Shown: piece by piece, positions 1-64,000 of the stretch
Numbering within the stretch: position 1 is the first letter of the stretch
How the letters are laid out: the number at the start of each line of letters is the position of its first letter
The notes under the pieces: generated by a model
Seen by the model: only the letters and a program-made list of their open reading frames with translations
What the model was told of the DNA's origin: nothing
Database searches by the model: none
Made by a program: the position numbers and the translations under genes
Origin: an uncultured Fibrobacterota bacterium
GTDB lineage: Bacteria; Fibrobacterota; Chitinivibrionia; Chitinivibrionales; FEN-1185
Direction of reading: 5' to 3'
Assembly: GCA_963753345.1 (NCBI GenBank)
Contig: CAVWBU010000031.1
Span: 53,972-117,971 of the forward strand
DNA length: 64,000 nucleotides

Positions 1-753
1 ATATTACTGGTTGACGAGGTGCTGGCAGTGGGGGATGCGCAGTTTCAGAAGAAATGTTTGGGGAAGATGGAAGACGTAAGCAAGAAGGAAGGAAGAACCG
101 TGCTTTTTGTGAGCCATAATATGGCCGCCGTGAGCCAGATTTGCACCAAAGGAATAGTTCTGAGCAGCGGGACGGTCCATTTTAGCGGATCTCAGGAACA
201 TGCGATCCAAGATTATTCAAAGAGTAACCAAACCGTAACTGCCAGCCTCAGAAATAGAACGGACCGAAAAGGATCAGGCGAAATACGTATTACCGGGATA
301 GACATACTTGATGAAAATCGAGAGAAAATTGACTATATTAAATCGGGCCAGAATATTCAAATCGTTTTTCATTATGAAACATCCGGCAGAAAAACTTTTT
401 CAAACGTACTGATGAGTTTTCTCATAAAAACGCCAGTAGGCGTGTCTGTTTTTTTGCAACACAACAGGTTAACAAATTTTGATTTTGGTGAATTACCCGA
501 AAGAGGATCCTTCGTTTGCAGAATTCCGCACTTGCCCTTGCCGCCATCGGTATACAATTTGATTTACACCATTCTGCCTGCTTATGGATCGCAGGAGGAC
601 TATTATGACTCAATGGACAATGCAATCTCACTAAACGTCATTAGTGGGGACTATTTTAAGACGGGAGAAGTTCCTCCAAGCACCCATGGCGTCTGCTTGG
701 TAGACGCAACATGGGAACTCGCAAAAGATATTCAAGAGAAAACCATAGCATGA
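1..753 (+). CDS. wzt: Polysaccharide ABC transporter ATP-binding protein with Wzt C-terminal domain (5' truncated by window)
   Basis: Frame open from base 1: ILLVDEVLAVGDAQFQKKC Walker B, then GRTVLFVSHNM H-loop, then RKGSGEIRIT-type Wzt_C domain. Confidence 0.9.
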   Translation: MLLVDEVLAVGDAQFQKKCLGKMEDVSKKEGRTVLFVSHNMAAVSQICTKGIVLSSGTVHFSGSQEHAIQDYSKSNQTVTASLRNRTDRKGSGEIRITGIDILDENREKIDYIKSGQNIQIVFHYETSGRKTFSNVLMSFLIKTPVGVSVFLQHNRLTNFDFGELPERGSFVCRIPHLPLPPSVYNLIYTILPAYGSQEDYYDSMDNAISLNVISGDYFKTGEVPPSTHGVCLVDATWELAKDIQEKTIA

Positions 754-1502
754 ACTCAATGGCCAAAATAGTCAGACGCGCGCTTGTCCGCGCTTTCCGT
801 TTTTTCAACCCTTCTCACTACTGCGACCCCGGTTATGTCGAGAAGAAAGAATACATTTTCTATGTTAATTTCCTTAAAGACAAGATGACTGTTTTTGACA
901 TTGGCGCCAATATTGGGGAGCTTTCGTTATTGTTTTCCAAATTTATTTCGCCAAACGGTGTCTTGCACTGCTTTGAGCCGACCCCGCAAACATTTGACAA
1001 ATTGAAATCCACAGTAACTCTGGCAAACCGGGCAAACGTTATCCTCAATAACATCGCCGTTTCGAATGAAATAGGCGAAATAACGTTCAATGTTTATGAC
1101 GACAAGCACAGTACCTTCAATACGATTGCCAACCGGCCGCTCGAAAAATACGGCATTCAGGATGTGCATTCAAAAAAGACGACAGTAATGGCGACGACTA
1201 TTGATAATTATTGCGGGAAAAACAAAATCGACCAGATCGACCTTCTTAAAATAGATGTGGAAGGGGCCGAATATCAGGTCCTGCTTGGTGGAAAGAAGAT
1301 GTTTTTGGAAAAAAGAATCAAATGCTGCATATTTGAGTTTGGACAAACAATTTACGATATGGGAAACAAACCCCAGGACCTCATTCGGTTTTTTGATGAA
1401 GTTGGCTATACGCTCAGGAACATAGTCAAAAATGCTCCATTATTCCCGCACGACAGAAACAAGATCGCCCTATTCTCGATGCTTCATGCAATGCCACAAT
1501 AA
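750..1502 (+). CDS. FkbM family methyltransferase
   Basis: VFDIGANIG, FEP, IDLLKIDVEGAE motifs; ATG overlaps the wzt stop (ATGA). Confidence 0.9.
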   Translation: MNSMAKIVRRALVRAFRFFNPSHYCDPGYVEKKEYIFYVNFLKDKMTVFDIGANIGELSLLFSKFISPNGVLHCFEPTPQTFDKLKSTVTLANRANVILNNIAVSNEIGEITFNVYDDKHSTFNTIANRPLEKYGIQDVHSKKTTVMATTIDNYCGKNKIDQIDLLKIDVEGAEYQVLLGGKKMFLEKRIKCCIFEFGQTIYDMGNKPQDLIRFFDEVGYTLRNIVKNAPLFPHDRNKIALFSMLHAMPQ

Positions 1503-1504
1503 AA

Positions 1505-2249
1505 ATGTCAAACAATCCATTCGTTAGGCTAATCAAAGGAATCCGGAGGCGCTACAAGAAGTATGCAAGCGACAGAGAGCGGCTTTCCACCTTTTATAAA
1601 CAACTCAAACATTACAATTTTATTGCCGATGCAGAACACCGTGCCGAGAGGCGGTATCTCTATCCCTGTCTCTATGATTCCACTCAAGAAACCGAAATCG
1701 AGCCCATATATTTTTATCAGGACGTATGGGCCTTTGAGCGCATTTTCAATAATAGACCTGCGACGCACGTTGATATCGGATCACATCACAAGTTTGTTGC
1801 ATTTTTGTCCAAGATAACAAAACTAACCATGATCGATGTCAGGCCACTTTCCCTCAAGTTAGATTCCATTAATTTTACTGAAGGCACCATATTGGATCTT
1901 CCTTTTAAAGACAATAGCATTGAATCCATCTCAAGTTTATGTGTGATTGAACACATAGGTTTGGGCAGATATGGAGATCCGCTGGATCCGTTAGGCTCAG
2001 AGAAGGCTATCTCTGAAATCACGAGAGTTCTAGGGAAAGATGCTCATCTTTATTTATCTGCACCTGTGAGTGATAAGATTTCCGTTTATTTTAATGCAGG
2101 CAGAATATTTGCTTGGAGTACCTTATGAAGTTGCTAAAGGATTACAAATAGCCAGAAAAGATTTTATCGTCAACAAAAGCCTAACGGATATTTTTGCACC
2201 TAATGATTATTTTCAAACAACTATCCTGCTGGATTTAGTAAAGAATTGA
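1505..2249 (+). CDS. DUF268-like class I SAM-dependent methyltransferase (apparent frameshift near 2120)
   Basis: HVDIGS, DVRP, LPFKDNSIESISSLCVIEHIGLGRYGDPLDP; ORF stops at 2128 but a plausible C-terminus (ILLDLVKN*) ends at 2249. Confidence 0.75.
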
Positions 2250-2250
2250 C

Positions 2251-3061
2251 ATGAATGTCGAACTAGAAATACTGTCGAAAATTCCTCTATTACTCCATGC
2301 TTATGACCGTAAGAGGAAAGGTGTTGCTATTGACATCGGCGTCGGCACGGGAAATTTTCATTGTGAAGCATTTAGACGCGCCGGATACAAGTCATACGCG
2401 GTTGAGCCGCTGCCGTCGCAACGATTAAAAGGCATATGCAAGAAACTGAGGATAAATCTGTATGAATCCTGTATCTGTGATTTTGATGGAACAGTAGATA
2501 TCTTTTCAGGCCGCTTTAATGGTAATGATTGCAGTGACGTGTCTTCGATTAAGAGAGATTGGTGGGGGATTGATGACAAAAGCAGGAAGATCAGCGTAAG
2601 GGCCACCACGCTCACAGAATTATTGCACAGGTTCGAAATCAAGAAAATCACCTACATGAAAATTGATACTGAAGGCTCCGAAAAGGACATTATCAAGCAA
2701 TTTGTCAACCTACAAAAGAGTGAACTTCCTGAAATAGTGGAATTTGAATATGGAGGCGGCGCAAGCAAAAAAGAAAACAAGGCGGGCTGGTCGCAGGAAT
2801 ATTTTTCCCAGACGCTGAATGCATAAATATTTTGAAATCGCTCGGCTACTCGTATGCCGTTTTGTTCGAAGGGGACTGCCGGGGCCGGTTGAGTTCAATT
2901 TGCCAGGGGAAGCGTGCTTGGAATTCAAGGATGAGTTTGTCTACGGGGATATGGTTTTTTTTAAAGACAAGAAAATTGATATGGCCACGTTGCTAAACTA
3001 CCAAAAACCTCCAACTATTGGTGAAAGAACAAGAACACTGGTCAAACGATTCCTGAAATGA
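2251..3061 (+). CDS. FkbM family methyltransferase (frameshift near 2820)
   Basis: IDIGVG, VEP, MKIDTEGSE; continues in ORF 2819-3061, whose stop overlaps the next start. Confidence 0.75.
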
Positions 3062-3905
3062 TCGCAATAAAATTACAAGGCAGGCTTGGAAATCAAATGT
3101 TCCAGTATGCCTTTGCAGAATATGTTTCCAGCAAATTTTCCGTGTCTTTTTTCTTTGACGCCACGACGTATTCCTTTCTATTGCCCAGGTATTTCAAAGT
3201 AAAAAAGCTTCCAACCCTGCTCACCGGAATATACAGTAATAAGTTGTTTCGTTATGGGAGAAAATTGGTTAATAGACATTTTATAAGGAATCGGGCTGTG
3301 CAGGTGGGAAAAAACGATCCACAGGAATTATTGCGCACTTTAAGCAACTGGACACGCTATGAGATTTATTGCCAATCATATGATTGCTTTAGGTCAGTGG
3401 AGAATTCAATAAGAAATACATTCCAAATAAAGAAGGAATATGTAAGACAGTTCAAGGGTAAGTATCAGACTTTGTTTGAGAAGAGTAAAACTATTGTTGC
3501 TCATTTTCGAGGAGGTGATTACTTTGATTGGGGTGACGACAATTTAGGAGGAAAAAACCCTACTTTGCCTTTATCATTCTATGCAAATTGCTTCAATAAG
3601 ATAGAAAACATCGGACAATATCAAATCATCTTTGTGAGCGATTCAATTTCGTATGTTAAAAGGTATTTCGGTGAAAACAATAACTGTCAATACGAATCAA
3701 ATTCTGAAATAGTAGATTTCCAAATTTTACTGAACGCCGATATTGTAATTGCTTCCAACAGCAGTTTTGCCTGGTGGGGGGCCTTCTTGAATCTGAAAAG
3801 GGCTCAGGTGTATGCACCTGAATATTGGTTCAGTCAAAAATAAAGAAGGAATATCCTGTAGGAATTTTAAGGAACCTCAATTGGAATATTATACCGGTTG
3901 AATAA
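3058..3905 (+). CDS. Alpha-1,2-fucosyltransferase (GT11), probable frameshift near 3835
   Basis: LQGRLGNQMFQYA, HFRGGDY, SNSSFAWWGAFLN motifs. Confidence 0.88.
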
Positions 3906-3932
3906 TCGAATAGCTAAGTTCAGCCAAACGGA

Positions 3933-4894
3933 ATGAATACGATGATTGACAATGCACTTGCCCCTATAGTCCTTTTCGTTTACAATCGCCCGCCATTAAC
4001 CTTACAAACACTTAAAGCGTTAAGTGAAAATGAATTTGCAGACAAGTCTGAATTGTTTATATATGCTGATGGCCCCAAACAAGATGCTGACGTAAATGAA
4101 ATTACAAAAGTCAGAGACGTTAGAGATGTAATTCGGAAAAAAAATGGTGTAGCAAGGTTTCAATTATTGAAGCTCCAAAGAACAATGGTCTTGCCCGTTC
4201 TGTAATAACTGGAGTATCCGAAGTGGTGAACCGTTTTGGGAAGGTCATAGTTCTGGAAGATGATCTTGTTACATCAAAATGGTTCTTGAGATATATGAAT
4301 GAGGCTCTCGATCTTTATGACCAGGAAGAAGAAGTCATTAGCGTAACGGCATACATTTATCCTGTAAGAAAGCGGTTGCCTGAGACATTCTTTGTCAAGC
4401 TTGCTGATTGTTGGGGGTGGGGAACCTGGAAACGCGGTTGGAATCTATTTAATGAAAATGGACAGTATCTTCTTCAAACAATATTAGGTAACCGTCTCGG
4501 GAAGGAATTTGATTTTTCAGGAGCATACCCTTATACGCAAATGCTGAAAGACCAGATAGCAAGAAGAAATGACTCTTGGGCTATTTTGTGGTACGCATCA
4601 GCTTTTGTTCAAAATAGACTTACTTTATATCCTGGGACTTCACTAGTGAAAAACATCGGTCTTGATGGATCGGGAGCCAATTGTGGAAAGTCCGACAAGT
4701 TTAATGTTTCCCTTGCCCAACGTTCAATTGAAATAAAGAAAATACCCGTGAGTGAGAACATTGAAGCCAAAGCTAACATAATCCGCTATTTCAGGGATCT
4801 AACCAAGCCGCCATCACTGGTAAGAATGGCTCTTTCGAAACTATTTAAAGCGTTCTGCTCAATTTCCTTAATAAAAAAGATCATCCCATGCTGA
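3933..4894 (+). CDS. Glycosyltransferase (GT2-like), split by frameshift at A-run ~4137-4144
   Basis: APIVLFVYNRP..IYADGPK (3933-4205) and VIVLEDD..CWGWGTW..NIGLDGSG (4223-4894) are two halves of one known family. Confidence 0.85.
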
Positions 4895-5706
4895 GAAAAT
4901 TAATATCTACGATCTTGCCTGAAATTATAAAAAAGCCTTTAAGACAAGTAATGAAAAAGTCAATGTGGAGGAATACCGTTTCAAACAATATTGAATTCGT
5001 CGGAAACTACGCAACTTGGGATGAAGCGTGCGCGAACTCGATCGGTTATGACTCAGAGCTTATACTTAATAAGACAAAAGAAGCCCTGCTTAAAGTAAAG
5101 CGAGGTGAAGTGGTCTACGAGCGTGATTCCGTTATTTTCGATAGAATCGAATATTCATGGCCGCTGCTCGCCGGTTTGCTCTGGGCCGCCTCACGGCATA
5201 ATAACGTGCTTAATGTCGCCGATTTTGGCGGATCTCTCGGAAGCACCTATTTTCAATGCAGGGCATTTTTTGACAATATGCGGGAAGTAAAATGGAACAT
5301 TATCGAACAGGCGCATGTAGTTAAATGTGGTAAGGAGAATTTTGAAGATGGTGTAATCAAATTTTATTATGACATCGAATCCTGCTGGAAAGAACAGAGG
5401 CCTCATACGCTGTTGCTGTCCAGTGTTCTTCCATATTTAGAGAAACCGTATGAATTTATTGAACAGATCACACGCATAGGCTTTGAAACCATCATTATTG
5501 ATAGAACACTGTTCAATGCGGGAGCCGGTGACAGGCTCACGGTGGAAAAAGTGCCTGAACATATCTATCCCGCAAGCTATCCCTGCTGGTTTTTCGATAA
5601 GCAGAAGTTCTTGTCAATGTTTGCGGAGAAGTACATTCTGTTATCTGAATTCCCCGGTTTTTTAGCAGGAAATGGTTTTATCTTCAGAATCAAGGGAACA
5701 TATTAA
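4888..5706 (+). CDS. Methyltransferase, TIGR04325-like family
   Basis: YERDSV, WPLLAGL, DFGGSLGSTYFQ, WNIIEQ, IYPASYPCW. Confidence 0.85.
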   Translation: MLRKLISTILPEIIKKPLRQVMKKSMWRNTVSNNIEFVGNYATWDEACANSIGYDSELILNKTKEALLKVKRGEVVYERDSVIFDRIEYSWPLLAGLLWAASRHNNVLNVADFGGSLGSTYFQCRAFFDNMREVKWNIIEQAHVVKCGKENFEDGVIKFYYDIESCWKEQRPHTLLLSSVLPYLEKPYEFIEQITRIGFETIIIDRTLFNAGAGDRLTVEKVPEHIYPASYPCWFFDKQKFLSMFAEKYILLSEFPGFLAGNGFIFRIKGTY

Positions 5707-5714
5707 GGAAAAAA

Positions 5715-6476
5715 GTGAACTTTGTTCGCCCATTACTAAGAAGCTTGCTCAACCCGGTTCTATCAATTGTCCGCAAGAATGACTTTTGTCCGGGCATGAT
5801 AGGTGTGCTGGTTAACCCCTTTTATTTCGCAAGAAAAGGACTTTATGAACAGATAAAATCGCTATCACATTATGTGAAGGGTAAAATCCTCGATGTAGGA
5901 TGCGGCACTAAACCATATAGAAGCCTCTTTAAAATAAAAGAATATATAGGGTTGGAATTACAGAAAGAGTCGGAAAAAAAATCAATTTGGGCTGACTACG
6001 TTTATGACGGAAGCAGGTTCCCTTTCGATAATGCTTCATTTGATTCTGTTGTCTTGTTCGAGGTTTTCGAGCACGTTTTCAATCCTATGCGGTTTATTTC
6101 CGAGATTAGGAGAGTACTTATTAAGGGAGGGTATGTTCTCATGACAGTTCCATTCGTGTGGGACGAACATGAACAGCCGTATGATTTTGCCCGCTATTCT
6201 TCTTTCGGGTTACGGTCTGTCCTTGTAGAGAATGGTTTTAGAATAATAGAGCAAAGGAAAAGTGTTAATGATATAAGGGTGATTTTTCAATTGATTAATG
6301 CTTACTTGTACAAAATCACAATAACGAAAAACGCTTATGTAAATATAGTATTGACATTATTCTTGATTGCACCCTGGAACATTTTGGGAACTTTGGTTGG
6401 TCGCATTTTGCCAAAAAATAACGATTTATTTCTCGATAATGTCGTCGTAGCGCAAAAGGACGATGCTTATGAATGA
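5715..6476 (+). CDS. Class I SAM-dependent methyltransferase
   Basis: ILDVGCGTKPY, FPFDNASFD, EVFEHVFNP, PYDFARY. Confidence 0.9.
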   Translation: MNFVRPLLRSLLNPVLSIVRKNDFCPGMIGVLVNPFYFARKGLYEQIKSLSHYVKGKILDVGCGTKPYRSLFKIKEYIGLELQKESEKKSIWADYVYDGSRFPFDNASFDSVVLFEVFEHVFNPMRFISEIRRVLIKGGYVLMTVPFVWDEHEQPYDFARYSSFGLRSVLVENGFRIIEQRKSVNDIRVIFQLINAYLYKITITKNAYVNIVLTLFLIAPWNILGTLVGRILPKNNDLFLDNVVVAQKDDAYE

Positions 6477-7467
6477 CGAGCTTATTAAAAAGACATTTCA
6501 GAACAGAAAATGCCTCATTACCGGTGGCCTTGGTTTCATCGGTTCAAATTTGGCCAGAAAACTTGTCGAATGGGGAGCGAACGTTACTGTTATAGACAGT
6601 CTGATCCCGGAATATGGGGGAAACCTGTATAATGTTAATGGCATTGAGAAGAAACTTAAGATTAACATTTCCGATATCCGCGATGAATTCAGCATGAAAT
6701 ATCTAGTGCAGAACCAGGAATACCTTTTCAGCCTTGCGGGACAGACAAGCCACATGGATTCAATGGCTGATCCGCAGACCGATCTGGAGATCAATGCCAA
6801 GGCCCAGTTATTCATTCTTGAAGCGTGCCGGAAATTTAATCCGACTATAAAGATTGTTTTTGCAAGCACTCGCCAGATTTACGGCAAACCGGATTACCTT
6901 CCTGTTGACGAAAAACATCCTGTTCGTCCCGTGGATATCAACGGTGTCAATAAAGTTGCGGGAGAATGGTACCATTCTCTTTATACCAAGGTTTACGGTT
7001 TGAAGACCACGGCTCTCAGATTGACTAATACAATCGGGCCAAGAATGAGGATTAAGGATGCTCGCCAGACATTTCTTGGTGTTTGGATACGGCAGATACT
7101 GGAGGGGAAAGAAATTGAAGTCTGGGGCGGTGATCAATTGCGTGATTATACCTATGTCGAGGACGCCGTTGACGCTTTTATATTGGCAGCAGCCAGCGAT
7201 TCCTCGAATAACAAGGTTTTTAATCTTGGGGGGAACGGGGCTATTTCATTAAAAGATACCGCGGAACAACTTATCCAGGTTGCCGGGAAGGGCAGGTATA
7301 GTATTAAAGAATATCCTCCTGAAAGGAAAAAAATTGATATCGGCGATTTCTATTCAGACTGTGCCTTGATTGAAAAAGAGCTTGGCTGGAAACCTGTAAC
7401 TTCTATAAGAACCGCCTTGAGAAAAACCATTGAATATTTCGCTGAGAATTTCAAGCATTATTTATAA
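6469..7467 (+). CDS. NAD-dependent nucleotide-sugar epimerase/dehydratase
   Basis: ITGGLGFIGSN Rossmann motif; extended SDR. Confidence 0.92.
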   Translation: MNDELIKKTFQNRKCLITGGLGFIGSNLARKLVEWGANVTVIDSLIPEYGGNLYNVNGIEKKLKINISDIRDEFSMKYLVQNQEYLFSLAGQTSHMDSMADPQTDLEINAKAQLFILEACRKFNPTIKIVFASTRQIYGKPDYLPVDEKHPVRPVDINGVNKVAGEWYHSLYTKVYGLKTTALRLTNTIGPRMRIKDARQTFLGVWIRQILEGKEIEVWGGDQLRDYTYVEDAVDAFILAAASDSSNNKVFNLGGNGAISLKDTAEQLIQVAGKGRYSIKEYPPERKKIDIGDFYSDCALIEKELGWKPVTSIRTALRKTIEYFAENFKHYL

Positions 7468-8580
7468 TTGGAGATTTTGGTGAAGATTCCCCAGTGCAAT
7501 CCTCTTGCAAGCTATTTAAGCCAAAAGGAAGATATTAATGAAGCAATTTCAAATGTCTTCAATAAGGGTATTTTTATTTTAGGAGAAGAGGTCGCAAATT
7601 TTGAAAATGAATTCGCTCATTATACAGGCGTAAAATATGGAGTGGGAGTAGGAAGCGGCACCGAAGCCCTACATATTGCATTGCGGGCCTGCGGGATCGG
7701 CCCTGGTGACGAGGTAATTACGGTTTCGCATACTGCGGTGGCAACTATTGCAGCTATTGAACTCTCTGGTGCCATACCTGTTCTTGTTGACATCAGACTA
7801 GATAGTTATACAATTGATACGGACCAACTAACAAAAGCAATTACCAAGAAGACAAAAGCAATAATACCGGTGCACCTGTACGGACTTCCGGCGGATATTG
7901 AAGAAATAATGAGCATAGCAAATCGGTTCGGTTTACATGTAATAGAAGACTGCGCCCAGGCGCATGGGGCAATGTATAAAGACATTCGAGCGGGTGCGTG
8001 GGGCCATATCGGAGCGTTCAGCTTTTATCCGACTAAAAATCTCGGCGCCTTTGGTGACGGAGGCGCCATAGTGACGAACGATGAAAAAATGGCTCAAAAA
8101 TGCCGCTCATTGAGAGAGTATGGGTGGCATGAAAGGTACATAAGTTCAGAAAAGGGCTGGAACACACGTCTTGACGAATTGCAGGCGGCGATATTACGGG
8201 TAAAACTTCAATCACTTGATAACGGAAATAATAGAAGACGTGAAATCGCAAATAAATACAACCAGAACCTACGAAATACCGGAACTATTATTCCAACTGA
8301 AAATCAAGATAAGTACCATGTTTATCATCAGTACGTTATACGTCACACAGAACGTGATCGTCTTCGACGGCATTTGATTAGCAAAGATATTGGAACATTA
8401 ATTCATTATCCGGTCCCTATACATATGCAGCCTGCATATATAAATAAAATTAAATGCCCGTTTCCTCTTACCGTGACGGAAATCGTTAAGAATGAAATTC
8501 TCAGTTTGCCGATGTTCCCTGATCTTACTTTCGCGCAGGTCGATTACATAGTGTCTGCTATTTTGGAATTCAAGGAATAG
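7468..8580 (+). CDS. DegT/DnrJ/EryC1/StrS aminotransferase
   Basis: GSGTEAL, IEDCAQAHG, FSFYPTKNLGAFGDGG. Confidence 0.95.
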   Translation: MEILVKIPQCNPLASYLSQKEDINEAISNVFNKGIFILGEEVANFENEFAHYTGVKYGVGVGSGTEALHIALRACGIGPGDEVITVSHTAVATIAAIELSGAIPVLVDIRLDSYTIDTDQLTKAITKKTKAIIPVHLYGLPADIEEIMSIANRFGLHVIEDCAQAHGAMYKDIRAGAWGHIGAFSFYPTKNLGAFGDGGAIVTNDEKMAQKCRSLREYGWHERYISSEKGWNTRLDELQAAILRVKLQSLDNGNNRRREIANKYNQNLRNTGTIIPTENQDKYHVYHQYVIRHTERDRLRRHLISKDIGTLIHYPVPIHMQPAYINKIKCPFPLTVTEIVKNEILSLPMFPDLTFAQVDYIVSAILEFKE

Positions 8581-8586
8581 AACAAG

Positions 8587-9570
8587 ATGTATTATTTCTG
8601 TACCTATTTTGATTCAAACTATTTAACTAGGGGCTTGGCGCTGCACGAGTCACTGTGCAAGCATGCTAACCCGTTTCATCTATGGATACTTTGTCTCGAT
8701 GACGTATCATTTGATTTCCTTTCAAAGCGCAAGTTATTGAATGTAAGCCTCATTCAGCTTTCTGATATAGAGAATTGGGATGCCCGCCTCCGTGACGCTA
8801 AGAATAATAGGTCCAAGATTGAATATTACTTTACCTTAAGTCCATTTTTCCCCTCATACGTTCTTAAGACCAATTCGCAGGTTGATCTTGTCACCTATCT
8901 GGATGCTGATCTTTATTTTTATTCTGATGTAGGTCCTATATTCAAAGAATTGGGCAACAATTCAATTCTAATAATCGGGCACAAATTTTCAGCAAAGAAT
9001 TTATATCATGAAAAATATGGGTCATATAATGTTGGTTTTCTTTCTTTCAGGCGAGATGTGCAAGGAGAACAATGTCTGGCGTCGTGGCAGGGAAAATGTT
9101 TGGAATGGTGTTCAAATCGTTCGGAAGGAGACAGGTTTGCAGACCAGAAATATTTAGACAAATGGCCCCAGCAATTCAAGAATGTAATCGTGTTGCAAAA
9201 CAAGGGAGCAAACGTTGCTCCGTGGAATCTTGACAATTATAAGGTCCGGCATATAAATGGCAAAATATACATTGATGATTCGCCATTGATTTTTTACCAT
9301 TTTCACGATCTTTACCGCCTTCACGCCTCGTTTTATCTTACAGGGTTGCAGAAATATTACACGCGTTTGAACAAAACCGTAGCTAACTTTCTATACATTC
9401 CGTACATTAAAAAAATAAACGGATTCGGAATTGAAACGCCGGTAAGAGAAATTAAAATCGCAAAAACAGCAAACATTATTAAATATGCCATGCAAAACCT
9501 TAGGATTTATAAGTTTCTAAGGAATATTAGATGGTATTTAAAAGGTCAAGGTATGTTTGTGAAACGATAA
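8587..9570 (+). CDS. Glycosyltransferase (GT-A fold)
   Basis: FCTYFDSNYL, YLDADLYF, YNVGF, DQKYLD, NVAPWN, FYHFH. Confidence 0.85.
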   Translation: MYYFCTYFDSNYLTRGLALHESLCKHANPFHLWILCLDDVSFDFLSKRKLLNVSLIQLSDIENWDARLRDAKNNRSKIEYYFTLSPFFPSYVLKTNSQVDLVTYLDADLYFYSDVGPIFKELGNNSILIIGHKFSAKNLYHEKYGSYNVGFLSFRRDVQGEQCLASWQGKCLEWCSNRSEGDRFADQKYLDKWPQQFKNVIVLQNKGANVAPWNLDNYKVRHINGKIYIDDSPLIFYHFHDLYRLHASFYLTGLQKYYTRLNKTVANFLYIPYIKKINGFGIETPVREIKIAKTANIIKYAMQNLRIYKFLRNIRWYLKGQGMFVKR

Positions 9571-9659
9571 TATTCATCAATCTCATTGAAATCCCTTGCG
9601 GCAGTTGAACAAGTCGAGGCGAGAGTCGCACACTTGGGATAACGTGCTACGGAGCAAAA

Positions 9660-9922
9660 TGCCAATGATAAAGCAATTTCTTATAAGACATATTATTAAG
9701 GCACAGGACTTGAAGGGATTCGCACTTGTGAAGAAACTGAATAACAGCACCATGGAAAGTGCATTCTCTCGGATCACAGCAAGAAGACATGCAATCAATA
9801 CCGCAATCGATGTCGGGGCATCGGATGGAAGTTGGACTCATTCCGGCAAGCAGATCTCGTATTTATCAAGGAAGACAGGCCCGAATTTGCTTATTCTAAT
9901 TACAAATACCTGGGAAAGATGA
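9660..9922 (+). pseudogene. Truncated FkbM-like methyltransferase remnant
   Basis: AINTAIDVGASDGSWT SAM motif followed by an early stop; no room for the rest of the domain before 9939. Confidence 0.55.
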
Positions 9923-9938
9923 ATCCTTAAGGAGGGCT

Positions 9939-10748
9939 GTGAGATTCAGGATTATAACACCTTGTTTCAACGCCGAACGCTTTATCCAGGACACGCTCGA
10001 TAGCGTCCTTGGGCAGAAAGGCGATTTCTTTATCGACTACGTCGTTGTAGATGGCGGGTCGACGGACAAGACCGTTGAGATATTAACTAGAACTAAGCAC
10101 CGCGCGGACAAAGAAGCTGACCCGAGGATAAGCTTCAGGTTTATCTCAGAAAAAGACCAAGGCATGTATCATGCCATTTATAAAGGTCTTAATTTAACAA
10201 CCGGAGATATTTGTGCATATATAAATGCAGACGACCTGTACATGCCAAATGCCTTTTCTGCAGTAGCCGATGTATTCGTAAACTATCCGCAGGTGAAATG
10301 GCTTACAGGGATACCAACATACCTCAACGAACCGGGGCAGAACTATGTTCCACATGTTCCATTCAAATATTCACGGTCATTCCTCATAAAAGGTTTTTAC
10401 GGAACAACGGTAGAGGGCGTGTACCAGCAATCTAATTTCTGGCGTAGCGATCTATTGTCATGTGTAAACATGAAAGCCTTTTGCGGACTTAAATATGCCG
10501 GTGATTTTTTTCTCTGGAGATACTTTGCAGAACACGAAAATCTATATATTATGGTAAGCGTTTTGGCAGGTTTCAGGATACATGGAACCAATCTCTCGAT
10601 TACTGCGCGTAAAGAATACATGCTTGAATTTAAGTCCATTCCAAAGCCTCCGACGATAATAGACAAGCAGGTGTTTCTATTATTTCTTTTGTGCCATTAT
10701 CTTCCTAATAGATTTAAAAAATTGTTCAACAGACGATTAATAATTTAA
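9939..10748 (+). CDS. Glycosyltransferase family 2
   Basis: IITPCFNAERFI, VVDGGSTD, EKDQGMY, YINADDLY. Confidence 0.92.
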   Translation: MRFRIITPCFNAERFIQDTLDSVLGQKGDFFIDYVVVDGGSTDKTVEILTRTKHRADKEADPRISFRFISEKDQGMYHAIYKGLNLTTGDICAYINADDLYMPNAFSAVADVFVNYPQVKWLTGIPTYLNEPGQNYVPHVPFKYSRSFLIKGFYGTTVEGVYQQSNFWRSDLLSCVNMKAFCGLKYAGDFFLWRYFAEHENLYIMVSVLAGFRIHGTNLSITARKEYMLEFKSIPKPPTIIDKQVFLLFLLCHYLPNRFKKLFNRRLII

Positions 10749-10953
10749 GAGAATGGGAAATGGGTTATTCAATAAAAACCAGCTCATACGGTACTCTGCC
10801 GTTGAATTCTGCTTTTGCAATCGCCGCGGAAAAGGCAAAATTCAACACCCTCCGCTGTGTGAATGCCGGGATCTGCTGAAAAGCCAGTGACAAATAACGG
10901 GTGGATTGGCAAGAGCCTCTGCTCCATGAGTGCCGTATGCGGTCAAAGCCGCG

Positions 10954-10975
10954 GTCCCGCGTCCGCGGGAATGAC
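10954..10975 (-). repeat. REP-like palindrome (GTCA-TTCCCGCG..CGCGGGA type)
   Basis: Minus strand reads GTCATTCCCGCGGACGCGGGAC. Confidence 0.6.
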
Positions 10976-11084
10976 ACCAAATACGGCAATTCTTAGAGAT
11001 CCCCTAAAGAAGGCCCTGCATGAAACAGACACTGCCACAGGTAGTTTATCAACGTAACTGGAAATAATTTAAGAGGCATCTCCG

Positions 11085-12219
11085 ATGCGAATCCTGTATG
11101 ACGCCCCAGATGTTCACCTGGCAGAATTTCGGCGGGGCGACGCGCTATTTCTACGAATTGATGTCCCGTTTCTGCAATGACCCCGAATTACAGGTGAGCT
11201 TTCCCATTCTTTTGTCCGACAACTATTACATAAGGAATTGCTCATTTGCAAAGCACTGGCGCGGCGGCCGGAATGTGTCGTTCAAGGGGAAAATGTCCGC
11301 ATACCGGCTGATCAACCAAGCGTACAACCGTCATGCGATACCAAACATGCGGTTCGATATTCTCCACCCGACCTATTACAACCCGTATTTTCTCAAATGC
11401 CTCAAGGGCAAACCATACGTCATAACGGTGTTTGACCTCATCCACGAACTGTTTCCGGACACCCTGGAGCCAAACCAGAAGACCGTGAGGAAATGGAAAC
11501 AGGCGTCGATTTCAAAGGCTGATCTTCTCATTGCAATCTCCGAATCGACAAAAAGAGATCTTATCAGAATCTACGGTCTATCGCCTTCAAGAGTCTTTGT
11601 GGTTCCCCTGGCAGCTTCGCTTTCCCAAGGTTCATCCAGCCGGACAGACGACATGCAGTTGCCCTCCAGGTATGTCGTATACGTGGGAGCGAGATCGGCG
11701 GGTTACAAAAATTTTGGCACCTTGGCGCAAGCGTTCCAGATTGCCGGCAAAAAGGACAAAGGCCTCTCTCTGGTTTGCGTCGGCGGCGGTCCGTTTACGA
11801 CTTACGAAACCCGCCTTTTCGGCCGGCTTGGGATTTCAGGGAGAGTAATGCAAATGTCAATAAGCGATGGGGAAATGTTTGCGCTGTATTGCCGCGCCCG
11901 CGGCCTGGTCTATCCTTCGCATTACGAAGGGTTCGGCATTCCCCTGCTTGAGGCGTTTTCCTGCGGGTGTCCTGTGGCTGCTTCAAACTCGAGTTCCCTT
12001 CCGGAAGTCGGCGGCAATGCTTGTCTTTATTTTAATCCGAATAGTATTGATGAAATGGCGGAAAAAATCGGCGCGCTTGTTGATGACCGAAGCCTCAGGG
12101 ACGGCCTCGTTGAAAAAGGGCGTCTGCAGGCAAGAAGATTCTCATGGGACAGCACCGCGGCAACGACCAAACAAATATATTCAAAATTGATTTCCGGCAA
12201 TTCGGTGGCGGCGCCATGA
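11085..12219 (+). CDS. Glycosyltransferase family 4 (frameshift near 11103)
   Basis: MRILYD at 11085 in another frame; HPTYY, ISESTKRD, YPSHYEGFGIPLLEA. Confidence 0.9.
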
Positions 12220-13007
12220 CACCAAAGGACAAAACCGGCCAGGGCGCGCCGCTCGTGGGCGTGGTAACCATCGTCAAGAACGGCGCGGATGTTCTTGAGC
12301 GCACCATACAAAGCGTTGCGGGCCAGCGCTATCCTGACTTTGATTATGTCGTTATTGACGGAGGTTCGTCGGACAGTTCCCTGGACATTATAAAGCGTCA
12401 CGAAAAATCGATTGCATCGTGGATAAGCGAACCGGACCGCGGGATAGGAGACGCCTTTAACAAAGGCGTTGCGCGGTCGCGCGGCAAATGGATCATCTTC
12501 ATGAACGCCGGTGATTATTTTGTCGACTCGCACGTCCTTTTAAAATTCTCGGAAGTGCTTCGTGAATCAGGCAGGTTTGACATAGTGCACGGTCGTGTTC
12601 TGCAGGTCGACAAGACGGGAAAATGCTACAGGACCGTTGGCGGACCTCTTAATCAACGGAAATTCAAATTTCACATGTCTGTTCCGCATCAGGCGATTTT
12701 TCACAACAGGGCGTTCTTCGACTGCTATGGGCTATTCGACACGAGCCTCAAAATGGCAATGGATTATGAGCTCCTGACAAGGAAAAAAGACCTCCAGGCA
12801 TTGTATGTTGCGGCCCCGGTCGCGGCCACCCTGGTTGGCGGTGTGAGCCAGCAGAATTACCGCAAATTGATTCTAGAAATGAGAAACGTCAGGGAAAGAA
12901 ACATCGGCCCCTCCACGCTGCTGTCGGACGGCAGATATTTCTTGACATATGCAAAGGTTTCCGTTTACTTGCTTTTAAGAAGAGCGTTCGGGGAACAGTT
13001 TATATGA
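12216..13007 (+). CDS. Glycosyltransferase family 2
   Basis: VIDGGSSD, SEPDRGIGDAFNKG, FMNAGD, PHQA. Confidence 0.92.
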   Translation: MTPKDKTGQGAPLVGVVTIVKNGADVLERTIQSVAGQRYPDFDYVVIDGGSSDSSLDIIKRHEKSIASWISEPDRGIGDAFNKGVARSRGKWIIFMNAGDYFVDSHVLLKFSEVLRESGRFDIVHGRVLQVDKTGKCYRTVGGPLNQRKFKFHMSVPHQAIFHNRAFFDCYGLFDTSLKMAMDYELLTRKKDLQALYVAAPVAATLVGGVSQQNYRKLILEMRNVRERNIGPSTLLSDGRYFLTYAKVSVYLLLRRAFGEQFI

Positions 13008-13059
13008 GCCGTGTTTTCGCTCGTTAGTGCGCAGCGGCATTTGTGGAAAAAGCAATATC

Positions 13060-14135
13060 ATGAAAATCCTCCAGGTTGTCAATAGCCTTCAGCCAGGGGG
13101 GGCCGAAGTCCTGGCTTTCTGTTGTTGCGCCAGCCATCAAAAACATGGGTATCGATATCGAGGTCGTCACGCTGTACAAATATCCCAAAGGGAACTCTAC
13201 GCGATACCCTTGCACGAAGCGGCGTTGTCATTCATTCCCTGAGATGTTTCATTTCGCTACGATTTGAGGATTTTGTGGGCATTAAAAAAATTAATGGACC
13301 GCGGCGGCTATGATATCGTGCATGCCCATCTATTTCCCGCTATGTACTGGACCGTGCTTGCGAGACCAATATGCAGGAAACTTATTGTCACCGAGCACAA
13401 CACGTTCACCCACCGTACCGGGAAAGCATTTCTTCAGCCCGTTGAGCGGTTTATGTACGGGCAATATGAATCCATCGTGTGCGTGGGCCGTGACGTTCGC
13501 AGGGCACTTTCCTAATGGCTACCGGGGCTTAGCTCCAAAATGCGCATAATTTACAATGGCAAGACCTGGAACGGTACAGAGACGCGAAACCGGTCGAAAA
13601 GGGAGTCCTTTGAATTCCCGAAACCGCGCCGGTCCGCGGGATGGTCGCGCGGTTCTACAGCCCAAAGGACCACAAAACGGTCATCGATGCGGCAATGCTT
13701 GTTCCCGGCCTGCACGTGCTGTTCATCGGGGACGGCGACTGAAACAAGGCGATACAGGAACATGCCTGCCTAGGCCTTGACAACCGCATCCATTTCCTCG
13801 GATACAGAAGCGACGTCGCCTCCCTGCTCAAGACTTGCGACGTCTATATCCATTCCTCATATAACGAAGGCATTGGGCTTTATCGGTCGCAGAGGCATGG
13901 CATGCGGAATACCTGTCATCGCTTCGGACGTGATGCGGCTCAACGAAATAGTGCAGGACAAAAAATCAGGCCTGCTCTTCAAATGCGCAGATGCCGAAAC
14001 CTTGCCGAAAAAATAAAATCGGTCTTTCAGGACAATGACGTGAAAACGAAATTGAAAGCAGGCGCTTTGACAAGGGCGCTTGATTTTTCGCTGGATACCA
14101 CGGTAGATAAGCTGGTCGCATTGTATGGTTTTTGA
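13060..14135 (+). CDS. Glycosyltransferase family 4, broken by several frameshifts
   Basis: Fragments MKILQVVNSLQPGGAE, DIVHAHLFP..TEHNT, GMACGIPVIASDV lie in different frames. Confidence 0.75.
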
Positions 14136-15377
14136 TTTTCTGACGTTCCTGTCGGCGTATCTTGTCGTAGGCGAAATCATAATCGTGATTTTCGCCGTGA
14201 TATACAAGTCGAAAAACAAGGAAGTAATTGTTTTCAACCTTGCCATGCTGTTCAAGATCCTATGCACCTTTGGTTACTATCAGGTTGCGATAGCAGGTCC
14301 TGCCGATGCCTTGGATATTACATGTATGCAAACCAATCGGAGTTCCAAATTCCATAACCTCCCTGTTTCAGACCAGCACGGGTTTTATCGACGCAGTGGC
14401 GGATTATTTTTTCCCGCTTGTCTCGTTTTTCGACAACCCATATCTCATGCTGTACATCCCTTTTTCGCTTCTCGCGTTTACAGGCTCATTGTTTTTTTTC
14501 AAGACCCTGCAGGCCGTTGCGCCCGACAAACAGGAAACTGGAGCTGTATGCGGTAAGTTTTTTCCTGCCGAACATGGTGTTCTGGACAAGCAATCTTGGC
14601 AAGGATTCCCTGATTTATCTGGGAATCGCGCTCGTGATGTTCGGGTTTCTGGCAAAGCCAAAGCCTCCGAAAAATTTCATTGCCATGGGCTTGGGAGCAT
14701 GGCTGGTATTTTCCGTGCGGCCCCACATATTCTTGTTCATGTTATTCGGGTTTCTCCTCGGCCTGTTTATTGAAAAACGCGCATTTTCATTCAGGTCGAT
14801 CCTTTTGTTCTCCGTGATTTTTCTAACCTTTTTATTGACCCAGCAGAAAATCTTGAATATTGCAGGCATACAGGTGCAAAGCGAAGAGGAAAAACCCGCC
14901 TCGATCACCTCCTATTATGATGCAGGCGTGTCAAGGGTGGAAGCGTTCAAAGAGCATGAATATCGGAGGATCGGCAACAGGCGAAACGCATAAATTCTCC
15001 ATTTTTATTCCCCGTACTATCTTGTGACGTTCCTTATAAGCCCGTTTGTATGGCAGGCAAAAAAACCCATCCAGTTTGTTTCAGCCCTGGAAACCGTCAT
15101 TTATCAGCTCATGATCCTGTATCTCTGCATCCACTGGAAAGACGTTGTCAAGATCGGGTTCATACGGTATAAATATTCGTGGCTTCTCTACCTGATCGTC
15201 ACCAGCATCATCGTCGGCGCCGCGTACACCAATTTCGGGCTGATCGTGCGCCAGAGGTGCATGGTCCTTCCCGTGATTTTCCTACTTTTCACCGGCGTGC
15301 GCCGCCAACTGTCGATTACAAAAAAGAAAAAGCCAAATAAAAAAAGCGGATTGAACCGGATCCCTTTTACAAAAAAT
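14125..15377 (+). CDS. Polytopic membrane protein, Wzy-like polymerase candidate (multiple frameshifts)
   Basis: Hydrophobic fragments with FWTSNLGKDS, VRPH and NFGLIVRQR motifs spread over ORFs 14125, 14306, 14418 and 15024. Confidence 0.6.
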
Positions 15378-16540
15378 ATGCCCCCAACGCGCAAGCCTAA
15401 AATCCTCATCTGCGTCACCGTCGCGGAGACGGCCTGGTCCTTTTTCCGGGAGCAGGTCCCGTATCTCAAGGAAAAAGGGTACAGCGTGGAGATCGCCTCG
15501 GGCGAAGGGAGCTGGAAAAAGCTTTCCGACGTCAGGGAGGCGTTCGGCGTTCCGGTGCACAAGGTCCCGCTTACGCGCGCCATGAACATCGTTGCGGACA
15601 TCCGCTCGCTTGTGCGGCTCTATTTTCTCATGCGTCAAACAAAGCCCGCCATTCTCCATGCGAGCACGCCCAAGGCCGCGGTGCTGTCGCTTGTCGCGGG
15701 GTGGCTTGCCGGGTGCCGGTGCGCATCTACCTTGTCCGCGGCATTGCCTACTACGAGGCCACGGGCATGGTGCGGACGCTGCTTTCCTTTGTGACCATGT
15801 GGGCGTGCAGGCTCGCGAACGTGGTGCTGTGCGTGAGCACATCAAACAGGGACTTTTTGGTTGCAAACAGGATATGCCCGGCCGAAAAGATTTCCATTCT
15901 CTGCAACGGGTCGAGCCACGGCGTTGACGCACGCGCCAGGTTCAACCGCACCAACGCGAACCCGGCGCGCCTCGCCGCGCTCAGGGCGAAGTACGGCGTC
16001 AAGGACAACGACGTGGTGTACGGGTTTACGGGCCGCATTGTAAAGGACAAGGGCATCGAAGACCTGTTCGCCGCGTGGAAGCGCTTTGCTGCGGCCGGGA
16101 AAAACGCGCACCTGTTTATCGTGGGCCACACGGAGGCGAGGGGAGCGGTCTCGGCCGCGTGCCTTTCGGGCATGGCGCAAGAGCCTTCGGTGCACGTGGT
16201 TGACGATGTCAACGACCCTTACGAGTTTTACTGTCTTTTTGACGTCTTTGTTTTTCCCTCGCACAGGGAAGGCATGCCCAACGCGGTGCTCGAGGCCGCG
16301 CCATGGAACTGCCGGTGATCACCACCAACGCGCTCGGCTGCGTGGATTCGGTGCGCGACAGCGAAACGGGCTATGTCGTTCCGGTAAAGGACGTGGCCGC
16401 CCTGCTTGATAGAATGGAAAAGCTGTATGCCGACAGGCCGCTCAGGGCCGCCCTCGGCCGCAGCGGCCGCGCGTTCGTGCTTGACAGGTTCGATCCGGCC
16501 GATTTGTGCGCGGCGCTCGAGGAGACGGTGCGGCTTTGTG
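15378..16540 (+). CDS. Glycosyltransferase family 4 (frameshifts near 15720 and 16300)
   Basis: HASTPKAA, GRIVKDKGI, FPSHREGMPNAVLEA, ELPVITTNALGC. Confidence 0.8.
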
Positions 16541-17747
16541 CGAAAAAAGCAACGTGTTCCCGCGCAGGAGGATTGCGATCGTCACCTCGGTCCCCACCAC
16601 GCTCTTCCATTTGTTTTCCAACCAGATAGACCGCATCCGGCAAGACGGTTTCGAGGTGTTTCTCATTTCCTCGGCCGGCGACGAATGGATTTCCGCAAAG
16701 GACGTGGAGAAAAAATACGGCATCAAGGTGCATCGCGTGCCGTTTCAAAGGACATTCTCCGTATTTTCCGATCTGTATTCGCTCGTGGCCCTGTGCGCGC
16801 TTCTGGCCAGGCTGCGTCTCGACGTCATCTACTATTGCACGCCCAAGGCTTCTCTGCTCACGGCCATGGCCGCTTTTCTCATGAGGGTGCCGTTCAGGAT
16901 CTATTCGGTTTTCGGCCAGGTGTATTACGGGAAAAAGGGCGTGACGGAAAAGATTCTGCTTCTCGCGGAACTGCTGTCGTGCGCATGCTCGCACAAGGTG
17001 ATCCTGATGAGCGAATCCAATCTCAGGTACATGTCGGCAAAGAAGCTGTGCCGGCCGGAGAAAATGGGAATGCTGGGCCGCGGCACGAACCAGGGAGTGG
17101 ACGCCAGGGGACGGTTCAATCCGGAAAGGATCGACAAAAACAACGCCCTCACGCTCAGGCAAAAGCTGGACATTCAGGAAGACACGGCGGTGATCGGGTA
17201 TATGGGAAGGCTCGTGAAAGAGAAGGGGATACGTGAGCTTGTAAAGGCGTGGAACGATATCAAGAAAGAGTCGATTCCATGCGTTCTTCTGCTCATCGGT
17301 CCCAGAAAGGAGCCGCGCGACCAGCTTCCTGAGAAGGTGTTCCACGCAATTGAAAACGACCCGACCATACGGCTCATCGAACCCGTGGCAGACCCGGAAT
17401 CGTATTACGCGATCATGGATATTTTCGTTCTTCCATCCTACAGGGAAGGGTTTCCCAATGTGGTTCTGGAGGCCGCGGCCATGAGGCTTCCGGTAATTAC
17501 CACCGACGCCATCGGGTGCGTCGATTCGGTTTTGGACAACGAAACCGGATTCATCGTGCCGGTGATAAATGTGGAAAAGATGAAGGAGAAAATGAACGTC
17601 CTTTTGCACGATCCTGAAATGCGCAGGAACATGGGCGCAAAGGCGCGGGAAAGGGTTTTAAGGGATTTCGACGGCGAGGCGATAACCGAAGAACTCATGT
17701 ACCTTATCAACAACCGGGATTTTGCTTCTAAAACAAATAATGTGTAA
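16506..17747 (+). CDS. Glycosyltransferase family 4, paralog of the preceding domain (possibly fused to it)
   Basis: CTPKAS, GRLVKEKGI, LPSYREGFPNVVLEA; no clear own start codon. Confidence 0.85.
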   Translation: MRGARGDGAALCEKSNVFPRRRIAIVTSVPTTLFHLFSNQIDRIRQDGFEVFLISSAGDEWISAKDVEKKYGIKVHRVPFQRTFSVFSDLYSLVALCALLARLRLDVIYYCTPKASLLTAMAAFLMRVPFRIYSVFGQVYYGKKGVTEKILLLAELLSCACSHKVILMSESNLRYMSAKKLCRPEKMGMLGRGTNQGVDARGRFNPERIDKNNALTLRQKLDIQEDTAVIGYMGRLVKEKGIRELVKAWNDIKKESIPCVLLLIGPRKEPRDQLPEKVFHAIENDPTIRLIEPVADPESYYAIMDIFVLPSYREGFPNVVLEAAAMRLPVITTDAIGCVDSVLDNETGFIVPVINVEKMKEKMNVLLHDPEMRRNMGAKARERVLRDFDGEAITEELMYLINNRDFASKTNNV

Positions 17748-17767
17748 AGAATCCATGCCAAATATGT

Positions 17768-17925
17768 GGGCGTTCCCCTCCCCCTCGACTCCGCTCGGGG
17801 TCGGGTCGGTCTCCCTCCGGGCTCGGCCATTCGGCCTCGTTGCCGCCTGCCACAAGGGCCCTACGGGCCGTGGTCATGCGGCAATTCGCTTTGGCTCACT
17901 CTCCGGTCCACCTAACTCTGGGCAG
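17768..17925 (+). repeat. Structured repeat family A, copy 1
   Basis: GGGCGTTCCCC...GGGTCGG..CCCTCCGG...CCTAACTCTGGGCAG. Confidence 0.85.
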
Positions 17926-17990
17926 AGGAACATTGCCTAATTGTCAATAACTGCTGCGCAAACACAAATGAAGTTGTCTTGTTTTTTCAT

Positions 17991-18229
17991 GCGCCATCAG
18001 CGCCGACCCTGAGGCCATGGCGCTAACCCGCGCGACAGGAGGGAGGGTTATTTGGCCGCTCGTGCTGTTCGAGCCCGGCATCTATTGACGAATGGGTTTG
18101 TCCTGCCGGGTGAGTTCACGAGCGGCCCTTAGGCCCGAAGACAAGCCGGAGCTGGAGGCGCGGCGTTCTTTGCCTACTTTCTGTCGCTGCAGACAGAAAG
18201 TAGGGCGTCGTGCGGGGCCGCAACCCCGC
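17991..18229 (+). repeat. Structured intergenic element D
   Basis: Nested inverted repeats GGCCGCTCGTG/CACGAGCGGCC, CCCGGCA/TGCCGGG, CCTACTTTCTGTC/GACAGAAAGTAGG, GCGGGG/CCCCGC. Confidence 0.7.
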
Positions 18230-18285
18230 TATAAGAAATGTACCCTTGTTCGGTCATTAGTTCGCAGTAAGAAAAAGAGCACGTA

Positions 18286-18930
18286 ATGATTCATGTTCCC
18301 ATTAAGCAACTCTCAAAAAACCACGCCCCCGCCGTTGCCCTGCTCCATCAACAGGGCATTACCACCGGCTTTCTCTCCAGTTTAGGATCTCGGTTCCTAT
18401 CTGCATTATATTGCACCATCGCAAATTCACCCTGGTCAACGGTATTCACGGCCGTGCCGGAAGGCACAGATAAGCCGGTAGGATTTATTGCCGCGAGCAT
18501 CGACACGGGCCGCATGTACCGGGACGTTCTGTTGCGAAGGGGCTTGCGCTTTGCATGGCTGCTTGCGCCACAAATAATTCGGCCGGTTGCGGTAAAAAAC
18601 ATGCTTGAGACGGTTTTATACCCTGTCTTTCATGCAAAGGACGCCGAGCGAAAGGCGGATGTCTTGTCGCAAGCGTCAAGTGCCGGCGGCGTGCGCGCCG
18701 AACTCCTTGCGATTGCGGTTGACAAAGAGTGGCAGGGAAGGGGAGTAGGCAGGCTTCTGGTGAATGAGATGGAGGGGTATTTTAGAGAAAGCGGGGTTGA
18801 ACGGTACAAGGTGGTCACTTCGGCGCAGGACGAGACAGCCAACGCTTTTTACCGGGCGCTGGGGTTTTGCTTGGAAAAAACGTTTGTTCATCACAGGAGA
18901 GAAATGTGCCAATACATAAAGACGGTTTGA
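18286..18930 (+). CDS. GNAT family N-acetyltransferase
   Basis: LLAIAVDKEWQGRGVGRLL acetyl-CoA motif; ANAFYRALGF. Confidence 0.9.
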   Translation: MIHVPIKQLSKNHAPAVALLHQQGITTGFLSSLGSRFLSALYCTIANSPWSTVFTAVPEGTDKPVGFIAASIDTGRMYRDVLLRRGLRFAWLLAPQIIRPVAVKNMLETVLYPVFHAKDAERKADVLSQASSAGGVRAELLAIAVDKEWQGRGVGRLLVNEMEGYFRESGVERYKVVTSAQDETANAFYRALGFCLEKTFVHHRREMCQYIKTV

Positions 18931-19562
18931 CGCTTCTGCAGAGGGCGGCAAAGCGGCTGTTCGACATTGTGTTTGCCGGCCTTGGCATGGTTTTTCTGGC
19001 GCCGGTGCTCTTTGCAATGGCGGTGTATGTCAAATTTACGTCGCCGGGCCCGGTGTTCTTCCGGCAGAAGCGCGTGGGAAGGAACGGGAAGCTGTTTTCT
19101 GTTGTAAAGTTCCGCACCATGTATGTCGGCAGCGAGGCGGGCGGCTTTGTGACCGCGGAATTCGACGACCGCATCACGCCTGCGGGCAGGGTTTTGCGGC
19201 AGTACAAGCTCGACGAGCTCCCGCAGTTGTGGAACGTATTCTTCGGCGTAATGTCCTTTGTGGGCCCGCGGCCGGACGTGCCGGGGTATGCGGACAAACT
19301 TGAAGGCGACGGCAGGAAAATCCTATCGCTCCGTCCCGGCATCACGGGCCCGGCATCGCTTTACTTCCGCGACGAGGAGCAGCAGCTCGCATCAAGCAAG
19401 GACCCGCACCGCTACAACGACACGGTCCTGTGGCCCAAGAAAGTCGAGCTGAACCTGGAATACCTCGAGCACTGGAGTTTGTGGAAGGATATCGGCTATA
19501 TTGTTGTTACGCTGGTTCCGGAGTTTGATTCCATGTTTAATCTTGTCAAGAGGGAAATTTGA
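18906..19562 (+). CDS. Bacterial sugar transferase (monotopic phosphoglycosyl transferase, PglC-like)
   Basis: KRLFDI, FRQKRVG, KFRTM, LDELPQLWNV, SFVGPRP, RPGITG. Confidence 0.92.
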   Translation: MPIHKDGLTLLQRAAKRLFDIVFAGLGMVFLAPVLFAMAVYVKFTSPGPVFFRQKRVGRNGKLFSVVKFRTMYVGSEAGGFVTAEFDDRITPAGRVLRQYKLDELPQLWNVFFGVMSFVGPRPDVPGYADKLEGDGRKILSLRPGITGPASLYFRDEEQQLASSKDPHRYNDTVLWPKKVELNLEYLEHWSLWKDIGYIVVTLVPEFDSMFNLVKREI

Positions 19563-19581
19563 AAAATAATAAAATGAATCT

Positions 19582-19766
19582 GGGCGTTTCCCTCCCCCTC
19601 GACTTCGCTCGGGGTCGGGTCGGCCGTCCTTCCGGTCCACCCCTTCGGGTGCTTCCAAGGGTCGTCGGCCTTCGGCCTCGGGCCGCCACGGCCCTATGGC
19701 CCACAGGGCCGGGTCCGGGCGGCATCCCGCTTGGCGGGACCTCCAGTCCTGCCTAACGCGCAGCAG
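19582..19766 (+). repeat. Structured repeat family A, copy 2
   Basis: GGGCGTTTCCC...GGCCGCCACGGCCCTATGGCCCACAGGGCCGGGTCCGGGCGGCA...CCTAACGCG. Confidence 0.9.
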
Positions 19767-19840
19767 ATGAATTGTATTCGGTCAATTATATTTTCCTGCG
19801 CCAATCGGTGACTAGGCAAATCAATCATGCTTTCCTTTTT

Positions 19841-19896
19841 AACCATTCAACGTATCAACTATTCAACTCTTTCTTTCAACTTCTCAACCTCTCAAC
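19841..19896 (+). repeat. Degenerate octamer array (NNNTCAAC)n
   Basis: cattcaac gtatcaac tattcaac ... ttctcaac ctctcaac. Confidence 0.8.
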
Positions 19897-20031
19897 TGCT
19901 CTTCGTGGGTGCCCCCGCACAGGTGTTTGGTTCAGCAACCGCACCATCAAGGGGGACACCCTGGAGGGGGTAGCGCAGGACACCGCAGGCCAAAGGCCGA
20001 GGAGGCCGGAGCGAGGGGGAAACTTCCCCCC
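19894..20031 (+). repeat. Structured repeat family B (B1 type)
   Basis: GGGTGCCCCC...GGGGGACACCC-TGGAGGGGGTAGCGCAGGAC...GAGGGGGAAACTTCCCCCC. Confidence 0.85.
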
Positions 20032-20071
20032 GTTAAAGCATTTTAACTAATCTTTAATAAAGATCAACATC

Positions 20072-21205
20072 ATGAACCAAACATCGAAGCGCCTCTATCT
20101 TTCCCCTCCCCACATGGGCGGAAAAGAAATCGAATTTGTCAACGACGCCTTTGCGTCAAACTGGATCGCGCCCATAGGGCCGCAGGTCGACGCGTTTGAA
20201 AAGGAGTTCTGCGATGTGACCGGCGCGCGGCACGCGGCCGCGGTGAGCTCGGGCACTGCCGCGCTCCACCTTGCCATGATCCTTGCGGGCGTCAAGACGG
20301 GCGACGAGGTGCTGTGCTCGACGTTTACTTTTGCGGGAAGCGCATTTCCGATAACGTATCTGGGCGCAACGCCGGTGTTTGTCGACGCGGAGGAACAATC
20401 GTGGAACATGGACCCGCAACTTTTGGAGAAGGCTGTTTTGGACAGGAAGAAAAAAGGAAAAAGAGTAAAGGCCGCCATTGTGGTGCATTTGTACGGCCAG
20501 AGCGCGGACCTCGATCCCATTTTGGAAATATGCCGCCGGCATGATATTGCGCTCATCGAAGACGCGGCAGAGTCGCTCGGCGCAACGTATAAGGGGAAAA
20601 GCACGGGAACCATGGGCCGTATCGGCATATTTTCCTTTAACGGCAACAAGATCGTCACCACATCCGGCGGCGGCATGCTCGTATCGCCGGAAAAAGACCT
20701 GGTTGACAAGGCGCGCTTTCTGGCCACGCAGGCGCGCGACAGCGCGCCGCATTACGAGCATTCGCAGGTCGGCTACAATTACCGGCTGAGCAACGTGTGC
20801 GCGGCAATCGGCAGGGGACAGCTCGCTGTTTTACAGAAGAGAATAGAGCGCAAGAGGGAAATCTTCGCTCGCTACCAAAGCAGTCTTGCCCCGATGCCGG
20901 GATTTACGTTCATGCCCGAGGCCGTCTGGGGCGTTTCCAACCGGTGGCTCGCGTGCCTCACCATAGACCAGAAAAAAGCGGGCATCACTTCCGAGGACGC
21001 GAGGCTCACGCTTGAAAAGGAAAACATCGAGAGCCGGCCGTTGTGGAAACCCATGCATTTGCAGCCCGTGTTTGCAAAGGCTCCCGCATATGTCAATGGC
21101 GTGTCGGAGCGGCTGTTTGCGAACGGGCTGTGTTTGCCTTCCGGTACGGCGATGAGTGATGAGGATATTGAGAGAATGATTGCAATTGTAAAGAGTGCGA
21201 AATAA
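20072..21205 (+). CDS. Nucleotide-sugar aminotransferase, PglE/EpsN-like (DegT family)
   Basis: LYLSPPHMGG, SNWIAP, SSGTAALH, IEDAAESLG, SFNGNKIVTTSGGG, ESRPLWKPMHLQP. Confidence 0.93.
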   Translation: MNQTSKRLYLSPPHMGGKEIEFVNDAFASNWIAPIGPQVDAFEKEFCDVTGARHAAAVSSGTAALHLAMILAGVKTGDEVLCSTFTFAGSAFPITYLGATPVFVDAEEQSWNMDPQLLEKAVLDRKKKGKRVKAAIVVHLYGQSADLDPILEICRRHDIALIEDAAESLGATYKGKSTGTMGRIGIFSFNGNKIVTTSGGGMLVSPEKDLVDKARFLATQARDSAPHYEHSQVGYNYRLSNVCAAIGRGQLAVLQKRIERKREIFARYQSSLAPMPGFTFMPEAVWGVSNRWLACLTIDQKKAGITSEDARLTLEKENIESRPLWKPMHLQPVFAKAPAYVNGVSERLFANGLCLPSGTAMSDEDIERMIAIVKSAK

Positions 21206-21253
21206 ATAGATAAAAAATCTGGTGGGGGCACCGCGAAATTAAAGCAGAAATCT

Positions 21254-21412
21254 GGGCGTTTCCCTCGCCTTCGCAGGCGCTCAGGCTCGGGTCGGTTCTC
21301 CTTCCGGTTTCGGCCTTTGGCCTCTGGCCGCCTCGGCCCTATGGCCCACAGGGCCGGGTCCGGGCGGCACCGCGTTCCAACGCGGCCTCCAGTCGCCCCT
21401 AACGCGCGGCAG
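21254..21412 (+). repeat. Structured repeat family A, copy 3
   Basis: Same core; hairpin variant CCGCGTT-CC-AACGCGG. Confidence 0.9.
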
Positions 21413-21822
21413 AAGAAATCTTGCTCAGTTGCATGACAAGTTCGCATCTGACTGGCGCCAATCGGTAATCCGGAGCAAGCACGTCCCTGCCTCTGTCGGC
21501 GTGCGACTGTTTACCTGTTCAAGAAAACTGGGTAGTTTTTTGCCACTAGGCTCTTCTCGGTGCCCCCGCCAACGCGAGGCAACTTTCTTGCAGATCAACT
21601 TTCTGGCAGGCATACCGCACGAGCGGCGTATGGGTGCGGATCAGCCGGCGCCTCCGGATAATGTAATATTCGCAATTGTCTAAGGCAGGCGTTCCTTAAT
21701 TCCTGATTTTACTAATGAGACAACCTCAACTCCCCCCATAGATGCTCTCTTATATTAACCTGTGCAGATTCTATTTTAGACAAGCAGACCCGAATATACA
21801 AATAGAGACCTAAAACATAATT

Positions 21823-23706
21823 ATGAAAGTCCCGTTTCCCAATCTTATCATCCGGTACCGGCTGGTGATCATCATTCTGATGCACGCGGCTTTTGCCGCC
21901 GCGGCATTGCTCATTGCGTTTCTGCTGCGGTTCGATTTCACGCTCGGCTGGAACAAGTACCCGCAGATGTTCTATCATTCCCTTCCCGTCAACATCGCGG
22001 TCTTTCTCATATTTTCCGGCATCTTCAACCTGTATCAGGGCATCTGGCGCTACGTGAGCGTGGACGATCTCGAAGACATCGTGAAGACCTCGGCCGTTTC
22101 GTCGCTTGTCTTCATGTGCGTCATTGTTTTCAGCGAACATTTCCACGGGTATCCGCGCTCGATTTACGTCATGAATTTCGTGCTCTTTATTCTTCTCAAC
22201 GGCGGCACCCGTTTCGCCATCCGTATCTTCCGCGAGACGTTTGTGCCGGAGAGCGAAATTGCGCGCAACGTTCTCATCGTGGGCGCGGGGACCGCGGGCA
22301 ACGAACTTGCCAAGACCCTCAAATCCGCAAAGAACAAGGAATATATCCCGGTGGGCTTCATCGACAAGGACAAATGCACGCACGGCCAGCGCCTGCAGGG
22401 CCTCAAGGTGCTCGGCGACCTTTCGTCCATGAAAAAGCACATCAAGAAATTCCGCGTCCACGAAGTATTCATCGCCATTCCCGAAGCCACGAACAAGCTG
22501 GTCGAGGAAATCATTGAGGCGTCAAAGATCCCCGAATGGGACGTGAAGTTCAAGATCGTGCCTTCCATGCTCGACATCATGAGCGGCAAGTTCCAGCTCA
22601 ACCAGATCCGCGACGTGTCGATCAACGACCTTCTTTCCCGTCCCAACATCACGCTCGACGACACGCATGTGCGCAGGCAGCTGGCGGCCAAGACCGTGCT
22701 GATCACGGGCGCGGGCGGGTCCATCGGCTCGGAACTGTCGTACCAGGTGGCGGCCTACCGGCCCTCGCGGCTCATTCTGCTTGACGCAGGGGAACAGAAC
22801 GCCTACAACGTCGACCAGGACCTCAAGAAGCGCCACCAGGACATCGTGATCCACACCGTGGTGGGCAACATGCTCGACACAGGGTTTATGGACCTTCTTA
22901 TGCGGCGCTACCAGATCGACTGCATCTACCATGCCGCGGCATACAAGCACGTGCACCTGATGGAGTGGAACCCGCTCGCGGCGCTCAAGAACAACGTGCT
23001 CGGCACTGCCATGCTGGCCTCGCTCGCGGAAAAGCACGGGGTGAAGCAGTTCGTGATGATTTCCACCGACAAGGCGGTGAACCCACGGGGCGTCATGGGC
23101 CTGTCCAAGAGGCTTGCGGAGCGCGTGGTGCTGGAGCGCCACAAGTCCGGCACGCTCTTTAATATCGTGCGGTTCGGCAACGTGCTCGGGTCGAGCGGCA
23201 GCGTGATCCCGCTGTTCCAGAAGCAGATCCGCGAGGGCGGGCCGGTCACGGTGACCAGCCCGGAAACGCGGCGCTTTTTCATGTCCATTCCCGAGGCGGT
23301 GCAGCTCGTGCTGCAGGCGTCGACCCTCAACGAATCGAACGCGATCTTCATGCTCGAAATGGGCGAGCCCATAAAGATCGTCGATCTTGCAAAGAACCTT
23401 ATCGAGCTGTCCGGCCTCAAGGTGGGCGAGGACATCGAGATCGTCTTTACGGGCATGAGGCCCGGGGAGAAGATCGAAGAGGAGCTCTTGACGGAGTCGG
23501 AAAACCTGGAGCGCACGCGGTTCGACAAGATCCGGCTCCAGCGCAACGGGAACTTCGACCCGGACCGCATCGAGCGGTTCGTGCACGACCTCAAGTCGAA
23601 CGTGGAGCTCGGCAACGTGAAGGCCGTGTACAACGACATGCGGGAGCTTATCCCGGAAATGGCCGGCCCCTCGTTCGAGGAGATGATGAGGAATATGTTT
23701 GCGTGA
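21823..23706 (+). CDS. Membrane-bound UDP-GlcNAc 4,6-dehydratase (PglF/CapD/WbpM family)
   Basis: N-terminal TMs; LITGAGGSIGSEL, HAAAYKHV, ISTDKAVNP, VRFGNVLGSSGSV. Confidence 0.95.
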   Translation: MKVPFPNLIIRYRLVIIILMHAAFAAAALLIAFLLRFDFTLGWNKYPQMFYHSLPVNIAVFLIFSGIFNLYQGIWRYVSVDDLEDIVKTSAVSSLVFMCVIVFSEHFHGYPRSIYVMNFVLFILLNGGTRFAIRIFRETFVPESEIARNVLIVGAGTAGNELAKTLKSAKNKEYIPVGFIDKDKCTHGQRLQGLKVLGDLSSMKKHIKKFRVHEVFIAIPEATNKLVEEIIEASKIPEWDVKFKIVPSMLDIMSGKFQLNQIRDVSINDLLSRPNITLDDTHVRRQLAAKTVLITGAGGSIGSELSYQVAAYRPSRLILLDAGEQNAYNVDQDLKKRHQDIVIHTVVGNMLDTGFMDLLMRRYQIDCIYHAAAYKHVHLMEWNPLAALKNNVLGTAMLASLAEKHGVKQFVMISTDKAVNPRGVMGLSKRLAERVVLERHKSGTLFNIVRFGNVLGSSGSVIPLFQKQIREGGPVTVTSPETRRFFMSIPEAVQLVLQASTLNESNAIFMLEMGEPIKIVDLAKNLIELSGLKVGEDIEIVFTGMRPGEKIEEELLTESENLERTRFDKIRLQRNGNFDPDRIERFVHDLKSNVELGNVKAVYNDMRELIPEMAGPSFEEMMRNMFA

Positions 23707-23731
23707 GAAAAAGATAATCAAATAGAAAAAA

Positions 23732-23793
23732 GTTGAGAAGTTGAGAGTTTAAGTTGAGAGCCGATGACGAAGCGTCGAGGAGTTGAGAGGTTG
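23732..23793 (-). repeat. Octamer array (GTTGAGAR)n upstream of four-helix-bundle gene
   Basis: gttgagaa gttgagag ... gttgagag ... gtcgagga gttgagag. Confidence 0.85.
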
Positions 23794-23802
23794 CCGGGTC
23801 GC

Positions 23803-24165
23803 ATGGACGATCTTCGCTTCCATTTGAAAAACTTACGGGTGTGGCAGAAAGGATCGCTGGCGGTCAGGATTTACAAAGTCACCTCGTCATTCCCTGAGGA
23901 TGAGAAATTCGGCATCGTTTCCCAAATGCGGCGCGCCGCAGTGTCAAAAGCTTCGAACATCGCGGAAGGCGCTTCACGATTGAGCAAGAAAGATCAAGCG
24001 CATTTTTCTCAGATTGCGTATGGCTCGCTTACAGAGCTGCTCTGTCAGGTCAGCATTGCAAACGAACTATCGTTTATTTCAAACGAAGGCTACTCGGATC
24101 TTCGTGTCGAAATCGAAGAAGTTTCCCGGATGCTCAACGCACTGCGAAAATCCCAGATGGGCTAG
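23803..24165 (+). CDS. Four helix bundle protein (23S rRNA IVP / Avd-like family)
   Basis: LRVWQK, IYKVTSSFPEDEKFGIVSQMRRAAVS..SNIAEG, IAYGSLTE. Confidence 0.92.
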   Translation: MDDLRFHLKNLRVWQKGSLAVRIYKVTSSFPEDEKFGIVSQMRRAAVSKASNIAEGASRLSKKDQAHFSQIAYGSLTELLCQVSIANELSFISNEGYSDLRVEIEEVSRMLNALRKSQMG

Positions 24166-24231
24166 TTTCAACTGCAGGATTGACGACGAGAAGGGACAGC
24201 TTGTAACCATCTAAATGGATTGATTTTTGTC

Positions 24232-24335
24232 TTCTCAACTTCTCAGCTTCTCAACCATTCAACTCTCAGCTTTAACGATTGAAGTGGTATCATGTTTTCT
24301 CTTCTCAACTTCTCAACATCCTCAACGTTCTCAAC
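24232..24335 (+). repeat. Octamer array (TTCTCAAC)n downstream of four-helix-bundle gene
   Basis: ttctcaac ttctcagc ttctcaac cattcaac ... ttctcaac ttctcaac atcctcaac gttctcaac. Confidence 0.88.
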
Positions 24336-24341
24336 TATTCC

Positions 24342-25125
24342 ATGAATCCTTTCTCTCCTCGCCAAACTACTCCCTGTTTTTCTGTATCCGGTCGGCATGA
24401 GCGGGGCGCTCGGCCTCGCGGCGGCCGTTGTCGCCCTCAAGAAAAAAACAAGGGCCGCGGCAGTGCTGGCCTTTTGCGCCGTAGGAGTGCTGTGGTTTTT
24501 TTCAACCCCGTTCGTTTCATGGGCGCTTGCGAGGAACCTGGAAGCCAGGTTCGATCCGTCGCCCGTGCTGCCCCGGTGCGGGGCCATCGTGCTTCTGGGC
24601 GGGTGCACCAAGCCCGCGGTCCCTCCGCGGAAGTACGTGGAGGTGAGTTGCGCCGGCGACAGGATAATCCACGCCGCAAGGCTTTACAAACAGGGATACG
24701 CGCCCGTCATCATCGCCACGGGCGGCAAGATCGCGTATGTCTACGATTTTCCCGGGTCCGAGGGCGCCTGCATGGCGAGCATCCTTGCAAACGACTGCGG
24801 CGTGGATTCGTCGGCCATTATCGTGGAGGACAGGGCCAAAGTCACCCGCGATCACGCGCCCAACGTCGAGGCCATTCTGCTTGCGCGCGGGATGTCCAAG
24901 GAGATAATCCTGGTGACGAGCGCCATGCACATGTTCCGTTCCGTCAAGGTGTTCCGCAAGCGCGGCTACGTGGTGCACCCGTCGCCCGCCGATTTCACGG
25001 CCGATGCCAGGTTCCAGTGGAACGCGGTCGCCCTGTTCCCGCGGGGCGAGTGTCTGTTCGGCTCGACCGCCGCGCTGCATGAATATTATGGGATTATTGC
25101 GTATAAGATTTTAGGGTGGATTTAG
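24342..25125 (+). CDS. YdcF/ElyC family (DUF218) protein, probable frameshift near 24352
   Basis: AIVLLGG, IIATGG, SEG, LVTSAMHMFRS, LHEYYG. Confidence 0.88.
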
Positions 25126-25129
25126 AATT

Positions 25130-25288
25130 GGGCGTTCCCCTCCCCCTCGACTTCGCTCGGGGTCGGGTCGGTTCTCCTTCCGGTCTCGGCCTCCGGCCTC
25201 GGGCCGCCACGGCCCTATGGCCCAGAGGGCCGGGTCCGGGCGGCATCCCGCTCTGGCGGGACCTCCAGTCGCCCCTAACGTGCGGCAG
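25130..25288 (+). repeat. Structured repeat family A, copy 4
   Basis: Near-identical to copies 2 and 5. Confidence 0.92.
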
Positions 25289-25372
25289 AGGAGTTCTTAT
25301 CAGTCAACTAGCTCTAAATGCGCCACTTCGTATCCAAGGAAACTGATCGCGGTCTTTTAGCTTCTCAACTCC

Positions 25373-25888
25373 TCAACTTCTCAACCTCTCAACTTCTTCA
25401 ACCATCCTCTTTATCGCTTCTTCCACCGCCCGCCTTCTTACCTCCTGCCTGTTTCCCTTGAATAAATATTTAAAGCTTCTCACTATTTTTCCATTCGCGA
25501 TTCCCACAAAGACAAGCCCCACCGGTTTCTTTTTTGTCCCGCCGCCCGGACCCGCCACGCCCGTTATCGAGATCGCGCAATCGGAAGAAAACAGCCGCCG
25601 GGCGCCGGCCGCCATGGCCTGTGCCGTTTCCGCGCTCACGGCGCCTTTACGTGCGAGAATAGCGGCCGGAACGCCGAGCACGCTGCGCTTTGCCGCGTTT
25701 GCGTAGGAGACGATCCCGCCGGTAAAGTAGGCCGACGATCCGGGAACGGCGGTGATGGCCGCGCCCAGCATGCCGCCGGTGCAGGACTCGGCCAAAGAAA
25801 GCGTGAGCCTGTTTTTGGCGAGCAGGCGGCCGAGCTTTTTCGAAAGCGCGGCGATGCGGGGGCGATGTGCGGCCGGGTGGGGTTTCAC
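25373..25888 (-). CDS. CinA C-terminal / NMN deamidase (PncC) family
   Basis: LSLAESCTGG, PGSSAYF, GAVS, SITGVAGPGGGT..KPVGLV; GTG start overlaps the permease stop. Confidence 0.92.
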   Translation of the reverse strand: MKPHPAAHRPRIAALSKKLGRLLAKNRLTLSLAESCTGGMLGAAITAVPGSSAYFTGGIVSYANAAKRSVLGVPAAILARKGAVSAETAQAMAAGARRLFSSDCAISITGVAGPGGGTKKKPVGLVFVGIANGKIVRSFKYLFKGNRQEVRRRAVEEAIKRMVEEVERLRS

Positions 25889-26733
25889 GGTTGTGCCTCC
25901 CTGACCGGGGCGGCCGCCAAGGTCCGCGGCCTCGCAATGATCCGCTTGACAAGCAGTGCCGCGAAGTAGCACACGCCGGCGACCAGGATGATGGTCGCGC
26001 CCGAAGTGAGGTTGAAATAATAGGAGAGAAACAGCCCGGTTATGGTGAACACCATGCCGAGCAGGCTCGACACAAGCATGATGCGGCTGAGTTTCCTGGT
26101 AAAGAGCTCGGCGATGGATGCGGGTATGGTGAAGAGCGCGATAACGAGGATGAGCCCCACCACGCGGATGAGCACCACCACACACAGCGCGACAAGGATG
26201 AGCACAAGGTAATACAGGGCGCGCACCGGCACGCCGCTGATGAGCGCGAACTCTTCGTCGTAGGAGAGCGCCACGAGCTCCTTGTATAAAAGCACGGTGC
26301 TTATCAGGATGCATACGTCGAGGCCGGCCATAAAGAAAATGCTCTGGCCCGGCACGGCGAGGATGCTGCCGAACAGGTAGCTCATCAGGTCGGCAAAATA
26401 CCCTTTTGTCAAATCGATCATGAGGATGCCGAACGCCATGCCGATCGCCCACACCACGCCCACGATGGTGTCGGCGCGCTCCTTCTTGCGCACGGTCACC
26501 CATCCCATCACGGCCGAGGCCGCGAGCGAAAACAGCATGGCGCCGGCAAGGAGCGGCCACCGGAAGAACACGGCAAGGCCGAGCCCGCCGTAGGCCGCGT
26601 GCGCCACGCCGCCCGACAGCGACGAGAGCCGGTTCACCACCACCAGGCTGCCCACCACGCCGCAGGCGACGCTCACCAGCACGCCCGCGAGCAGGGCGTT
26701 GCGCATGAATTCGTAGTGGAGGATGTCAAACAT
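25885..26733 (-). CDS. znuB: Zn/Mn ABC transporter permease
   Basis: AHAAYGG, YLFGSILAV, VVGLILVIALFTIPA. Confidence 0.85.
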   Translation of the reverse strand: MFDILHYEFMRNALLAGVLVSVACGVVGSLVVVNRLSSLSGGVAHAAYGGLGLAVFFRWPLLAGAMLFSLAASAVMGWVTVRKKERADTIVGVVWAIGMAFGILMIDLTKGYFADLMSYLFGSILAVPGQSIFFMAGLDVCILISTVLLYKELVALSYDEEFALISGVPVRALYYLVLILVALCVVVLIRVVGLILVIALFTIPASIAELFTRKLSRIMLVSSLLGMVFTITGLFLSYYFNLTSGATIILVAGVCYFAALLVKRIIARPRTLAAAPVREAQP

Positions 26734-26751
26734 CGAAGTCCCTGGAAAAAG

Positions 26752-26892
26752 GTTGAAAGTTGGAAGTTGAAAGTTAAAAGTATAACGACCCTTGCATTTT
26801 TCTCCGTGTCCTCCATGCCCCTATGGTGATTCTTCTTTGATTCCTCTTGCTTTCAACTTTCAACATGAAACTTCCAACTTTAAACTTCCAAC
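26752..26892. repeat. Inverted heptamer arrays (GTTGAAA)n ... (TTTCAAC)n around a short spacer
   Basis: gttgaaa gttggaa gttgaaa gttaaaa ... tttcaac tttcaac atgaaac ttccaac tttaaac ttccaac. Confidence 0.85.
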
Positions 26893-27665
26893 TATCGCTC
26901 ATGCGAGTGGTACACCCGGTGCGGCAGGCCGTGCGCGATGAGGTCCACCGGGCAGCCGAACGTGGCGGCGATGGCCTCGTCGTCGAGCACGCCGTCGGGA
27001 TGGTAGAACAGCTTCCTGTTGACGCATGCGACCGACCGTATGTACGACGACACCGCGCCCACGTTGTGCGTGACGAGCACGACCGTGGTCCCCGCCTTGT
27101 TGATCCGCATCATGTGTTCGTAGATTTCGTCTTGTCCCCTGGTGTCGATCGAGGCGGTGGGCTCGTCGAGGAACAGGATCTCCGGATCCGACACCAGCGC
27201 GCGCGCGAGCAGCACCTTCTGGCGCTGTCCGCCCGAAAGTTCGCCGATGCTCCGGTTTGCAAGATGCGACAGCTTCAGTTCATTGAGAATGGCGGCGGCC
27301 TTCTCCCGGTCGTCGCGGGTGTAGGGGCGGAACATGCTCCTCCGGGACAAGAGGCCCATGAGCGCAACGTCGATCACGGAAATGGGAAACCGCTTGTTCG
27401 ACGACGTCTCCTGGGGAATGTAGCCGGCGCGAATGCGGTTTTTCTCCGGCGGCCCTCCCAGAAGCCGCACAATCCCCTGGGTGGGCGAAAGCACGCCGAG
27501 CGCCAGGCGGAGCAAGGTGGTTTTGCCGCCGCCGTTGGGGCCGATGATGCCCACAAAATCGCCGGTGTTGACCGTAAGAGAAACGTTCTCAAGAACGGTT
27601 TCCTCTCCGAACGAGAAAAAGACGCCGGTCATTTCAACGGCCGGTATTGGCAAGGGAGTACTCAT
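26892..27665 (-). CDS. znuC: Zn/Mn ABC transporter ATP-binding protein
   Basis: GPNGGGKTT, LSGGQRQ, LDEPT, C-terminal CPVDLIAHG..H. Confidence 0.88.
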   Translation of the reverse strand: MSTPLPIPAVEMTGVFFSFGEETVLENVSLTVNTGDFVGIIGPNGGGKTTLLRLALGVLSPTQGIVRLLGGPPEKNRIRAGYIPQETSSNKRFPISVIDVALMGLLSRRSMFRPYTRDDREKAAAILNELKLSHLANRSIGELSGGQRQKVLLARALVSDPEILFLDEPTASIDTRGQDEIYEHMMRINKAGTTVVLVTHNVGAVSSYIRSVACVNRKLFYHPDGVLDDEAIAATFGCPVDLIAHGLPHRVYHSHER

Positions 27666-28549
27666 TGCTCCGCCAGCTTTCCAGCCACATTCAGCAGGTT
27701 GTTCTCCCAGTCGTAGGCGAGCGCGTCTGCCTCGAGCACGCCCGCGCCGAGCTCACGGGCGATCACCTCGGCGCTCTTTCGAGAAAACTCCGGTTGCACA
27801 AAAACCGTGTGTATCCGGTAGAACCGAGCGGTATCGATGATCCTCTTCATCATCCGGGGGCTCGGCTCCTTGCCTTCAGCCTCGATGGAAACCTGCCTGA
27901 GGCAATAGTCCTTTGCAAAGTATCCCCACGTCGGATGATACACGAGAAACGCCTTGCGCGCTTTGCCGCCGGCGGCCGAATCGCAGGCAACAAGCGCGCG
28001 GATCCGCAGGTCGAGCGAATCGATGCCGGCAAGAAAAGCGTCACGGTTCCTCGCATACGCGGCTGCGTGAGCGGTGTCTATTTCCGCCAGCGCCGCGGCG
28101 ATGATGCGCGCCTGCTGCTTTACAAGCACGGGTGAGAGCCAGATGTGCGGATCGAGTCCCCGGCCACCGGAGGGGGTTCGGTCGTCGGCGTCCTCGGAGG
28201 GGATTTTCGCGACCCCGCTGTCGGTATGCACGATGCGCATGGCGCGTGAAACAGCGGCAAATTTCGGAAGCCACGGGTTTTCGAACTCCAGCCCGATCGC
28301 GAAATAGACTCTGGCATTTGACAGAAGCGACATCTGGGCCGGGTGCGGCTCGAAGGTGTGGGGGTCGGCGCCGGGCGGAACCATCACCAGGCATTTGACA
28401 AGCCCGCCGCTTATCCTGTCCACAAAGTACTTCTGCGGTACGATGCTCACGAACACGGTGAGGGGTGTGCCTTGCGCGGCGGGCCGGTTGTTGCCGCACA
28501 TGCAGAAGCACGCGAGCGCGGCTGCGAAGAAAAGAGACGGTAGCTTCAC
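27662..28549 (-). CDS. znuA: Zn ABC transporter substrate-binding lipoprotein
   Basis: DPHTFEP, DPHIWLSP, YHPTWGYFA, EGKEP; N-terminal lipobox-like Cys. Confidence 0.88.
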   Translation of the reverse strand: MKLPSLFFAAALACFCMCGNNRPAAQGTPLTVFVSIVPQKYFVDRISGGLVKCLVMVPPGADPHTFEPHPAQMSLLSNARVYFAIGLEFENPWLPKFAAVSRAMRIVHTDSGVAKIPSEDADDRTPSGGRGLDPHIWLSPVLVKQQARIIAAALAEIDTAHAAAYARNRDAFLAGIDSLDLRIRALVACDSAAGGKARKAFLVYHPTWGYFAKDYCLRQVSIEAEGKEPSPRMMKRIIDTARFYRIHTVFVQPEFSRKSAEVIARELGAGVLEADALAYDWENNLLNVAGKLAEQ

Positions 28550-28974
28550 TGCCGCGCCTCCGAACAGCTCCTGCACAGCCCGTGCAAATAGATTTCCTGG
28601 TTTTCCACCACGCGGCCGGTGGTCGCGCGGTCCCATCGCGGGAGCTTCACGCCGGGCAGGCATTCCATCCTGCCGCACTTGCGGCACGAGAAATGCGGGT
28701 GACAGTGTTCCGTGTGCCCGCACGGGCACACCGCGAAGCGCCACTGGTGGCCGGTCGTTTCCATACGGTGAGCGATGTTATGGTCAAGCAGCGACGAGAG
28801 CACGCGGTACACGGTGACTTTGTCGAGCCTCGGAATCGCGGTGCTTATATCGTGATGAGAGAGAGGTTTTTTTGATGAGAGCAACAAGTTGAGGACCGAA
28901 AGCCTGGGTGAGGTCCTCTTGAGGCCGCGGTTAGAGAGGAGAAGAGATGCTTTTGTGAAGGATGAAGGTTTCAT
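28546..28974 (-). CDS. Fur family transcriptional regulator (Zur-like by context)
   Basis: TVYRVL, HPHFSCRKCG, GLCRSC; first gene of the zinc ABC operon. Confidence 0.9.
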   Translation of the reverse strand: MKPSSFTKASLLLSNRGLKRTSPRLSVLNLLLSSKKPLSHHDISTAIPRLDKVTVYRVLSSLLDHNIAHRMETTGHQWRFAVCPCGHTEHCHPHFSCRKCGRMECLPGVKLPRWDRATTGRVVENQEIYLHGLCRSCSEARQ

Positions 28975-29005
28975 AATAAATTTGTAAAGAAATAAAACAA
29001 ATCTT

Positions 29006-29226
29006 GGGCGCCCCGCTGCTTCGCAGCGGCGGCCCTCGTTCACGCTTCGCGCCCTGCGGGCCGCCTTCGGCGGTGGTCTCCGCGCCTCCGGCGCTCCGGC
29101 TCCAGGCTCGGGGCGGCACAAGGCAAGAGACACAATAATGAAGCGCAAAGCGCTATTACTATACCTTGGGGAACGAAGTGACAATGCGCTCCAGCGCACC
29201 TTCCAGTCCTGCCTGGCGCGGGGCGG
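29006..29226 (+). repeat. Structured repeat family A, copy 11 (divergent, with insertion)
   Basis: GGGCGCCCCGCTGC-TTC-GCAGCGG ... ATGCGCTCCAGCGCACCTTCCAGTCCTGCCTGGCGCG. Confidence 0.8.
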
Positions 29227-29291
29227 AAGGGGAAACTTAAAGCCCCCCGTGTCTTTGCCCCAAACGGCAACGCCGGGAAATATAGATACAA

Positions 29292-29308
29292 ATGCAAGTC
29301 AGTTGCAA
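29292..29308. promoter_or_regulatory. Candidate Fur/Zur-family operator
   Basis: Palindrome TGCAA-GTCAG-TTGCA in AT-rich DNA upstream of the fur-znuACB operon. Confidence 0.5.
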
Positions 29309-29350
29309 TAAATTCAGACTGTTTCGTACGGAATGTGTATGGTTTTTGAT

Positions 29351-29394
29351 TTCTCCCCCTTAGCAAGGGGGAGATGCCGTAGGCAGAGGGGGAT
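29351..29394 (+). repeat. Hairpin module C
   Basis: CTCCCCCTT-AGC-AAGGGGGAG-ATGCC-GTA-GGCAG-AGGGGG. Confidence 0.85.
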
Positions 29395-29410
29395 CTTCCG
29401 CAGTGGTTGC

Positions 29411-29550
29411 GTTGCGAAGGTGCGACGACGCGCGAGCGTCAAGCGAGCGCCTTTGGCGCGCACCTTCGCAGGAGGGGGTAGCGGAGGACACCGCAGGCCG
29501 AAGGCCGAGGAGGCCGGAGCGAGGGGGAAACGCGAAGCGGTGCCCCCACC
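29411..29550 (+). repeat. Structured repeat family B (B2 5' stem with B1 middle)
   Basis: GCGAAGGTGCG...CGCACCTTCGC-AGGAGGGGGTAG...GGGGGAAACGCGAAGCGGTGCCCCCACC. Confidence 0.85.
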
Positions 29551-29624
29551 AAGGCAATGTTTCCCGGCCGCGCCTTTACAAAAGGGGGAACGCCCAATTT
29601 ATTATTTAGAGAAAGAAATTGAAA

Positions 29625-30728
29625 CTAGCTATTACGCTTCCCCGCAATAAACTCTTCCGTCATGCGGTACGCTTCGTCATCTGAAAACTGTTCGGGCGGG
29701 TGCTTGCAGAAATACGCGGACGGGGAGCAAAGGGCGCCGCCGAGGCCGCGCGACAGCGCGAGCTTGCAGCAGCGGACGGCGTCGATGGCCACGCCCGCGG
29801 AGTTGGGAGAGTCCTCCACGCTGAGGCGCAGCTCGAGGTTCATGGGCACGCCGCCGAAGAGCCTGCCCTCCATGCGGAGAAAGCAGACCTTCTGGTCGTT
29901 CTGCCAGGCGACGTAGTCGCTGGGGCCGATGTGGATGTCTCGTTTGTCAAGACGCTTCGCGGCAACGGACTGCACCGCCTCGGTCTTGGATTCCTTCTTC
30001 GAGACGAGGCGGCTGCGGTTGAGCATGTTGAGGAAGTCGGTGTTGCCGCCGGTGTTGAGCTGGTAGGTGCGTTCGAGCTTCACCCCGCGCTTGCGGAACA
30101 GGTCGACGAGCGTGCGGTGCGTGATGGTGGCGCCGAGTTGCGCCTTGATGTCGTCGCCGATAAGCGGGATGTTCTTGGCGGCGAACCTGCGCGCCCAGGC
30201 GGGGTCGCTCGCGATGAACACCGGCATATTGTTTACAAAAGCGATTCCCGCCCCGAGGGCGCATTCTGCGTAGAAGTGCGTGGCCTGCTCCGAGCCCACG
30301 GGCAGGTAGTTGAGGAGCATCTCGGCGCGCGTGTCCTTAAGGATGGCGGTCACGTCCTTTGCGGCGGGCTCCCTGCGGCCGGCGGGAACGAACGTGTAGT
30401 CGTCGTCGTACTGCCTCATATGGTCGGAGAGTCCGTCGAGGATTTTCCCCATGGACACCATGACGCCGCTTTTGGGCATGTCGGGACAGAACACGGCGGT
30501 GCAGTTGGGCCTCTGGAAGATGGCGGCGCTCACGTCCCTGCCCACTTTCCTTTTGTCAATGTCGAACGCGGCCACCACCTCGATGTCGGACGGCGCGTAC
30601 CCGCCGATGCGCCGGTGCATGAGGCCGGCGGCTTCCTTCCGGTCCGCGCCTGCGTAATAGTGGATTCCCTGAAGAAGAGAGCTGGCGCAATTGCCCACGC
30701 CGACGATTGCTATCCTGATCTTCTCCAT
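29625..30728 (-). CDS. ino1: Myo-inositol-1-phosphate synthase
   Basis: IVGVGNCASSL, NYLPVGS, GDDIKAQLGAT, YQLNTGGNTDFLNM, DSPNSAG. Confidence 0.95.
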   Translation of the reverse strand: MEKIRIAIVGVGNCASSLLQGIHYYAGADRKEAAGLMHRRIGGYAPSDIEVVAAFDIDKRKVGRDVSAAIFQRPNCTAVFCPDMPKSGVMVSMGKILDGLSDHMRQYDDDYTFVPAGRREPAAKDVTAILKDTRAEMLLNYLPVGSEQATHFYAECALGAGIAFVNNMPVFIASDPAWARRFAAKNIPLIGDDIKAQLGATITHRTLVDLFRKRGVKLERTYQLNTGGNTDFLNMLNRSRLVSKKESKTEAVQSVAAKRLDKRDIHIGPSDYVAWQNDQKVCFLRMEGRLFGGVPMNLELRLSVEDSPNSAGVAIDAVRCCKLALSRGLGGALCSPSAYFCKHPPEQFSDDEAYRMTEEFIAGKRNS

Positions 30729-30786
30729 AGAAACGCCGCCTCCGCGTAACAAAAATAGCTCTTTTACCGGCCGGGTGCCATTGCCC

Positions 30787-31761
30787 TTAATAGGGATAGG
30801 GGTTGTCGAACTTGAGCACGCCGCGCTCCATACCGAACCACAGGTTGTTCTTCTCGTCCTTGTGCATCTGGGTCACCTGTGTGGCGGTGATGCCGACCTT
30901 CTGCGGGTCGGAGAGCCATTCTTCGCCATTGAATTTCATGAGGCCCGATGCCGTGGCAATCCATATCCTGCTCTGGGAGTCGGCCATGATCGCGACAATG
31001 CCGTCGGCAACGTCCATGAACACTTTCCAGGATTTTCCGTCGAAGGCGTTCATGTCGTGGTCGCCGACCGCGGCCCAGATGGTGTTCTGCCGGCCGTCGT
31101 AGGCGAGCGCATGCGTGTCGTTCCAGGAAAGCCCGTTCTTCATGTTGTACGTGGTCCATTTTGAGCCGTCAAAGCAGGAAACGCCCTTGTTGGTGCCGAA
31201 CCAGACTGCGCCGCCTTCGCCGACAACGATATCGTGGACCTTTTCGCCGGCGAGTCCGCTTGCTACGGTATACGAGGTCCAGGCGCCGCCCGAATAGAGC
31301 GAGACGCCGTTGTCGGTCGCGACCCACAATTTTCCGCGGGCAGAAAGGATCTTGTTGACCGTGTTATCGGAAAGCCCGCTCTCTTTTGTTGTAAACACCT
31401 TGAAGGAGTCCTTGGTTTTCATGGCGAGCCCTGCCTTGGTGCCCACCCATACGATGCCGGCGTTGTCCACCGCGATGCAGGTGGCGTCGGCGGCGGGGAT
31501 GCCGCCCAGGTCCTTGTACGTCTGCATATCGCTTTTCTTCCCGCTCGCGATGTTAAGCGACGTTATGCCGCCCTCGCTGATTGCCCAGACCACATTGTTG
31601 CTTATGGCAAACCCGCGCACCGCGCCGCCGGTCTGGAATATCTTCCATTCGGTCGTGGTTTCGTAGGACATGGAGTCGACCTTGGTCTCGCGTTTCTGGC
31701 TGCCGGCGGGAACGAGCGTTACGGCGAGCAGCAGCGTTGCGGCGATCGCGGAAAATTTCAT
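30787..31761 (-). CDS. Secreted beta-propeller protein (two-component regulator propeller repeats)
   Basis: Signal peptide; repeated D..G.(L/V)W(V/F)GT..GL / SGL..N.V motifs; no kinase domain. Confidence 0.8.
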   Translation of the reverse strand: MKFSAIAATLLLAVTLVPAGSQKRETKVDSMSYETTTEWKIFQTGGAVRGFAISNNVVWAISEGGITSLNIASGKKSDMQTYKDLGGIPAADATCIAVDNAGIVWVGTKAGLAMKTKDSFKVFTTKESGLSDNTVNKILSARGKLWVATDNGVSLYSGGAWTSYTVASGLAGEKVHDIVVGEGGAVWFGTNKGVSCFDGSKWTTYNMKNGLSWNDTHALAYDGRQNTIWAAVGDHDMNAFDGKSWKVFMDVADGIVAIMADSQSRIWIATASGLMKFNGEEWLSDPQKVGITATQVTQMHKDEKNNLWFGMERGVLKFDNPYPY

Positions 31762-31893
31762 ATATACTCCTTTAACAAGTTGACAGTTGACAGCATATCG
31801 ATTCTTGCATTCCTTCTTTGGGTCCTCCATGCCCCCTGTAATGATTCACTTCGCTCAAACGAAAATACTTCACTCCATCAAAGGGCACGACAC

Positions 31894-34056
31894 TCAGTCG
31901 AACGGCCTGCCCGGCGAGAACGCGCGGTAGGCCCAGTAATTTGCAAGGACCCTTTTCACGTATCCGCGTGTTTCGGTGTACCCGATGTCCTCGATGAAAA
32001 GATCGAACGTCTTTCTCCTGTTCTTCGTATACCATTCCGACGCCCGGGGCGGCCCGCCGTTGTAGCTTGCGAGGGCGAGCACCGTGCTTCCCTTGAACTG
32101 GTCGAGCAGCTGCTTAAGGTAGAACGCGCCGTACCGAATGTTGACCGCCGGGTTGAGCAGCGAGTCCGCGGAAAAAGCCTCCCCGAGTTTCTGCGCAATG
32201 GCCCTTCCCGTAAACGGCATGATCTGCATGAGGCCCACGGCGCCGGCTCTCGACAACGCGTCGGCGTCGAACACGCTTTCCTGGCGCATCACCGCGACTA
32301 CGAGATACGGATCGAGCGAATCTGCGCGCGCCTCAGAGGCGACGCGGTCCGAAAAAGGCGTCGGATACAAAATCGAAAGAAGCGGCAGCGGCAGGGCGGC
32401 GCGGTTGGCCGGCGGGATGCGCCACAAAAGCCTGCGTCCTGAGCGGAACGAGGCGGTCGGATCGTTTCCGTACCGGTACAGCAGCGCGAGGTCGAACTGC
32501 AGCCCGAGGTTCGAGGGGTACCTGCTTTCCAGTCCGTCAAGGAACCTGCCCGCCTGCGCCGTGAGGCCGCACAGGGCCAGGAGTGTGCCCCGCGCGTACG
32601 AGAGGCTGTCCGCTTTGGAAAGCGGCTGGCGGGGCGGCGGCAGGAGCGTGTCGATCCATGCACGGGTCGCGTCGATGCCGAGCGTGGTGTCGACGCCCGG
32701 GAAGCAAACCGTGTCGGCCGAGAGCCTGAGCGCCTCCCTGGCCCGGAAGGCGTAGAAATCGGTGGGCGATGTCCGCACCACCTCGCAGAGCGCCGAGGCC
32801 GCCTCGCCGGTCTTTCCCAGCGAAAGAAGGCATCTTCCCTTCCAGTACAGCGCGCCGCCGGCAAGCCACGAGTCTTCGAACAGTTTCGGAAGGGACGCGA
32901 ACGTGGAGCACGCCCGCGCGTATCTGCCGGCCTTGAACCAGCACAGGCCCTGGCGGAAGAACGCCTCGTCGCACCGAATGGATGTCTTTTTGAGTGAAGA
33001 CAGCGTGCGGTACAGGGAGACGGCCTTATCGTAGTGCTCGTCTTCCTCCTGCTTCCACGCGAGGTGCCAGTACACGTCCGGGGCGCTAGGATGCTTCGGG
33101 TATAACTTGACAAAACGGCCATACCATTGTTCCGCAATCGTGTCGTTGCCGAGCGCCCGGTTCGACCGGGCGCAGGAGAGAACCACCTCGGGCGTGGGCC
33201 CGTACGTTCTCACAAAGTCGCGCAGGGCCTTGTCCGCCGATGTGTACCGGCCGCAGGAAAAGGCGACAAGGCCTTTTATGAGGCCGCGTTCCCTCCCGGG
33301 GACGGTCCGGCCAAAGTCTCTTCTGGCCCCGGCCCTGGCAAGAAAGGTGTCGGCCATTGAAAAGTCCCTGCACGCATACGCGGCCCTGGCAAGCCGGAAC
33401 AGGAGGGCGGTCGAAAACGCGGAATCCGGGGGCTTGCGGGAAGCCACCAGGTCCACGATCCTGCAGTTTCTCTTGCATGCGGTTGTGTCGATCGTGCGCG
33501 ACAGGGCCGAGTCGGCCGCTTTCCATTGCTCCGCCGTGAGAAGGGAGTCGATTCTCGGCGTGACGGTGTCTGCGTTTTGCTCGAGCAGGAACTTCTTCTC
33601 CGCGGCGAGCGCGGCAAGCTCGGGAAACGAAGCGGAAAGCTCCGGGTGCGCCTTGACAAGACTATACATTTTCTGTGAGATGTCAAGAGCGACGGCGGAG
33701 GGGAGCGAGTCGCGCTGCGCAAGAAAGTATGCCGTGGCGGCCTCGGACGGACGGCTGCGGGCGGTTTCCACATCGCCGATGAGTTCGAGCGCCACGCCGC
33801 GCAGCCGGCACGAATCGGCGACACAGCATTTGAGCTGGGTCACGGCCCGCTCGTAGTCCTGACAGTTGAAATACGCGACGCCCTGCTTGAAGCGCCAGAA
33901 CGCCGAATCCGAGACCGCGGTGTCGCGCGCAAGCGCCGCGAGCGCCTGCCTGCAGTCGCTTTTGGCAAGCCCGCCGGTGCCGATGGTGTCGATGAGGGGC
34001 GAGGAAAAGCAAATTCCTGCGGTACAGATGAGTAATGGAAGTATCTTGGGGAGCAT
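31894..34056 (-). CDS. Soluble lytic transglycosylase (Slt-like) with TPR repeats
   Basis: MRQES, GAVGLMQIMP, ASYNGG, ETRGYVKRV. Confidence 0.92.
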   Translation of the reverse strand: MLPKILPLLICTAGICFSSPLIDTIGTGGLAKSDCRQALAALARDTAVSDSAFWRFKQGVAYFNCQDYERAVTQLKCCVADSCRLRGVALELIGDVETARSRPSEAATAYFLAQRDSLPSAVALDISQKMYSLVKAHPELSASFPELAALAAEKKFLLEQNADTVTPRIDSLLTAEQWKAADSALSRTIDTTACKRNCRIVDLVASRKPPDSAFSTALLFRLARAAYACRDFSMADTFLARAGARRDFGRTVPGRERGLIKGLVAFSCGRYTSADKALRDFVRTYGPTPEVVLSCARSNRALGNDTIAEQWYGRFVKLYPKHPSAPDVYWHLAWKQEEDEHYDKAVSLYRTLSSLKKTSIRCDEAFFRQGLCWFKAGRYARACSTFASLPKLFEDSWLAGGALYWKGRCLLSLGKTGEAASALCEVVRTSPTDFYAFRAREALRLSADTVCFPGVDTTLGIDATRAWIDTLLPPPRQPLSKADSLSYARGTLLALCGLTAQAGRFLDGLESRYPSNLGLQFDLALLYRYGNDPTASFRSGRRLLWRIPPANRAALPLPLLSILYPTPFSDRVASEARADSLDPYLVVAVMRQESVFDADALSRAGAVGLMQIMPFTGRAIAQKLGEAFSADSLLNPAVNIRYGAFYLKQLLDQFKGSTVLALASYNGGPPRASEWYTKNRRKTFDLFIEDIGYTETRGYVKRVLANYWAYRAFSPGRPFD

Positions 34057-34087
34057 ATTGACAAAGTCTTCTTTGCTTAATGATCTT

Positions 34088-34233
34088 GGGCGTTCCCCGG
34101 CCTTTGGCCGGGTCGGTTCTCCTTCCGGTCTCGGCCTCCGGCCTCGGGCCGCCACGGCCCTATGGCCCACAGGGCCGGGTCCGGGCGGCATCCCGCTTTG
34201 GCGGGACCTTCAGTCGCCCCTAACGCGCGGCAG
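34088..34233 (+). repeat. Structured repeat family A, copy 5
   Basis: Core identical to copies 2 and 4; first hairpin CCCGGCC-TTT-GGCCGGG. Confidence 0.92.
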
Positions 34234-34300
34234 AAGAATGCCTATAAGAAGAGCAATTTCTTTTTGCGCCATTTTAAATGCGAGGAATACAGATGGCTGA

Positions 34301-34421
34301 TTCTCACTTCTCAACTTCTCAACTAATGAACTTCTCAACTTTTTACTTTTCAACTATTCAACGCTTCAACGTTTCAACTTCTTCAAGCTTCTCAACTTCT
34401 AAACTACTCAACTCCTCAACT
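34301..34421 (+). repeat. Long degenerate octamer array (TTCTCAAC)n
   Basis: About 14 units ending in AAC. Confidence 0.88.
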
Positions 34422-34427
34422 CTCTTC

Positions 34428-35180
34428 TCACATATAAATCCCGCCATTTATCCCTATCACCTGCCCCGTGATGTAGCTCGCGTCGCGGGAGGTGAGGAAC
34501 GAGACCACGCCCGCCACCTCCTCGGGTTTTCCCACCCTCGCCATGGGGATGCGCTGGACAAGTTCTTTTTTCGCAAGCGCCTCGGTCATGTCGGTCTCGA
34601 TGAACCCCGGCGTCACCGCGTTGACCAGCACGTTGCGTTTTGCGCATTCGAGGGCCAGGGCCTTTACGGCGCCGATGAGCCCTGCCTTTGCCGCCGCGTA
34701 ATTTACCTGGCCGGGCAGGCCGCTCTCCCCGGACGTCGACGAAATCACGATGATGCGGCCGCTGCGGTTAAGCACCATCTGCTTCACCACGGGCTTTACA
34801 ACTGCGTGGAAACTGAGCAGGTCGGTGGAAAGAACGCTGTTCCAGTGCTCCTCGGTCATAAAGATAAGCAGCTCGTCGTGGCGGATGCCCGCGCTCAAGA
34901 CGAGCGCGTGCACGTTCGCGTGGCGCGACAGCAGTTCTTCCATTGCCGCGGCCGTTGCCGCCCTGTCCGATACGTCGAAGGGGCACAATTCGGCGGATCC
35001 GCCGGCGTTTACAATGGCGTCAAGCGTCCGCTTCGCTTCCTCGGTGTTTGACCGGTAGTTGATCACAACGTGATAACCGTCGGCAGCCAGCCGCGTTGAT
35101 ATGGCTCTGCCGATGCCCCTGCTCCCGCCGGTGATAATAGCGGTTTTTTTCTGCGTGACTTCCGTTTTTGTTTCGCTCAT
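34428..35180 (-). CDS. fabG: 3-oxoacyl-ACP reductase
   Basis: TGGSRGIG, GQVNYAAAKAG, VTPGFIETDM, YITGQVIGINGG. Confidence 0.88.
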   Translation of the reverse strand: MSETKTEVTQKKTAIITGGSRGIGRAISTRLAADGYHVVINYRSNTEEAKRTLDAIVNAGGSAELCPFDVSDRAATAAAMEELLSRHANVHALVLSAGIRHDELLIFMTEEHWNSVLSTDLLSFHAVVKPVVKQMVLNRSGRIIVISSTSGESGLPGQVNYAAAKAGLIGAVKALALECAKRNVLVNAVTPGFIETDMTEALAKKELVQRIPMARVGKPEEVAGVVSFLTSRDASYITGQVIGINGGIYM

Positions 35181-35268
35181 ATGATTCTCACTTGCTCCTT
35201 ATTTAGAAAATACATATTCCCAAGTGTCAGCATGGGCGGGTGGTAATGTAAAGTATAAGTTCATTTAT

Positions 35269-35430
35269 GGGGGGGGAAGTATCCCCCTCGCTGTGGCCCG
35301 GCCGCGCCGCTTTACAAACCAGTAATTTGAATATGCGCGCCCGGTCCTCCGCTACCCCCTCCTGGGTGCACCCCAAGTGGAGGCATTGACAGAACCAGAC
35401 ACCTGTGTGGGGGCACCCAAGGAGAGCGGC
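35269..35430 (-). repeat. Structured repeat family B (B1 type)
   Basis: Reverse strand GGGTGCCCCC...GGGGTGCACCC-AGGAGGGGGTAGCGGAGGAC...GAGGGGGATACTTCCCCCC. Confidence 0.85.
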
Positions 35431-35617
35431 TGTAGAGGGCACCCTCTTTTGCTTTGTCTCTTTGTTACTTTGTTTTTTTGTGGCTATTTTCTTGCGGGCA
35501 CCGAGAAAGAGAGTTGAAAGTTGACAGTTGGCAGTTGACAGCGAGGAGATAGATCCTTTTCGATGTGTCCAGAGATTCCAAATGGCGCAAAGATGCTGCT
35601 GGCTGAACGGATTTCCT

Positions 35618-35761
35618 CTGCCGCGCGCCAGGCAGGACTGGAGGCCGCGCCAGAGTGCGGTGCCGCCCGGACCCGGCCCTGTGGGCCATAGGGCCGAGGC
35701 GGCCCGAGGCCGGAGGCCGAGACCGGAAGGACGGCCGCCGACGCGAAGCGGCGGGGCGCCC
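35618..35761 (-). repeat. Structured repeat family A, copy 6
   Basis: Reverse strand GGGCGCCCC...CCTGGCGCGCGGCAG. Confidence 0.9.
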
Positions 35762-35882
35762 AAGCATTTACTTTCTTGACTTGATGAAGGCCGGGGAACG
35801 CCCAAGTATTTTTTATATCGACACAATATATTTTCCAATTACGCGGAAAGATTCCCTTTCCACGGCGCAAAGGACTCCTGTC

Positions 35883-37203
<1,321 letters not shown>

Positions 37204-37233
37204 TATTCTATAAAAGCAAGAGAATATTAGTGT

Positions 37234-37354
37234 GGGGGAGGTATCCCCCTGCCTGCGGCCCTGTGGTCCTCCGGCACCCCCTCCTGGGTGGCCGCCTTGA
37301 CAAAGCAGCTTCGAGAACCAAACATTGTTGTGGCGGCACCCACGAGCAGCGGTT
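37234..37354 (-). repeat. Structured repeat family B (B1 type, solo)
   Basis: Reverse strand GGGTGCCGCC...GGCGGCCACCC-AGGAGGGGGT...GGGGGATACCTCCCCC. Confidence 0.85.
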
Positions 37355-37413
37355 GCTAAGAAAAATCAGATGACAAATGGCACATTTCTTCCAGGTGAAA
37401 AATAGGAAGGAGT

Positions 37414-37440
37414 GTCATTGCGAGCGCAGCGAAGCAATCT
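37414..37440 (+). repeat. REP-like element
   Basis: GTCATTGCGAGCGCAGCGAAGCAATCT. Confidence 0.7.
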
Positions 37441-37565
37441 ACCGTTTGAATAGGTCCGTACTCTGTCTGCTGCATTCCGTGTTTCTATTCACTTTGTATC
37501 TTTGTCACCCTATACTAATTACAGCTCCTGTCCCGTGCCCCGTGCTATAGCGTATTTTTTGCATT

Positions 37566-38539
37566 ATGGTTTCCCTCCCCATCACCCTCAACGATTCGCA
37601 GACCAGCGGTTCGACCGGTTTCTGCGCAGGCGCCTGCCGCTGCGCACGCTGTCGGACATTTACCGGATGATCCGCACGGGCTTCGCTCGCGTGAACGGCA
37701 AAAAAGTCGAGCAGAGCCGCCGCCTTGCGGAAGGCGACATCGTGGAGCTGCGCGTGGACCAGGCGGAGCTCCAAACGCTGAAGCCGGCCGGGCCTGACGC
37801 AGCAACCGACATTTCCAAAACGGAATTCTACAAACGCAACCTGAACATCGTCTACGAGGACGAAAGCATCGTGGCCTGCAACAAGCCGCCATACCTGGTG
37901 GTGCACCCGGGCACGGGGCATGCCGGCGGCGCGACGCTCATCGATCTTGTCAAAAGCTATCTGCTGCACAAGGGAACAAAGGCGGCCGACGCCGATCCGG
38001 TCCTGGTGCACCGGCTCGACCGCGACACGTCGGGAATCATCCTTATTGCCAAGAACAAATGGGTGGTGCGCTCCCTGCATTCGCTTTTCAGGGGAAAGGA
38101 TTTTGTCAAGAAATACGTCGCCGTCTGCCATGGCGCGCCGCCGGCGCAACGCGGCGTCGTGGAGGCTAACCTTGCAAAGACCGTCGAGCGCAACGAGGGC
38201 ACCAAGATGCGGGTGGACGGATCGGGAATGTTCTCGAAGACGGAATATGCGGTCGCGGCGACCGGAAACGGCCTTTCACGGTTGGAACTCACCCTCGTTA
38301 CCGGCCGCACCCACCAGATCCGCGTGCACATGGCCCACATCGGGTGCCCGGTGGTCGGTGACGTGCGCTACGGCGACCGGGTTGCCGACGACGCACTTTT
38401 TGCGCGGACCAAGACGCCGCGGCGGCTCTACCTGCATGCCGCGTCGGTCTCGTTTGTCCACCCGGTAACCGGTAAGCAGCTCACGCTTTCCGCACCGGTG
38501 CCCGAAGAATTTTCCTACATTCTCAATCCCTCAAAATAG
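37566..38539 (+). CDS. RluA family pseudouridine synthase with S4 domain (start uncertain, possible frameshift near 37590)
   Basis: NKP..VVHPG, VHRLDRDTSG, TGRTHQIRVH, GD.RYG, LYLHA. Confidence 0.92.
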
Positions 38540-38608
38540 CGAGATTTTTTCCTTATTTTTGATTGATGAAGAAAGTGCGTAAGTGGTAATATTAATAAGT
38601 GTATACAA

Positions 38609-38746
38609 GGGGGGAGGTATCCCCCTCGCTCCGGCCTCCTCGGCCTGCGGCCTGCGGTGTCCTGCGCTACCCCCTCCTGGGTGGCCGCCTTGATAAAGCA
38701 GCTGCAAGACCATGCATTGTTGTGGCGGCACCCATGGAGAGCAGTT
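38609..38746 (-). repeat. Structured repeat family B (B1 type)
   Basis: Reverse strand matches the 19894 copy with a covarying stem. Confidence 0.88.
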
Positions 38747-38827
38747 TAAAAGTCGTAAGCCAAAGCATTGACTCTAACTTCGAGATTCGGGCTGGCGGAG
38801 AAAATAAATTGACAGAATAGAATCCCT

Positions 38828-38988
38828 CTGCCGCGCGTTAGGTGGACCGTAGTGGTCCCGCCATAGCGGGATTGCCGGCCGACCCCGGCCCGAAGGGCCC
38901 TAGGGGCGGACCGGCAACGAGGCGAATAGCCGAGCCCGGAGGGAGACCGACCCGAGCCTGAGTTGTAACGAGGGCGAGGGGAACGCCC
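38828..38988 (-). repeat. Structured repeat family A, copy 7
   Basis: Reverse strand GGGCGTTCCCC...CCTAACGCGCGGCAG. Confidence 0.88.
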
Positions 38989-39028
38989 AGCTTTTGAATT
39001 TATTGTATTTAGAAGAATTGTAATTAGC

Positions 39029-41797
39029 ATGAGTAAACCAGAAACATCGCGATCCCTCCGGAGCTCCCTTGACAAAGGGCGGGTGAAGATCCACAATCTT
39101 CTTCCCAACATCGAGCGCACGTTCCTTCCCCTCGGCTCGGTGCTGGGCAAGTACCGCATCATCGAGGAGATCGACCGGGGCGGCATGGCCGTGGTGTACC
39201 GGGCGATGCAGCTCGACCTCGACCGCGAAGTCGCGCTCAAAGTGCTGCCCGCGAACATCACCATCAACCAGAATTTCGTGGACCGTTTCCTCTCCGAGGC
39301 GCACGCGGTCGCCAAGCTCACGCACCCGGGCATCGTGAACATCCACGAAGTCGCGGTGCAGAACAACGTGTACTACCTCGCCATGGATTACATCCCGGGC
39401 GTCAATCTCTACTACCACCTCAACTACCAGAAGCCCAAGCTCATCGAGGTGCTCGAGATCACCGCGAAGCTCGCCGACGCGCTCGCGTACGCGCACCGGC
39501 AGAGGATCGTGCACCGGGACCTCAAGCTCAACAACGTCATCATGAAGGACAACCTCACGCCCGTGCTCATCGACTTCGGGCTCGCCAAGGCGCTGGAGGG
39601 CGACGAACCAAGCAAGACCAAGACGGGCGAGATCATGGGATCGCCCGCCTACATGGCGCCGGAGCGGCTGTACGGCCGGGGCGGCGACGCGCGCAGCGAC
39701 ATCTGCTCGCTCGGCATCATGCTGTACGAGATGTTGACATTCAAGAACCCTTATCTCGATCCGCGCAGCATCCACCAGACCACGCTGAACGTGATCGAGG
39801 CGAATCCGATCCCGCCGCGCAAGCTCACCATGTGGCTGCCGCCGGAAATCGAGGCGATCACGCTCAAGGCCATGCACAAGGACCCGGACAAGCGGTACCA
39901 GACCATGGAGGAATTCGCCGAGGACATCCGGCGGTACCAGCGCGGCGATCCGGTGCTTGCCAATCCGCCGTCGCTGTGGACAAGGGTGAAGCATTTCGCG
40001 CGGAGGCGGTGGCCCTTTCTCTCCATCTTTTTTCTGCTCGCGCTCTTTGCGGCGATCTTCGCGTACCTTGCCTATGTCCAATCGAAGAAGGAACGGCCCT
40101 CCTGGCAGATCATGTATCAGAAGCGTTTCGTCGGTCTTTCCATAGGAGACGAATGGTCGCAGTACCCGGGAGTCTCCGAAAAGAACCAGGGCTGGTCGAT
40201 CAAAAACAGCGAGCTTCTGTCGCCCTCCGGCCCGTCCTTCCTCCGCCTCGACCGGCCCATCACGCGCGATGCGCGCGTCGAGTTCGACCTCCGGAGCGTG
40301 AGCAACAATTTTTTCAACGTGGGATTCTTCCTCTACGGCAGCTGCCCGGACTCCGGGTACGGATTCCACCTGTTTCAAGGGCCGGCGGCCGAGTGCGGCA
40401 TCACGTATCCGGGCAGCGCCTACCTTTTTTCCGATTACAACCCGCTGGGGCTTGTGCCGGCGAAACGTTTCCACGTGATTGTCGAGCGCAAGGAGAACGT
40501 GATCTCGTTCAGGCTCAACGACATTCTCATCGGAAGAATATGCGATTTCTTCCCGCCCTACGGCACGGACCATCAGTCAATGGGATTCTTTGTCAACGGG
40601 TCGCAGTGCGCGGTCGAGAACATGACCATTTACCGCTACGCCATTCCCATGATGCCCAGCCCCACCCTCATCGCCGACCGTTTTGCGGAGCGGGGAGCGG
40701 TGGCCACCGCCATCGATGAATACCGCGAGCTCCTTATGGACTTCTCCACGCAGTCCATTGCGCAGGACATCCTTCTCAAGATTGCGGAATGCTATATCCG
40801 CCTGGGACAGTGGGATCGCGCCGCAGAGGCCCTGGGCAGTCCCCTGCTCAACAGGAGCAGCGAACAGACGGAGAACCGCGTGCTGTATCTCCGGGGCATC
40901 ATGCATTCGGCGCAGGGCAACCGGGCTCAGGCCGACAGCGCGTTCATGGCGCTGGGAAACGCGGCCGGGTCGGGCCAGCTGTTTCAGGCGGCGCTGGCCG
41001 TGATGGCGCGGGAAGTGCTTGACGAATTAAACAAAGGCGACGTTGCTTCGGCGGAGGGCAGCGTCACGCTTCTTACCCGGAAATACCCGAAATATTCGCG
41101 GCTGCTCGGCAGGCTCCATTGCGCGGTGATGGACCGGTATGCCGAACAGGGATCGGTCGATGCCGCCATCGCGACCGGACAGACCATCCTCGCGCTCCAT
41201 CCCGAAGACGGCGATATCCTTTCCATCGCGAAAGTGAAGTTGAGCGAATTGTATCTGGTGAAGGGCCGCAAGAGCCAGGCCGTCGACCTGCTTAACCAGT
41301 GCATCGCGTCGTACGCTCCCACCGAGGGCCTGTGGAGGGCATGGATGGACCTTGCCATGATTTACGAATGCGACGGCGATTACGCCGACGCCTTCACCAC
41401 CTACCGCAAGGTGTACGAGGACTGTCCCAAGTCGGTCGTTATCGCGTGGTTCGCCAGAATACGAATGGGGGAGCTGGCCGGCCGGACCACGAGCGCCGAA
41501 TCGCCGAAGGCCATCTTTGAGGACGTGGCGAGAAGCCCGCACCCGTTTGCGGTGCCGCGCGCCGTCGCCCAGTACTACCGCGGCATCGTTTCGAACGACG
41601 ATCTTGCCGCGCTCTGGGGCGAGATGTATCCCGGCGACAGGGGGTATTTGTTCTGTTTTGTCAAGAAGGCGGTTTTCGACCGCCGGTGGGACGAAGCGCG
41701 CGGGTATCTTGAGGAGCTCGAAGAGATGCTCCCGCAGACATCAGTCCTCCTTCTGCAGGCGGTCGCGCTGCGCAGCCTGGTGCACGCGCACCAGTGA
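39029..41797 (+). CDS. Hanks-type Ser/Thr protein kinase with TM helix, beta-rich domain and TPR repeats
   Basis: GGMAVVY, VALK, HRDLKLNN, DFG, YMAPE; hydrophobic segment FLSIFFLLALFAAIFAYL. Confidence 0.92.
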   Translation: MSKPETSRSLRSSLDKGRVKIHNLLPNIERTFLPLGSVLGKYRIIEEIDRGGMAVVYRAMQLDLDREVALKVLPANITINQNFVDRFLSEAHAVAKLTHPGIVNIHEVAVQNNVYYLAMDYIPGVNLYYHLNYQKPKLIEVLEITAKLADALAYAHRQRIVHRDLKLNNVIMKDNLTPVLIDFGLAKALEGDEPSKTKTGEIMGSPAYMAPERLYGRGGDARSDICSLGIMLYEMLTFKNPYLDPRSIHQTTLNVIEANPIPPRKLTMWLPPEIEAITLKAMHKDPDKRYQTMEEFAEDIRRYQRGDPVLANPPSLWTRVKHFARRRWPFLSIFFLLALFAAIFAYLAYVQSKKERPSWQIMYQKRFVGLSIGDEWSQYPGVSEKNQGWSIKNSELLSPSGPSFLRLDRPITRDARVEFDLRSVSNNFFNVGFFLYGSCPDSGYGFHLFQGPAAECGITYPGSAYLFSDYNPLGLVPAKRFHVIVERKENVISFRLNDILIGRICDFFPPYGTDHQSMGFFVNGSQCAVENMTIYRYAIPMMPSPTLIADRFAERGAVATAIDEYRELLMDFSTQSIAQDILLKIAECYIRLGQWDRAAEALGSPLLNRSSEQTENRVLYLRGIMHSAQGNRAQADSAFMALGNAAGSGQLFQAALAVMAREVLDELNKGDVASAEGSVTLLTRKYPKYSRLLGRLHCAVMDRYAEQGSVDAAIATGQTILALHPEDGDILSIAKVKLSELYLVKGRKSQAVDLLNQCIASYAPTEGLWRAWMDLAMIYECDGDYADAFTTYRKVYEDCPKSVVIAWFARIRMGELAGRTTSAESPKAIFEDVARSPHPFAVPRAVAQYYRGIVSNDDLAALWGEMYPGDRGYLFCFVKKAVFDRRWDEARGYLEELEEMLPQTSVLLLQAVALRSLVHAHQ

Positions 41798-41904
41798 CGG
41801 GCGCGCGCTGCGCCGCGCCCGGCGGAAAATTAAACGCTTGCCCCTTAAAATCGTATTTGGTTATTTTATACCTCTCCCATAAACCATAAACCCGTATCAG
41901 GACA

Positions 41905-42771
41905 ATGTTTCGCGATTTCATTTCAGGCAAAAAATATGTAGACCTCCACATTCACACGAAATTTTCCGACGGCACGCACCCCGTGGAAGAGATCCTCGCG
42001 GCCGCCTCGGCACGGAAGCTGAAGGCCATTTCGATCACCGACCACGACTGCATCGATGCGTACCCGGCGGCCCAGGACCTCGGAGCGGCACAGGGAATAG
42101 AGGTCATCACGGGCGTGGAACTTTCGAGTGAAATAGGAGGGTCCGACATCCATATCCTCGGATATTTCCTGGATATTCATAACCCGCAGCTCATCGCCAA
42201 ACTCGCGGAACTCAAGAAGGCGCGCCACGCCCGCGCCAAGAGGATCGTGGAGAACCTGAACCGCCAGGGCATCGACCTGCGCTTCGAGACCGTGCTTAAC
42301 ATTGCGGGAACCGCGGCCATTGGACGGCCGCACATCGCGGCCGCGCTCCTCAAGGAGGAACTCGTGTATTCGTTCCGCGAGGCCTTCGACAAGCTCATCG
42401 GCTACGATTCGCCCGCCTATGTGGAAAAGCTCACCATGCAGCCCGAGGACGTGTTCCGCCTCATCCTCGGCGCCGGCGGTATCCCGGTGCTCGCGCACCC
42501 GGGCGTGACCAAGGTTGACGAACGCATACCGCAGTTCATCCGTGAGGGACTTCTCGGCATCGAGGTGTTCCACGCGGACCATGGTGACGCCGCGGCGCGG
42601 TACTACCTCGGGTGCTGCCGCAAGAACGGCCTCGCCTACACCGGGGGCTCGGATTTTCACAACGGCAACCAGAGCAAGTCGGAAATTGGCGTTCCCAAGG
42701 TGCCGTACGGCGCCGTGGAAAGCCTCAAGGAAAAACTCGCCGGCATCGGATCCCGCGGCGCGGCGGCATGA
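41905..42771 (+). CDS. PHP domain phosphoesterase (TrpH/YciV-like)
   Basis: DLHIHT..SDG, ITDHD, GRPH, LAHP, GGSDFH. Confidence 0.92.
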
Positions 42772-43838
42772 AGACCGTACCGCTTATCCTTGCCGGCGGC
42801 AAAGGCGAACGGTTCTGGCCCCTGTCGCGCTCGTCGCGTCCCAAGCAGCTTCTTTCTCTTGCCGGCACAAGAACCATGATCGAGGATGCCGTGGCGCGCG
42901 TCCGCGCCGCCTCGGGAAACGGAACGCCGCTTATCATCACGGGCCGCGATTGCGCCAGGGGAATCAGGAAAGCGCTGTCCTCCCGCGGCGCCTACCATTG
43001 CATTGTGGAACCGGTGGGCAAAAACACGGCGCCGGCAATCGCGCTTGCCGCGGTGTGGATGCAGCAGCGCTACGGCGAGGCGGTGATGCTCGTCGCGCCG
43101 GCCGATCACGCCATCGCGCCTCTTGACAAATACGCACGCGCCGTGCGCGCGGCCGTGACGGTGGCCAGGGACACTGGCAGTCTTGTGGTGTTCGGAATCC
43201 CGCCCAGCCGCCCCGAGACAGGGTACGGGTATATCGAACTGGGCAAGGCCGTTTCGGGCGCGCGCAATGTCTCGTATGTAAAGCGGTTCGTCGAGAAACC
43301 CACCCCTGCAAAGGCAGCCGCGTTCGCCGTGTCAAAGAAATATCTCTGGAACAGCGGTATGTTTGTCTGGAAGACGTCGGCGATACTCGAAGAATTCAAA
43401 CGCAGCATGCCGACGTTATACAAACAGGCCAAGCGTGCCGCCCGCGAAGGATTTACTAAACGCGCCATCGAGGCCTTCTACCGGTCATGCGAAAGCCAGT
43501 CGATAGACTACGGTATCATGGAGCACGCGAGGCGTATCGCGGTGGTGCGCGGGTCGTTCATCTGGGACGACATCGGGTCGTGGGAGGCAATGGCGAGGAT
43601 CCATAGGCCGAACAAGCGCGGGACCGTAGCGGCGGGGAAAGGGATTTTTGAAAGCGACTGCGAGAATACGATTGTTCAAAACACTTCCGGGAAGGCCGTG
43701 GCATCAATAGGGGTTTCCAATACCGTGCTTGTGGTAACTCCGGATGCAGTTTTGGCGATCTCGAGACCTTTACTCCCGCAAATCAAGAAGTATCTTGGGA
43801 TGATGAAAGAGCGGGGGTTTTCGAAGAAGTTGTTTTGA
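42768..43838 (+). CDS. manC: Mannose-1-phosphate guanylyltransferase
   Basis: [54 protein letters not shown]. Confidence 0.92.
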
Positions 43839-43867
43839 TTCACAATTGATATGACACAAGAAGCGAT

Positions 43868-44027
43868 GGGCGTTCCCCTCGCCTTCGTCAAGTCTCAGGC
43901 TCGGGTCGGCCCTCCCTCCGGTCTCGGCCTTCGGCCTCGGGCCGCCACGGCCCTATGGCCCACAGGGCCGGGTCCGGGCGGCATCGTGCTCCAGCACGAC
44001 CTCTGGTCCGGCCTAACGCGCGGGCAG
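43868..44027 (+). repeat. Structured repeat family A, copy 8
   Basis: Hairpin variant TCGTGCT-CC-AGCACGA. Confidence 0.92.
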
Positions 44028-44085
44028 AAGGTGATAGCCGCAGGCCGGCAAACATCGGATGATTTACGGTACGTTGATTTGAACT

Positions 44086-44128
44086 TTCTCCCCCTTAACA
44101 AGGGGGAGGTGCCGAAGGCGGAGGGGGT
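44086..44128 (+). repeat. Hairpin module C
   Basis: CTCCCCCTT-AAC-AAGGGGGAG-GTGCC-GAA-GGCGG-AGGGGG. Confidence 0.85.
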
Positions 44129-44145
44129 TTCTCCGCAGCGGTTGG

Positions 44146-44310
44146 GTTGCGAAGGTGCGACGCTTCGCGAGCGTCATGCGAGCGAACTCGCGCACACCTT
44201 CGCAGGAAGGGGTGTGCCCCCGGATCGCCGTCGCCGCATTGTATAGAGGTCTGTGGTGAGCGGCGATGGAAGCCGGGGGCCAGGGGAAACCGCGAAGCGG
44301 TGTCCCCACC
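44146..44310 (+). repeat. Structured repeat family B (B2 type)
   Basis: GCGAAGGTG...CACCTTCGC-AGGAAGGGGTGTG...GGGGAAACCGCGAAGCGGTGTCCCCACC. Confidence 0.85.
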
Positions 44311-44381
44311 AGAGCATTTCGTATTTGTGAATTTTCCAGCGAAGCGAGGGAAACGCCCAGCCTTAAACGTTTATTACTCTT

Positions 44382-45554
44382 ATGGAAGAAAAAATTAAAT
44401 CCATATTATTTATAGCAGGCGACCCCTCAGGCGACGAACACGCCGCGCCGGTGATTCGGCGGCTTCGTACTTTACTTCCGCAAGTACATACGTTCGGCAT
44501 CGGCGGGCCGTGCATGCAGCAGGAGGGGTTCGAACAGCTTTTGCCCTTCGAGCCGTTCAACCGGATGGGGTTTGCCGAAGTGCTTTTGCAGCTCCCGTTT
44601 TTTCTGCGCGCAAGATCCCATCTTGTAAAGCAGCTTGCGTCCGCGCGGCCGGATGCGCTCGTGTGCGTCGACTATCCGGGGCTCAACATCCCGCTCATGA
44701 AGGCGGCGCGCAGGCTCGGCGTTCCGGTGGTGTGGTACATTGTTCCACAGGTGTGGGCGTGGAAGGAAAAGCGCGCTGCAGTGCTCGGCGCCAACGCGTC
44801 GCATATCGCGGTGGTGTTTCCGTTCGAAGCGGACTATTTCCGGCATTACGCCGCGCCCGTGACGTTTGTGGGCCACCCGCTCGTGGAGCTGCTCGACGCC
44901 AGGCGTCATGCCCCGCGGGCGGCGCTAAGGCCGTTCCCTGTTGTGCACACCAGCGTGCGGCTCGCGCTCGTGCCCGGAAGCAGGCGCCAGGAGATCGTGC
45001 GCATGCTCCCCGCCATGATCGACGCCGCCCTTTTGCTCAGGAAGCGGTATCCCGCGCTCACGGTGAAGGTGTCCATGCGTGCCGGACTTCCCCGCGACCT
45101 GTTCGCCTCTCCGGTCGCGCGTTTCGAATCGCGGTTTCCGGGCGCCATCGAGACGAGCGAGGAGCCGCTGTTCGACCTGGTTGGCAAATGCGACTGCGCC
45201 ATTGTCACCTCGGGCACGGCCACCCTGCAGACCGCGCTGTGCGGCGTTCCCCTGGTGGTGGCCTACCGCACCTCGGCACTTTCCTTTTCCCTTATGAAAA
45301 GCATGGTGAGGCTCCCGTACATCGGGCTCCCCAACATCGTGGCCGGGGAGCGCATCGTGCCGGAATGCATCCAGAACGACGTGACGGGCGAACGGCTCTC
45401 GGCCGAAATCGCCTCGTTTCTTGAATCCAAAGAGCGGTACGAAACCGCGAACCGCAGGCTCGTTGCACTTCGCGGCAGGCTCGGTGGAAAGAAGCCGTCG
45501 GAAGAAGTGGCGGGCATTATCCGTGATATCATATCGCGCAGAACGCAGGACTGA
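44382..45554 (+). CDS. lpxB: Lipid-A-disaccharide synthase
   Basis: IAGDPSGD, VDYPGLN, PQVWAW, FPFE, FVGHPL, PGSR..E, SGTATL, GLPNI. Confidence 0.95.
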   Translation: MEEKIKSILFIAGDPSGDEHAAPVIRRLRTLLPQVHTFGIGGPCMQQEGFEQLLPFEPFNRMGFAEVLLQLPFFLRARSHLVKQLASARPDALVCVDYPGLNIPLMKAARRLGVPVVWYIVPQVWAWKEKRAAVLGANASHIAVVFPFEADYFRHYAAPVTFVGHPLVELLDARRHAPRAALRPFPVVHTSVRLALVPGSRRQEIVRMLPAMIDAALLLRKRYPALTVKVSMRAGLPRDLFASPVARFESRFPGAIETSEEPLFDLVGKCDCAIVTSGTATLQTALCGVPLVVAYRTSALSFSLMKSMVRLPYIGLPNIVAGERIVPECIQNDVTGERLSAEIASFLESKERYETANRRLVALRGRLGGKKPSEEVAGIIRDIISRRTQD

Positions 45555-45589
45555 CTGGCGCGCCGGCTATCCCCGGACAACACCCAGAC

Positions 45590-46845
45590 ATGGACAGCAA
45601 GCCCCTGGAAACATCGCCGACCAAACGCTCCACCGTCGCAGTTGTCAAATGCAGTTCCTACGATCGCGATGAGGTCCTTTGCGCGGTGCGCCGGGGCGTC
45701 GGGCTTGTGGGCGGCATGGGGAGCTTTGTAAAAAGCGGTGAGACGATTCTCGTGAAGCCCAACGTGCTCGTGGGCGCGAATCCTGACCGGTGCGTTACCA
45801 CGCACCCGTCGGTGTTCTACGCCGTGTGCGCTTGCCTCAAAGAATGCGGGTGCAGGCTCACCTACGGCGATTCGCCGGCATTGTACGACGGATGGGGCAA
45901 AAGCGGACCTGCGTTGCGGAGGTCAGGGCTCTCGGCCGTTGCCGAGGAACTCGGCGTTGCATGCGCCGATTTTGAAAACGGCAGACAGGCGAAATACTCC
46001 GGAACCGCTTCGCATCGGCTGTTCATGATCGCCAACGGCGTGCTTGCGGCCGATGGCGTAGTGAGCCTGCCCAAGCTCAAGACCCACGGGCTCACGAGAA
46101 TCACCGGCGCCATCAAGAACCAGTACGGCTGCATTCAGGGCACGCACAAGGGCCAGTATCACGCGGCCGCACCCGGCGTGCACGGGTTCTCCAAAATCCT
46201 CGCCGACATAACGGCGTTTGTAAATCCCCGGCTCTACGTGATGGACGCGGTGATCGCCATGGAGGGAAACGGGCCCATGAACGGCGCTCCGAGGCCCGTG
46301 GGCGCGCTGCTGGTGTCGAGCGACCCGGTCGCGCTCGATGCCACCGCATGCCGGCTTGTCAACCTCGATCCGCGGTTTGTCCCGCCGCTTGCAGCCGGCA
46401 TGGATGCGGGCCTGGGCACCGGCGACCCGCGGTGCATCGACCTCGTGGGCGACGCCATCGAAGAGCTTGTCGTGCGCGACTTCCGCGTCACCCGCAGCGC
46501 GCCGCTGTCGCTGCCCGAGCACGGCGTAACGCGGTTCATCCGCAACGCGGTGGTCACCAGGCCCGTTATTGCCGCGCCGGCGTGCACGCGCTGCGGCGCC
46601 TGCATGCGCGCCTGCCCGCTAACGCCCGCCGCCCTTGCCTGGGGTCCCGCCGGCACAGCTCGGCCGCCCGTTTACAATTACGACAGATGTATCCGCTGCT
46701 TCTGCTGCCACGAGATATGCCCCTCAGGCGCCATTACCGTCAAAACGCCGCGGCAGGCAGGGTCGTGCCGTTCGTGTCCTATTTGTCGCTCGTGTTTTCG
46801 AATATGAGGGTGAGGAGGAGGGAGAGGAGCAGGAAGAGGAATTAA
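45590..46845 (+). CDS. DUF362 domain protein with C-terminal 2x[4Fe-4S] ferredoxin (possible frameshift near 46750)
   Basis: ILVKPN, TTHP, PKLKTH, GAIKN, MEGNGP; CTRCGACMRACP and CIRCFCCHEICP. Confidence 0.88.
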
Positions 46846-47199
46846 ATTGGTTGATAAATGAGTGAAAAGAAATAATGAGGGACATATTGCGTAAAAGGGA
46901 CGGATTGTTAAACAGATGGCAGATGTAAAAAGAGTCCCGTTGAAACCCTCCCCGGCGGGGGAGGGAAGGGAGGGTGGAATACAATAAGCATTTTGTCATT
47001 TCATTTCTTAAGGGTATGGTAATGGTGCTTCGCACCATCCATTATGTCGTTTGCCCTTTCCCAGCGGGATCTAAAGGGCATTCGACCCGACCAACGGGAG
47101 GAAATAGTCGCCCTTTCCATTTCTTGAATTTGATTTTGATTTCAAACTTCTTCCAGGCTGGATGTCTCGAGCGTCACTGCTCATTGCCTCTCCAACTCC

Positions 47200-48150
47200 T
47201 CAACTTCTCTCCTGCGCCAATTGATGCACCATCGTCGCCACCGATTCCGGCGTTATCTTGGCGAGACAATCGATATGGCGGTGCCTGCAGGAGCGCTTGA
47301 AACAGGGGGAACAGCCCATCTTTACGTGTGCGATTTTCACCTTTGCGCCGAGCGGCCGCGTCCAGGCCGGCGAGGTTGACCCGAAAATGCCGACCACGGG
47401 CGCGCCGGCAAAGCCAGCAACGTGCATGAGGCCGGAATCGTTGGCAACCACGGCCTTTGCGCTCGAAATGATCCGCGCCGCCTCGACGAGCGACGTTGTC
47501 CCGCACAGGTTTTTCACCCGTTCGGGAACGACGGACTCCACCGCCTCGGCCGCCTCAGCGTCGCCCGCGTCGCCGAGGACCACGATTTCGCGCTCGAACA
47601 GAAGGCCGGCGAGCGCCGGAAATCCGGGCCAGCGCTTGGCGGGACCGTACTTGGAACCGGGGCAGAACACGATGCACCCCGCATGGTCTTCCGGTTTGTC
47701 AAGTTTGACGCCCTGCCAGTATTCGGGCGGCACAAAGTCGGTTTCGAGCACCATGGCATACTCGTAGGTAAGATGGCGCGAAAAGTCGCGCAGGGTACGC
47801 GGGAGCGCCTGCGTGAGCAGGGAGGCCCGGCCGTCGCTCGCAAGGCCGCGACGCCGGGGGATCCTGGTGAGAAACGAAAAGAGCGCCGAGGAGAACGACG
47901 GCGGCAGAACGGCAACCGCGTCGAAACGCTCTTTCTTTACTTTTGCGAGCGTTTCGCGGTACTCGGCCAACGTTTTCCGCTTATAGGGGACAACGGGAAG
48001 GCCGGACATAAGCCCGCACAGCTCGGCGAGCGGAGGATGCGCAAGCAGGGTGACGTCGGCATGCTGCATGGTGATCTTGCGGTGGATCACCGACAGCGCA
48101 AGCATGCAGTCGCCCAGCCACGTGGGCATGATGATGAGCTCTTTGGCCAC
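47200..48150 (-). CDS. waaF: LPS heptosyltransferase II (GT9)
   Basis: PTWLGD, CPGSKYGPAKRW, NDSGLMHVA, IFGST, CSPCF. Confidence 0.85.
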   Translation of the reverse strand: MAKELIIMPTWLGDCMLALSVIHRKITMQHADVTLLAHPPLAELCGLMSGLPVVPYKRKTLAEYRETLAKVKKERFDAVAVLPPSFSSALFSFLTRIPRRRGLASDGRASLLTQALPRTLRDFSRHLTYEYAMVLETDFVPPEYWQGVKLDKPEDHAGCIVFCPGSKYGPAKRWPGFPALAGLLFEREIVVLGDAGDAEAAEAVESVVPERVKNLCGTTSLVEAARIISSAKAVVANDSGLMHVAGFAGAPVVGIFGSTSPAWTRPLGAKVKIAHVKMGCSPCFKRSCRHRHIDCLAKITPESVATMVHQLAQERS

Positions 48151-48240
48151 GCGTCCCCCCGGCGCCGCCCTGCGGGCGGCGCCCAGGGTTAATATATATC
48201 ACAGGGGTGATGCCGAAAAAGGCGCGGCCGCGGACGAAAA

Positions 48241-49641
48241 TCAGGCGCGCGGCGTGCCGATGAGGTACGACATGTAGCTTTTGTTTTCCTTCAACCATTG
48301 CCGCACGATGCCCTTGCCTGCAAACCGGATGAACGACGGGTAGAACGACCTGATGTGCGTGTTGCGGTACAGCCGCTGCACCGATGCGATTGCCCCGCTC
48401 ACCGTGGCGTTGATCGCGCTGTTTATCGCATTGGTGTAGGAGTAGAAGTCGCTGAAACATTCGATCATGCCGCGCTGCAGCTCGGTGGCGGTCATCTGCT
48501 TCGGCGCGAAGGTAACATGCAGACCGTCGTAGAAATTCCAGTCCTTGTGCAGAAGCCTTCCCTCGGTGTCAAGCTTTGCATAGACCTCGGTCCCGGGCAG
48601 AGGTGTGAGCACCGCATACTGGACGTAATCCAGTCCGCTTTCTTTTGAGAATTCGGCGGTGGTGCGGAACGTGTCGGCGGTGTCGGCGTCGTTGCCCAGA
48701 ATAAACATGCCGTGCACCATGATGTTGTTTTCGCGGAACACTCGAATTGAGCGTTTGATGTCCTCCACGGTCTGCCGCTTGTTCATGTCCTTGAGGGTCT
48801 GCGGGTTGATGGACTCGAACCCCACGTACACCACCTTGCAGCCCGCCTGCTTCATTTTCGTCACGAACTCGGGCCGCGCCGTCACGTTTGTCCGCACCTG
48901 CGCGGTCCATTTGCGGTTGAAGCGGTTGGCCAGCATAAGGTCCAAAATCTCGTTTGAACGCTCGATGTCGGCGCAGAAATTGTCGTCCACGAAGAATATG
49001 GTGCCCTTTGTATGGCGCGAGATTTCGTTCCACACGCGCGAGGGGCTCTGGCCCCGGTAGTCCCTGCCGAACATCTTGGTGACCGAGCAGAAGTTGCAGT
49101 CGAACGGGCAGCCGCGCGAGGTCATCACCGGTTTGAGCCCGCGCTTTCCCCAGCCCGAAATCAGCGAATAGTCGGGATACGGGAGCACGTCGAGGTTTTC
49201 GAGCCGCGTGCCGCGCACGAGGGGGTCCTTGATGGTCCCTTCCACTATGTCAAGGAACACCGATTCGGCCTCGCCGGTCACCACCTGGTCGAAGTGGGCG
49301 GCCACGTCGTCGGGGAGCATGCTGGCATGGATGCCGCCCACAATGGACCGCGACGGCCTCCCGAGTGCGGCGCGCGCGTCGCGGTACTCGGCCGAGATCC
49401 GTTTGCCGCGCTCGATGGTGGTCGTGATGCAGCTGACGCACAGAAGGTCGGCATCGGCAAGTTCCGTCGGTCTCACGTGCCTGCCCATGATGTTTTCATT
49501 GAAAATGGAGACCCGGTGGCCGGCGGCCTTCGCAATCGCCGAAAGGTACATGGGCCCGAGCAGCGGGATTGACATGAACCGGGAGAACACGTTTGCGACC
49601 GAGCCGGCCGGTTCCACGAAGAGAATTGTTTTCGGGTTCAT
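48241..49641 (-). CDS. B12-binding domain radical SAM protein
   Basis: GGIHA, GEAE, SRGCPFDCNFC, FVDDNF, GFES, LTPLPGT. Confidence 0.92.
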   Translation of the reverse strand: MNPKTILFVEPAGSVANVFSRFMSIPLLGPMYLSAIAKAAGHRVSIFNENIMGRHVRPTELADADLLCVSCITTTIERGKRISAEYRDARAALGRPSRSIVGGIHASMLPDDVAAHFDQVVTGEAESVFLDIVEGTIKDPLVRGTRLENLDVLPYPDYSLISGWGKRGLKPVMTSRGCPFDCNFCSVTKMFGRDYRGQSPSRVWNEISRHTKGTIFFVDDNFCADIERSNEILDLMLANRFNRKWTAQVRTNVTARPEFVTKMKQAGCKVVYVGFESINPQTLKDMNKRQTVEDIKRSIRVFRENNIMVHGMFILGNDADTADTFRTTAEFSKESGLDYVQYAVLTPLPGTEVYAKLDTEGRLLHKDWNFYDGLHVTFAPKQMTATELQRGMIECFSDFYSYTNAINSAINATVSGAIASVQRLYRNTHIRSFYPSFIRFAGKGIVRQWLKENKSYMSYLIGTPRA

Positions 49642-50141
49642 TGAGGTCCTTTCTGACGTGAAAGATCTTTGTCCGCATAGAGGTTTATCGAGAGAAGGCT
49701 GAGGCCGAACACCACCATCGAAAGCGGCCAGAGCTTGAACGAGACCGAGAACACGAGCCACAGCGCGCCGAACACCGCCACGAAAAATATCGAAATGTAA
49801 AGGAATACCTTGTTTTTGGTCGCGATGGTGGTGATCAGGAAGCACGAGCCCACGATGCCGAGAAACACCGTCCACAGGCGCGCCATGTCGGCCCAGGAGG
49901 TGAAGTTGAGGTAGTAGAAGAAAAGCCCCACCTGCAGCAGGAACGTTCCGATCCAGACCAGCGCCGCGTCACGCCGTTCACCCTGGAAGTACAGGAGGGT
50001 GAATCCCGTTCCCATAACAATGACAATGAGGGGCCAGTGCAAACTGATGCCGGCGACTATCTTGAAATTCTCAAGCGTGAGGACCACGCCGGTCACCATA
50101 AAAAGCGCTGCCATGGCGGTAAGGGAGGTGCGGGTTTTCAT
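49638..50141 (-). CDS. Small polytopic membrane protein with repeated WP motifs
   Basis: Several hydrophobic helices; HWPL/LWT/LWPL; translationally coupled to the radical SAM gene. Confidence 0.75.
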   Translation of the reverse strand: MKTRTSLTAMAALFMVTGVVLTLENFKIVAGISLHWPLIVIVMGTGFTLLYFQGERRDAALVWIGTFLLQVGLFFYYLNFTSWADMARLWTVFLGIVGSCFLITTIATKNKVFLYISIFFVAVFGALWLVFSVSFKLWPLSMVVFGLSLLSINLYADKDLSRQKGPQ

Positions 50142-50263
50142 AAATTATAGATGACAGAGGTAATGCGGGCGAGTGATCGGGATATTTGCGTATTTGTCCA
50201 ATATACTCCCTATCCTTGACAATACTATATAAATACTAAAAATTAATTGCAACGAGAAGAGAT

Positions 50264-50441
50264 GGGCGTTTCCCCGGCTAAGTAGAGGCGTACGGCCATG
50301 CGCCTCTACATAGCGGGTCGGCCCTCCTTCCGGTCTCGGCCATTCGGCCTCGGGCCGCCTCGGCCCGATGGCCGCGGTAGCGGCGGGTCCGGGCGGCAAT
50401 CCGCCTCTGGCGCGACCCTCCGGTCCGCCTAACGCGCGGCA
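50264..50441 (+). repeat. Structured repeat family A, copy 9
   Basis: Expanded first hairpin GTAGAGGCG...CGCCTCTAC; ends CCTAACGCGCGGCA. Confidence 0.85.
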
Positions 50442-50551
50442 ACGTGAATATCTTATTAGTCAATGTTATATATTGCGCCAAATGGAATTCTCGGAAATGC
50501 AGAAATTGGTTACTTCTAATTAGGTAAATATGATGAATTGTGAATCTCCGA

Positions 50552-50722
50552 TGCCAAGCGCCAGGCAGGACTGGAGGCCGTGCAAGAGCGCGGTGTCGCC
50601 CGCGGACCCGGCCCTGCGGGCCATAGGGCCGTGGCGGCCCGAGGCCGGAGGCCGACGACCCTTGGAAGCACCCGAAGGGGTGGACCGGAAGGACGGCCGC
50701 CGCCGTAATCGGCGGGGCGCCC
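50552..50722 (-). repeat. Structured repeat family A, copy 10
   Basis: Reverse strand GGGCGCCCCGCCG-ATTA-CGGCGG...CCTGGCGC. Confidence 0.88.
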
Positions 50723-50841
50723 AGATCTTCTCTTGAGTTATTAAGGATGATAAAAAATTATTGATTCGGTAGCCCCGGAAAGCTATCTTCTATGGGTGTA
50801 CCTTGTCTCCTGAGAATCTCCGCCAACCAAAAGGAGCGACT

Positions 50842-52437
50842 ATGATGCCACGAATCCTGAGCTGGAGCATCGGTCTGGCTGCCGTTTTCGGATTCCTCGG
50901 AATGCCGTTTGCAGCGCAGGCGGCCGGCGACGAAGGCCCCAACCCCACCATTTCGATGAACGGGACGAGGGGGATGATGTACGTCCAGTCGGCGGAGACA
51001 ATGGGCGCCGGGCGGTTGTCGTTCTCCATCGAGGGAAACTGGTACAAACAACAAGCGGATACGATTCTCCTTGCGCCGAACCCAGGCGCAAACGTCTTTT
51101 CTGGAACGCTGGCGTTTTCCTTCGGCGTCAGTCCCTGGTTCGACGTGTTCCTCCTCGGAAGCGGGTTCGGAATCGAAAATTACGACAGCAGCCTGGGCGC
51201 GGGCATCGGGTCCATCCAGGCGGGGGTCGTGGGGGCGCTGCCGCTTCCGGAAGAGTCGCCGATCCATCTCGGCGCGCAGGTGTCGGTGATCGGCGGCACA
51301 TCGGCCAATCAGATAGACGCCAATGGAATTGACGGATACGACTACTTCGAAACGCGCACCGGCTACGACTTCACGGGCAGGCTCCTCGAGTCGGTGGTTC
51401 TCGGGAAAGAGGCGCTGTCGTTCAAGATCCACCTGAACGAAGGGGCGGTGTTTTCGCTCCAGTCGGGCAAAGAGCCCCAGATGCTGCTCGGGTTCGGACT
51501 GCAGGGAAATGTCCACTCGATCCTGGTGCTCGGGCTCGAGGTGAACTCCCGCACCTTTTTCAAGGCCATCGAACTGGCAACCGATCCGCTGTGGGTGACG
51601 CCGTCCGTCACCTTCCGTACGCCGTATTACATGAATTTTGTCATCGGCGGAGATATATCGCTTTCGCAAGAGAGAACTTCCCCCGACCCGCTGCGCAGCC
51701 TCGAACAGTACCGCATTTTCGGCGCCATTGACTTCACCTTCGACCTGCTTGCCGGCAAGAGAAAGGCGGAGCGGGACGCCAAGGCGCAGGCCGAACGCGA
51801 GGCGAGCGAGACGCAGAAGAAGACCGCGCTCGAAAAAGAGGAACAGGCAAAGAAAGAAGCCGGGCTCAGGGCCGCCAACGACAGCCTTGCCCGGAAAATG
51901 AAGGCCGATTCCACAGCGGCGGCGAAGCAGCGCGATCTGGAGAAGCGCCGCGCCGATTCGCTTGCACAGAAAGCGGTGCAGGATTCCCTCGCGCTGGTGG
52001 ACACCAAGAAGCGGCTTCAGGACGAGATGTCAAAACGCTCCGACGTCGAAAAGCAGCTTCTGTCAACGGGCCTCCTTATCCTCGACGCGGTGTACTTTGA
52101 AAGCGGCAAGACCGAGATATCCATCAATTCGAAACCGTACCTCAACATCATCGGCAAGATGCTGCTCAAGTATCCCAAGCTCCAAATCGAAATCGGCGGC
52201 CACACCGACAACCTGGGCGGGTACGAGACCAACAGGCGCCTGAGCTTTGCGCGCGCCGAATCGGTGCGGCAGTACCTGGTGCAGGTCGCGCCGGACCTGG
52301 CGACCCATCTGACCGCCAACGGCTACGGCCCGGACATGCCCAAGGCCGACAACCGCACCGCCGCGGGCCGGAAACAGAACAGGCGGGTGGAGATGCAGGT
52401 GATGAACAAGGACGTGCTCAAGGAGTATAACCCGTAG
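50842..52437 (+). CDS. OmpA family outer-membrane protein (beta-barrel, coiled linker, OmpA_C)
   Basis: AAGGAG RBS; signal peptide; IEIGGHTD, N..LS..RA.SV, GYG, GRKQNRRVE. Confidence 0.92.
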   Translation: MMPRILSWSIGLAAVFGFLGMPFAAQAAGDEGPNPTISMNGTRGMMYVQSAETMGAGRLSFSIEGNWYKQQADTILLAPNPGANVFSGTLAFSFGVSPWFDVFLLGSGFGIENYDSSLGAGIGSIQAGVVGALPLPEESPIHLGAQVSVIGGTSANQIDANGIDGYDYFETRTGYDFTGRLLESVVLGKEALSFKIHLNEGAVFSLQSGKEPQMLLGFGLQGNVHSILVLGLEVNSRTFFKAIELATDPLWVTPSVTFRTPYYMNFVIGGDISLSQERTSPDPLRSLEQYRIFGAIDFTFDLLAGKRKAERDAKAQAEREASETQKKTALEKEEQAKKEAGLRAANDSLARKMKADSTAAAKQRDLEKRRADSLAQKAVQDSLALVDTKKRLQDEMSKRSDVEKQLLSTGLLILDAVYFESGKTEISINSKPYLNIIGKMLLKYPKLQIEIGGHTDNLGGYETNRRLSFARAESVRQYLVQVAPDLATHLTANGYGPDMPKADNRTAAGRKQNRRVEMQVMNKDVLKEYNP

Positions 52438-52471
52438 GAGGGCCTGTTTCGAAGTGTGGTTTACTGAGGAG

Positions 52472-52504
52472 AAAGCCTCCGCCTGCCTGGGCGGGGGCTT
52501 TTTT
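52472..52504 (+). terminator. Rho-independent terminator after ompA
   Basis: AAAGCCTCCGCC-TGCCTG-GGCGGGGGCTTT followed by T-run. Confidence 0.75.
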
Positions 52505-52640
52505 AATGATGTTTCTTCTGATTATCAAATTGATAAGTTAATTAATGATGAACGACGGTTGTGGCTGTCAATTTTGATGATAGGGCGAAGGAATATGGAG
52601 GTGAAAGTTTTTTCTTTTAAGAAAACGATAGAAAGACTAA

Positions 52641-52802
52641 GAGCTTATCCGTAAATAATGATTTGGGCTGCAACCGGCTGCAAAAACCGCCTGCTTTGTC
52701 AGGCTGCATCGGCGTATCGCCATGTGATACGCCTGCTTCGCCTTTCGCGCATGCGGCTTTTTCGCTCGGTTTCGCCATCAAACCTTATTCACGGATAAGC
52801 TC
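52641..52802. mobile_element. MITE with terminal inverted repeats and TAA target duplication
   Basis: GAGCTTATCCGTAAATAA ... TTATTCACGGATAAGCTC (17/18 match), TAA on both sides. Confidence 0.85.
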
Positions 52803-52936
52803 TAAGCCGTCTGTTAGAAGCCTCCCTTGGGGGAGGTTGGGTGGGGGATTCTAATAAGCATTTTCCATAGCGGGTCTAAGGGCCGGCCAGGCCCTTCCAA
52901 CTCTTGAAATTGTATTTGAATTTGTATTTTAATATC

Positions 52937-53518
52937 TCAATTAAGCTCCGGCACCAGCGACCACCCCTCGTCGGTGCATTTCCCCGTCTTGCCCGTGTCG
53001 CAGGTGAAGCGGTAGTGGATGGTGAGGCGGCCGCCGGCCGGCGCGTTGACGGCCTTCACCGTGTTTTTCATCTGCTTGAGCTTGGCCTCCATCACGCCGA
53101 TGCCGTAATTGTAGTTCTTGTTCTCGTTTGTCATTATCCGGCGGTTGATTTTCTTCTCGTAATCGTCGATCTCGGTGAGGGAGAACAGGCTCACCCGGTG
53201 GATGCCCGGGGCAACCGTCACCACATTACGCTTGAACACCGGGCTCATCTCCACGTCGTCGACGAACACGCGCATGTCCTTTTCCTTGCCGTCGATCACC
53301 GCGCTGTCGATGACCACCACCAGGCTGCACAGCCGCACCGTGTTTTTCTGCGTCTCGTCGGCGCAGTATTTCTCCTTGAGCATAAAGTACTCGAACTCGC
53401 GCTGGCTCATGGCGTCGAGCGGTTTCTTCTTGAGTTCCAGATAGCGAGGGTCGTCGCAGGGACCTTGACAGAAAGCAAGAGCCGACAGCGAGAGGATCAG
53501 AAGAGCAGATGATTTCAC
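52937..53518 (-). CDS. Hypothetical secreted protein
   Basis: GGGAG RBS, GTG start, signal peptide, GC3-rich codons. Confidence 0.7.
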   Translation of the reverse strand: MKSSALLILSLSALAFCQGPCDDPRYLELKKKPLDAMSQREFEYFMLKEKYCADETQKNTVRLCSLVVVIDSAVIDGKEKDMRVFVDDVEMSPVFKRNVVTVAPGIHRVSLFSLTEIDDYEKKINRRIMTNENKNYNYGIGVMEAKLKQMKNTVKAVNAPAGGRLTIHYRFTCDTGKTGKCTDEGWSLVPELN

Positions 53519-53716
53519 GGGAGCCCCTTTCACGAAAAAGGACGTGTGGCCGATTTTTCCAAAATAAATAATCGTTGGTCGGATGGCACGAACAAACCGC
53601 ACAGTCTGATGGCGCACGCGTCATGGTGAATATGTGTTCCGGCGGGATTTCCCGATGTGACGGCCGTCACCAACGGGGATGACTGAAAAGGTGGATGGCT
53701 GCCGCCGCGTGCGCAG

Positions 53717-54715
53717 CTAGAACGCCTTGAGAATGGTCTGCAGCTTTGATTCCGCAAAGTCCTGAATGTCCATGCCGGCGCGGACGGCCACGGTGAAGCG
53801 GATCTTCCTTTTCGCATAGGAACGGTCGGCAGATCGGATGTTCCGGGCCGCAAGCAAATCCCTGAGCGTCCGGTCGAACACCACAAACGCCGCGAATTCG
53901 CCCTCTCTGCCGTAAGTAAAGCTGTGTCTGAAGCAGCGAATCGAGACCGCGCGGTATCGCGCGAGGTCGTTTGCGGTCCCTATCGAATCGTACACGCCGT
54001 TTATCCGGCGCCCGATGTATTCCGTGAGGGACGATTTCGCATCGTTGAGATCCATCCACACCGTGCAGTCGGCGGCGTCGGTGCGGTCGCCAAGTTCGCT
54101 TTGAAATGCCGCTTCGGCACGCGACCATTGAGCCGATTCCGGCTCGGCCAGCAGTCCCCTGGCCGCGTTTCCGGGCGCAAGACCGCCAAAAAAGAGCTTA
54201 AAAGGTTTTCTTTGGGTGAATGCCGCTCCATATTGAAAAACCGGGAACGGATAACGCGCGTCTGCCGTCACCTTCCATGAGACCCGGTCGGGCAGCGCCG
54301 AATCTGCGGTAGCCGCAAAATGCAACCCCGGAAGAAACGCCACGCTGGAGTCGGCAAGAGGCGGCACGAGAGCGCGAAACACGCTTCGTGAATAGTCGGA
54401 AAGAAAATCCGGATCGTCGAACCCCGAACGCCTGAGGCTGTCGAGCAGACTGATGCCCCGAAGGAAATTTCCGGCCTCCATGAGCCGGTCACCCTGATTC
54501 CACGCTGAAACTGGGCTGTTGGACAGATCGGCCGCGCTGGCGCGCAACGAAAAAGAAAGAACGGTCAAGGTCAGGACCGCAGCGAACGTGCGCGCCGGAA
54601 ACGGTAGGAGAACGTCCTGCGCCGCCGGGCGGCGGCGCACCACGCGGTATGCCATGCGGTGCTCCGGATTGAGACGAGTGTCTTGCTGCAGGAGAGATCG
54701 CCGGATTGGACTCAT
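53717..54715 (-). CDS. Hypothetical protein (start uncertain)
   Basis: Long ORF with signal-like hydrophobic segment; no recognised motif. Confidence 0.55.
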   Translation of the reverse strand: MSPIRRSLLQQDTRLNPEHRMAYRVVRRRPAAQDVLLPFPARTFAAVLTLTVLSFSLRASAADLSNSPVSAWNQGDRLMEAGNFLRGISLLDSLRRSGFDDPDFLSDYSRSVFRALVPPLADSSVAFLPGLHFAATADSALPDRVSWKVTADARYPFPVFQYGAAFTQRKPFKLFFGGLAPGNAARGLLAEPESAQWSRAEAAFQSELGDRTDAADCTVWMDLNDAKSSLTEYIGRRINGVYDSIGTANDLARYRAVSIRCFRHSFTYGREGEFAAFVVFDRTLRDLLAARNIRSADRSYAKRKIRFTVAVRAGMDIQDFAESKLQTILKAF

Positions 54716-54973
54716 ACTGGTTCGGCGCCGTTACGTCCTTGATCTTTGTTCACACCCGTGAACAGGATCGAAGAACCCCGCAGTCCCGCGGGACGGGGAA
54801 TCTTCCATCACTATGGAAAGAAAACATACTTATAGTCGCTCGCTGTGGGATTCATTTCCGCATCCCACTTTGTCCTGTTTTAACCTTATATTATATATCA
54901 TCAACCGACGTTCGGATCGCAGAAACCTAGGATTCCCGTCAACCCAACAATTTCAACCGGAAGGGAAAAGCCC

Positions 54974-57790
54974 ATGATCGCAAAGCGTTGTTCAGCCGTA
55001 TGGCTGCTGGCGTGCATCGCGGCAATCGCGTGTTTCTCCGAAACCTACACGCCTGAGACGGGCAACCGCGTCACCATCAACTTCGGTGCCACGCCGTGGA
55101 AATTCGCAAAGGCAAATCCGGTCGGCGCGAGCGATTCAGGTTTCAACGATGCTGCATGGAAGGACGTTGGCATCCCTCACTGCATGAACGATTCCGACAC
55201 GTTCATCAACCAGCAGAGCGGCGGGGGTGACGGGTCGTTTTACAACGGGCCGTCGTGGTACCGCAAACATTTCACCCTCGACGCGAGCTACACGGGCCGT
55301 AAGGTGTTCGTGGAATTCGAGGGCGCGCACTACGCCATCGCGGCGTATATCAACGGTCATTTCCTGGCGGGCAACAGCGCCTACAATCCCAAGGCCACCC
55401 ACGTGATCGGCTTTATCGGGTGCGTGGTCGACATCACCCCGTACGTGCATTTCGGCGGCGTGCCCAACGTGATGGCCTGCTACGTCACCAAGACGCAGGA
55501 CATCTGGAGCGATCCGCATTTTTCGGGAAGCTTTAGGTTCGGGCAGGGCAGCGGCGGCATGTTCAGGCCGGTATGGATGCACATCACCGATCCGGTCCAC
55601 GTGCCGCTCAACATCTACTCGGTGCTTAATAAATGGGGAACCTACGTTGCCACCACGGCCGCATCCGACGCGCAGGCGACAGTCCGCATCCAGACGAACG
55701 TGCAGAACGAGGGTGCGACCGACCAGACCGTAAGCCTCACTACCAAGATCGTGGACGCGACCAGCACCGTGGTGTCGTCGCTCACGAGCACCCAGACCAT
55801 TACGGCGGGACAAACGTATATGTTCGACCAGACCGCCACCATCAACAATCCGCACCTGTGGTATCCCAACGCCAGCCCGTACGGCACGCCCTACCTGCAC
55901 AAGGTTTACCACATTGTAAAGATAGGAGCCACGACCGTGGACGTGTTCGAAAGCCCGCTCGGGATCCGCACCATCACCTGGGACGCCAACTATCCCTATA
56001 TCAACGGGCACCAGCATTTTCTGTGGGGCGGCGCCGGCAGGTACGATTATCCAGCGCTGGGCACTGCCGTTCCCGAGGAGCAGCAATGGCGTGACGTGAG
56101 CCTCGTGGCCGCGTGCAACGGCAGGCTTTGGAGGCCGGGACATTCGTCGTGCAGCAAGGAATATGTGGAGGCCTGCGACGCCTACGGCGTGATGCTGGTG
56201 CAGCCGAGCGGCGAGGGCGAAGGCGCATTTTCCACAAACGGCCTGGCGGGCTACACTGATCCCACGTACACAAAGACGCTCAAGTCTGAACTGCACAGGG
56301 ATATGGTGATCCGCGACAGGAATCACCCGTCTATTCTCGCGTGGGAAGCCAGTAACGGGCCCATAGACCCGACGTTTTGCGATCAGTTACGTGCACTTGC
56401 AAAGCAGTGGGATTCCCTTACCCCGCACGTTCAGGCGGTGCGTGGTGATCCTTTCCCGCCCGGCGACCTCGCCGCATGCACCATGACCGGTTGCGAAATA
56501 GGAGTTAAGAACGCCCACCCCCTGTGCCCGTCGTGGGGCGCGGAAGCGTGGTCGCGGGGGGCGGCGCGGTTCGCCTACGATTTCGAGATCGCCCAGGCCG
56601 AGCAATATGTGCAGAACTGGAGACGCAGCATCCAGAGCAGCTGCTTCGGCCTGGTGCAGTGGTATCTTGCCGAGGAATGCGGTGAAGACGGCAACTTTCT
56701 CGAAGGACTTACAGGCACCCAGGTGAGGTCGATCGGCACCGCCATGATGGACGCCAGCCGCATCCCCAAACTGCTTTACAAAATATACACGGTCGCGTGG
56801 GACACCACCAAGCCCGCGGTGTACCTTGCCCACCACTGGAATCGCTCGGGAAGCGTGCGGGTCAATGCATTTTCCAACTGCGACAGCGTGCGGCTGTCGC
56901 TAAACGGGAGCGTCATCGGAACTCAAGCCCGTAACCCGTGGACAGGCACCGGCAACGATCAGGACGACGGCCAGAACAACATCGAATTGCCCTTTCAGGT
57001 CCATTGGGACAATGTAGCCTGGGCTGCGGGAACGCTCAAGGCGGAGGGCGTCAACAAGGCCGGACAGGTTCTCTGCACCGACCAGAAGGTGACGGCGGGC
57101 GCCCCCGCTGCGATTAAACTCACGGTCACGCCCGCGCTGGTGCGGCCGGATGGAACTGCGTTCCAGATAACCGCGAACGGTTCTGACGCCGCGTTCATTC
57201 TTGCGACCGTGGTTGACGCCAGCGGCGTGTGGTGTCCCACGGCAAACAACGATATCACTTTTGCGGTAACCGCCGGCGACGTGGAATACCGCGGCGGCAC
57301 GCAGGCATATGTTCTTAACGGCCCTCTTACCTTTCGCTCTCCGCTCGATCCTACGCTACAGGCCGAAGGCGGTTTGCAGAAGATCGCGGTGAAGTCCAGG
57401 TTCACGCCCGGTACGGTGACGGTCAGCGCATCTGCAACAGGGCTCACCACAGGCACGGCGTCCTACACCATTTACCCGGCAAAGGACATCATCACCGCGG
57501 TGGCCTTTGCCGCGCGTACTCCGGTTCTCGCTGTGCTGCCGGAAGTCCGCATCGCAACCGCGGGCGGCATCGTGAAGTATTTCATCAGTCAACCGTCCGA
57601 CGTGGCTGTCGACATCCTCAACGCGAGCGGGAAAGCCGTGCTCAGGATTCCGTGCTCGCGGCAGCTTTCGGGGTGGCATCCGGTGCTGTCCAATGCATCC
57701 GGCCGCCCGATCGGCGAAGGTGTCTACTTTGTTAAGCTTACGGTGGGCGGGCAGGTCATGGCGGCGAAGAGAGTAGTGATTGTCAGGTAA
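54974..57790 (+). CDS. Secreted glycoside hydrolase family 2-like protein with Ig-like and C-terminal secretion-type domain
   Basis: WYRKHF, VFVEFEG, LGIR, RDRNHPSILAW, LAHHWN, FSNCD.V.L.LNG; C-terminal GVYFVKL. Confidence 0.88.
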   Translation: MIAKRCSAVWLLACIAAIACFSETYTPETGNRVTINFGATPWKFAKANPVGASDSGFNDAAWKDVGIPHCMNDSDTFINQQSGGGDGSFYNGPSWYRKHFTLDASYTGRKVFVEFEGAHYAIAAYINGHFLAGNSAYNPKATHVIGFIGCVVDITPYVHFGGVPNVMACYVTKTQDIWSDPHFSGSFRFGQGSGGMFRPVWMHITDPVHVPLNIYSVLNKWGTYVATTAASDAQATVRIQTNVQNEGATDQTVSLTTKIVDATSTVVSSLTSTQTITAGQTYMFDQTATINNPHLWYPNASPYGTPYLHKVYHIVKIGATTVDVFESPLGIRTITWDANYPYINGHQHFLWGGAGRYDYPALGTAVPEEQQWRDVSLVAACNGRLWRPGHSSCSKEYVEACDAYGVMLVQPSGEGEGAFSTNGLAGYTDPTYTKTLKSELHRDMVIRDRNHPSILAWEASNGPIDPTFCDQLRALAKQWDSLTPHVQAVRGDPFPPGDLAACTMTGCEIGVKNAHPLCPSWGAEAWSRGAARFAYDFEIAQAEQYVQNWRRSIQSSCFGLVQWYLAEECGEDGNFLEGLTGTQVRSIGTAMMDASRIPKLLYKIYTVAWDTTKPAVYLAHHWNRSGSVRVNAFSNCDSVRLSLNGSVIGTQARNPWTGTGNDQDDGQNNIELPFQVHWDNVAWAAGTLKAEGVNKAGQVLCTDQKVTAGAPAAIKLTVTPALVRPDGTAFQITANGSDAAFILATVVDASGVWCPTANNDITFAVTAGDVEYRGGTQAYVLNGPLTFRSPLDPTLQAEGGLQKIAVKSRFTPGTVTVSASATGLTTGTASYTIYPAKDIITAVAFAARTPVLAVLPEVRIATAGGIVKYFISQPSDVAVDILNASGKAVLRIPCSRQLSGWHPVLSNASGRPIGEGVYFVKLTVGGQVMAAKRVVIVR

Positions 57791-57808
57791 TACGATTTGA
57801 AAAGAGTT

Positions 57809-57953
57809 GGGCGCCCCGCCGCTTCGCGGCGGCGGCCCTCCTTCCAGGCTCGGCCTATCGGCCTCGTTGCCGCCTGCCACGAAGGCCCTGCGGGCAGTGG
57901 TCAGGCGGCAATGCGCTCCAGCGCACCTTTCAGTCCTGCCTGGCGCGGGGCAG
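57809..57953 (+). repeat. Structured repeat family A, copy 12
   Basis: GGGCGCCCCGCCGC-TTC-GCGGCGG...CCTGGCGCGGGGCAG. Confidence 0.88.
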
Positions 57954-57987
57954 CGGAGCAACGCCCGCCCCTGAAGTCGCGGGTGAA

Positions 57988-58032
57988 TTCTCCCCCTTGA
58001 AAAGGGGGAGGTGCCGAAGGCGGAGGGGGATT
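57988..58032 (+). repeat. Hairpin module C
   Basis: CTCCCCCTT-GAA-AAGGGGGAG-GTGCC-GAA-GGCGG-AGGGGG. Confidence 0.85.
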
Positions 58033-58047
58033 CACCTTAGAGAAGGC

Positions 58048-58194
58048 GTTGCGGAAACGTGACGCCCGCAATGCGCAAGCGTTGCGCTTCGCGCACGTTT
58101 CCGCTGGAAGGGGTGTGGGTGCAGATCACCTCCCGCCGTTTTCCGGCGGGAGGAAGCTGCACCCCAGGGGAAACCGCGAAGCGGTTTCCCCACC
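58048..58194 (+). repeat. Structured repeat family B (B2 type)
   Basis: GCGGAAACGTG...CACGTTTCCGC-TGGAAGGGGTGTG...GGGGAAACCGCGAAGCGGTTTCCCCACC. Confidence 0.85.
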
Positions 58195-58326
58195 AGATTT
58201 CTTGGTGTTAGATCTATTTCTTTGATATATTATTGATGGATGGGGGAGTACCAATCATTTTATTCCTTCATTCATTAAACGATTAAAAGAAGCATTGTTG
58301 CCAATTAACAAAAAGGGGGATTGCAC

Positions 58327-61137
58327 ATGACAAGGAAACTGCTTGCTGTAGGCGTCGTGCTCGTAACCGCCGCATGGTGTTTCGCCCAAACCTACACAGG
58401 GGAGGCGAGCAACAGGCTTGACATCAACATGGGCATCACGCCCTGGAAATTCACAAAAGGCGATCCCATAAACGCCCAGACGGTCGGTTTGAGCGACGGC
58501 GGTTGGACGGACGTCGGCATACCGCATTGTGTCAATGAAAGCGAAGCCTACACCAACATGATAAGCGGCGGCGGCAATCAGTACGGCGGCACCATGTGGT
58601 ACCGCAAACACTTCACGCTTGATGCGGCGTATTCGGCGCGCAAGGTGTTCGTCGAGTTCGAAGGCGCGAACACCGGTGCCGCCGTGTACATCAACGGCAC
58701 GTTTATTCCCGGAAACAGTGCGATTAACCCTCTTTGCACGCACGTGAACGGCTTTATTCCCTTCGTTGTCGACGTCACGCCGAATGTGCAATTCGGCGGC
58801 GCCGACAACGTTCTGGCCGTCAAGGTGAACAACAACGGCGGCACGTATGTTGAGGCGATCTCCGGGGCGTTCCGCTTCGGCCAGGCCGACGGCGGACTCG
58901 TCCGCAAGGTGTGGATGCATATCACCGACAAGGTGTATGTGCCGGCCAACGTATACTCTGTTGTCAAGAACTGGGGGACGTGCGTGGGCACGGTCTCCGC
59001 CACGGACGCGTCCGCGACCGTCCGCATAATGACCAACGTGCAGAACGACAACGCGACGGCCCAGACCGTTACGGTCACCACAAAGGTCGTCGACGCGCAG
59101 GACAACGTCGTGTTGACTCAGCAAAGTTCACCTCAGAGCATTGCCGCGAATTCGTCGTATGTGTTCGACCAGTCGGGCACCATCACCAATCCCAAGCTGT
59201 GGTATCCGGCGAACAGCCCGTACGGCACGCCGTACATGCACAAGGTGTATCACATCGTGCAGGTCAACGGCGCGACCGTCGACGTATTCACGTCGCCGCT
59301 CGGCATTTGCAAAGTAACCTGGGACCAGAATTACCCCTATTTCAACGGGCATATGCATTACGTGTGGGGGGCGTCGGGCCGGTACAATTATCCGGCGCTC
59401 GCTTCCGGCGTTCCGGACGAGCTCCTGTGGAAGGATGCCAAGCTCGTCGCGGACTGCGGAGGGAGGGAATGGCGTCCCGGGCATTCCACCTGCACGCCCG
59501 AGTTTGTTGATGCATGCGACGCCTTCGGTGTTCTGGTCGACCAGCCGAGCGGCGACGGTGAGGGCGCGTTCCAGACCGGCAACATCACCCAGAACATCAT
59601 TACCCTTAAAATGGAGTTGCATCGCGACATGATCGTCCGCGACCGCAACCACCCCAGCATTCTCATGTGGGAGGTCACGAATGCCGGCATTGTCGACAGC
59701 CTGTCGCGGAACCTCAAGGCGCTTGCGCATCTATGGGACCCCATCATGCTCCGGGCCCAGTCCGACAGGTCGTATCTCGACGGCTGCAAGGCCGGCATCT
59801 CCGACGTCATCGAGTGTTCTTCGGCCGGCTGCGAAGCCGGGCAGAAATTGAATTCCGCGTGCACGAATTTCCCGGCCTTCGGCGCCGAGGCGTGGGACGC
59901 CGGGCCCGCCCGCGCGTCCAGGTTTGCCTGGGACTACGAACTCCAGTTCGCAGGCTCCTACCTGATAAACTGGAAAAATGCCGTGGCGGCGAAGGCCTTC
60001 GGCCTTGCGCACTGGTATCTGGCAGAGGCGCCGGGCGAGGTCGGTCCGTTCCTCGGAGACACCCGCACGGCGCGATCGTTCGGGTCGTCGATCATGGACG
60101 CGAACCGCCTTCCCAAGCTGCTTTACAAAATCTACGGCGTCGCGTGGATCCCCTTCTCGCAAAGGCCCGGCGTCGTTCTTGCGCACCACTGGAACCGCAG
60201 CGGCACCGTGCGCGTGAACGCATTCAGCAACTGTCCCAAGGTCCGCCTGCTGCTCAACGGGACCAATCTGGGAGATAAAGTACCGCTTGGGCCTTCGGGA
60301 ACCTCGGGAGACGACAGGTCTCAGACGTCGGAGACGCTGCCCTGCGAGTGCTGGTGGGACAACGTGACCTGGGCGTCGGGAACGCTGCTTGCCGAAGGAC
60401 TCGATTCAGCCGGCAACGTGGTGTGTACCGATCAGAAAGTCACCGCAGGCAACCCGGATCATATCGACCTGACCCTCGACCCCAGGCTTGTCAAGCCGGA
60501 CGGGTCGGTGTTCAACATCACGGCCAACGGCACGGACTGCGCGACGCTGCTTGCAAAAGTCGTTGACGCAAGCGACAACCTGTGCCCGACAGCGACCAAC
60601 CCCGTCACGTTTTCGGTGTCCGGCCCCTGCCAGTATCGCGGCGGCACCGATGCATTCGTAACGGACGGCCAGCCGGTCGGTTATCATTCGCCGCTCGATC
60701 CGGAGCTCTCGGCCGAAGGCGGCATGTGTCACATCGCGGTACGGTCGACCTTCACGGCGGGAGCGGTTACGGTAACGGCTGCATCTGCGGGCCTGAAAAG
60801 CGGCACGGCCTCATACACCGTTGTTCCCGTGTCCGCAGGACCCTCTTCTGTGGCCATCCCGGGAGGGGCCGCCGAATTGCGCATCGCTGCGCTGCACGGG
60901 TTCGACATCAACGGAACAACAATAAAGTATTATCTGTTGCGACCCGCTTCGGTTTCGTTTGTCATATTGTCCGCGTCCGGCAGGGTGTTGTACCAACAGA
61001 AACCGACGGCACGGGGCGTCGGTTGGACCGTTGCCAGGATTCCGGGCGGTTCGGCAATGGGCGCGGGCGTGTACTTCGTGCGTCTTGCCGTTGACGGAAA
61101 AGAAAATGCGGCAAAGCGGTTTTTTGTGCTTCGGTAA
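58327..61137 (+). CDS. Secreted GH2-like protein, paralog of 54974-57790
   Basis: Same motif order and length; RDRNHPSILMW; C-terminal GAGVYFVRL. Confidence 0.88.
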   Translation: MTRKLLAVGVVLVTAAWCFAQTYTGEASNRLDINMGITPWKFTKGDPINAQTVGLSDGGWTDVGIPHCVNESEAYTNMISGGGNQYGGTMWYRKHFTLDAAYSARKVFVEFEGANTGAAVYINGTFIPGNSAINPLCTHVNGFIPFVVDVTPNVQFGGADNVLAVKVNNNGGTYVEAISGAFRFGQADGGLVRKVWMHITDKVYVPANVYSVVKNWGTCVGTVSATDASATVRIMTNVQNDNATAQTVTVTTKVVDAQDNVVLTQQSSPQSIAANSSYVFDQSGTITNPKLWYPANSPYGTPYMHKVYHIVQVNGATVDVFTSPLGICKVTWDQNYPYFNGHMHYVWGASGRYNYPALASGVPDELLWKDAKLVADCGGREWRPGHSTCTPEFVDACDAFGVLVDQPSGDGEGAFQTGNITQNIITLKMELHRDMIVRDRNHPSILMWEVTNAGIVDSLSRNLKALAHLWDPIMLRAQSDRSYLDGCKAGISDVIECSSAGCEAGQKLNSACTNFPAFGAEAWDAGPARASRFAWDYELQFAGSYLINWKNAVAAKAFGLAHWYLAEAPGEVGPFLGDTRTARSFGSSIMDANRLPKLLYKIYGVAWIPFSQRPGVVLAHHWNRSGTVRVNAFSNCPKVRLLLNGTNLGDKVPLGPSGTSGDDRSQTSETLPCECWWDNVTWASGTLLAEGLDSAGNVVCTDQKVTAGNPDHIDLTLDPRLVKPDGSVFNITANGTDCATLLAKVVDASDNLCPTATNPVTFSVSGPCQYRGGTDAFVTDGQPVGYHSPLDPELSAEGGMCHIAVRSTFTAGAVTVTAASAGLKSGTASYTVVPVSAGPSSVAIPGGAAELRIAALHGFDINGTTIKYYLLRPASVSFVILSASGRVLYQQKPTARGVGWTVARIPGGSAMGAGVYFVRLAVDGKENAAKRFFVLR

Positions 61138-61165
61138 CCGGCATCATCTGCAGAATTGGATTACG

Positions 61166-61200
61166 GGCCTCCGTTCGGGGATGAGCGGGGGCTTTTTTAT
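61166..61200 (+). terminator. Rho-independent terminator
   Basis: GGCCTCCGTTC-loop-GAGCGGGGGC followed by TTTTTT. Confidence 0.7.
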
Positions 61201-61364
61201 TGATCAAATCCCTCTTCTACAGTGTTTTATTGAAAAATGATGATGCGGCAAATTATTGTCTGCGCAGGCAAGCGCACGGTGAACACACCGCATCGGGCCT
61301 CCGTCCTTTATTGTATTTTACTTCCTTCGCATTGTTCTTCTCGCTCGTTGACGGAACAGAACCA

Positions 61365-62672
61365 ATGGACCTTCTCCTGGACGTCCCGTCCTTTGCAAAG
61401 GTGGGCGTCTCGTTCGTCGGCATTCTTGCGGCCTACCGCCTCGGCCTCGGGCTCGGCTGGTCGATACTCCTGTTTGCGTCCGCCCTCACGCTGTGGACCG
61501 GCGCGGGCGGCCAGGGGCTTGCGTACCAGCTGCACAACCTTGCAAGGCCGGAAAGCTGGCTCCTTCTCGCGGTGATCCTCCTGCTGCTGTTCTTTACCGA
61601 GTCTCTTGACAAAACAGGAAGGATGCGGCGCACCATCGACGCGCTGTCGCTGTGGCTCAAGAGCCGCAGCATGCTGTACATGGGCCTGCCCGCGCTGGTG
61701 GGGCTGCTTCCCATGCCGGGCGGCGCGCTGTTTTCCGCGCCGCTTGTTGCCGCGGTTGACGCGGAAGACACGCTTGCGCCCGCGCACAAGGCGGCCATCA
61801 ACTACTGGTTCAGGCATATCTGGGAATACTGGTGGCCCCTGTACCCGGGCGTGATTCTTGCCATCAAGTATTCGGGGCTTCCGGCAGGGCTGTATTTCCT
61901 CATCCAGATGCCGTTTACATTTGCGGCAATCGGCAGCGGCTATTTTTTCATCGTTCGCCGCATCCGGGCGCACGACGGGCAGCGGGCCCGGGGCCTTCTC
62001 AATGCCCGCGATGCGCTGTCCACGCTTGTCCCCATCGGCATTATCGTGCTGATGTCTGTTGCGGGTTCATTTGCCCTTCCGCCGTTCGGCGCGTCAAAGT
62101 CCCTGGCAAGCCTTGTCGGAATGCTGATCGGACTGGGCCTCGGCCTAGTTGCGGTGTACTGGAAAAACTGGGCGGCGCTGGCACCTGCCTGTAAAATGTT
62201 TTCGACGAAGAGCACGTGGCACATGATGGCGCTTGTCCTCGGCATCATCGTGTTTTCTGCGGCGCTCACTTGTCCGCTTCCGGGAAATCCCGCGGCAACC
62301 CTCGTGACCACCATGCGCGACGAATTCGTACACCTTGGCATTCCGCTTCTGCTCGTCATCGCGCTCATCCCTTTCATTTCGGGCGCGGTCACGGGCGTGG
62401 CGTTCGGGTTCGTGGGCGCGAGTTTTCCCATTGTATTTGCGCTCCTGGGCGCTTCACCGCAGCTCAACGTGGTATGCGCCGCCACCACCTTCGCCTACGG
62501 GTGCGGTTACTTCGGCATGATCCTGTCGCCGGTTCACGTCTGTTTCGTGGTGACCAACGAATACTTCAGGACGCGAATGTACCGTTCATATCGCTATATT
62601 TTCGCGCCTGCGCTCGCCGTGCTGTCTGCGTGTTTGATTATGTCGTGCGCATATTATTATTTCCTGAGGTAG
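61365..62672 (+). CDS. DUF401 family membrane protein
   Basis: PALVGLLPMPGGALFSAP, INYWFRHIWEYWWPLYPG, LSPVHVCF. Confidence 0.88.
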   Translation: MDLLLDVPSFAKVGVSFVGILAAYRLGLGLGWSILLFASALTLWTGAGGQGLAYQLHNLARPESWLLLAVILLLLFFTESLDKTGRMRRTIDALSLWLKSRSMLYMGLPALVGLLPMPGGALFSAPLVAAVDAEDTLAPAHKAAINYWFRHIWEYWWPLYPGVILAIKYSGLPAGLYFLIQMPFTFAAIGSGYFFIVRRIRAHDGQRARGLLNARDALSTLVPIGIIVLMSVAGSFALPPFGASKSLASLVGMLIGLGLGLVAVYWKNWAALAPACKMFSTKSTWHMMALVLGIIVFSAALTCPLPGNPAATLVTTMRDEFVHLGIPLLLVIALIPFISGAVTGVAFGFVGASFPIVFALLGASPQLNVVCAATTFAYGCGYFGMILSPVHVCFVVTNEYFRTRMYRSYRYIFAPALAVLSACLIMSCAYYYFLR

Positions 62673-62707
62673 GGTTATGTCCCGTACATGCATTTGGGAA
62701 GGTACTG

Positions 62708-62788
62708 CCGTTCGCCCTAAGCAAAGTCGAAGGGGAACGGCCAGTTCCAGCATAACCGTTCATGCTTCGACAAGCTCAGCACGAACGG
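62708..62788. repeat. Inverted REP-like pair
   Basis: CCGTTCGCCCTAAGCAAAGTCGAAGGG ... TGCTTCGACAAGCTCAGCACGAACGG. Confidence 0.75.
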
Positions 62789-62829
62789 GCTAAGGCAGCT
62801 TGCTTGCAGGACACCATAACAGGAGGAAC

Positions 62830-63720
62830 ATGAAGAAACTGCTTGTTACCGGCGCATCCGGTTTTCTCGGGTACAACGTCTGTCTCGCGGCGCGCGGATC
62901 GTGTGACGTGTTCGGCACCTTTAATTCGCACCCTGTCGCAATTGACAAGGTGAAAACCCTGCGGGTCGATTGCGCCGACCACGACCCGCTTTCCATCGTG
63001 TTCCGCGACATCCGGCCCGACGCGGTGATCCACTGCGCCGCGTACCCGGACCCCAACCTGTGCCAGCAGAATCCGGCCGGGTCGTACCGGAACAATGTGC
63101 AGGCGTCAATCGCGATCGCCTCGCTGTGCAACCAGCAGGGAATCCCCTGCGTGTTCACGTCGAGCGACCTGGTATTCGCGGGCGACAAGCCGCCGTACGA
63201 CGAACAGAGCCCTGTCGGCCCGGTCAACATCTACGGCGAACACAAGGCGGCTGCAGAAAAAGGCATGGCCGAAGCGTATCCGGACGTCACCATCTGCCGC
63301 ATGCCGCTCATGTTCGGCGATGCGCCCGCGCCCGCAAAGAGCATTATCCAGCCCATCATTTCCGCGATTGTCGAAAAGCGCGAACTCAAGCTCTTTACCG
63401 ATGAGTACCGGACGCCCGTGAGCGGTTCCACGGCCGCGCAGGGCCTGCTTCTGGCGCTCGGAATGTCTTCCGGCCTTCTGCACCTTGGCGGAAGGGAAAG
63501 GATTTCCAGATACGACTTCGGACTCCTTGTCGCAAAGGCGCTCGGCAAAGACGCGTCAGCGATCGTTCCCGTTCTGCAGAAAGATCAGACCTTTCCCGCG
63601 CCGCGCGCAAAAGACGTGTCGCTGGTGAGTGAAAAGGCGTTTGATTTAGGATATGATCCGAAGACGCTGGAGGAACAAGTGAGAGAATTGGAATGCGTGA
63701 AGAGCGGCTCGAAGAAGTAG
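62830..63720 (+). CDS. RfbD/RmlD-like SDR (dTDP-4-dehydrorhamnose reductase family)
   Basis: AGGAGG RBS; LVTGASGFLG, HCAA, SSDLVF.G, YGEHK, FTDEYRTP. Confidence 0.88.
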   Translation: MKKLLVTGASGFLGYNVCLAARGSCDVFGTFNSHPVAIDKVKTLRVDCADHDPLSIVFRDIRPDAVIHCAAYPDPNLCQQNPAGSYRNNVQASIAIASLCNQQGIPCVFTSSDLVFAGDKPPYDEQSPVGPVNIYGEHKAAAEKGMAEAYPDVTICRMPLMFGDAPAPAKSIIQPIISAIVEKRELKLFTDEYRTPVSGSTAAQGLLLALGMSSGLLHLGGRERISRYDFGLLVAKALGKDASAIVPVLQKDQTFPAPRAKDVSLVSEKAFDLGYDPKTLEEQVRELECVKSGSKK

Positions 63721-63787
63721 ACAAGAGAGAAGAAAAGAGTTTTTGTAGGGGGAAGTACAGCCTGTCTCAAAACTCAAGAGAAGATCT

Positions 63788-63929
63788 GGGCGCCCCGCCG
63801 AAGACGGCGGCGGTTCTCCTTCCGGGCTCGGCTATTCGCCTCGTTGCCGGACCGCCCGTAGTCCCCTTCGGGGAGGGTCGGCCGGCAATGCGCTCTGGCG
63901 CACCCTTCAGTCCAACCTGGCGCGTGGCA
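63788..63929 (+). repeat. Structured repeat family A, copy 13
   Basis: GGGCGCCCCGCCG-AAGA-CGGCGG...CCTGGCGCGTGGCA. Confidence 0.85.
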
Positions 63930-64000
63930 ACAGTCATCTTTCACAATGATCTCATTGCTGATTAATTGGGGAGGGGGAGAGGATTACAGATAGGATTGAT

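Follow-up and report, generated by a model that had tools for sequence, protein, structure and literature searches.

The 64,000-nt stretch of DNA from an uncultured Fibrobacterota bacterium analysed here (the window) contains thirteen copies of a multi-stem non-coding element, termed Family A. They raise the question of what kind of element this is and whether it is maintained as a sequence or as a fold. A few well-studied phyla are known to carry interspersed folding repeats (REP, BIME, REPIN, bcr1, Correia), most of which fold as a simple hairpin.

Copies in the window

A sequence-only reading had listed thirteen copies with their strands, and all 13 were located at those places. A covariance model (R1) built from only three of them recovers 13/13 at E <= 2e-4 (Table 1); four extra weak R1 matches (E 0.036-0.55) are left out of the counts. 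The cores are 142-220 nt long. Eleven of the 13 lie wholly between genes, so that the description of all copies as intergenic holds for these; copies 34088 and 35619 reach some 100 nt into the 5' ends of called ORFs, probably because the start codons were over-extended. The pattern of ends reported for the closing helix, GGGCGTT...CCTAAC or GGGCGCC...CCTGGC, is true of eight and five copies, respectively, and the variable penultimate hairpin, the exchanged first hairpin and the conserved junction motifs are each present as described. The copy at 29006 retains the ends and the penultimate hairpin, with the middle swapped for other hairpins and an AT-rich stretch that lies inside the long hairpin.

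Table 1. Positions of Family A cores, tails and associated modules in the window
Feature	Position	Strand	Score or basis
Core, GTT-type ends, 157 nt	17768..17924	+	covariance model 83.7 bits, E 6e-18
Tails comparable to that of copy 19582, after other cores	17925-17964, 21412-21465, 25288-25330, 34233-34272	+	
Core, GTT-type, extra hairpin inserted 3' of the conserved C/T loop, 184 nt	19582..19765	+	132.5 bits
3' tail of copy 19582: purine-rich start, GTCAAT-like motif, TGCGCCA	19766..19808	+	tail conservation in 351 copies
Octamer (TCAACNNN) tandem tract, ~75 nt 3' of core 19582	19839..19899	+	
Core, GTT-type, canonical 158 nt, one of three R1 seeds	21254..21411	+	179.6 bits
Core, GTT-type, canonical 158 nt, R1 seed and helix-numbering reference	25130..25287	+	171.4 bits
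Similar octamer tract after core 25130	25365-25396		
Aberrant core, GCC-type, 220 nt	29006..29225	+	25.7 bits, E 2e-4
Solo inverted 5'-terminus motif, closing the ~590-nt composite begun at 29006	29586..29595	-	
Core, GTT-type, short first hairpin, 145 nt	34088..34232	+	covariance model
Similar octamer tract after core 34088	34311-34423		
Comparable tails after other cores	35574-35618, 38784-38828	-	
Core, GCC-type ends but GTT-type tail, 143 nt	35619..35761	-	covariance model
Solo 5' terminus of a second, GTT-type copy, ~20 nt, just upstream of core 35619	35794..35803	-	
Core, GTT-type, 160 nt	38829..38988	-	covariance model
Core, GTT-type, canonical 158 nt, R1 seed	43868..44025	+	covariance model
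Solo inverted 5'-terminus motif, closing the ~490-nt composite begun at 43868	44349..44358	-	
Core, GTT-type, long first hairpin, 178 nt; left partner of inverted doublet	50264..50441	+	covariance model
Doublet spacer, 110 nt: tails of two inverted cores, tail to tail	50442..50551	.	24/29 genome doublets have 107-115-nt spacers
Core, GCC-type, extra hairpin, 171 nt; right partner of heterotypic doublet	50552..50722	-	covariance model
Core, GCC-type, 144 nt	57809..57952	+	covariance model
Core, GCC-type, 142 nt	63788..63929	+	covariance model

Fold, covariation and linkage

The core is predicted to fold into a five-way junction, modelled with 42 pairs in eight helical segments. These comprise the closing helix P1 (5 bp), the hypervariable first hairpin P2, a 3-bp mini-hairpin with a conserved C/T-rich loop, the short hairpin P3, the long bulged hairpin P4 and the penultimate hairpin P5. 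MAFFT alignments misaligned the subfamilies, and the pairing statistics come instead from model-based alignments. In these alignments, which are fitted to the structure of the model and hence biased towards it, 93.9% of 4946 stem cells are paired in 128 copies from this genome, and 94.2% of 1860 in 47 copies from other species. For the 128 copies, 500 shuffles leave 75.2% of cells paired (sd 0.4) and slid partners 37-45%; over both copy sets the values are about 75% and 32-46%. Changes on both sides are seen in 36 of the 42 pairs (128 copies). Between closest relatives (47 disjoint nearest-neighbour pairs), two-sided stem differences number 80 vs 9.3 expected, and 69 of them lead from one Watson-Crick pair to another.

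Statistical linkage tracks base pairing rather than distance along the sequence. Pairs of P4 and P5 have a Cramer V of 0.80-1.00, and the two strands of P1, which are separated by about 140 nt, one of 0.79-0.81; for a P1 strand and the enclosed P4 or P5 modules the value is 0.00-0.20. The modules between linked partners are shuffled (0.36 or less). Genome-wide, the ends match in 341 of the 348 copies with both ends located (234 TT/AA, 107 CC/GG, 7 mismatched). P2 varies in both sequence and length, with 244 distinct versions among 334 copies, and the 115 long P2 hairpins have 41 single mismatches vs 1732 pairs. The C/T loop motif is retained in 247/348 cores and the CCTCC junction motif in 225/348. 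Between closest copies the differences amount to 7.2% in stems and 12.7% in unpaired columns, a hint of constraint on resident copies, that is, of a host-level role.

The earlier suggestion that constraint acts on the fold rather than on the sequence is supported by significant covariation, both in this genome and in other species. Selection is not the sole process that gives such a pattern: it could also arise if the two ends were recognised together as terminal inverted repeats, if whole hairpins were swapped, or through hairpin-templated correction.

Abundance and genomic placement

Family A has 403 nhmmer matches on 49 of the 55 contigs of the 4.5-Mb genome, corresponding to about 400 copies. 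The matched DNA amounts to ~56 kb, or 1.3% of the genome with tails and partner modules excluded, and the median core length is 155 nt. This copy number, together with a core modelled as a five-way junction, agrees with the initial description of a high-copy element far more complex than a REP. By the gene calls, which come from a crude home-made caller and make the genome 76% coding, 371 of the 403 matches fall between genes, 28 run into a called 5' end and the other 4 are within a gene or at its 3' end. The units are located in AT-rich DNA at gene boundaries. Convergent-gene gaps account for 15% of the gaps but for 30% of the copies (117 of 388), and divergent gaps show no depletion (15% of gaps, 17.5% of copies). 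In tandem gaps the two orientations relative to the genes number 130 and 73 (64:36). The 5' side of the core lies a median of 49.5 nt from the stop codon that it faces (n=190). There is also a modest replication-strand bias (105 vs 155), which is confounded by gene orientation.

Unit architecture

One unit consists of a purine-rich leader of ~12 nt, a core of 140-185 nt and a tail of ~45-55 nt, with conservation reaching ~55 nt 3' of the core (351 copies). Units occur alone, as tail-to-tail inverted doublets with fixed spacing, or in polar composites with the order core, tail, octamer tract and second GC-rich module. Of 388 copies, 116 have a same-strand octamer tract that begins a median of 89 nt downstream, and one has it upstream. 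Other composites are closed by short inverted copies of the 5' terminus. The 403 copies form 29 tail-to-tail and no head-to-head doublets; the spacers are conserved, 24 of the 29 being 107-115 nt long, and 24 of the 29 doublets are heterotypic. Singlets predominate (345 vs 58 copies in doublets), and doublets have no advantage in conservation (median 71.25 vs 70.5 bits, p 0.63). One copy has an internal deletion between two similar junction motifs.

The tail was also considered as a pre-existing target and rejected as such. A strict regular expression finds 61 tails with an upstream core and 49 without. The latter, by reading of the listing, are mostly chance-like matches in coding DNA; five real tails among them follow degenerate or internally deleted cores, and none of these lacks core sequence upstream.

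Distribution and turnover

High copy number is found in four of the five other species of the genus, and the fifth (99% complete) has no copies. The two other genera of the family also have none. A strict pattern searched among 185,579 species genomes has matches in only three named MAGs, and it has none in viral contigs. Orthologous gaps differ between species in the presence and orientation of the core, and composites are present or absent whole, as units. The sequence-only reading had proposed to look for empty orthologous sites; in four clean cases, a near relative (flanks 86-94% identical) holds a composite of 300-410 nt and this genome has none or only a remnant. Median pairwise identity of copies is 70% and the nearest-neighbour median is 90%. 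There is no sign of recent activity, as 0 of the 8128 pairs among 128 copies reach 97% identity.

It had been suggested to look for an enzyme gene (HUH/RAYT, RT) adjoining some of the copies, and no candidate was found. PF01797 (RAYT/IS200), PF07282 (TnpB) and PF00078 (reverse transcriptase) have no matches in this 94%-complete genome; as a positive control, the same PF01797 search is positive in 6 of 14 genomes. Y1 transposases occur in three of the five congeners, where R1 finds one core in the surrounding 32 kb, ~2.2 kb away, so the Y1 genes of the relatives are neither adjoined nor flanked by cores. The only multi-copy IS found is IS5-like (three copies, 930 bp), with ends unrelated to Family A, and the few DDE and rve matches are unrelated to it as well. 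Cores do not bracket any gene family consistently, nor do they have a common gene between them; the sole apparent case of an autonomous element bracketed by cores is one region assembled twice. Among inverted terminus pairs there is no peak beyond 1 kb. Several window copies appear by eye to have their 5' flank repeated after the core, but both sides follow a generic purine-rich consensus. A permutation test (329 copies) shows no target-site duplication: the flank matches a copy's own tail at a mean of 5.50 of 10 positions vs 5.56 for permuted partners.

The folding molecule

Family A pairing is Watson-Crick only. G.T/T.G and A.C/C.A cells number 84 vs 93 in this genome (4946 cells), 39 vs 26 in copies from other species (1860 cells) and 15 vs 11 in the long P2 hairpins (n=115). 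In 67 copies that could be oriented by flanking genes, wobbles number 25 for the transcribed and 22 for the opposite strand. Since G.T and A.C are equally rare and the orientation bias is only 64:36, constraint at the DNA level fits better than constraint on RNA, and the data point to DNA as the folding molecule. A search of the window with 4227 Rfam models, self-cleaving ribozymes included, has no match at gathering score, and positions 17000-36000 (7 copies) have no match at E <= 1, in keeping with the first impression that this is not a named RNA family. Inspection by eye shows no hammerhead-like motifs. An intrinsic terminator was considered and dropped, with 21 terminator-like sites vs 24.3 expected in 17000-36900. 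A sigma-54 or sigma-70 promoter in the tail was likewise rejected; its spacing is inconsistent by eye, and a scan finds no fixed-place signal in the cores.

Competing explanations

The copies could be cis-acting RNA elements of neighbouring mRNAs that protect 3' ends, insulate cistrons or hold ribosomes, with spread being secondary. The reverse strand, which is more often transcribed, presents the mini-hairpin loop and the last junction as Shine-Dalgarno-like purine motifs. The enrichment in convergent gaps, the 130:73 orientation and the short distance to the faced stop codon would fit such a role, as would the greater conservation of stems than of unpaired columns, the retention of the C/T loop and CCTCC motifs, and a P2 that varies like the variable arms of functional RNAs. 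The passages on bcr1, the closest analogue, in one paper also report it as transcribed (PMC3184786). However, we consider this explanation unlikely: the orientation bias is far below what a strand-specific RNA signal would need, G.U is not in excess over A.C on either the model strand or the transcribed strand, copies are not scarce in divergent gaps, terminator-like sites in 17000-36900 are no more frequent than expected and Rfam has no match. Independent small-RNA or ribozyme genes, each copy being its own transcription unit, would account for a multi-helix junction with conserved unpaired nucleotides and a conserved A/T-rich flank. This is very improbable, given that the ~400 copies have no conserved promoter- or terminator-like signal at a fixed distance, strand asymmetry is absent, both orientations occur beside genes and none of the Rfam models matches.

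The copies could also be left over from old bursts in which a few MITE-like masters spread, and be under no constraint today. Their pairing would then derive from perfect-palindrome masters, gene-conversion swaps of hairpins and intrastrand templated repair (quasi-palindrome correction). The copies are indeed old by their pairwise and nearest-neighbour identities, remnants and internally deleted copies are present, and many of the two-sided differences are whole-hairpin switches among few states (two at most P1 and P4 pairs). Watson-Crick-only, strand-symmetric pairing is itself a prediction of templated correction. Even so, this origin appears doubtful. The P1 strands match in nearly all copies around freely shuffled modules, and over 140 nt short-range templated repair is insufficient; neutral conversion tracts would be expected to decouple the most distant sites first. 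P2 has too many versions, with too few mismatches in its long hairpins, to descend from few masters. The fold is also kept equally well in other species.

Interpretation

Family A is best read as a new, unusually elaborate repeat of the BIME/REPIN/bcr1 kind, larger than the known ones. With a probability of about 0.5, it is the core module of an interspersed mosaic repeat that is non-autonomous and confined to one lineage, a much enlarged analogue of REP/BIME/REPIN and bcr1. Folded single-stranded DNA or an extruded cruciform may be recognised by a trans-acting factor while units are copied or kept, and P1 may double as a terminal inverted repeat. Only copies with pairing arms would then propagate or persist. 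We infer DNA as the molecule, this mode of spread and the existence of any trans factor. Transcribed copies probably have a secondary role as bulky structures in 3' untranslated regions.

It is possible, with a lower likelihood, that Family A represents a new class of structure-dependent mobile DNA, or a genome-wide architectural or replication-linked signal adopted by the host. As mobile DNA, it would be a single-stranded five-way junction with one hairpin free to vary, and the enzyme copying it into DNA at gene boundaries would not be a Y1/HUH transposase, TnpB, a reverse transcriptase or a DDE transposase with matching ends. A genus with ~400 copies per genome beside a copy-free congener would then be a natural system for finding that enzyme.

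The repeat of this uncultured Fibrobacterota genus has a junction fold that equals a small ribozyme in complexity, and this fold is kept across species by compensatory change while its modules are reshuffled. Read as DNA, the fold implies a new recognition machinery; read as RNA, few structured RNA motifs known in bacteria would be more abundant per genome. The copy-free sister species and the presence or absence of units between relatives make the mover, and the cost or benefit of the repeat, addressable by comparative and population metagenomics.

Comparison with known systems

In integron attC sites and IS200/IS605 ends one defined strand acts, and the recombinase is adjacent. Family A resembles them solely in the proposed logic, in which structure is conserved and a folded DNA strand is recognised; it shows no strand preference or adjacent enzyme and is dispersed over 49 contigs. 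attC itself was rejected as an identity, since the GTT/AAC end order is reversed relative to attC, five window copies lack GTT/AAC and the copies are dispersed in both orientations.

MITE-like repeats include Correia/NEMIS in Neisseria, RUP/BOX in Streptococcus and ERIC, of which BOX is modular. Like these, Family A is non-coding, intergenic and present or absent between relatives, falls into the 100-200 nt size class, has ends that form an inverted repeat and, like BOX, is modular. Unlike them, its terminal inverted repeat is just 5 bp (P1) plus a ~10-nt terminal motif, its fold is branched rather than one long hairpin, and it has neither a target duplication nor a parent IS with the same ends (the IS5-like element was compared).

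REP, BIME and REPIN elements are described, in the parts of two papers that concern them, as hundreds of GC-rich extragenic folding repeats biased to convergent-gene gaps, forming mosaics with other fixed motifs and inverted doublets with a fixed spacer (PMC3184786, PMC3116915). According to the same parts, a REP unit is a GC-rich imperfect palindrome of ~20-40 nt, moved by RAYT tyrosine transposases in Enterobacteria and Pseudomonas, and in REPINs the inverted doublets predominate and are better conserved than singlets (PMC3184786, PMC3116915). Family A is likewise GC-rich, extragenic, high-copy, folding, mosaic and biased to convergent gaps, and has inverted doublets with a fixed spacer (~110 nt). 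However, its core is a 140-185-nt five-way junction and not a 20-40-nt hairpin, it occurs mostly as singlets, and its doublets join two different subtypes and are no better conserved. Unlike RAYT-associated REPs, it resides in a genome without RAYT, and the Y1 genes of relatives are not core-flanked.

The bcr1 repeat, one of the Group A repeats in the Bacillus cereus group, is ~155 bp long and lineage-restricted, its distribution is not conserved between close relatives, and compensatory changes maintain its multi-stem fold, as outlined in the passages on it (PMC3184786, section 8). The same passages give it two independent stem-loops, flanking 5-bp direct repeats and transcription (PMC3184786). 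By description rather than by sequence, Family A matches bcr1 in size, lineage restriction, non-conserved positions and compensatory changes that keep the fold. No flanking duplication was detected for it. It differs from bcr1 as described in having five to six helices arranged around a junction, a conserved tail and a polar link to the octamer tract.

Copies, abundance and range

Family A is a ~150-nt multi-stem intergenic repeat. The 13 copies that the sequence-only reading had placed in the window are all present at their positions and strands, and this observation is confirmed. They range from 142 to 220 nt. Eight run from GGGCGTT to CCTAAC (GTT-type) and five from GGGCGCC to CCTGGC (GCC-type), as claimed. 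One copy, at 29006, is aberrant: it measures 220 nt and keeps its ends and penultimate hairpin, but its middle is replaced. Three canonical 158-nt copies, with a structure of 42 pairs derived by hand, served to build a covariance model (R1), which recovers all 13 (E ≤ 2e-4) and finds no convincing further copy in the window. The 5' terminal motif also occurs alone at three window sites. Rfam 15 matches nothing in the window at gathering score, and nothing at E ≤ 1 in the segment 17000-36000, where seven of the copies lie.

Searching the 4.52-Mb source genome with an HMM of the 13 copies yields 403 matches (E < 1e-3), spread over 49 of its 55 contigs and summing to 56 kb, and R1 matched all 150 candidates scored in the genome search. 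By our own crude gene caller (3057 genes, 76% coding), 371 of the 403 are intergenic, 28 run into an ORF at its called 5' end, probably because the caller set the start too far upstream, and four are within a gene or at the 3' end of one. The first part of the window (1-11000) has a G+C content of 37-43%, against 51-65% elsewhere in the window, and its ORFs score poorly under a genome-trained codon model. It is possibly a horizontally acquired block, and it contains no Family A copy.

Seven of the 41 genomes of the order, counting the source genome, have matches. Four of the five other species of the genus carry Family A (66-72 of 72 scored candidates matched in each), and two genomes of other families have one and three weak matches. 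No match came from the fifth congener (99% complete) or from either of the two other genera of the family. When one genome per species (185,579 species) was screened with a strict three-anchor pattern, 51 stretches matched, confined to three MAGs: Chitinivibrionales bacterium SMAG_U9540, uncultured Fibrobacterota MFD03044.bin.1.58 and Fibrobacteres bacterium fen_1185. The same pattern matched 113 metagenome stretches and no viral contigs. The portions available to us of the literature on Chitinivibrionales, and on interspersed or repetitive extragenic palindromic repeats of Fibrobacter, describe no such repeat.

Core, flanks and partner modules

The core, or folded part, is a five-way junction, numbered here on the copy at 25130. 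The 5-bp closing helix P1 (GCGTT/AACGC or GCGCC/GGCGC) is followed by a hypervariable first hairpin (P2), a 3-bp mini-hairpin whose 8-nt C/T-rich loop is conserved, a 4-bp hairpin (P3), a bulged 17-bp hairpin (P4) and a 6-bp hairpin (P5); a conserved C/T-rich last junction precedes the 3' strand of P1. Across 235 and 351 flanks examined, a conserved purine-rich leader of ~12 nt lies 5' of the core and, in most copies, a conserved tail of ~45-55 nt lies 3' of it. No recognisable tail was found without core sequence upstream. P2 has 244 distinct versions in 334 copies, with lengths of 17-113 nt. At least nine Watson-Crick pairs are present in 115 P2 hairpins, often 15-21 pairs of unrelated sequence, and these long hairpins have 41 single mismatches against 1732 pairs. 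A mini copy outside the window joins the conserved C/T loop motif straight to the last junction motif, and looks like a deletion between two similar direct motifs.

Family A is polar: its 5' side abuts a gene, and its 3' side is followed by 290-360 nt (medians) more of non-coding DNA. The genome has 250 tandem tracts of at least two units of the octamer TCAACNNN, 116 of them downstream of a core on the same strand (116 of 388 copies). These begin a median of 89 nt from the core (10th-90th percentile 77-137); a tract lies upstream in one copy and in the opposite orientation in three. Inverted tracts bracket some gaps, such as 26760-26890. Repeats bound by proteins seldom have a period of 8 nt. 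A second GC-rich module often follows the tract, and core, tail, tract and module together form a composite. Two inverted cores can also lie tail to tail as a doublet. There are 29 doublets, with spacers of 107-115 nt in 24 (full range 85-217), and no head-to-head pairs were found. In 24 of the 29 a GCC-type and a GTT-type core are joined via two different conserved tails. At the end of other composites lies a short copy of the 5' terminus in inverted orientation.

Module B is a second GC-rich multi-hairpin repeat (families D15, D18 and D20) whose end often lies 40-90 nt upstream of a start codon. A relative has it with Family A upstream and the source genome (contig C6) has it without Family A, so that it counts as an independent module. 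Module C, a third GC-rich repeat (D12, D16), follows three of the window cores, and two of its composites end in an inverted Family A 5' terminus. The non-coding DNA that separates the core at 17768 from the following gene contains a further repeat family, present at many places in three congeners with 76-93% identity. Two neighbouring ORFs of 938 aa each, likely tandem paralogues, are also separated by a core and module C; their identity is 71-76% over the reported stretches (D9, D14, D19).

Coordinates of repeat-associated features in the window and, with contig prefix, elsewhere in the source genome
Feature	Coordinates	Strand	Remark
Solo 5' terminal motif	29586-29595	-	motif match
Solo 5' terminal motif	35794-35803	-	motif match
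Solo 5' terminal motif	44349-44358	-	motif match
Octamer tracts (TCAACNNN)	19839-19899, 24251-24320, 25365-25396, 34311-34423, 47192-47207	+	tandem 8-nt unit
Octamer tract (TCAACNNN)	23729-23744	-	tandem 8-nt unit
Heterotypic doublet	50264-50722		window example
Module B	19900-20030	+	
Module B	35272-35427, 37234-37316, 38610-38742		
Module C	29350-29553, 44085-44313, 57987-58197		
Further repeat family	18050-18234		non-coding
938-aa ORFs	54974-57790, 58321-61137		adjacent
Mini copy	near C26:71261		outside window
31-nt hairpin	C26:231389-231419		outside window
IS5-like element, 930 bp	C18:84641-85048, C32:215672-216079, C49:51509-51916		outside window; three copies 99.9-100% identical; ~20-bp inverted ends unrelated to Family A

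Conservation of the fold

The sequence-only reading had proposed that a fold is kept rather than a sequence, and this inference is supported by covariation above chance in the source genome and in other species. The own-genome alignment (A5; 128 copies from the window and 20 further stretches) has standard pairs in 93.9% of 4946 stem cells, a figure biased towards the structure of R1, to which it was fitted, and one that counts copies, not events. Shuffled controls reach 75.2% (none of 500 shuffles equals the observed value) and slid partners 37-45%; two-sided changes occur at 36 of the 42 pairs. The alignment from other species' genomes (A6; 47 copies), fitted and counted in the same way, is 94.2% paired, against 74.9% when shuffled and 32-46% when slid, with 35 of 42 pairs changed on both sides.

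Because the alignments lean to the model and cells count copies, two further tests were added. Among 47 disjoint nearest-neighbour pairs (identity at least 85%, 1771 pair comparisons) there are 96 one-sided and 80 two-sided stem differences, where 9.3 two-sided ones are expected if positions change independently. Of the two-sided differences, 69 replace one Watson-Crick pair by another. Sites differ less in stems (7.2%) than in unpaired columns (12.7%). Linkage of variable sites (Cramer V) tracks pairing rather than distance. It reaches 0.79-0.81 for the two P1 strands, separated by 140 nt, and 0.80-1.00 for paired positions of P4 and P5. Values across modules are low (P1-P4 0.00-0.15, P1-P5 0.11-0.20), and the P4 base and its inner segments give 0.24-0.36. 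Modules are therefore reshuffled among copies while pairing partners stay matched. The matching of the two ends holds genome-wide (341 of 348 copies). Taken singly, copies have modest thermodynamic z-scores (-0.7 to -3.2), which their G+C content of 70-75% would lead one to expect, and the case for the fold rests on covariation, not stability.

Turnover and search for a mover

Orthologous sites could be compared in a syntenic stretch of four congeners, where the same gaps differ in copy presence and orientation; the congener without Family A has no copy there. Comparison of a near relative's contigs with the source genome (flanks 86-94% identical) gives four cases in which 300-410 nt of composite in the relative are missing in the source genome, in AT-rich surroundings too diverged for exact junctions. 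One of these sites retains the second module alone. At another, with a full composite in the relative, the source genome has a 31-nt hairpin that combines a GTT-type 5' terminus with an inverted GCC-type one; it may represent a footprint, a seed or a copy with an internal deletion. Family A copies are not young: pairwise identity among the 128 has a median of 70%, nearest-neighbour identity a median of 90%, and no pair reaches 97%.

An enzyme gene consistently beside the copies, one thing the sequence-only reading had suggested looking for, was not found. The 94%-complete source genome has no RAYT/IS200, TnpB or reverse transcriptase gene and few DDE genes, and the only multi-copy member of the latter is an IS5-like element with unrelated ends. 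No gene family bracketed by cores was found. Y1 transposases in three congeners are compact IS200-like units or single genes, without an adjoining core. No target duplication flanking Family A was detected. Doublets are not better conserved than singlets, and the repeats therefore depart from the REPIN model.

Folding molecule and alternative readings

A cis-acting RNA structure would be one way to account for the fold. Wobble pairs (G.T/T.G) are as rare as their mirror image (A.C/C.A) in A5 (84 and 93 of 4946 cells), and the counts are 39 and 26 of 1860 cells in A6 and 15 and 11 in the long P2 hairpins. In 67 aligned copies in tandem gaps, oriented by flanking genes, the transcribed strand carries 25 wobbles and the opposite strand 22; tandem gaps hold 130 copies antisense and 73 sense to genes. 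Copies are not depleted in divergent gaps (68 of 388, 17.5%, against 15% of all gaps), and terminator-like sites over 17000-36900 show no enrichment, with 21 observed where 24.3 are expected. The equally rare and strand-symmetric wobbles, the weak orientation bias, the undepleted divergent gaps and the lack of terminator enrichment speak against a strand-specific RNA fold. Other features would fit a role at 3' ends. Convergent gaps are enriched twofold (117 of 388 copies), the median distance from stop codon to the 5' side of the core is 49.5 nt where the core faces a stop, and the conserved loop (kept in 247 of 348 cores) and junction (225 of 348), read on the reverse strand, resemble Shine-Dalgarno purine motifs. 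A cis-acting RNA is unlikely, and that the copies are independent small-RNA genes is very improbable.

The copies may also be neutral relics, with pairing kept by hairpin swapping and templated correction. This account is unlikely to the same degree as the cis-acting RNA. We favour, with a probability of roughly one half, a lineage-restricted, non-autonomous mosaic repeat with a branched fold constrained at the DNA level.

Comparison with known systems

Family A merits follow-up because its fold is complex, one hairpin is hypervariable, its doublets are mostly heterotypic and no enzyme was found for it. It fails the tests that define the REP/BIME/REPIN systems and bcr1, differing in unit size, RAYT, doublet conservation and direct repeats. 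These systems are the closest in kind. The bcr1 repeat of the Bacillus cereus group is described as ~155 bp long, lineage-specific, mobile-like and kept by compensatory changes (PMC3184786, PMC3116915).

What the first reader, a model, noticed from the sequence alone, without database searches (positions are those of the whole stretch)
17768..63929. c-GNA-g triloops on one strand suggest the repeats fold as single-stranded DNA
Seen: read on the strand opposite to GGGCG..., family A loops include GGCCC-GTA-GGGCC (copy at 17768), GGCCC-GAA-GGGCC (38828), GCCC-GCA-GGGC (57809, 29006), TCCCC-GAA-GGGGA (63788), GGCC-GGA-GGCC and GC-GAA-GC. B and C show GGCC-GAA/GCA-GGCC, CCGC-GAA-GCGG and GCC-GTA/GAA-GGC on their forward strand. 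Mostly only the middle base varies. Established: GNA triloops closed by C-G are exceptionally stable in DNA, whereas RNAs favour GNRA/UNCG tetraloops. Inference: these are ssDNA structures (HUH-nuclease substrates, replication or priming signals, or RT products). In a cassette, A and B would fold on opposite strands. Caveat: C-TTC-G on the other strand can also be read as part of a UUCG loop.
Basis: partly seen in the sequence, partly recalled or inferred. Interest (0 to 1): 0.8.

Follow-up and report, generated by a model that had tools for sequence, protein, structure and literature searches.

The report
Strand-polar GNA hairpin caps in repeats
A very abundant, folded repeat between the genes of an uncultured bacterium caps its hairpins with three-base G-N-A loops on one strand only; such loops are unusually stable in DNA, which hints at folding as single-stranded DNA but does not prove it.

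Summary
In 436 family-A copies of this genome, the mini-hairpin words GCGNAGC/CCGNAGG occur 785 times on the strand opposite TGGGCG and 29 times on the other. Genes carry 0.94 per kb per strand against 9.99 per kb in A. B and C show the reverse polarity: 201 v 11 and 25 v 4. I found a fourth capped site, CC(C)-GNA/GNNA-GG(G), in 104 of 129 aligned copies. GNA is the majority loop, not the only one: 46 of 61 and 51 of 77 triloops.

The ssDNA reading is neither proven nor refuted.
- **For it:** there are no RNA-type tetraloops; G-T "wobbles" are rare and nearly symmetric (48 v 29 among 3123 cells); orientation is independent of flanking transcription (123 v 143).
- **Against it:** this genome has no Y1 HUH transposase and no reverse transcriptase; the replication-strand bias is weak (180 v 126); folding energies cannot discriminate.

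A-linker-B units are pseudo-palindromic. Each strand reads TNC arm, linker, GNA arm, much as in REPIN/BIME elements. This scan had already found the repeat family on other DNA of this genome; the loop polarity is the new part.

The parts
17765..17933 (+). Family A copy. GNA caps lie on the window's minus strand, including GGCCC-GTA-GGGCC.
   Evidence: cmsearch 136.6 bits; sequence
19579..19774 (+). Family A copy, the first arm of a complete A-linker-B unit
   Evidence: cmsearch 158.7 bits; sequence
19775..19891 (+). Linker of the unit. It holds the conserved GTCAAT and GCGCCAATCGG motifs and a tandem 8-nt ...TCAAC tract.
   Evidence: Sequence; consensus of 171 linkers; repeat family D7
19892..20039 (+). 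Family B copy. Its purine-rich, GNA-type caps lie on the same strand on which A shows TNC.
   Evidence: nhmmer E 1.1e-42; B lies on the 3' side in the same orientation for 218 of 436 A copies
21251..21420 (+). Family A copy, in an intergenic gap that is empty in a same-genus genome
   Evidence: cmsearch 178.7 bits; the gap is 617 nt here against 58 nt in G024
25127..25296 (+). Family A copy
   Evidence: cmsearch 176.9 bits; folds
29003..29234 (+). Family A copy with a large insertion in hairpin H6 (weak match)
   Evidence: cmsearch 40.5 bits; sequence
29345..29600 (+). Family C copy, with GCC-GTA-GGC, GGCC-GAA-GGCC and CGC-GAA-GCG on the plus strand. It ends in an inverted copy of A's 5' terminus.
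   Evidence: Sequence; seed alignment
34085..34241 (+). Family A copy
   Evidence: cmsearch 162.1 bits
35263..35434 (-). Family B copy; with the A copy at 35610-35764 it forms a unit on the minus strand
   Evidence: nhmmer E 2.4e-38; sequence
35610..35764 (-). Family A copy, with a truncated second A 5' end upstream at about 35760-35810
   Evidence: cmsearch 138.2 bits; sequence
37228..37355 (-). Family B copy with no A copy beside it
   Evidence: nhmmer E 1.9e-20
38601..38750 (-). Family B copy, containing GGCC-GCA-GGCC
   Evidence: nhmmer E 1.5e-43; sequence
38820..38991 (-). Family A copy. GGCCC-GAA-GGGCC reads on the window's plus strand.
   Evidence: cmsearch 140.7 bits; sequence
43865..44035 (+). 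Family A copy
   Evidence: cmsearch 167.3 bits; sequence
44080..44370 (+). Family C copy, with GCC-GAA-GGC and CCGC-GAA-GCGG
   Evidence: Sequence; seed alignment
50261..50450 (+). Family A copy
   Evidence: cmsearch 121.3 bits
50543..50725 (-). Family A copy, facing the previous one
   Evidence: cmsearch 89.9 bits
57806..57961 (+). Family A copy of the subfamily whose closing helix reads GCGCC/GGCGC
   Evidence: cmsearch 110.6 bits; sequence
57982..58205 (+). Family C copy
   Evidence: Sequence; seed alignment
63785..63938 (+). Family A copy (TCCCC-GAA-GGGGA on the minus strand)
   Evidence: cmsearch 96.6 bits; repeat family D2

Best explanation
A, B and C are arms of a very abundant, mobile interspersed repeat that resembles BIME/REPIN elements. 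Each arm is a multi-helix domain. Its hairpins are capped with DNA mini-hairpin motifs: c-GNA-g and c-GNNA-g loops, closed by a sheared G-A pair.

In the common unit, A-linker-B, the two arms have opposite polarity. Either DNA strand therefore reads 5'-(TNC-capped arm)-linker-(GNA-capped arm)-3'. This two-fold symmetry, together with strict Watson-Crick stems, suggests the hairpins matter at the DNA level. They would form when the duplex is unwound or extruded: at replication forks, under negative supercoiling, or in the intermediate by which the element spreads. A strand-specific RNA role fits less well.

- **Shown:** the polarity, the enrichment, the covariation, the independence from transcription direction, and presence/absence between species.
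- **Inferred:** that the caps act in DNA rather than RNA, and that arm-to-arm template switching helps keep the stems perfect.
- **Unknown:** the enzyme that moves the element. It is probably not a Y1 HUH transposase or a reverse transcriptase.
For: **Strand polarity.** 785 v 29 in A, 201 v 11 in B and 25 v 4 in C for the 7-mers; 265 v 34 for the 8-mers in A.

**Four capped sites per A copy.** One is the short-stemmed CC(C)-GNA/GNNA-GG(G), present in 104 of 129 copies. Its variants GGA, GAA, GCA and GTA differ only in the middle base.

**DNA versus RNA stability of the cap.** Passages of PMC13037366 give d(GCGAAGC) and d(GCGAAAGC) a Tm of 76.5 C and r(GCGAAAGC) 39.0 C. CC..GG stems are accepted. 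Such motifs occur at ssDNA priming sites of phage G4 and at ssiA. [quoted passage not shown]

**The fold is real.** 92.9% of cells are paired against 81.6% in shuffles. There are 459 double-change cells against 141, and 27 of 37 pairs covary. Slid controls give 37-49% paired.

**Non-Watson-Crick cells do not favour G-T.** 48 G-T, 29 A-C and 173 other among 3123 cells. Isolated mismatches: 50 v 37 in A, 22 v 20 in B.

**Orientation is free with respect to genes.** A's 5' end abuts a gene's 3' end 123 times and a gene's 5' end 143 times, using high-confidence genes.

**Fixed inverse polarity of the arms.** B sits on the 3' side of A in one orientation in 218 of 436 A copies. The A profile hits B only on the opposite strand, 28 of 28 hits, each individually non-significant.

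**Mobility.** The gap at 21205-21823 is 617 nt here and 58 nt in G024. One same-genus genome, G018, has no copy.

**Weak bias in the predicted direction.** The GNA strand of A lies on the G-rich strand, the presumed lagging-strand template, in 180 v 126 copies.
Against: - No direct evidence of single-stranded DNA or of extrusion exists.
- The replication bias (about 59:41) is no larger than the gene-strand bias (443 v 328). It may follow from the mild co-orientation with genes.
- A closing helix around a 7-helix junction is more typical of RNAs than of known ssDNA signals.
- All 4-nt loops at the short-stemmed site (GGAA, GTAA, GAAA, GAGA) also satisfy the RNA GNRA rule.
- Some features read better on the plus strand. 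Positions 1 and 4 of the H7 loop are T-A or T-G there. A weakly supported helix YCGG...CCGG has T-G on the plus strand and A-C on the minus.
- In co-directional gene pairs, 92 v 52 units place A's GNA strand in the mRNA sense.
- Single copies fold no better than shuffles: z -1.2 for DNA on the minus strand and -1.0 for RNA on the plus strand.
- No mobilising enzyme has been identified.
- Gene orientation rests on my own crude gene caller.
Confidence: 0.4

Rival explanations
1. RNA-level element. A-minus and B-plus are structured RNA domains, made either by read-through of flanking genes or from promoters in the AT-rich linker firing outward. The GNA and GGAA caps act as GNRA-like loops with a sheared G-A pair, for RNA stability, tertiary contacts or protein binding.
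For: - The fold is complex: 7 helices, 3 branch points and a closing helix, with strong covariation.
- Unpaired segments on the GNA strand are purine-rich, and that strand has the lower predicted energy in 211 of 296 A copies (RNA parameters) and 156 of 210 B copies.
- The 4-nt caps at the short-stemmed site all fit GNRA.
- Because the unit is pseudo-symmetric, a transcript from either direction ends with a GNA-capped arm just upstream of the next gene.
- In co-directional gene pairs, 92 v 52 units put A-minus in the sense direction.
- One sigma-70-like site in the linker at 19814-19785 points into A-minus.
Against: - No Rfam match, even at E up to 1.
- No UNCG loops, and GNRA only at one site. 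Triloops dominate, and the review reports r(GCGAAAGC) as far less stable than its DNA counterpart.
- G-U is not favoured over other mismatches.
- A's orientation relative to the adjacent gene is near 50:50.
- The 171-linker consensus shows no evident sigma-70-type promoter by eye; only one locus was scanned with the promoter tool.
- The terminator-like scan of 17500-26000 found fewer sites (7) than in shuffles (mean 11.0).
Confidence: 0.3
2. Inherited motif with no single-strand meaning. An ancestral hairpin module (GGCC-GAA-GGCC plus the flanking CCGGAG..GAGG) was duplicated within and between arms. The loop letters persist because of recent common descent, or because a protein reads CGAAG/CTTCG on duplex DNA. 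Polarity then simply follows module orientation.
For: - The hairpin modules of A and B look related, in inverse orientation.
- Copies belong to recently expanded subfamilies, and many are near-identical.
- Mismatches look like neutral decay and are symmetric between strands.
- Non-GNA loops (TGT, AAA) are tolerated in whole subfamilies.
Against: - Loop positions 1 and 3 are less variable than the middle base, and no more variable than several covarying stem pairs (pair entropies up to 1.3-1.7 bits).
- The same G..A rule holds at four separate sites with different stems, and in C.
- It also holds in diverged copies from other families of the order.
- Template switching between inverted-repeat arms is reported to invert spacers (abstract of PMC8604942). 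If that were frequent and neutral it would randomise loop polarity, yet the ratio is 27:1.
Confidence: 0.2
3. The specific form proposed by the first reader: the hairpins are substrates of an HUH (Y1/Y2) nuclease, as in REP/RAYT or IS200/IS605 derivatives, or are products of a reverse transcriptase, as in msDNA.
For: - REP/RAYT and IS200/IS605 are the known precedents for ssDNA hairpin repeats.
- This genome holds one Y2 (IS91-type) gene.
- IS200-like Y1 genes exist in three genomes of the genus.
Against: - PF01797 has 0 matches in this genome, and PF00078 has 0.
- G024 has many A copies but no Y2 gene and only weak Y1 matches. G033 has neither, but is only 73% complete.
- The four Y1 loci looked at (two strong IS200-like in G002, two weaker in G011 and G024) and this genome's Y2 locus gave no A or B hit at E up to 1. 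The one G002 IS200-like locus I read has unrelated end hairpins.
- IS200/IS605 ends fold on one strand, whereas here the two arms have opposite polarity.
- The bias relative to the replication proxy is weak.
Confidence: 0.07

Closest known systems
REP / BIME elements and REPINs of enterobacteria and pseudomonads (features recalled from general knowledge, not from a call)
   Same: - Very abundant and intergenic, and enriched between convergent genes: 28% of units against 15.5% of all gaps.
- Built as mosaics of structured arms in inverse orientation, joined by linkers that carry conserved motifs.
- Orientation is free relative to genes.
   Different: - The arms are 150-190 nt multi-helix domains (7 helices), not 20-40 nt single palindromes.
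- No RAYT gene (Y1 HUH) in this genome.
- The caps are GNA/GNNA mini-hairpins.
- The linker holds a tandem 8-nt TCAAC tract.
DNA mini-hairpins d(GCGNAGC)/d(GCGNNAGC) at single-strand initiation signals (phage G4 origin, ssiA of a broad-host-range plasmid, phage N4 early promoters), as reviewed in PMC13037366 (passages read)
   Same: - The same words (GCGAAGC, CCGAAGG, CCGGAAGG) close short G-C stems on a defined strand.
- They sit inside larger folded regions.
   Different: - Those are single signals on phage or plasmid ssDNA, with known primase or polymerase partners and a strict strand.
- Here there are hundreds of chromosomal copies, opposite polarity in the two arms, and only a 59:41 bias relative to the replication proxy.
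Integron attC sites (features recalled; abstract of PMC5737091 seen in the listing)
   Same: - Recombination sites that act as folded single strands.
- Structure is conserved more than sequence.
- A conserved extrahelical base: here a bulged T (plus strand) or A (minus strand) in helix 4/5.
   Different: - There is no R''/R' pair in attC order. The closing helix is GCGTT/AACGC.
- Copies lie between housekeeping genes on all large contigs, not in one array.
MITEs and other bacterial small repeats such as Correia, ERIC, RUP and bcr1 (recalled)
   Same: - Non-coding and structured.
- Present or absent at the same site in different species.
- Some A-C units end in an inverted copy of A's 5' terminus.
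   Different: - Only 4 facing terminal-repeat pairs lie within 1 kb in the whole genome.
- No target-site duplication could be resolved.
- No parent transposon was found.

Membership tests
REP/RAYT (REPIN) system | A single-copy Y1 HUH transposase (RAYT, PF01797) in the genome, flanked by REPs | tested here: not met
   PF01797 has 0 matches in G000, which is 94% complete. The control search rings in 6 of 14 reference genomes.
REP/RAYT (REPIN) system | Short (about 20-40 nt) imperfect palindromes, often as inverted doublets | tested here: not met
   The arms are 150-190 nt with 7 helices. The inverse arrangement of the two arms is met.
IS200/IS605-derived palindrome elements | A Y1 transposase (and often TnpB) in the genome; both end hairpins on the same active strand; strong lagging-strand bias | tested here: not met
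   PF01797 0 and PF07282 0. The arms have opposite polarity. The bias is 180 v 126. The IS200-like loci in G002 lack A or B sequence.
IS91-type rolling-circle elements | A Y2 HUH transposase that co-occurs with, and is bounded by, the repeat | tested here: not met
   G000 has one Y2 gene with no A or B hit in its locus (L056); the nearest A hit lies about 6 kb away. G024 has many A copies and no Y2 gene.
Retron msDNA / reverse-transcribed ssDNA | A reverse transcriptase gene (PF00078) | tested here: not met
   0 matches in G000.
Integron attC | R'' (RYYYAAC) and R' (GTTRRRY) pairing at the two ends, in arrays next to an integron integrase | tested here: not met
   The ends pair as GCGTT/AACGC in the opposite order. 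Copies are dispersed over 49 contigs. Eight tyrosine recombinases exist, but I did not examine them for the integron-specific insertion.
MITE | Terminal inverted repeats and target-site duplications | tested here: inconclusive
   The terminal motif and its inverse face each other within 1 kb only 4 times. The one filled/empty comparison did not resolve boundaries.
DNA mini-hairpin motif | GCGNAGC, CCGNAGG, GCGNNAGC or CCGNNAGG on a defined strand | tested here: met
   785 v 29 and 265 v 34 in A; 201 v 11 in B. The motif definition comes from PMC13037366.
DNA mini-hairpin motif | Actual formation of the hairpin in DNA, with high Tm and nuclease resistance | not testable with these tools
   ViennaRNA parameter sets carry no GNA bonus.
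Any Rfam RNA family | A match to a curated covariance model | tested here: not met
   0 matches at gathering score over the whole window, and 0 at E up to 1 over 17500-26000.

The most novel reading that the evidence does not exclude
These units are a new kind of chromosomal element that folds as single-stranded DNA into a complex, covariation-supported multi-helix domain. DNA-specific mini-hairpin caps nail it shut, and the two-fold arrangement means that whichever strand is exposed presents one capped arm. Such a fold could exclude SSB and recruit a primase, a topoisomerase or an unknown non-HUH recombinase. Its perfect stems would be renewed by template switching between arms. If so, it would be the first elaborate ssDNA 'fold family' dispersed through a bacterial chromosome.
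Probability: 0.22. Interest if true: 0.85.

Novelty: new variant of a known kind. Interest (0 to 1): 0.6.

Why it matters
Interspersed bacterial repeats are usually simple palindromes. Whether they act as DNA or as RNA is a long-running question even for REP elements.

Here a family covering roughly 3% of a genome (A plus B) combines three things:
- a large covarying fold;
- a cap motif whose exceptional stability is specific to DNA;
- a clean strand polarity.

That gives a sharp, testable handle. DNA and RNA oligonucleotides can be melted, cloned units can be probed on supercoiled or single-stranded DNA, and strand-specific transcripts can be sought.

If the DNA reading holds, complex ssDNA folds would no longer be confined to phage and plasmid origins. 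If the RNA reading holds, GNA triloops would become a recurrent RNA cap in a new, very abundant RNA family.

Tried and rejected
- **Expression data.** No RNA holder was listed for window:17000-26500, so no reads could be laid. This is no evidence either way.
- **DNA versus RNA folding energies.** Both ViennaRNA parameter sets give identical energies to GAA- and TTC-capped hairpins and do not fold the 7-8-mers at all. The minus strand of A is slightly more stable in both sets, in 211 and 226 of 296 copies, so the comparison cannot separate DNA from RNA.
- **Single-copy z-scores.** They are weak, at -1.2 and -1.0.
- **RNAalifold on an HMM-based alignment.** It failed to recover the fold. I replaced it with a covariance-model alignment.
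- **First wobble script.** It timed out and was re-run with a longer limit.
- **UUCG reading of C-TTC-G.** Rejected: it always loses a stem pair, and the MFE keeps the triloop. The many CCTNCGGG words on A-plus (278) are the mirror of CCC-GNA-GGG.
- **Helix-5 'G-U pairs'.** The 121 G-T cells in the model alignment are better read as a conserved one-base bulge, which is unambiguous in the copy at 38820-38991. I left helices 2 and 5 out of the pooled wobble count, and say so.
- **Classical MITE with terminal inverted repeats.** Only 4 facing pairs lie within 1 kb.
- **Link to IS200-like or IS91-like loci.** No A or B hit was found at the five HUH loci searched: four Y1 matches in G002, G011 and G024, and this genome's Y2 locus.
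- **Phage origin.** A 23-specified-base pattern from A's 3' end had 0 hits in viral contigs.
- **Promoter in the linker.** One sigma-70-like site at one locus, but none evident by eye in the 171-linker consensus. Promoter rules for this phylum are unknown to me.
- **Filled/empty alignment.** It showed a roughly 560-nt insertion but no clean boundaries.
- **Literature.** Among the 15 listed of 44 papers naming Chitinivibrio/Chitinivibrionia/Chitinivibrionales, no title or abstract start concerned repeats. The phrase 'GNA triloop' occurs in 2 held papers, both about DNA. Supplementary files were not consulted.

Full report
**What is there**

The window is G000:C31:53972-117971, from a 4.52-Mb, 55.9% G+C draft genome of 55 contigs. 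From about 17.7 kb onward, many gaps between genes are filled by G+C-rich repeats.

Family A begins TGGGCGTT and ends ..CCTAACGCGCGGCA.
- A four-seed profile finds 12 copies in the window.
- After one iteration it finds 436 hits in the genome, 226 on one strand and 210 on the other.
- A covariance model built from ten window copies finds 129 copies in 464 kb (the window plus 20 fetched stretches), 13 of them in the window.

No Rfam family matches, either at gathering score over the whole window or at E up to 1 over 17500-26000.

Earlier notes of this scan had already described the family on other pieces of this genome. They called it a new structured repeat of an uncultured Chitinivibrionales bacterium. 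I did not verify that taxon label.

**The fold is real**

On the 129-copy alignment:
- 92.9% of 4546 cells form standard pairs, against 81.6% in shuffles.
- 459 cells show changes on both sides, against 141.
- 27 of 37 pairs covary.
- Sliding the partners gives 37-49% paired.

A closing helix, GCGTT/AACGC, switches to GCGCC/GGCGC in about 37 copies. Because this alignment was fitted to the model, it leans toward the model's structure. Thermodynamics alone is unimpressive: one copy folds at z -1.2 as DNA on the minus strand and z -1.0 as RNA on the plus strand.

**The observation**

Every quoted example is present.

In the model alignment, reading the plus strand:
- H3 has C-TTC-G 34 times, TCC 8, TTT 5, TAC 2 and TGC 2, plus 4-5-nt loops ending in TTC.
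- H6 has TGC 25, TTC 24, ACA 16, GGTA 7, AGA 3 and GCA 3.

On the minus strand this gives GNA in 46 of 61 C-G-closed triloops of H3 and 51 of 77 of H6. The middle base has the highest entropy, 1.23 and 1.65 bits, against 0.8-1.13 bits at the outer positions.

Genome-wide, for perfect hairpins with a stem of at least 4 bp and a C-G-closed triloop, the GNA class makes up:
- 390 of 709 in A
- 60 of 119 in B
- 731 of 5919 in predicted genes
- 236 of 1236 in other intergenic DNA

The published mini-hairpin words make the polarity plain:
- GCGNAGC/CCGNAGG: 785 on A-minus v 29 on A-plus; 201 on B-plus v 11 on B-minus; 25 v 4 in 12 full C copies.
- GCGNNAGC/CCGNNAGG: 265 v 34 in A.
- Genes: 0.94 per kb per strand.
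- A loop-reversed control word: 114 v 89.

The nearly invariant CCTTCCGG / CCCTCCGGG segment reads CC-GGAA-GG or CCC-GNA-GGG on the minus strand in 104 of 129 copies. Its variants GGA, GAA, GCA and GTA again differ only in the middle base.

The pattern persists in 29 copies from seven other genomes. GNA accounts for 12 of 25 H3 loops and 12 of 21 H6 loops that could be read.

Exceptions matter:
- H7 carries a tetraloop that fits no stable class.
- One subfamily has TGT in H6.
- B's commonest loop is NACY.

**The UUCG caveat**

C-TTC-G cannot be re-read as c(UUCG)g without losing a stem pair. RNA folding with the special-loop bonuses still returned triloops. The 278 CCTNCGGG words on A-plus are simply the mirror of CCC-GNA-GGG.

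**Architecture**

In 218 of 436 A copies, a B copy lies on the 3' side in one fixed orientation, a median 90 nt away. The linker holds conserved GTCAAT and GCGCCAATCGG motifs and 2-8 tandem 8-nt ..TCAAC units.

The A profile touches B only on the opposite strand, in 28 of 28 weak hits, at the H3 module. The two arms are therefore inverse in polarity. Each DNA strand reads 5'-TNC arm-linker-GNA arm-3'.

Terminal inverted repeats of the MITE kind are rare: 4 facing pairs within 1 kb.

**Tests that bear on RNA versus DNA**

1. *Wobble.* In helices 1, 3, 4, 6 and 7 there are 2873 Watson-Crick cells, 48 G-T, 29 A-C and 173 other. I left helices 2 and 5 out of the pool. Their many 'G-T' cells sit at a conserved bulge and in a poorly supported helix. 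If real, they would favour the plus strand. Isolated mismatches in no-GU folds give 50 v 37 in A and 22 v 20 in B. G-U is therefore neither common nor clearly one-sided.
2. *Transcription.* I wrote my own codon-usage gene caller (3083 genes, 77% coding). With it, A's 5' end abuts a gene's 3' end 123 times and a gene's 5' end 143 times among 266 copies with high-confidence neighbours. Co-directional gene pairs show a mild bias, 92 v 52.
3. *Replication.* With gene-only GC skew as a proxy, A's GNA strand lies on the G-rich strand in 180 v 126 copies. Genes are co-oriented with that strand 443 v 328 (a cruder version).
4. *Energies.* They are uninformative.
5. *Expression.* No RNA run was listed.

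**Enzymes**

In this genome:
- Y1 HUH: 0
- Reverse transcriptase: 0
- TnpB: 0
- IS110-type: 1
- Y2 (IS91-type): 1
- Tyrosine recombinases: 8

Across six genomes of the genus, Y1 is present in 3 and Y2 in 3. Neither pattern matches that of the repeats, which occur in 5 of 6 and not in G018. The five HUH loci searched — four Y1 matches in G002, G011 and G024, and this genome's Y2 locus — carry no A or B sequence.

**Mobility and range**

The gap at 21205-21823 is 617 nt here and 58 nt in G024. Boundaries could not be fixed. In a sample of the order, 8 of 61 genomes including this one have matches.

**Established background checked**

- Passages of the review PMC13037366 give d(GCGAAGC) and d(GCGAAAGC) a Tm of 76.5 C and r(GCGAAAGC) 39.0 C. 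They accept CC..GG stems and place such motifs at ssDNA priming sites.
- Abstracts of PMC8794818 and PMC8604942 report that template switching can create and maintain hairpin stems and homogenise inverted-repeat arms, with spacer inversion.

I use the last point only as an inference. It could explain perfect stems without wobble intermediates, and it makes the 27:1 loop polarity harder to see as neutral.

**Verdict**

The inference that one strand's loops are constrained is sound. Whether they act in DNA remains open.

I favour a DNA-level role (0.4) over an RNA role (0.3), inheritance without single-strand meaning (0.2), and the HUH/RT version (0.07).

Noticed in passing
window 1-10750: This stretch is 39-42% G+C, against 55-64% in the rest of the window. 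It encodes a polysaccharide-type cluster: an FkbM methyltransferase, GT11, an NAD epimerase/dehydratase, a DegT aminotransferase and GT2, with a GT4 gene just beyond at 11098-12219. No A, B or C copy lies in it; the first A copy is at 17765. It may have been acquired horizontally.
   Followed up: partly
window 54974-57790 and 58321-61137: Two tandem 938-aa glycoside hydrolase family 2 paralogues, about 71% identical over the DNA repeats D8/D13/D18. An A-C unit separates them.
   Followed up: partly
window 19830-19895, 24224-24276, 25346-25406, 34300-34433; 171 linkers genome-wide: Tandem 8-nt units ending in TCAAC (2-8 per linker), always between A and B and on one strand. They look like iterons, and their binding partner is unknown.
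   Followed up: partly
family A helix 4/5, e.g. window 38871-38935: A conserved single extrahelical base (T on the plus strand, A on the minus) sits between helices 4 and 5 in all subfamilies. The model alignment mis-scored it as G-U pairs.
   Followed up: partly
G018 (same genus, 99% complete): This genome has no match to the A model, while four other genomes of the genus each have at least 47 (the scoring cap). It is a natural control for comparative searches.
   Followed up: no
window 21206-21250: Left of the A copy at 21251 lies a short fragment that resembles the inverted 3' end of a C-type arm. This suggests nested or truncated insertions within one gap.
   Followed up: no
G000:C26:285763-286341 and G000:C16:260558-260989: Single IS91-type (Y2) and IS110-type transposase genes in this genome. 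The Y2 locus has no A or B hit; the IS110-type locus was searched with the A and B profiles too and gave no hit.
   Followed up: partly
window 35760-35810 (minus strand): A truncated A 5' end (TGGGCGTTCCCCGGCCTTCATC...) lies directly upstream of a complete A copy. This looks like a tandem or aborted insertion.
   Followed up: no

What the first reader, a model, noticed from the sequence alone, without database searches (positions are those of the whole stretch)
19582..58194. Fixed-order composite cassettes A -> (C or TCAAC array) -> B at six loci
Seen: A precedes B in the same polarity at 19582-20031, 29006-29550, 43868-44310, 57809-58194, and on the minus strand at 35269-35761 and 38609-38988. 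The three B2 cassettes all have module C immediately before B. Two of the three B1 cassettes have a TCAAC array between A and B. Spacers are otherwise unrelated in sequence. Inference: A and B are two ends or partners of one 380-550 bp non-autonomous unit with exchangeable cargo, or the modules target one another. Either would be an undescribed mobile or regulatory system whose enzyme is encoded outside this window.
Basis: partly seen in the sequence, partly recalled or inferred. Interest (0 to 1): 0.88.

Follow-up and report, generated by a model that had tools for sequence, protein, structure and literature searches.

The report
Modular structured repeats between bacterial genes
The six cassettes are copies of a very abundant non-coding repeat, found in one genus of uncultured peat and sediment bacteria, that is built from two folded modules always joined in the same order, yet the modules are swapped between copies independently and no enzyme that moves them is known.

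Summary
In this 4.5-Mb Fibrobacterota (Chitinivibrionales) MAG, 214 of 222 A modules with a B within 800 nt have it downstream on the same strand. The non-redundant inventory is 215 A-B units, 179 solo A and 85 solo B.

The spacers are not unrelated. They hold a conserved linker and a G-free (Y)CAAC 7-8-nt array. C plus B2 is an alternative 3' partner.

No A...ORF...B parent, cargo form, Y1/TnpB/RT gene or regular TIR was found. Orthologous sites in sister species are empty, or filled in either orientation and type.

Both modules fold on the A-to-B strand, with covariation. A and B parts of the same units share no genealogy (Mantel r 0.002). Two strain haplotypes differ by replacement of most of B alone.

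Verdict: a new BOX/BIME-like modular interspersed repeat family, restricted to one genus, whose means of spread is unknown. The scan had already noted this family on other pieces of this genome.

The parts
19581..19769 (+). Module A (8-helix, with the optional 27-nt insert)
   Evidence: cmsearch 150 bits; sequence read
19770..19902 (+). Conserved linker, then a TCAAC array (19847-19900)
   Evidence: (D4)
19903..20031 (+). Module B1 (P1 hairpin, AGGAGGGGG, middle domain, terminal GGGGGAAACTTCCCCC hairpin)
29005..29229 (+). Degenerate module A with internal insertions
   Evidence: cmsearch 46 bits; alignment
29345..29553 (+). Module C (29345-29460) plus B2 (29460-29553). The middle of this B2 is 95% complementary to the minus-strand B1 at 38617-38679, i.e. 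about 95% identical in sense
   Evidence: (I11, D12, D16)
29588..29600 (-). Inverted copy of the A start (GGGGGAACGCCCAA)
   Evidence: the 1 of 26 A-B2 units with this feature by the pattern used
43867..44030 (+). Module A
   Evidence: cmsearch 161 bits
44080..44313 (+). Module C plus B2. An inverted A start follows at 44340-44355
57808..57956 (+). Module A (CC/GG closing-stem subtype)
   Evidence: cmsearch 121 bits
57982..58197 (+). Module C plus B2
35615..35762 (-). Module A, preceded by a truncated A-start stub at about 35790-35806
35269..35545 (-). (Y)CAAC array (about 35500-35545), an extra insert, then B1 (35269-35425)
38825..38989 (-). Module A
   Evidence: cmsearch 140 bits
38609..38740 (-). 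Module B1
37234..37345 (-). Solo B1 with no A, downstream of and antisense to the citrate synthase gene
17767..17928 (+). Solo A
21253..21415 (+). Solo A
25129..25406 (+). A plus linker plus TCAAC array (25357-25406), without B
34087..34424 (+). A plus linker plus long TCAAC arrays (34303-34424), without B. The site lacks A and B in G002 and G004; G004 has only a 4-repeat array
50263..50445 (+). Solo A, partly degenerate at its 5' end, facing the next A
50548..50723 (-). Solo A, convergent with the previous one
63787..63933 (+). Solo A

Best explanation
The cassettes are copies of one genus-specific family of non-coding, modular interspersed repeats, of the same kind as BOX and BIME elements.

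Anatomy of a full unit:
- an A-rich leader;
- module A, about 165 nt in eight helices closed by a terminal stem;
- a conserved linker;
- a G-free (Y)CAAC array with a 7-8-nt period;
- module B1, about 130 nt. About one unit in nine instead has a short spacer, then C and B2.

Shown here: the units are non-autonomous and sit almost only between genes. They colonise and leave intergenic sites in either orientation over species-level time. The modules, not the whole unit, are the pieces that get copied: near-identical A copies sit next to unrelated linkers and B copies, and between two strain haplotypes most of B has been replaced on its own.

Inferred mechanism:
1. New sites are seeded by an enzyme not yet identified, which acts on the single-stranded folded form of the A-to-B strand.
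2. Copies are then continually patched from other copies by short-tract ectopic gene conversion or module replacement. The fixed architecture is kept while the genealogies of A and B become uncoupled.
3. Selection removes copies oriented with operons. In that orientation the mRNA would carry a C-rich, G-free tract, which from my own knowledge of Rho-binding (rut) sites looks like one, together with very stable hairpins. This would explain the 79:35 excess of antisense over sense units between co-directional genes.
For: Fixed order:
- 214 of 222 A with a nearby B are canonical.
- 18 of 19 A-B neighbours in other MAGs are canonical.

One contiguous architecture:
- A consensus of 91 units runs without a break from the leader to the B tail.
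- 176 of 224 spacers hold TCAAC, against 10 of 224 with GTTGA.

Non-coding and intergenic:
- 8 of 498 units overlap a called gene.
- Copies differ by single-base indels.
- 0 of 4 ORFs that span units hit Pfam.

Gain and loss at orthologous sites:
- manC-lpxB: A-C-B2 (+) in G000; A-array-B1 (-) in G001 and G005; only an 18-nt spacer in G002 and a 35-nt spacer in G004.
- 38539-39029: A-B1 (-) in G000; the same arrangement split by IS insertions in G002; A-C-B2 (+) in G004; C-B2 (+) in G005.
- 34056-34428 and 35180-35883: no A or B in G002 and G004.

Range: strong A matches in 5 of 6 genomes of the genus, 0 of 2 genomes of other genera in the family, and 2 marginal single hits in 73 other genomes of the order.

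Folding on the A-to-B strand:
- A: 92.9% of cells paired, against 81.1% in shuffles and 34-48% when partners are slid. 25 of 36 pairs change on both sides; 0 of 500 shuffles reach any measure.
- A: G-U 140 against A-C 58.
- B1: 99.2% paired against 67-74% slid, with frequent U-G pairs. 5 of 19 pairs show double changes across species.

Module-level exchange:
- The thirds of A correlate with each other (r 0.21-0.35, z 10-24).
- A against linker, array or B gives r between -0.02 and 0.05.
- A subtype against B1 P1 subtype is 86/30 against 16/5, p = 1.
- The 14 closest non-redundant A pairs (2-5% apart) have B parts 21-39% apart.
- Haplotypes C44 and C46 are 98-100% identical in both flanks, A, linker and array, but carry different B interiors and a different 24-nt tail.

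Orientation: A-B units run against the local gene-strand bias (odds ratio 0.14, p 5e-5) and against GC skew (odds ratio 0.33, p 0.007). They are enriched between convergent genes: 54 of 208, against 309 of 2066 intergenic gaps overall.
Against: - No mobilising enzyme was found: no Y1, TnpB or RT gene in this 94%-complete MAG. The Y1 genes of sister species are not next to A or B.
- No regular TIR: 3 of 224 units by the pattern I used, which misses the copy at 44340-44355.
- No target-site duplication could be read. No filled/empty pair for an A-B unit is close enough in sequence to give exact junctions; the empty sites are in species whose flanking genes are only 70-80% identical.
- The missing A-B correlation could partly reflect star-like descent from a few master copies. 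The two halves of B are also uncorrelated (r 0.02), so the subtype table and the closest-pair lists carry most of the weight.
- The replaced segment runs into 24 nt of flank that looks unique. Plain homologous conversion does not explain that easily.
- Gene orientation rests on my own crude gene caller, which% of the genome coding.
- The rut-like reading and all RNA-level effects are untested.
Confidence: 0.62

Rival explanations
1. A and B (and the linker-array piece) are separately mobile modules. Each docks at a specific junction, A at the 5' side of a linker and B just 3' of a (Y)CAAC array. The fixed order would then come from targeted insertion, not from a shared parent unit.
For: - A and B genealogies are independent, with a sharp break at the 3' end of A. 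The closest A pairs are 2-5% apart while their linkers are 21-52% apart.
- Linker and array co-vary with each other (r 0.24, z 5.3) but not with A or B.
- Many partial forms exist: 179 solo A, 85 solo B, 84 arrays with no module nearby, 26 arrays after a solo A and 13 before a solo B.
- In all six loci examined, a truncated A-start stub stands directly 5' of a complete leader plus A.
- CC-type A modules are more often solo or paired with B2 than TT-type ones (chi-square 28, p 7e-7).
Against: - In the one allelic replacement seen, the boundary lies inside B, between the two strands of P1, and not at a module edge.
- No enzyme was found.
- Solo A and solo B that are 800-6000 nt apart show no order preference, so any targeting would have to act only at very short range.
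- Short-tract gene conversion confined to the homologous blocks predicts the same statistics.
Confidence: 0.22
2. The units are functional RNA elements kept by selection, such as independent small-RNA genes or cis-acting terminator, insulator or stabiliser modules. Their spread would be secondary.
For: - Strong strand-specific structure, with conserved G-U pairs and compensatory changes in both modules.
- Invariant single-stranded motifs: AGGAGGGGG and the terminal GGGGGAnACyTCCCCC hairpin.
- The outer ends lie 26-40 nt from gene 3' ends.
- Orientation is biased relative to genes.
Against: - No conserved promoter-like bases lie 19-40 nt upstream of A; the commonest base at any of those positions is seen in at most 132 of 309 copies.
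- Sites are empty in sister species where the genes are only 18-35 nt apart.
- The same site can hold the unit in either orientation and type.
- One species of the genus (99% complete) and all other genera searched lack it.
- About 480 copies is far more than known regulatory RNA families reach; this last point is from my own knowledge.
Confidence: 0.1
3. The pattern is an artefact of metagenome assembly or binning, with collapsed or chimeric repeats.
For: - The MAG carries 180 kb of redundant strain-variant contigs.
- 19 units lie within 300 nt of one of the 110 contig ends.
- Public short-read contigs break at the units.
Against: - The same architecture appears inside long contigs of five species of the genus and in independently assembled named MAGs.
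- Unit flanks are unique, syntenic genes.
- The counts barely change once redundancy is removed: 224 A-B units become 215.
Confidence: 0.02

Closest known systems
BOX elements of Streptococcus pneumoniae and the boxE/boxF-bounded BOX-type elements of S. suis (PMC3049150; abstract and passages seen)
   Same: - A composite non-coding repeat with a fixed 5' module, a variable tandem array of a short internal module, and a fixed 3' module. The S. suis end modules are of similar size (115 and 133 nt).
- Restricted to one or a few related species.
- Predicted to be heavily folded.
- Over-represented between convergent genes.
- Slow turnover.
- No dedicated transposase inside the element.
   Different: - BOX is reported to have terminal inverted repeats and target-site duplications. 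Here a TIR is seen in 3 of 224 units and no duplication could be read.
- The internal repeat here is a 7-8-nt G-free microsatellite, not a 45-nt boxB.
- Module A is a much larger eight-helix fold with covariation.
- The modules have independent genealogies.
- Sequence homology to BOX was not tested.
REP/BIME elements and REPINs moved by RAYT transposases (PMC2817692, PMC3337134: search listing and abstract starts only)
   Same: - High-copy extragenic structured repeats assembled into mosaics with ordered motifs.
- Species differ in which mosaic fills the same intergenic site (my own knowledge).
- Single-strand folding is plausible.
   Different: - REPs are 20-40-nt single palindromes in alternating or inverted orientation. 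Here the modules are 130-165-nt multi-hairpin pieces in direct order.
- There is no Y1/RAYT gene in this genome, and the Y1 genes of sister species are not flanked by A or B.
MITEs (non-autonomous derivatives of DDE insertion sequences)
   Same: Short, abundant, non-coding and intergenic, with presence/absence differences between relatives.
   Different: No regular TIR, no readable target-site duplication, no parent IS with matching ends, asymmetric ends, and strand-specific structure.
IS200/IS605-derived palindrome-associated elements and TnpB omega-RNA ends
   Same: Asymmetric ends with hairpins near them, strand specificity, orientation bias relative to replication or genes, and a module that abuts a short specific pentanucleotide (B follows TCAAC).
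   Different: - No TnpA or TnpB in the genome.
- The IS200 copies of a sister species have unrelated ends and flanks.
- No Rfam match.

Membership tests
BOX-type composite repeats | Fixed 5' module, tandem internal module and fixed 3' module on one strand | tested here: met
   214 of 222 canonical. Arrays lie in 97 of 198 A-B1 units, all on the unit's strand.
BOX-type composite repeats | Terminal inverted repeats and a target-site duplication | tested here: not met
   An inverted A start lies after B in 3 of 224 units by the pattern used. No duplication is visible at the junctions read. Junctions of A-B units could not be fixed exactly.
BOX-type composite repeats | Sequence homology to boxA, boxB or boxC | not tested
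REP/BIME-RAYT (REPIN) | A RAYT (Y1 transposase) gene in the genome, flanked by the repeats | tested here: not met
   PF01797 gives 0 matches in G000. Matches in G002, G004 and G005 have no A, B or C within their loci.
REP/BIME-RAYT (REPIN) | Short (20-40 nt) palindromic units in inverted or alternating orientation | tested here: not met
   The modules are 130-165 nt and multi-helix. A and B lie in direct order on one strand.
MITE | TIRs that match an autonomous IS present in the genome or its relatives | tested here: not met
   No recurrent A...ORF...B. No order preference at 800-6000 nt. The only IS110 gene is not next to a unit. The IS copies inside a G002 unit are later insertions.
IS200/IS605-derived elements / omega-RNA | TnpA (Y1) or TnpB present, or RNA matching the catalogued families | tested here: not met
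   Rfam gives 0 hits at gathering thresholds in the window and only chance-level hits at E up to 10 on two units.
Retroelement-derived repeats (group II intron, retron, SINE-like) | A reverse transcriptase in the genome | tested here: not met
   PF00078 gives 0 matches in G000. The group-II D1-D4 hit is 17 bits against a gathering score of 36.
Structured non-coding RNA family | A conserved secondary structure supported by covariation | tested here: met
   Module A: 25 of 36 pairs change on both sides and 0 of 500 shuffles reach the observed values. B1: 5 of 19 pairs. This shows that a single strand folds, not that it is an RNA.
Structured non-coding RNA family | Transcription as a discrete RNA | not testable with these tools
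   No RNA run was listed.

The most novel reading that the evidence does not exclude
A, the linker-array piece and B are three separately propagating single-strand-folded modules. An unknown enzyme, neither a RAYT/TnpA nor TnpB nor a reverse transcriptase, would dock them in a fixed order, with B placed 3' of (Y)CAAC arrays and A placed 5' of the linker. The same arrays, in inverted pairs, also bracket small gene cassettes such as the 23S-rRNA-IVP gene at 23707-24352. This would be a new kind of self-assembling mobile DNA that uses microsatellite-like arrays as landing pads.
Probability: 0.15. Interest if true: 0.85.

Novelty: new variant of a known kind. Interest (0 to 1): 0.55.

Why it matters
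From the counts and typical module lengths, I estimate that these units make up roughly 3% of the genome. They fill many of the gaps between housekeeping genes in a genus of uncultured peat and sediment Fibrobacterota.

They combine three things not usually seen together:
- a BOX-like fixed modular order;
- large modules with RNA-grade covariation on one strand;
- module-by-module exchange, with no recognisable transposase.

If the way they spread or exchange can be found, it would bear on the long-open question of how REP, BIME and BOX-type mosaics are built and kept uniform.

In practice the units break short-read assemblies. One of them sits at a synteny breakpoint. Annotators of these MAGs should mask them.

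Tried and rejected
- **Autonomous parent or cargo form.** Solo A and solo B pairs within 8 kb enclose unrelated genes of many sizes. They show no order preference. One locus in another MAG has a lipoprotein gene between the linker and the array, which I treat as an exception.
- **Transposase searches in G000.** Y1_Tnp, the TnpB zinc ribbon and RVT_1 gave nothing. One IS110 gene lies at a contig end, away from any unit.
- **Y1 genes in sister species.** They are not flanked by modules, and the ends of the IS200 copies are unrelated.
- **Rfam.** Nothing at gathering thresholds, and only chance-level hits below them. No tRNA or tmRNA.
- **Sigma-70 promoter and intrinsic-terminator scans.** The terminator count is at the shuffle expectation; promoter-like sites are about twice it (13 against 6.1). 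Neither set lines up with the units.
- **Expression.** No RNA holder was listed.
- **Public DNA contigs laid on 27001-47000.** They break at the units, so they show neither presence/absence nor joints I could use.
- **Presence/absence of units between redundant strain contigs of the MAG.** None found.
- **G000 against G001 at 17722.** The downstream sequences simply differ.
- **Pair C16/C49.** It was aligned in the wrong relative orientation and so was uninformative.
- **hmmalign plus RNAalifold on 240 A copies.** This gave a poor fold. It was replaced by a covariance-model alignment.
- **Coding reading.** ORFs that span units have no Pfam match.
- **Literature.** Two searches found no description of these repeats: 'Chitinivibrionia' + 'repeat', and 'Fibrobacter' + 'intergenic' + 'repetitive extragenic'. 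Supplements were not consulted.
Full report
**What is there**

The flanking genes are ordinary. They include a sugar transferase, a DegT aminotransferase, ManC, LpxB, two GH2 hydrolases, an SDR, a Ser/Thr kinase and a pseudouridine synthase.

The organism is a 4.5-Mb MAG of 55.9% GC. A pattern taken from A recurs many times only in records titled Fibrobacterota, Chitinivibrionales or Chitinispirillum. Its other hits are single chance matches in GC-rich genomes.

**Genome-wide test of the order**

Profile searches found 410 A, 281 B1, 50 B2 and 32 C hits. I then removed 180,151 bases of redundant strain-variant contigs. That leaves 215 A-B units, 179 solo A and 85 solo B.

The 394 remaining A modules divide as follows:
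- 214 have their nearest B (within 800 nt) downstream on the same strand;
- 5 have it upstream on the same strand;
- 3 have it on the opposite strand;
- 172 have none.

The median gap between A and B is 123 nt. In 28 loci from other named MAGs, 18 of 19 A-B neighbours are in the canonical order.

**Anatomy**

The interior of a unit is not unrelated sequence. A consensus of 91 A-B1 units is continuous:
- an A-rich leader;
- A, which starts TGGGCG(TT/CC)CC and ends CT(AA/GG)CGCGCGGCAG;
- a linker, GAATTCTATTCAGTCAATT..TTCTCGCGCCAATCGG;
- a short variable stretch;
- a (Y)CAAC array;
- B1;
- an A/T-rich tail.

TCAAC occurs in 176 of 224 spacers, and its complement in 10 of 224.

Arrays of at least three repeats number 230 in the genome, against 0 in a 2-Mb shuffle:
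- 106 lie inside A-B units;
- 26 follow a solo A;
- 13 precede a solo B;
- 84 are intergenic with no module nearby;
- 1 lies in a gene.

Every one of the 145 arrays that lie beside a module is on that module's strand.

C is the 5' part of the alternative partner. It precedes 32 of 39 B2 and 0 of 269 B1. A-B2 units almost never carry an array (1 of 26). The B2 at 29469-29531 is 95% complementary to the minus-strand B1 at 38617-38679, so even B is a mosaic (I11).

**Structure**

I built a covariance model from 11 window copies. It found 70 copies in the window and in loci of other species. On that alignment:
- 92.9% of cells pair, against 81.1% in shuffles and 34-48% when the partners are slid;
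- 25 of 36 pairs change on both sides;
- none of 500 shuffles reaches any measure.

The closing stem covaries between TT/AA and CC/GG subtypes. G-U pairs outnumber A-C by 140 to 58. One caveat applies: the alignment was fitted on this strand.

B1 has a long P1 hairpin, an invariant AGGAGGGGG, a middle domain with a variable inserted hairpin, and an invariant terminal hairpin. In 90 copies, 99.2% of cells pair against 67-74% when slid, and U-G pairs are common. Across species, 5 of 19 pairs show double changes. Both modules therefore fold on the strand on which A precedes B.

Nothing matches Rfam. ORFs that span units have no Pfam match, and copies differ by single-base indels.

**Turnover between species**

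At manC-lpxB (43838-44382):
- G000 has A-C-B2 on the plus strand;
- G001 and G005 have A-array-B1 on the minus strand;
- G002 and G004 have the two genes 18 and 35 nt apart.

At 38539-39029:
- G000 has A-B1 (-);
- G002 has the same arrangement split by nested IS5-like insertions;
- G004 has A-C-B2 (+);
- G005 has C-B2 (+) without A.

At 34056-34428 and 35180-35883, G002 and G004 have no A or B. At the first of these sites G004 has only a four-repeat array next to the stop codon.

Module A is strong in 5 of 6 genomes of the genus. It is absent from one 99%-complete species of the genus and from the 2 genomes of other genera in the family. It is marginal (single hits at E about 8e-6) in 2 of 73 other genomes of the order (BLAST view).

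**Position and orientation**

Only 8 of 498 units overlap a called gene. Non-redundant A-B units lie as follows:

| Flanking genes | Units |
|---|---|
| Co-directional, unit antisense | 79 |
| Convergent | 54 |
| Divergent | 40 |
| Co-directional, unit sense | 35 |

Convergent gaps are thus 26% of unit sites, against 15% of all intergenic gaps. The 3' end of B and the 5' end of A sit a median 26-40 nt from gene ends.

Unit orientation runs against the local gene-strand bias (odds ratio 0.14, p 5e-5) and against GC skew (odds ratio 0.33, p 0.007). These figures rest on a home-made gene caller.

**Search for a parent or an enzyme**

- Solo A and solo B pairs enclose unrelated genes.
- At 800-6000 nt they show no preferred order: 10 canonical against 25 others.
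- G000 has no Y1 transposase, TnpB or reverse transcriptase, and one IS110 gene away from any unit.
- Y1 genes exist in three sister species but are not flanked by modules. The IS200 copies of G002 have unrelated ends.
- An inverted copy of the A start after B, which I saw at two window units, is rare genome-wide: 3 of 224 by my pattern.

**The units are not copied as wholes**

Among 167 non-redundant A-B1 units, the distances between A parts and between B parts are uncorrelated (Mantel r 0.002, permutation sd 0.016). A segment-by-segment version gives:
- the thirds of A correlate strongly with one another (r 0.21-0.35, z 10-24);
- linker and array correlate with each other (r 0.24, z 5.3);
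- A against linker, array or B lies between -0.02 and 0.05.

A closing-stem subtype and B1 P1 subtype assort freely (86/30 against 16/5, p = 1). CC-type A modules are, however, more often solo or paired with B2 (chi-square 28, p 7e-7).

The 14 closest non-redundant A pairs are 2-5% apart. Their linkers are mostly unrelated, and their B parts are 21-39% apart. The reverse holds for the closest B pairs.

Because the two halves of B are also uncorrelated (r 0.02), part of this could be star-like descent. The subtype table and the closest pairs argue for real exchange.

The most direct evidence comes from two strain haplotypes within the MAG, contigs C44 and C46. They are 98-100% identical through both flanking genes, A, the linker and the array. 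They nevertheless carry different B interiors, from the 3' strand of P1 through a 24-nt tail up to the neighbouring stop codon. They also differ by the presence or absence of the optional 27-nt hairpin inside A.

**Reading**

My best account is a BOX/BIME-type modular repeat family. Sites are seeded by an unknown mechanism, and copies are then patched module by module.

Targeted docking of separately mobile modules is the main rival. It is also the most novel reading that the evidence does not exclude.

The closest published analogues are BOX elements. They consist of boxA, a tandem array of boxB, and boxC. S. suis has 115-nt and 133-nt end modules. BOX elements are enriched between convergent genes and are thought parasitic, yet able to affect genes co-transcribed with them (PMC3049150; abstract and passages). 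BOX differs in having inverted terminal repeats and target duplications.

My two literature searches found no description of the present family. Earlier notes of this scan had reached a similar reading on other pieces of the same genome. I re-tested the fold and the composite order here.

Noticed in passing
window 23707-24352: A roughly 646-nt insertion is absent from the nearest species G001, where the two flanking genes read TGAtATG. It consists of an A-rich leader, GTTGA arrays, a 23S-rRNA-intervening-sequence-protein gene (PF05635, E 7e-34) and long TCAAC arrays, so the cassette is bracketed by inverted arrays. A second of the three such genes in the genome (C28:46779-47018) has the same bracket.
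   Followed up: partly
G000 contigs, e.g. C36:11788-11888, C32:76742-76845, C35:217058-217207: Small intergenic elements consist of a GTTGA array, 50-150 nt of unrelated sequence, and a TCAAC array. This inverted arrangement occurs 15 times, against 4 for the opposite arrangement.
   Followed up: partly
first hairpin of module A, genome-wide (e.g. C10:1668, C15:76149, C26:127197): The first hairpin of A is hypervariable. There are 182 distinct versions among 264 anchored copies, and 33 distinct regions are 45 nt or longer. Some of these are long, perfect or near-perfect palindromes of quite different sequence, often of a GTAGAG...CTCTAC type; others turned out to contain a second, nested A start. 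This looks like nested palindromic inserts.
   Followed up: partly
window 35790-35806 (-) and five other loci (C19:18018, C16:247496, C16:113773, C23:54853, C21:228777): A truncated A start of 20-60 nt lies directly 5' of a complete leader, A, linker, array and B1 unit. In all six cases examined, the rest of the old A is not found after the unit.
   Followed up: partly
window 29004-29600: The A-C-B2 unit sits at a synteny breakpoint. The blocks to its left and right lie on different contigs in G002, G004 and G005.
   Followed up: no
window 54974-61137: The two GH2 genes are tandem paralogues about 71% identical (D9, D14, D19). Both map to one gene in G002. The 57808-58197 unit lies at the junction of the duplication.
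   Followed up: no
window about 36796-36869: The citrate synthase gene reads as two overlapping ORFs (35883-36869 and 36814-37203). A public contig of run X1 lacks one base at 36796 (table 4). The MAG may carry a one-base error or a frameshift variant here.
   Followed up: no
window 52637-52806: A 58-nt inverted repeat (72% complementary, 54 nt between the arms) lies in the gap 52437-52937. It is unrelated to A or B (I19).
   Followed up: no
G002:C28, about 43900-48400 (the site orthologous to window 38539-39029): IS5-like and IS4-like transposase genes are nested inside an A...B1 unit and separate A from B by 3.2 kb.
   Followed up: partly
G000, whole assembly: About 180 kb of the MAG is redundant: contigs overlap at 90-99.9% identity and represent strain haplotypes. 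These were useful as natural allelic comparisons.
   Followed up: yes
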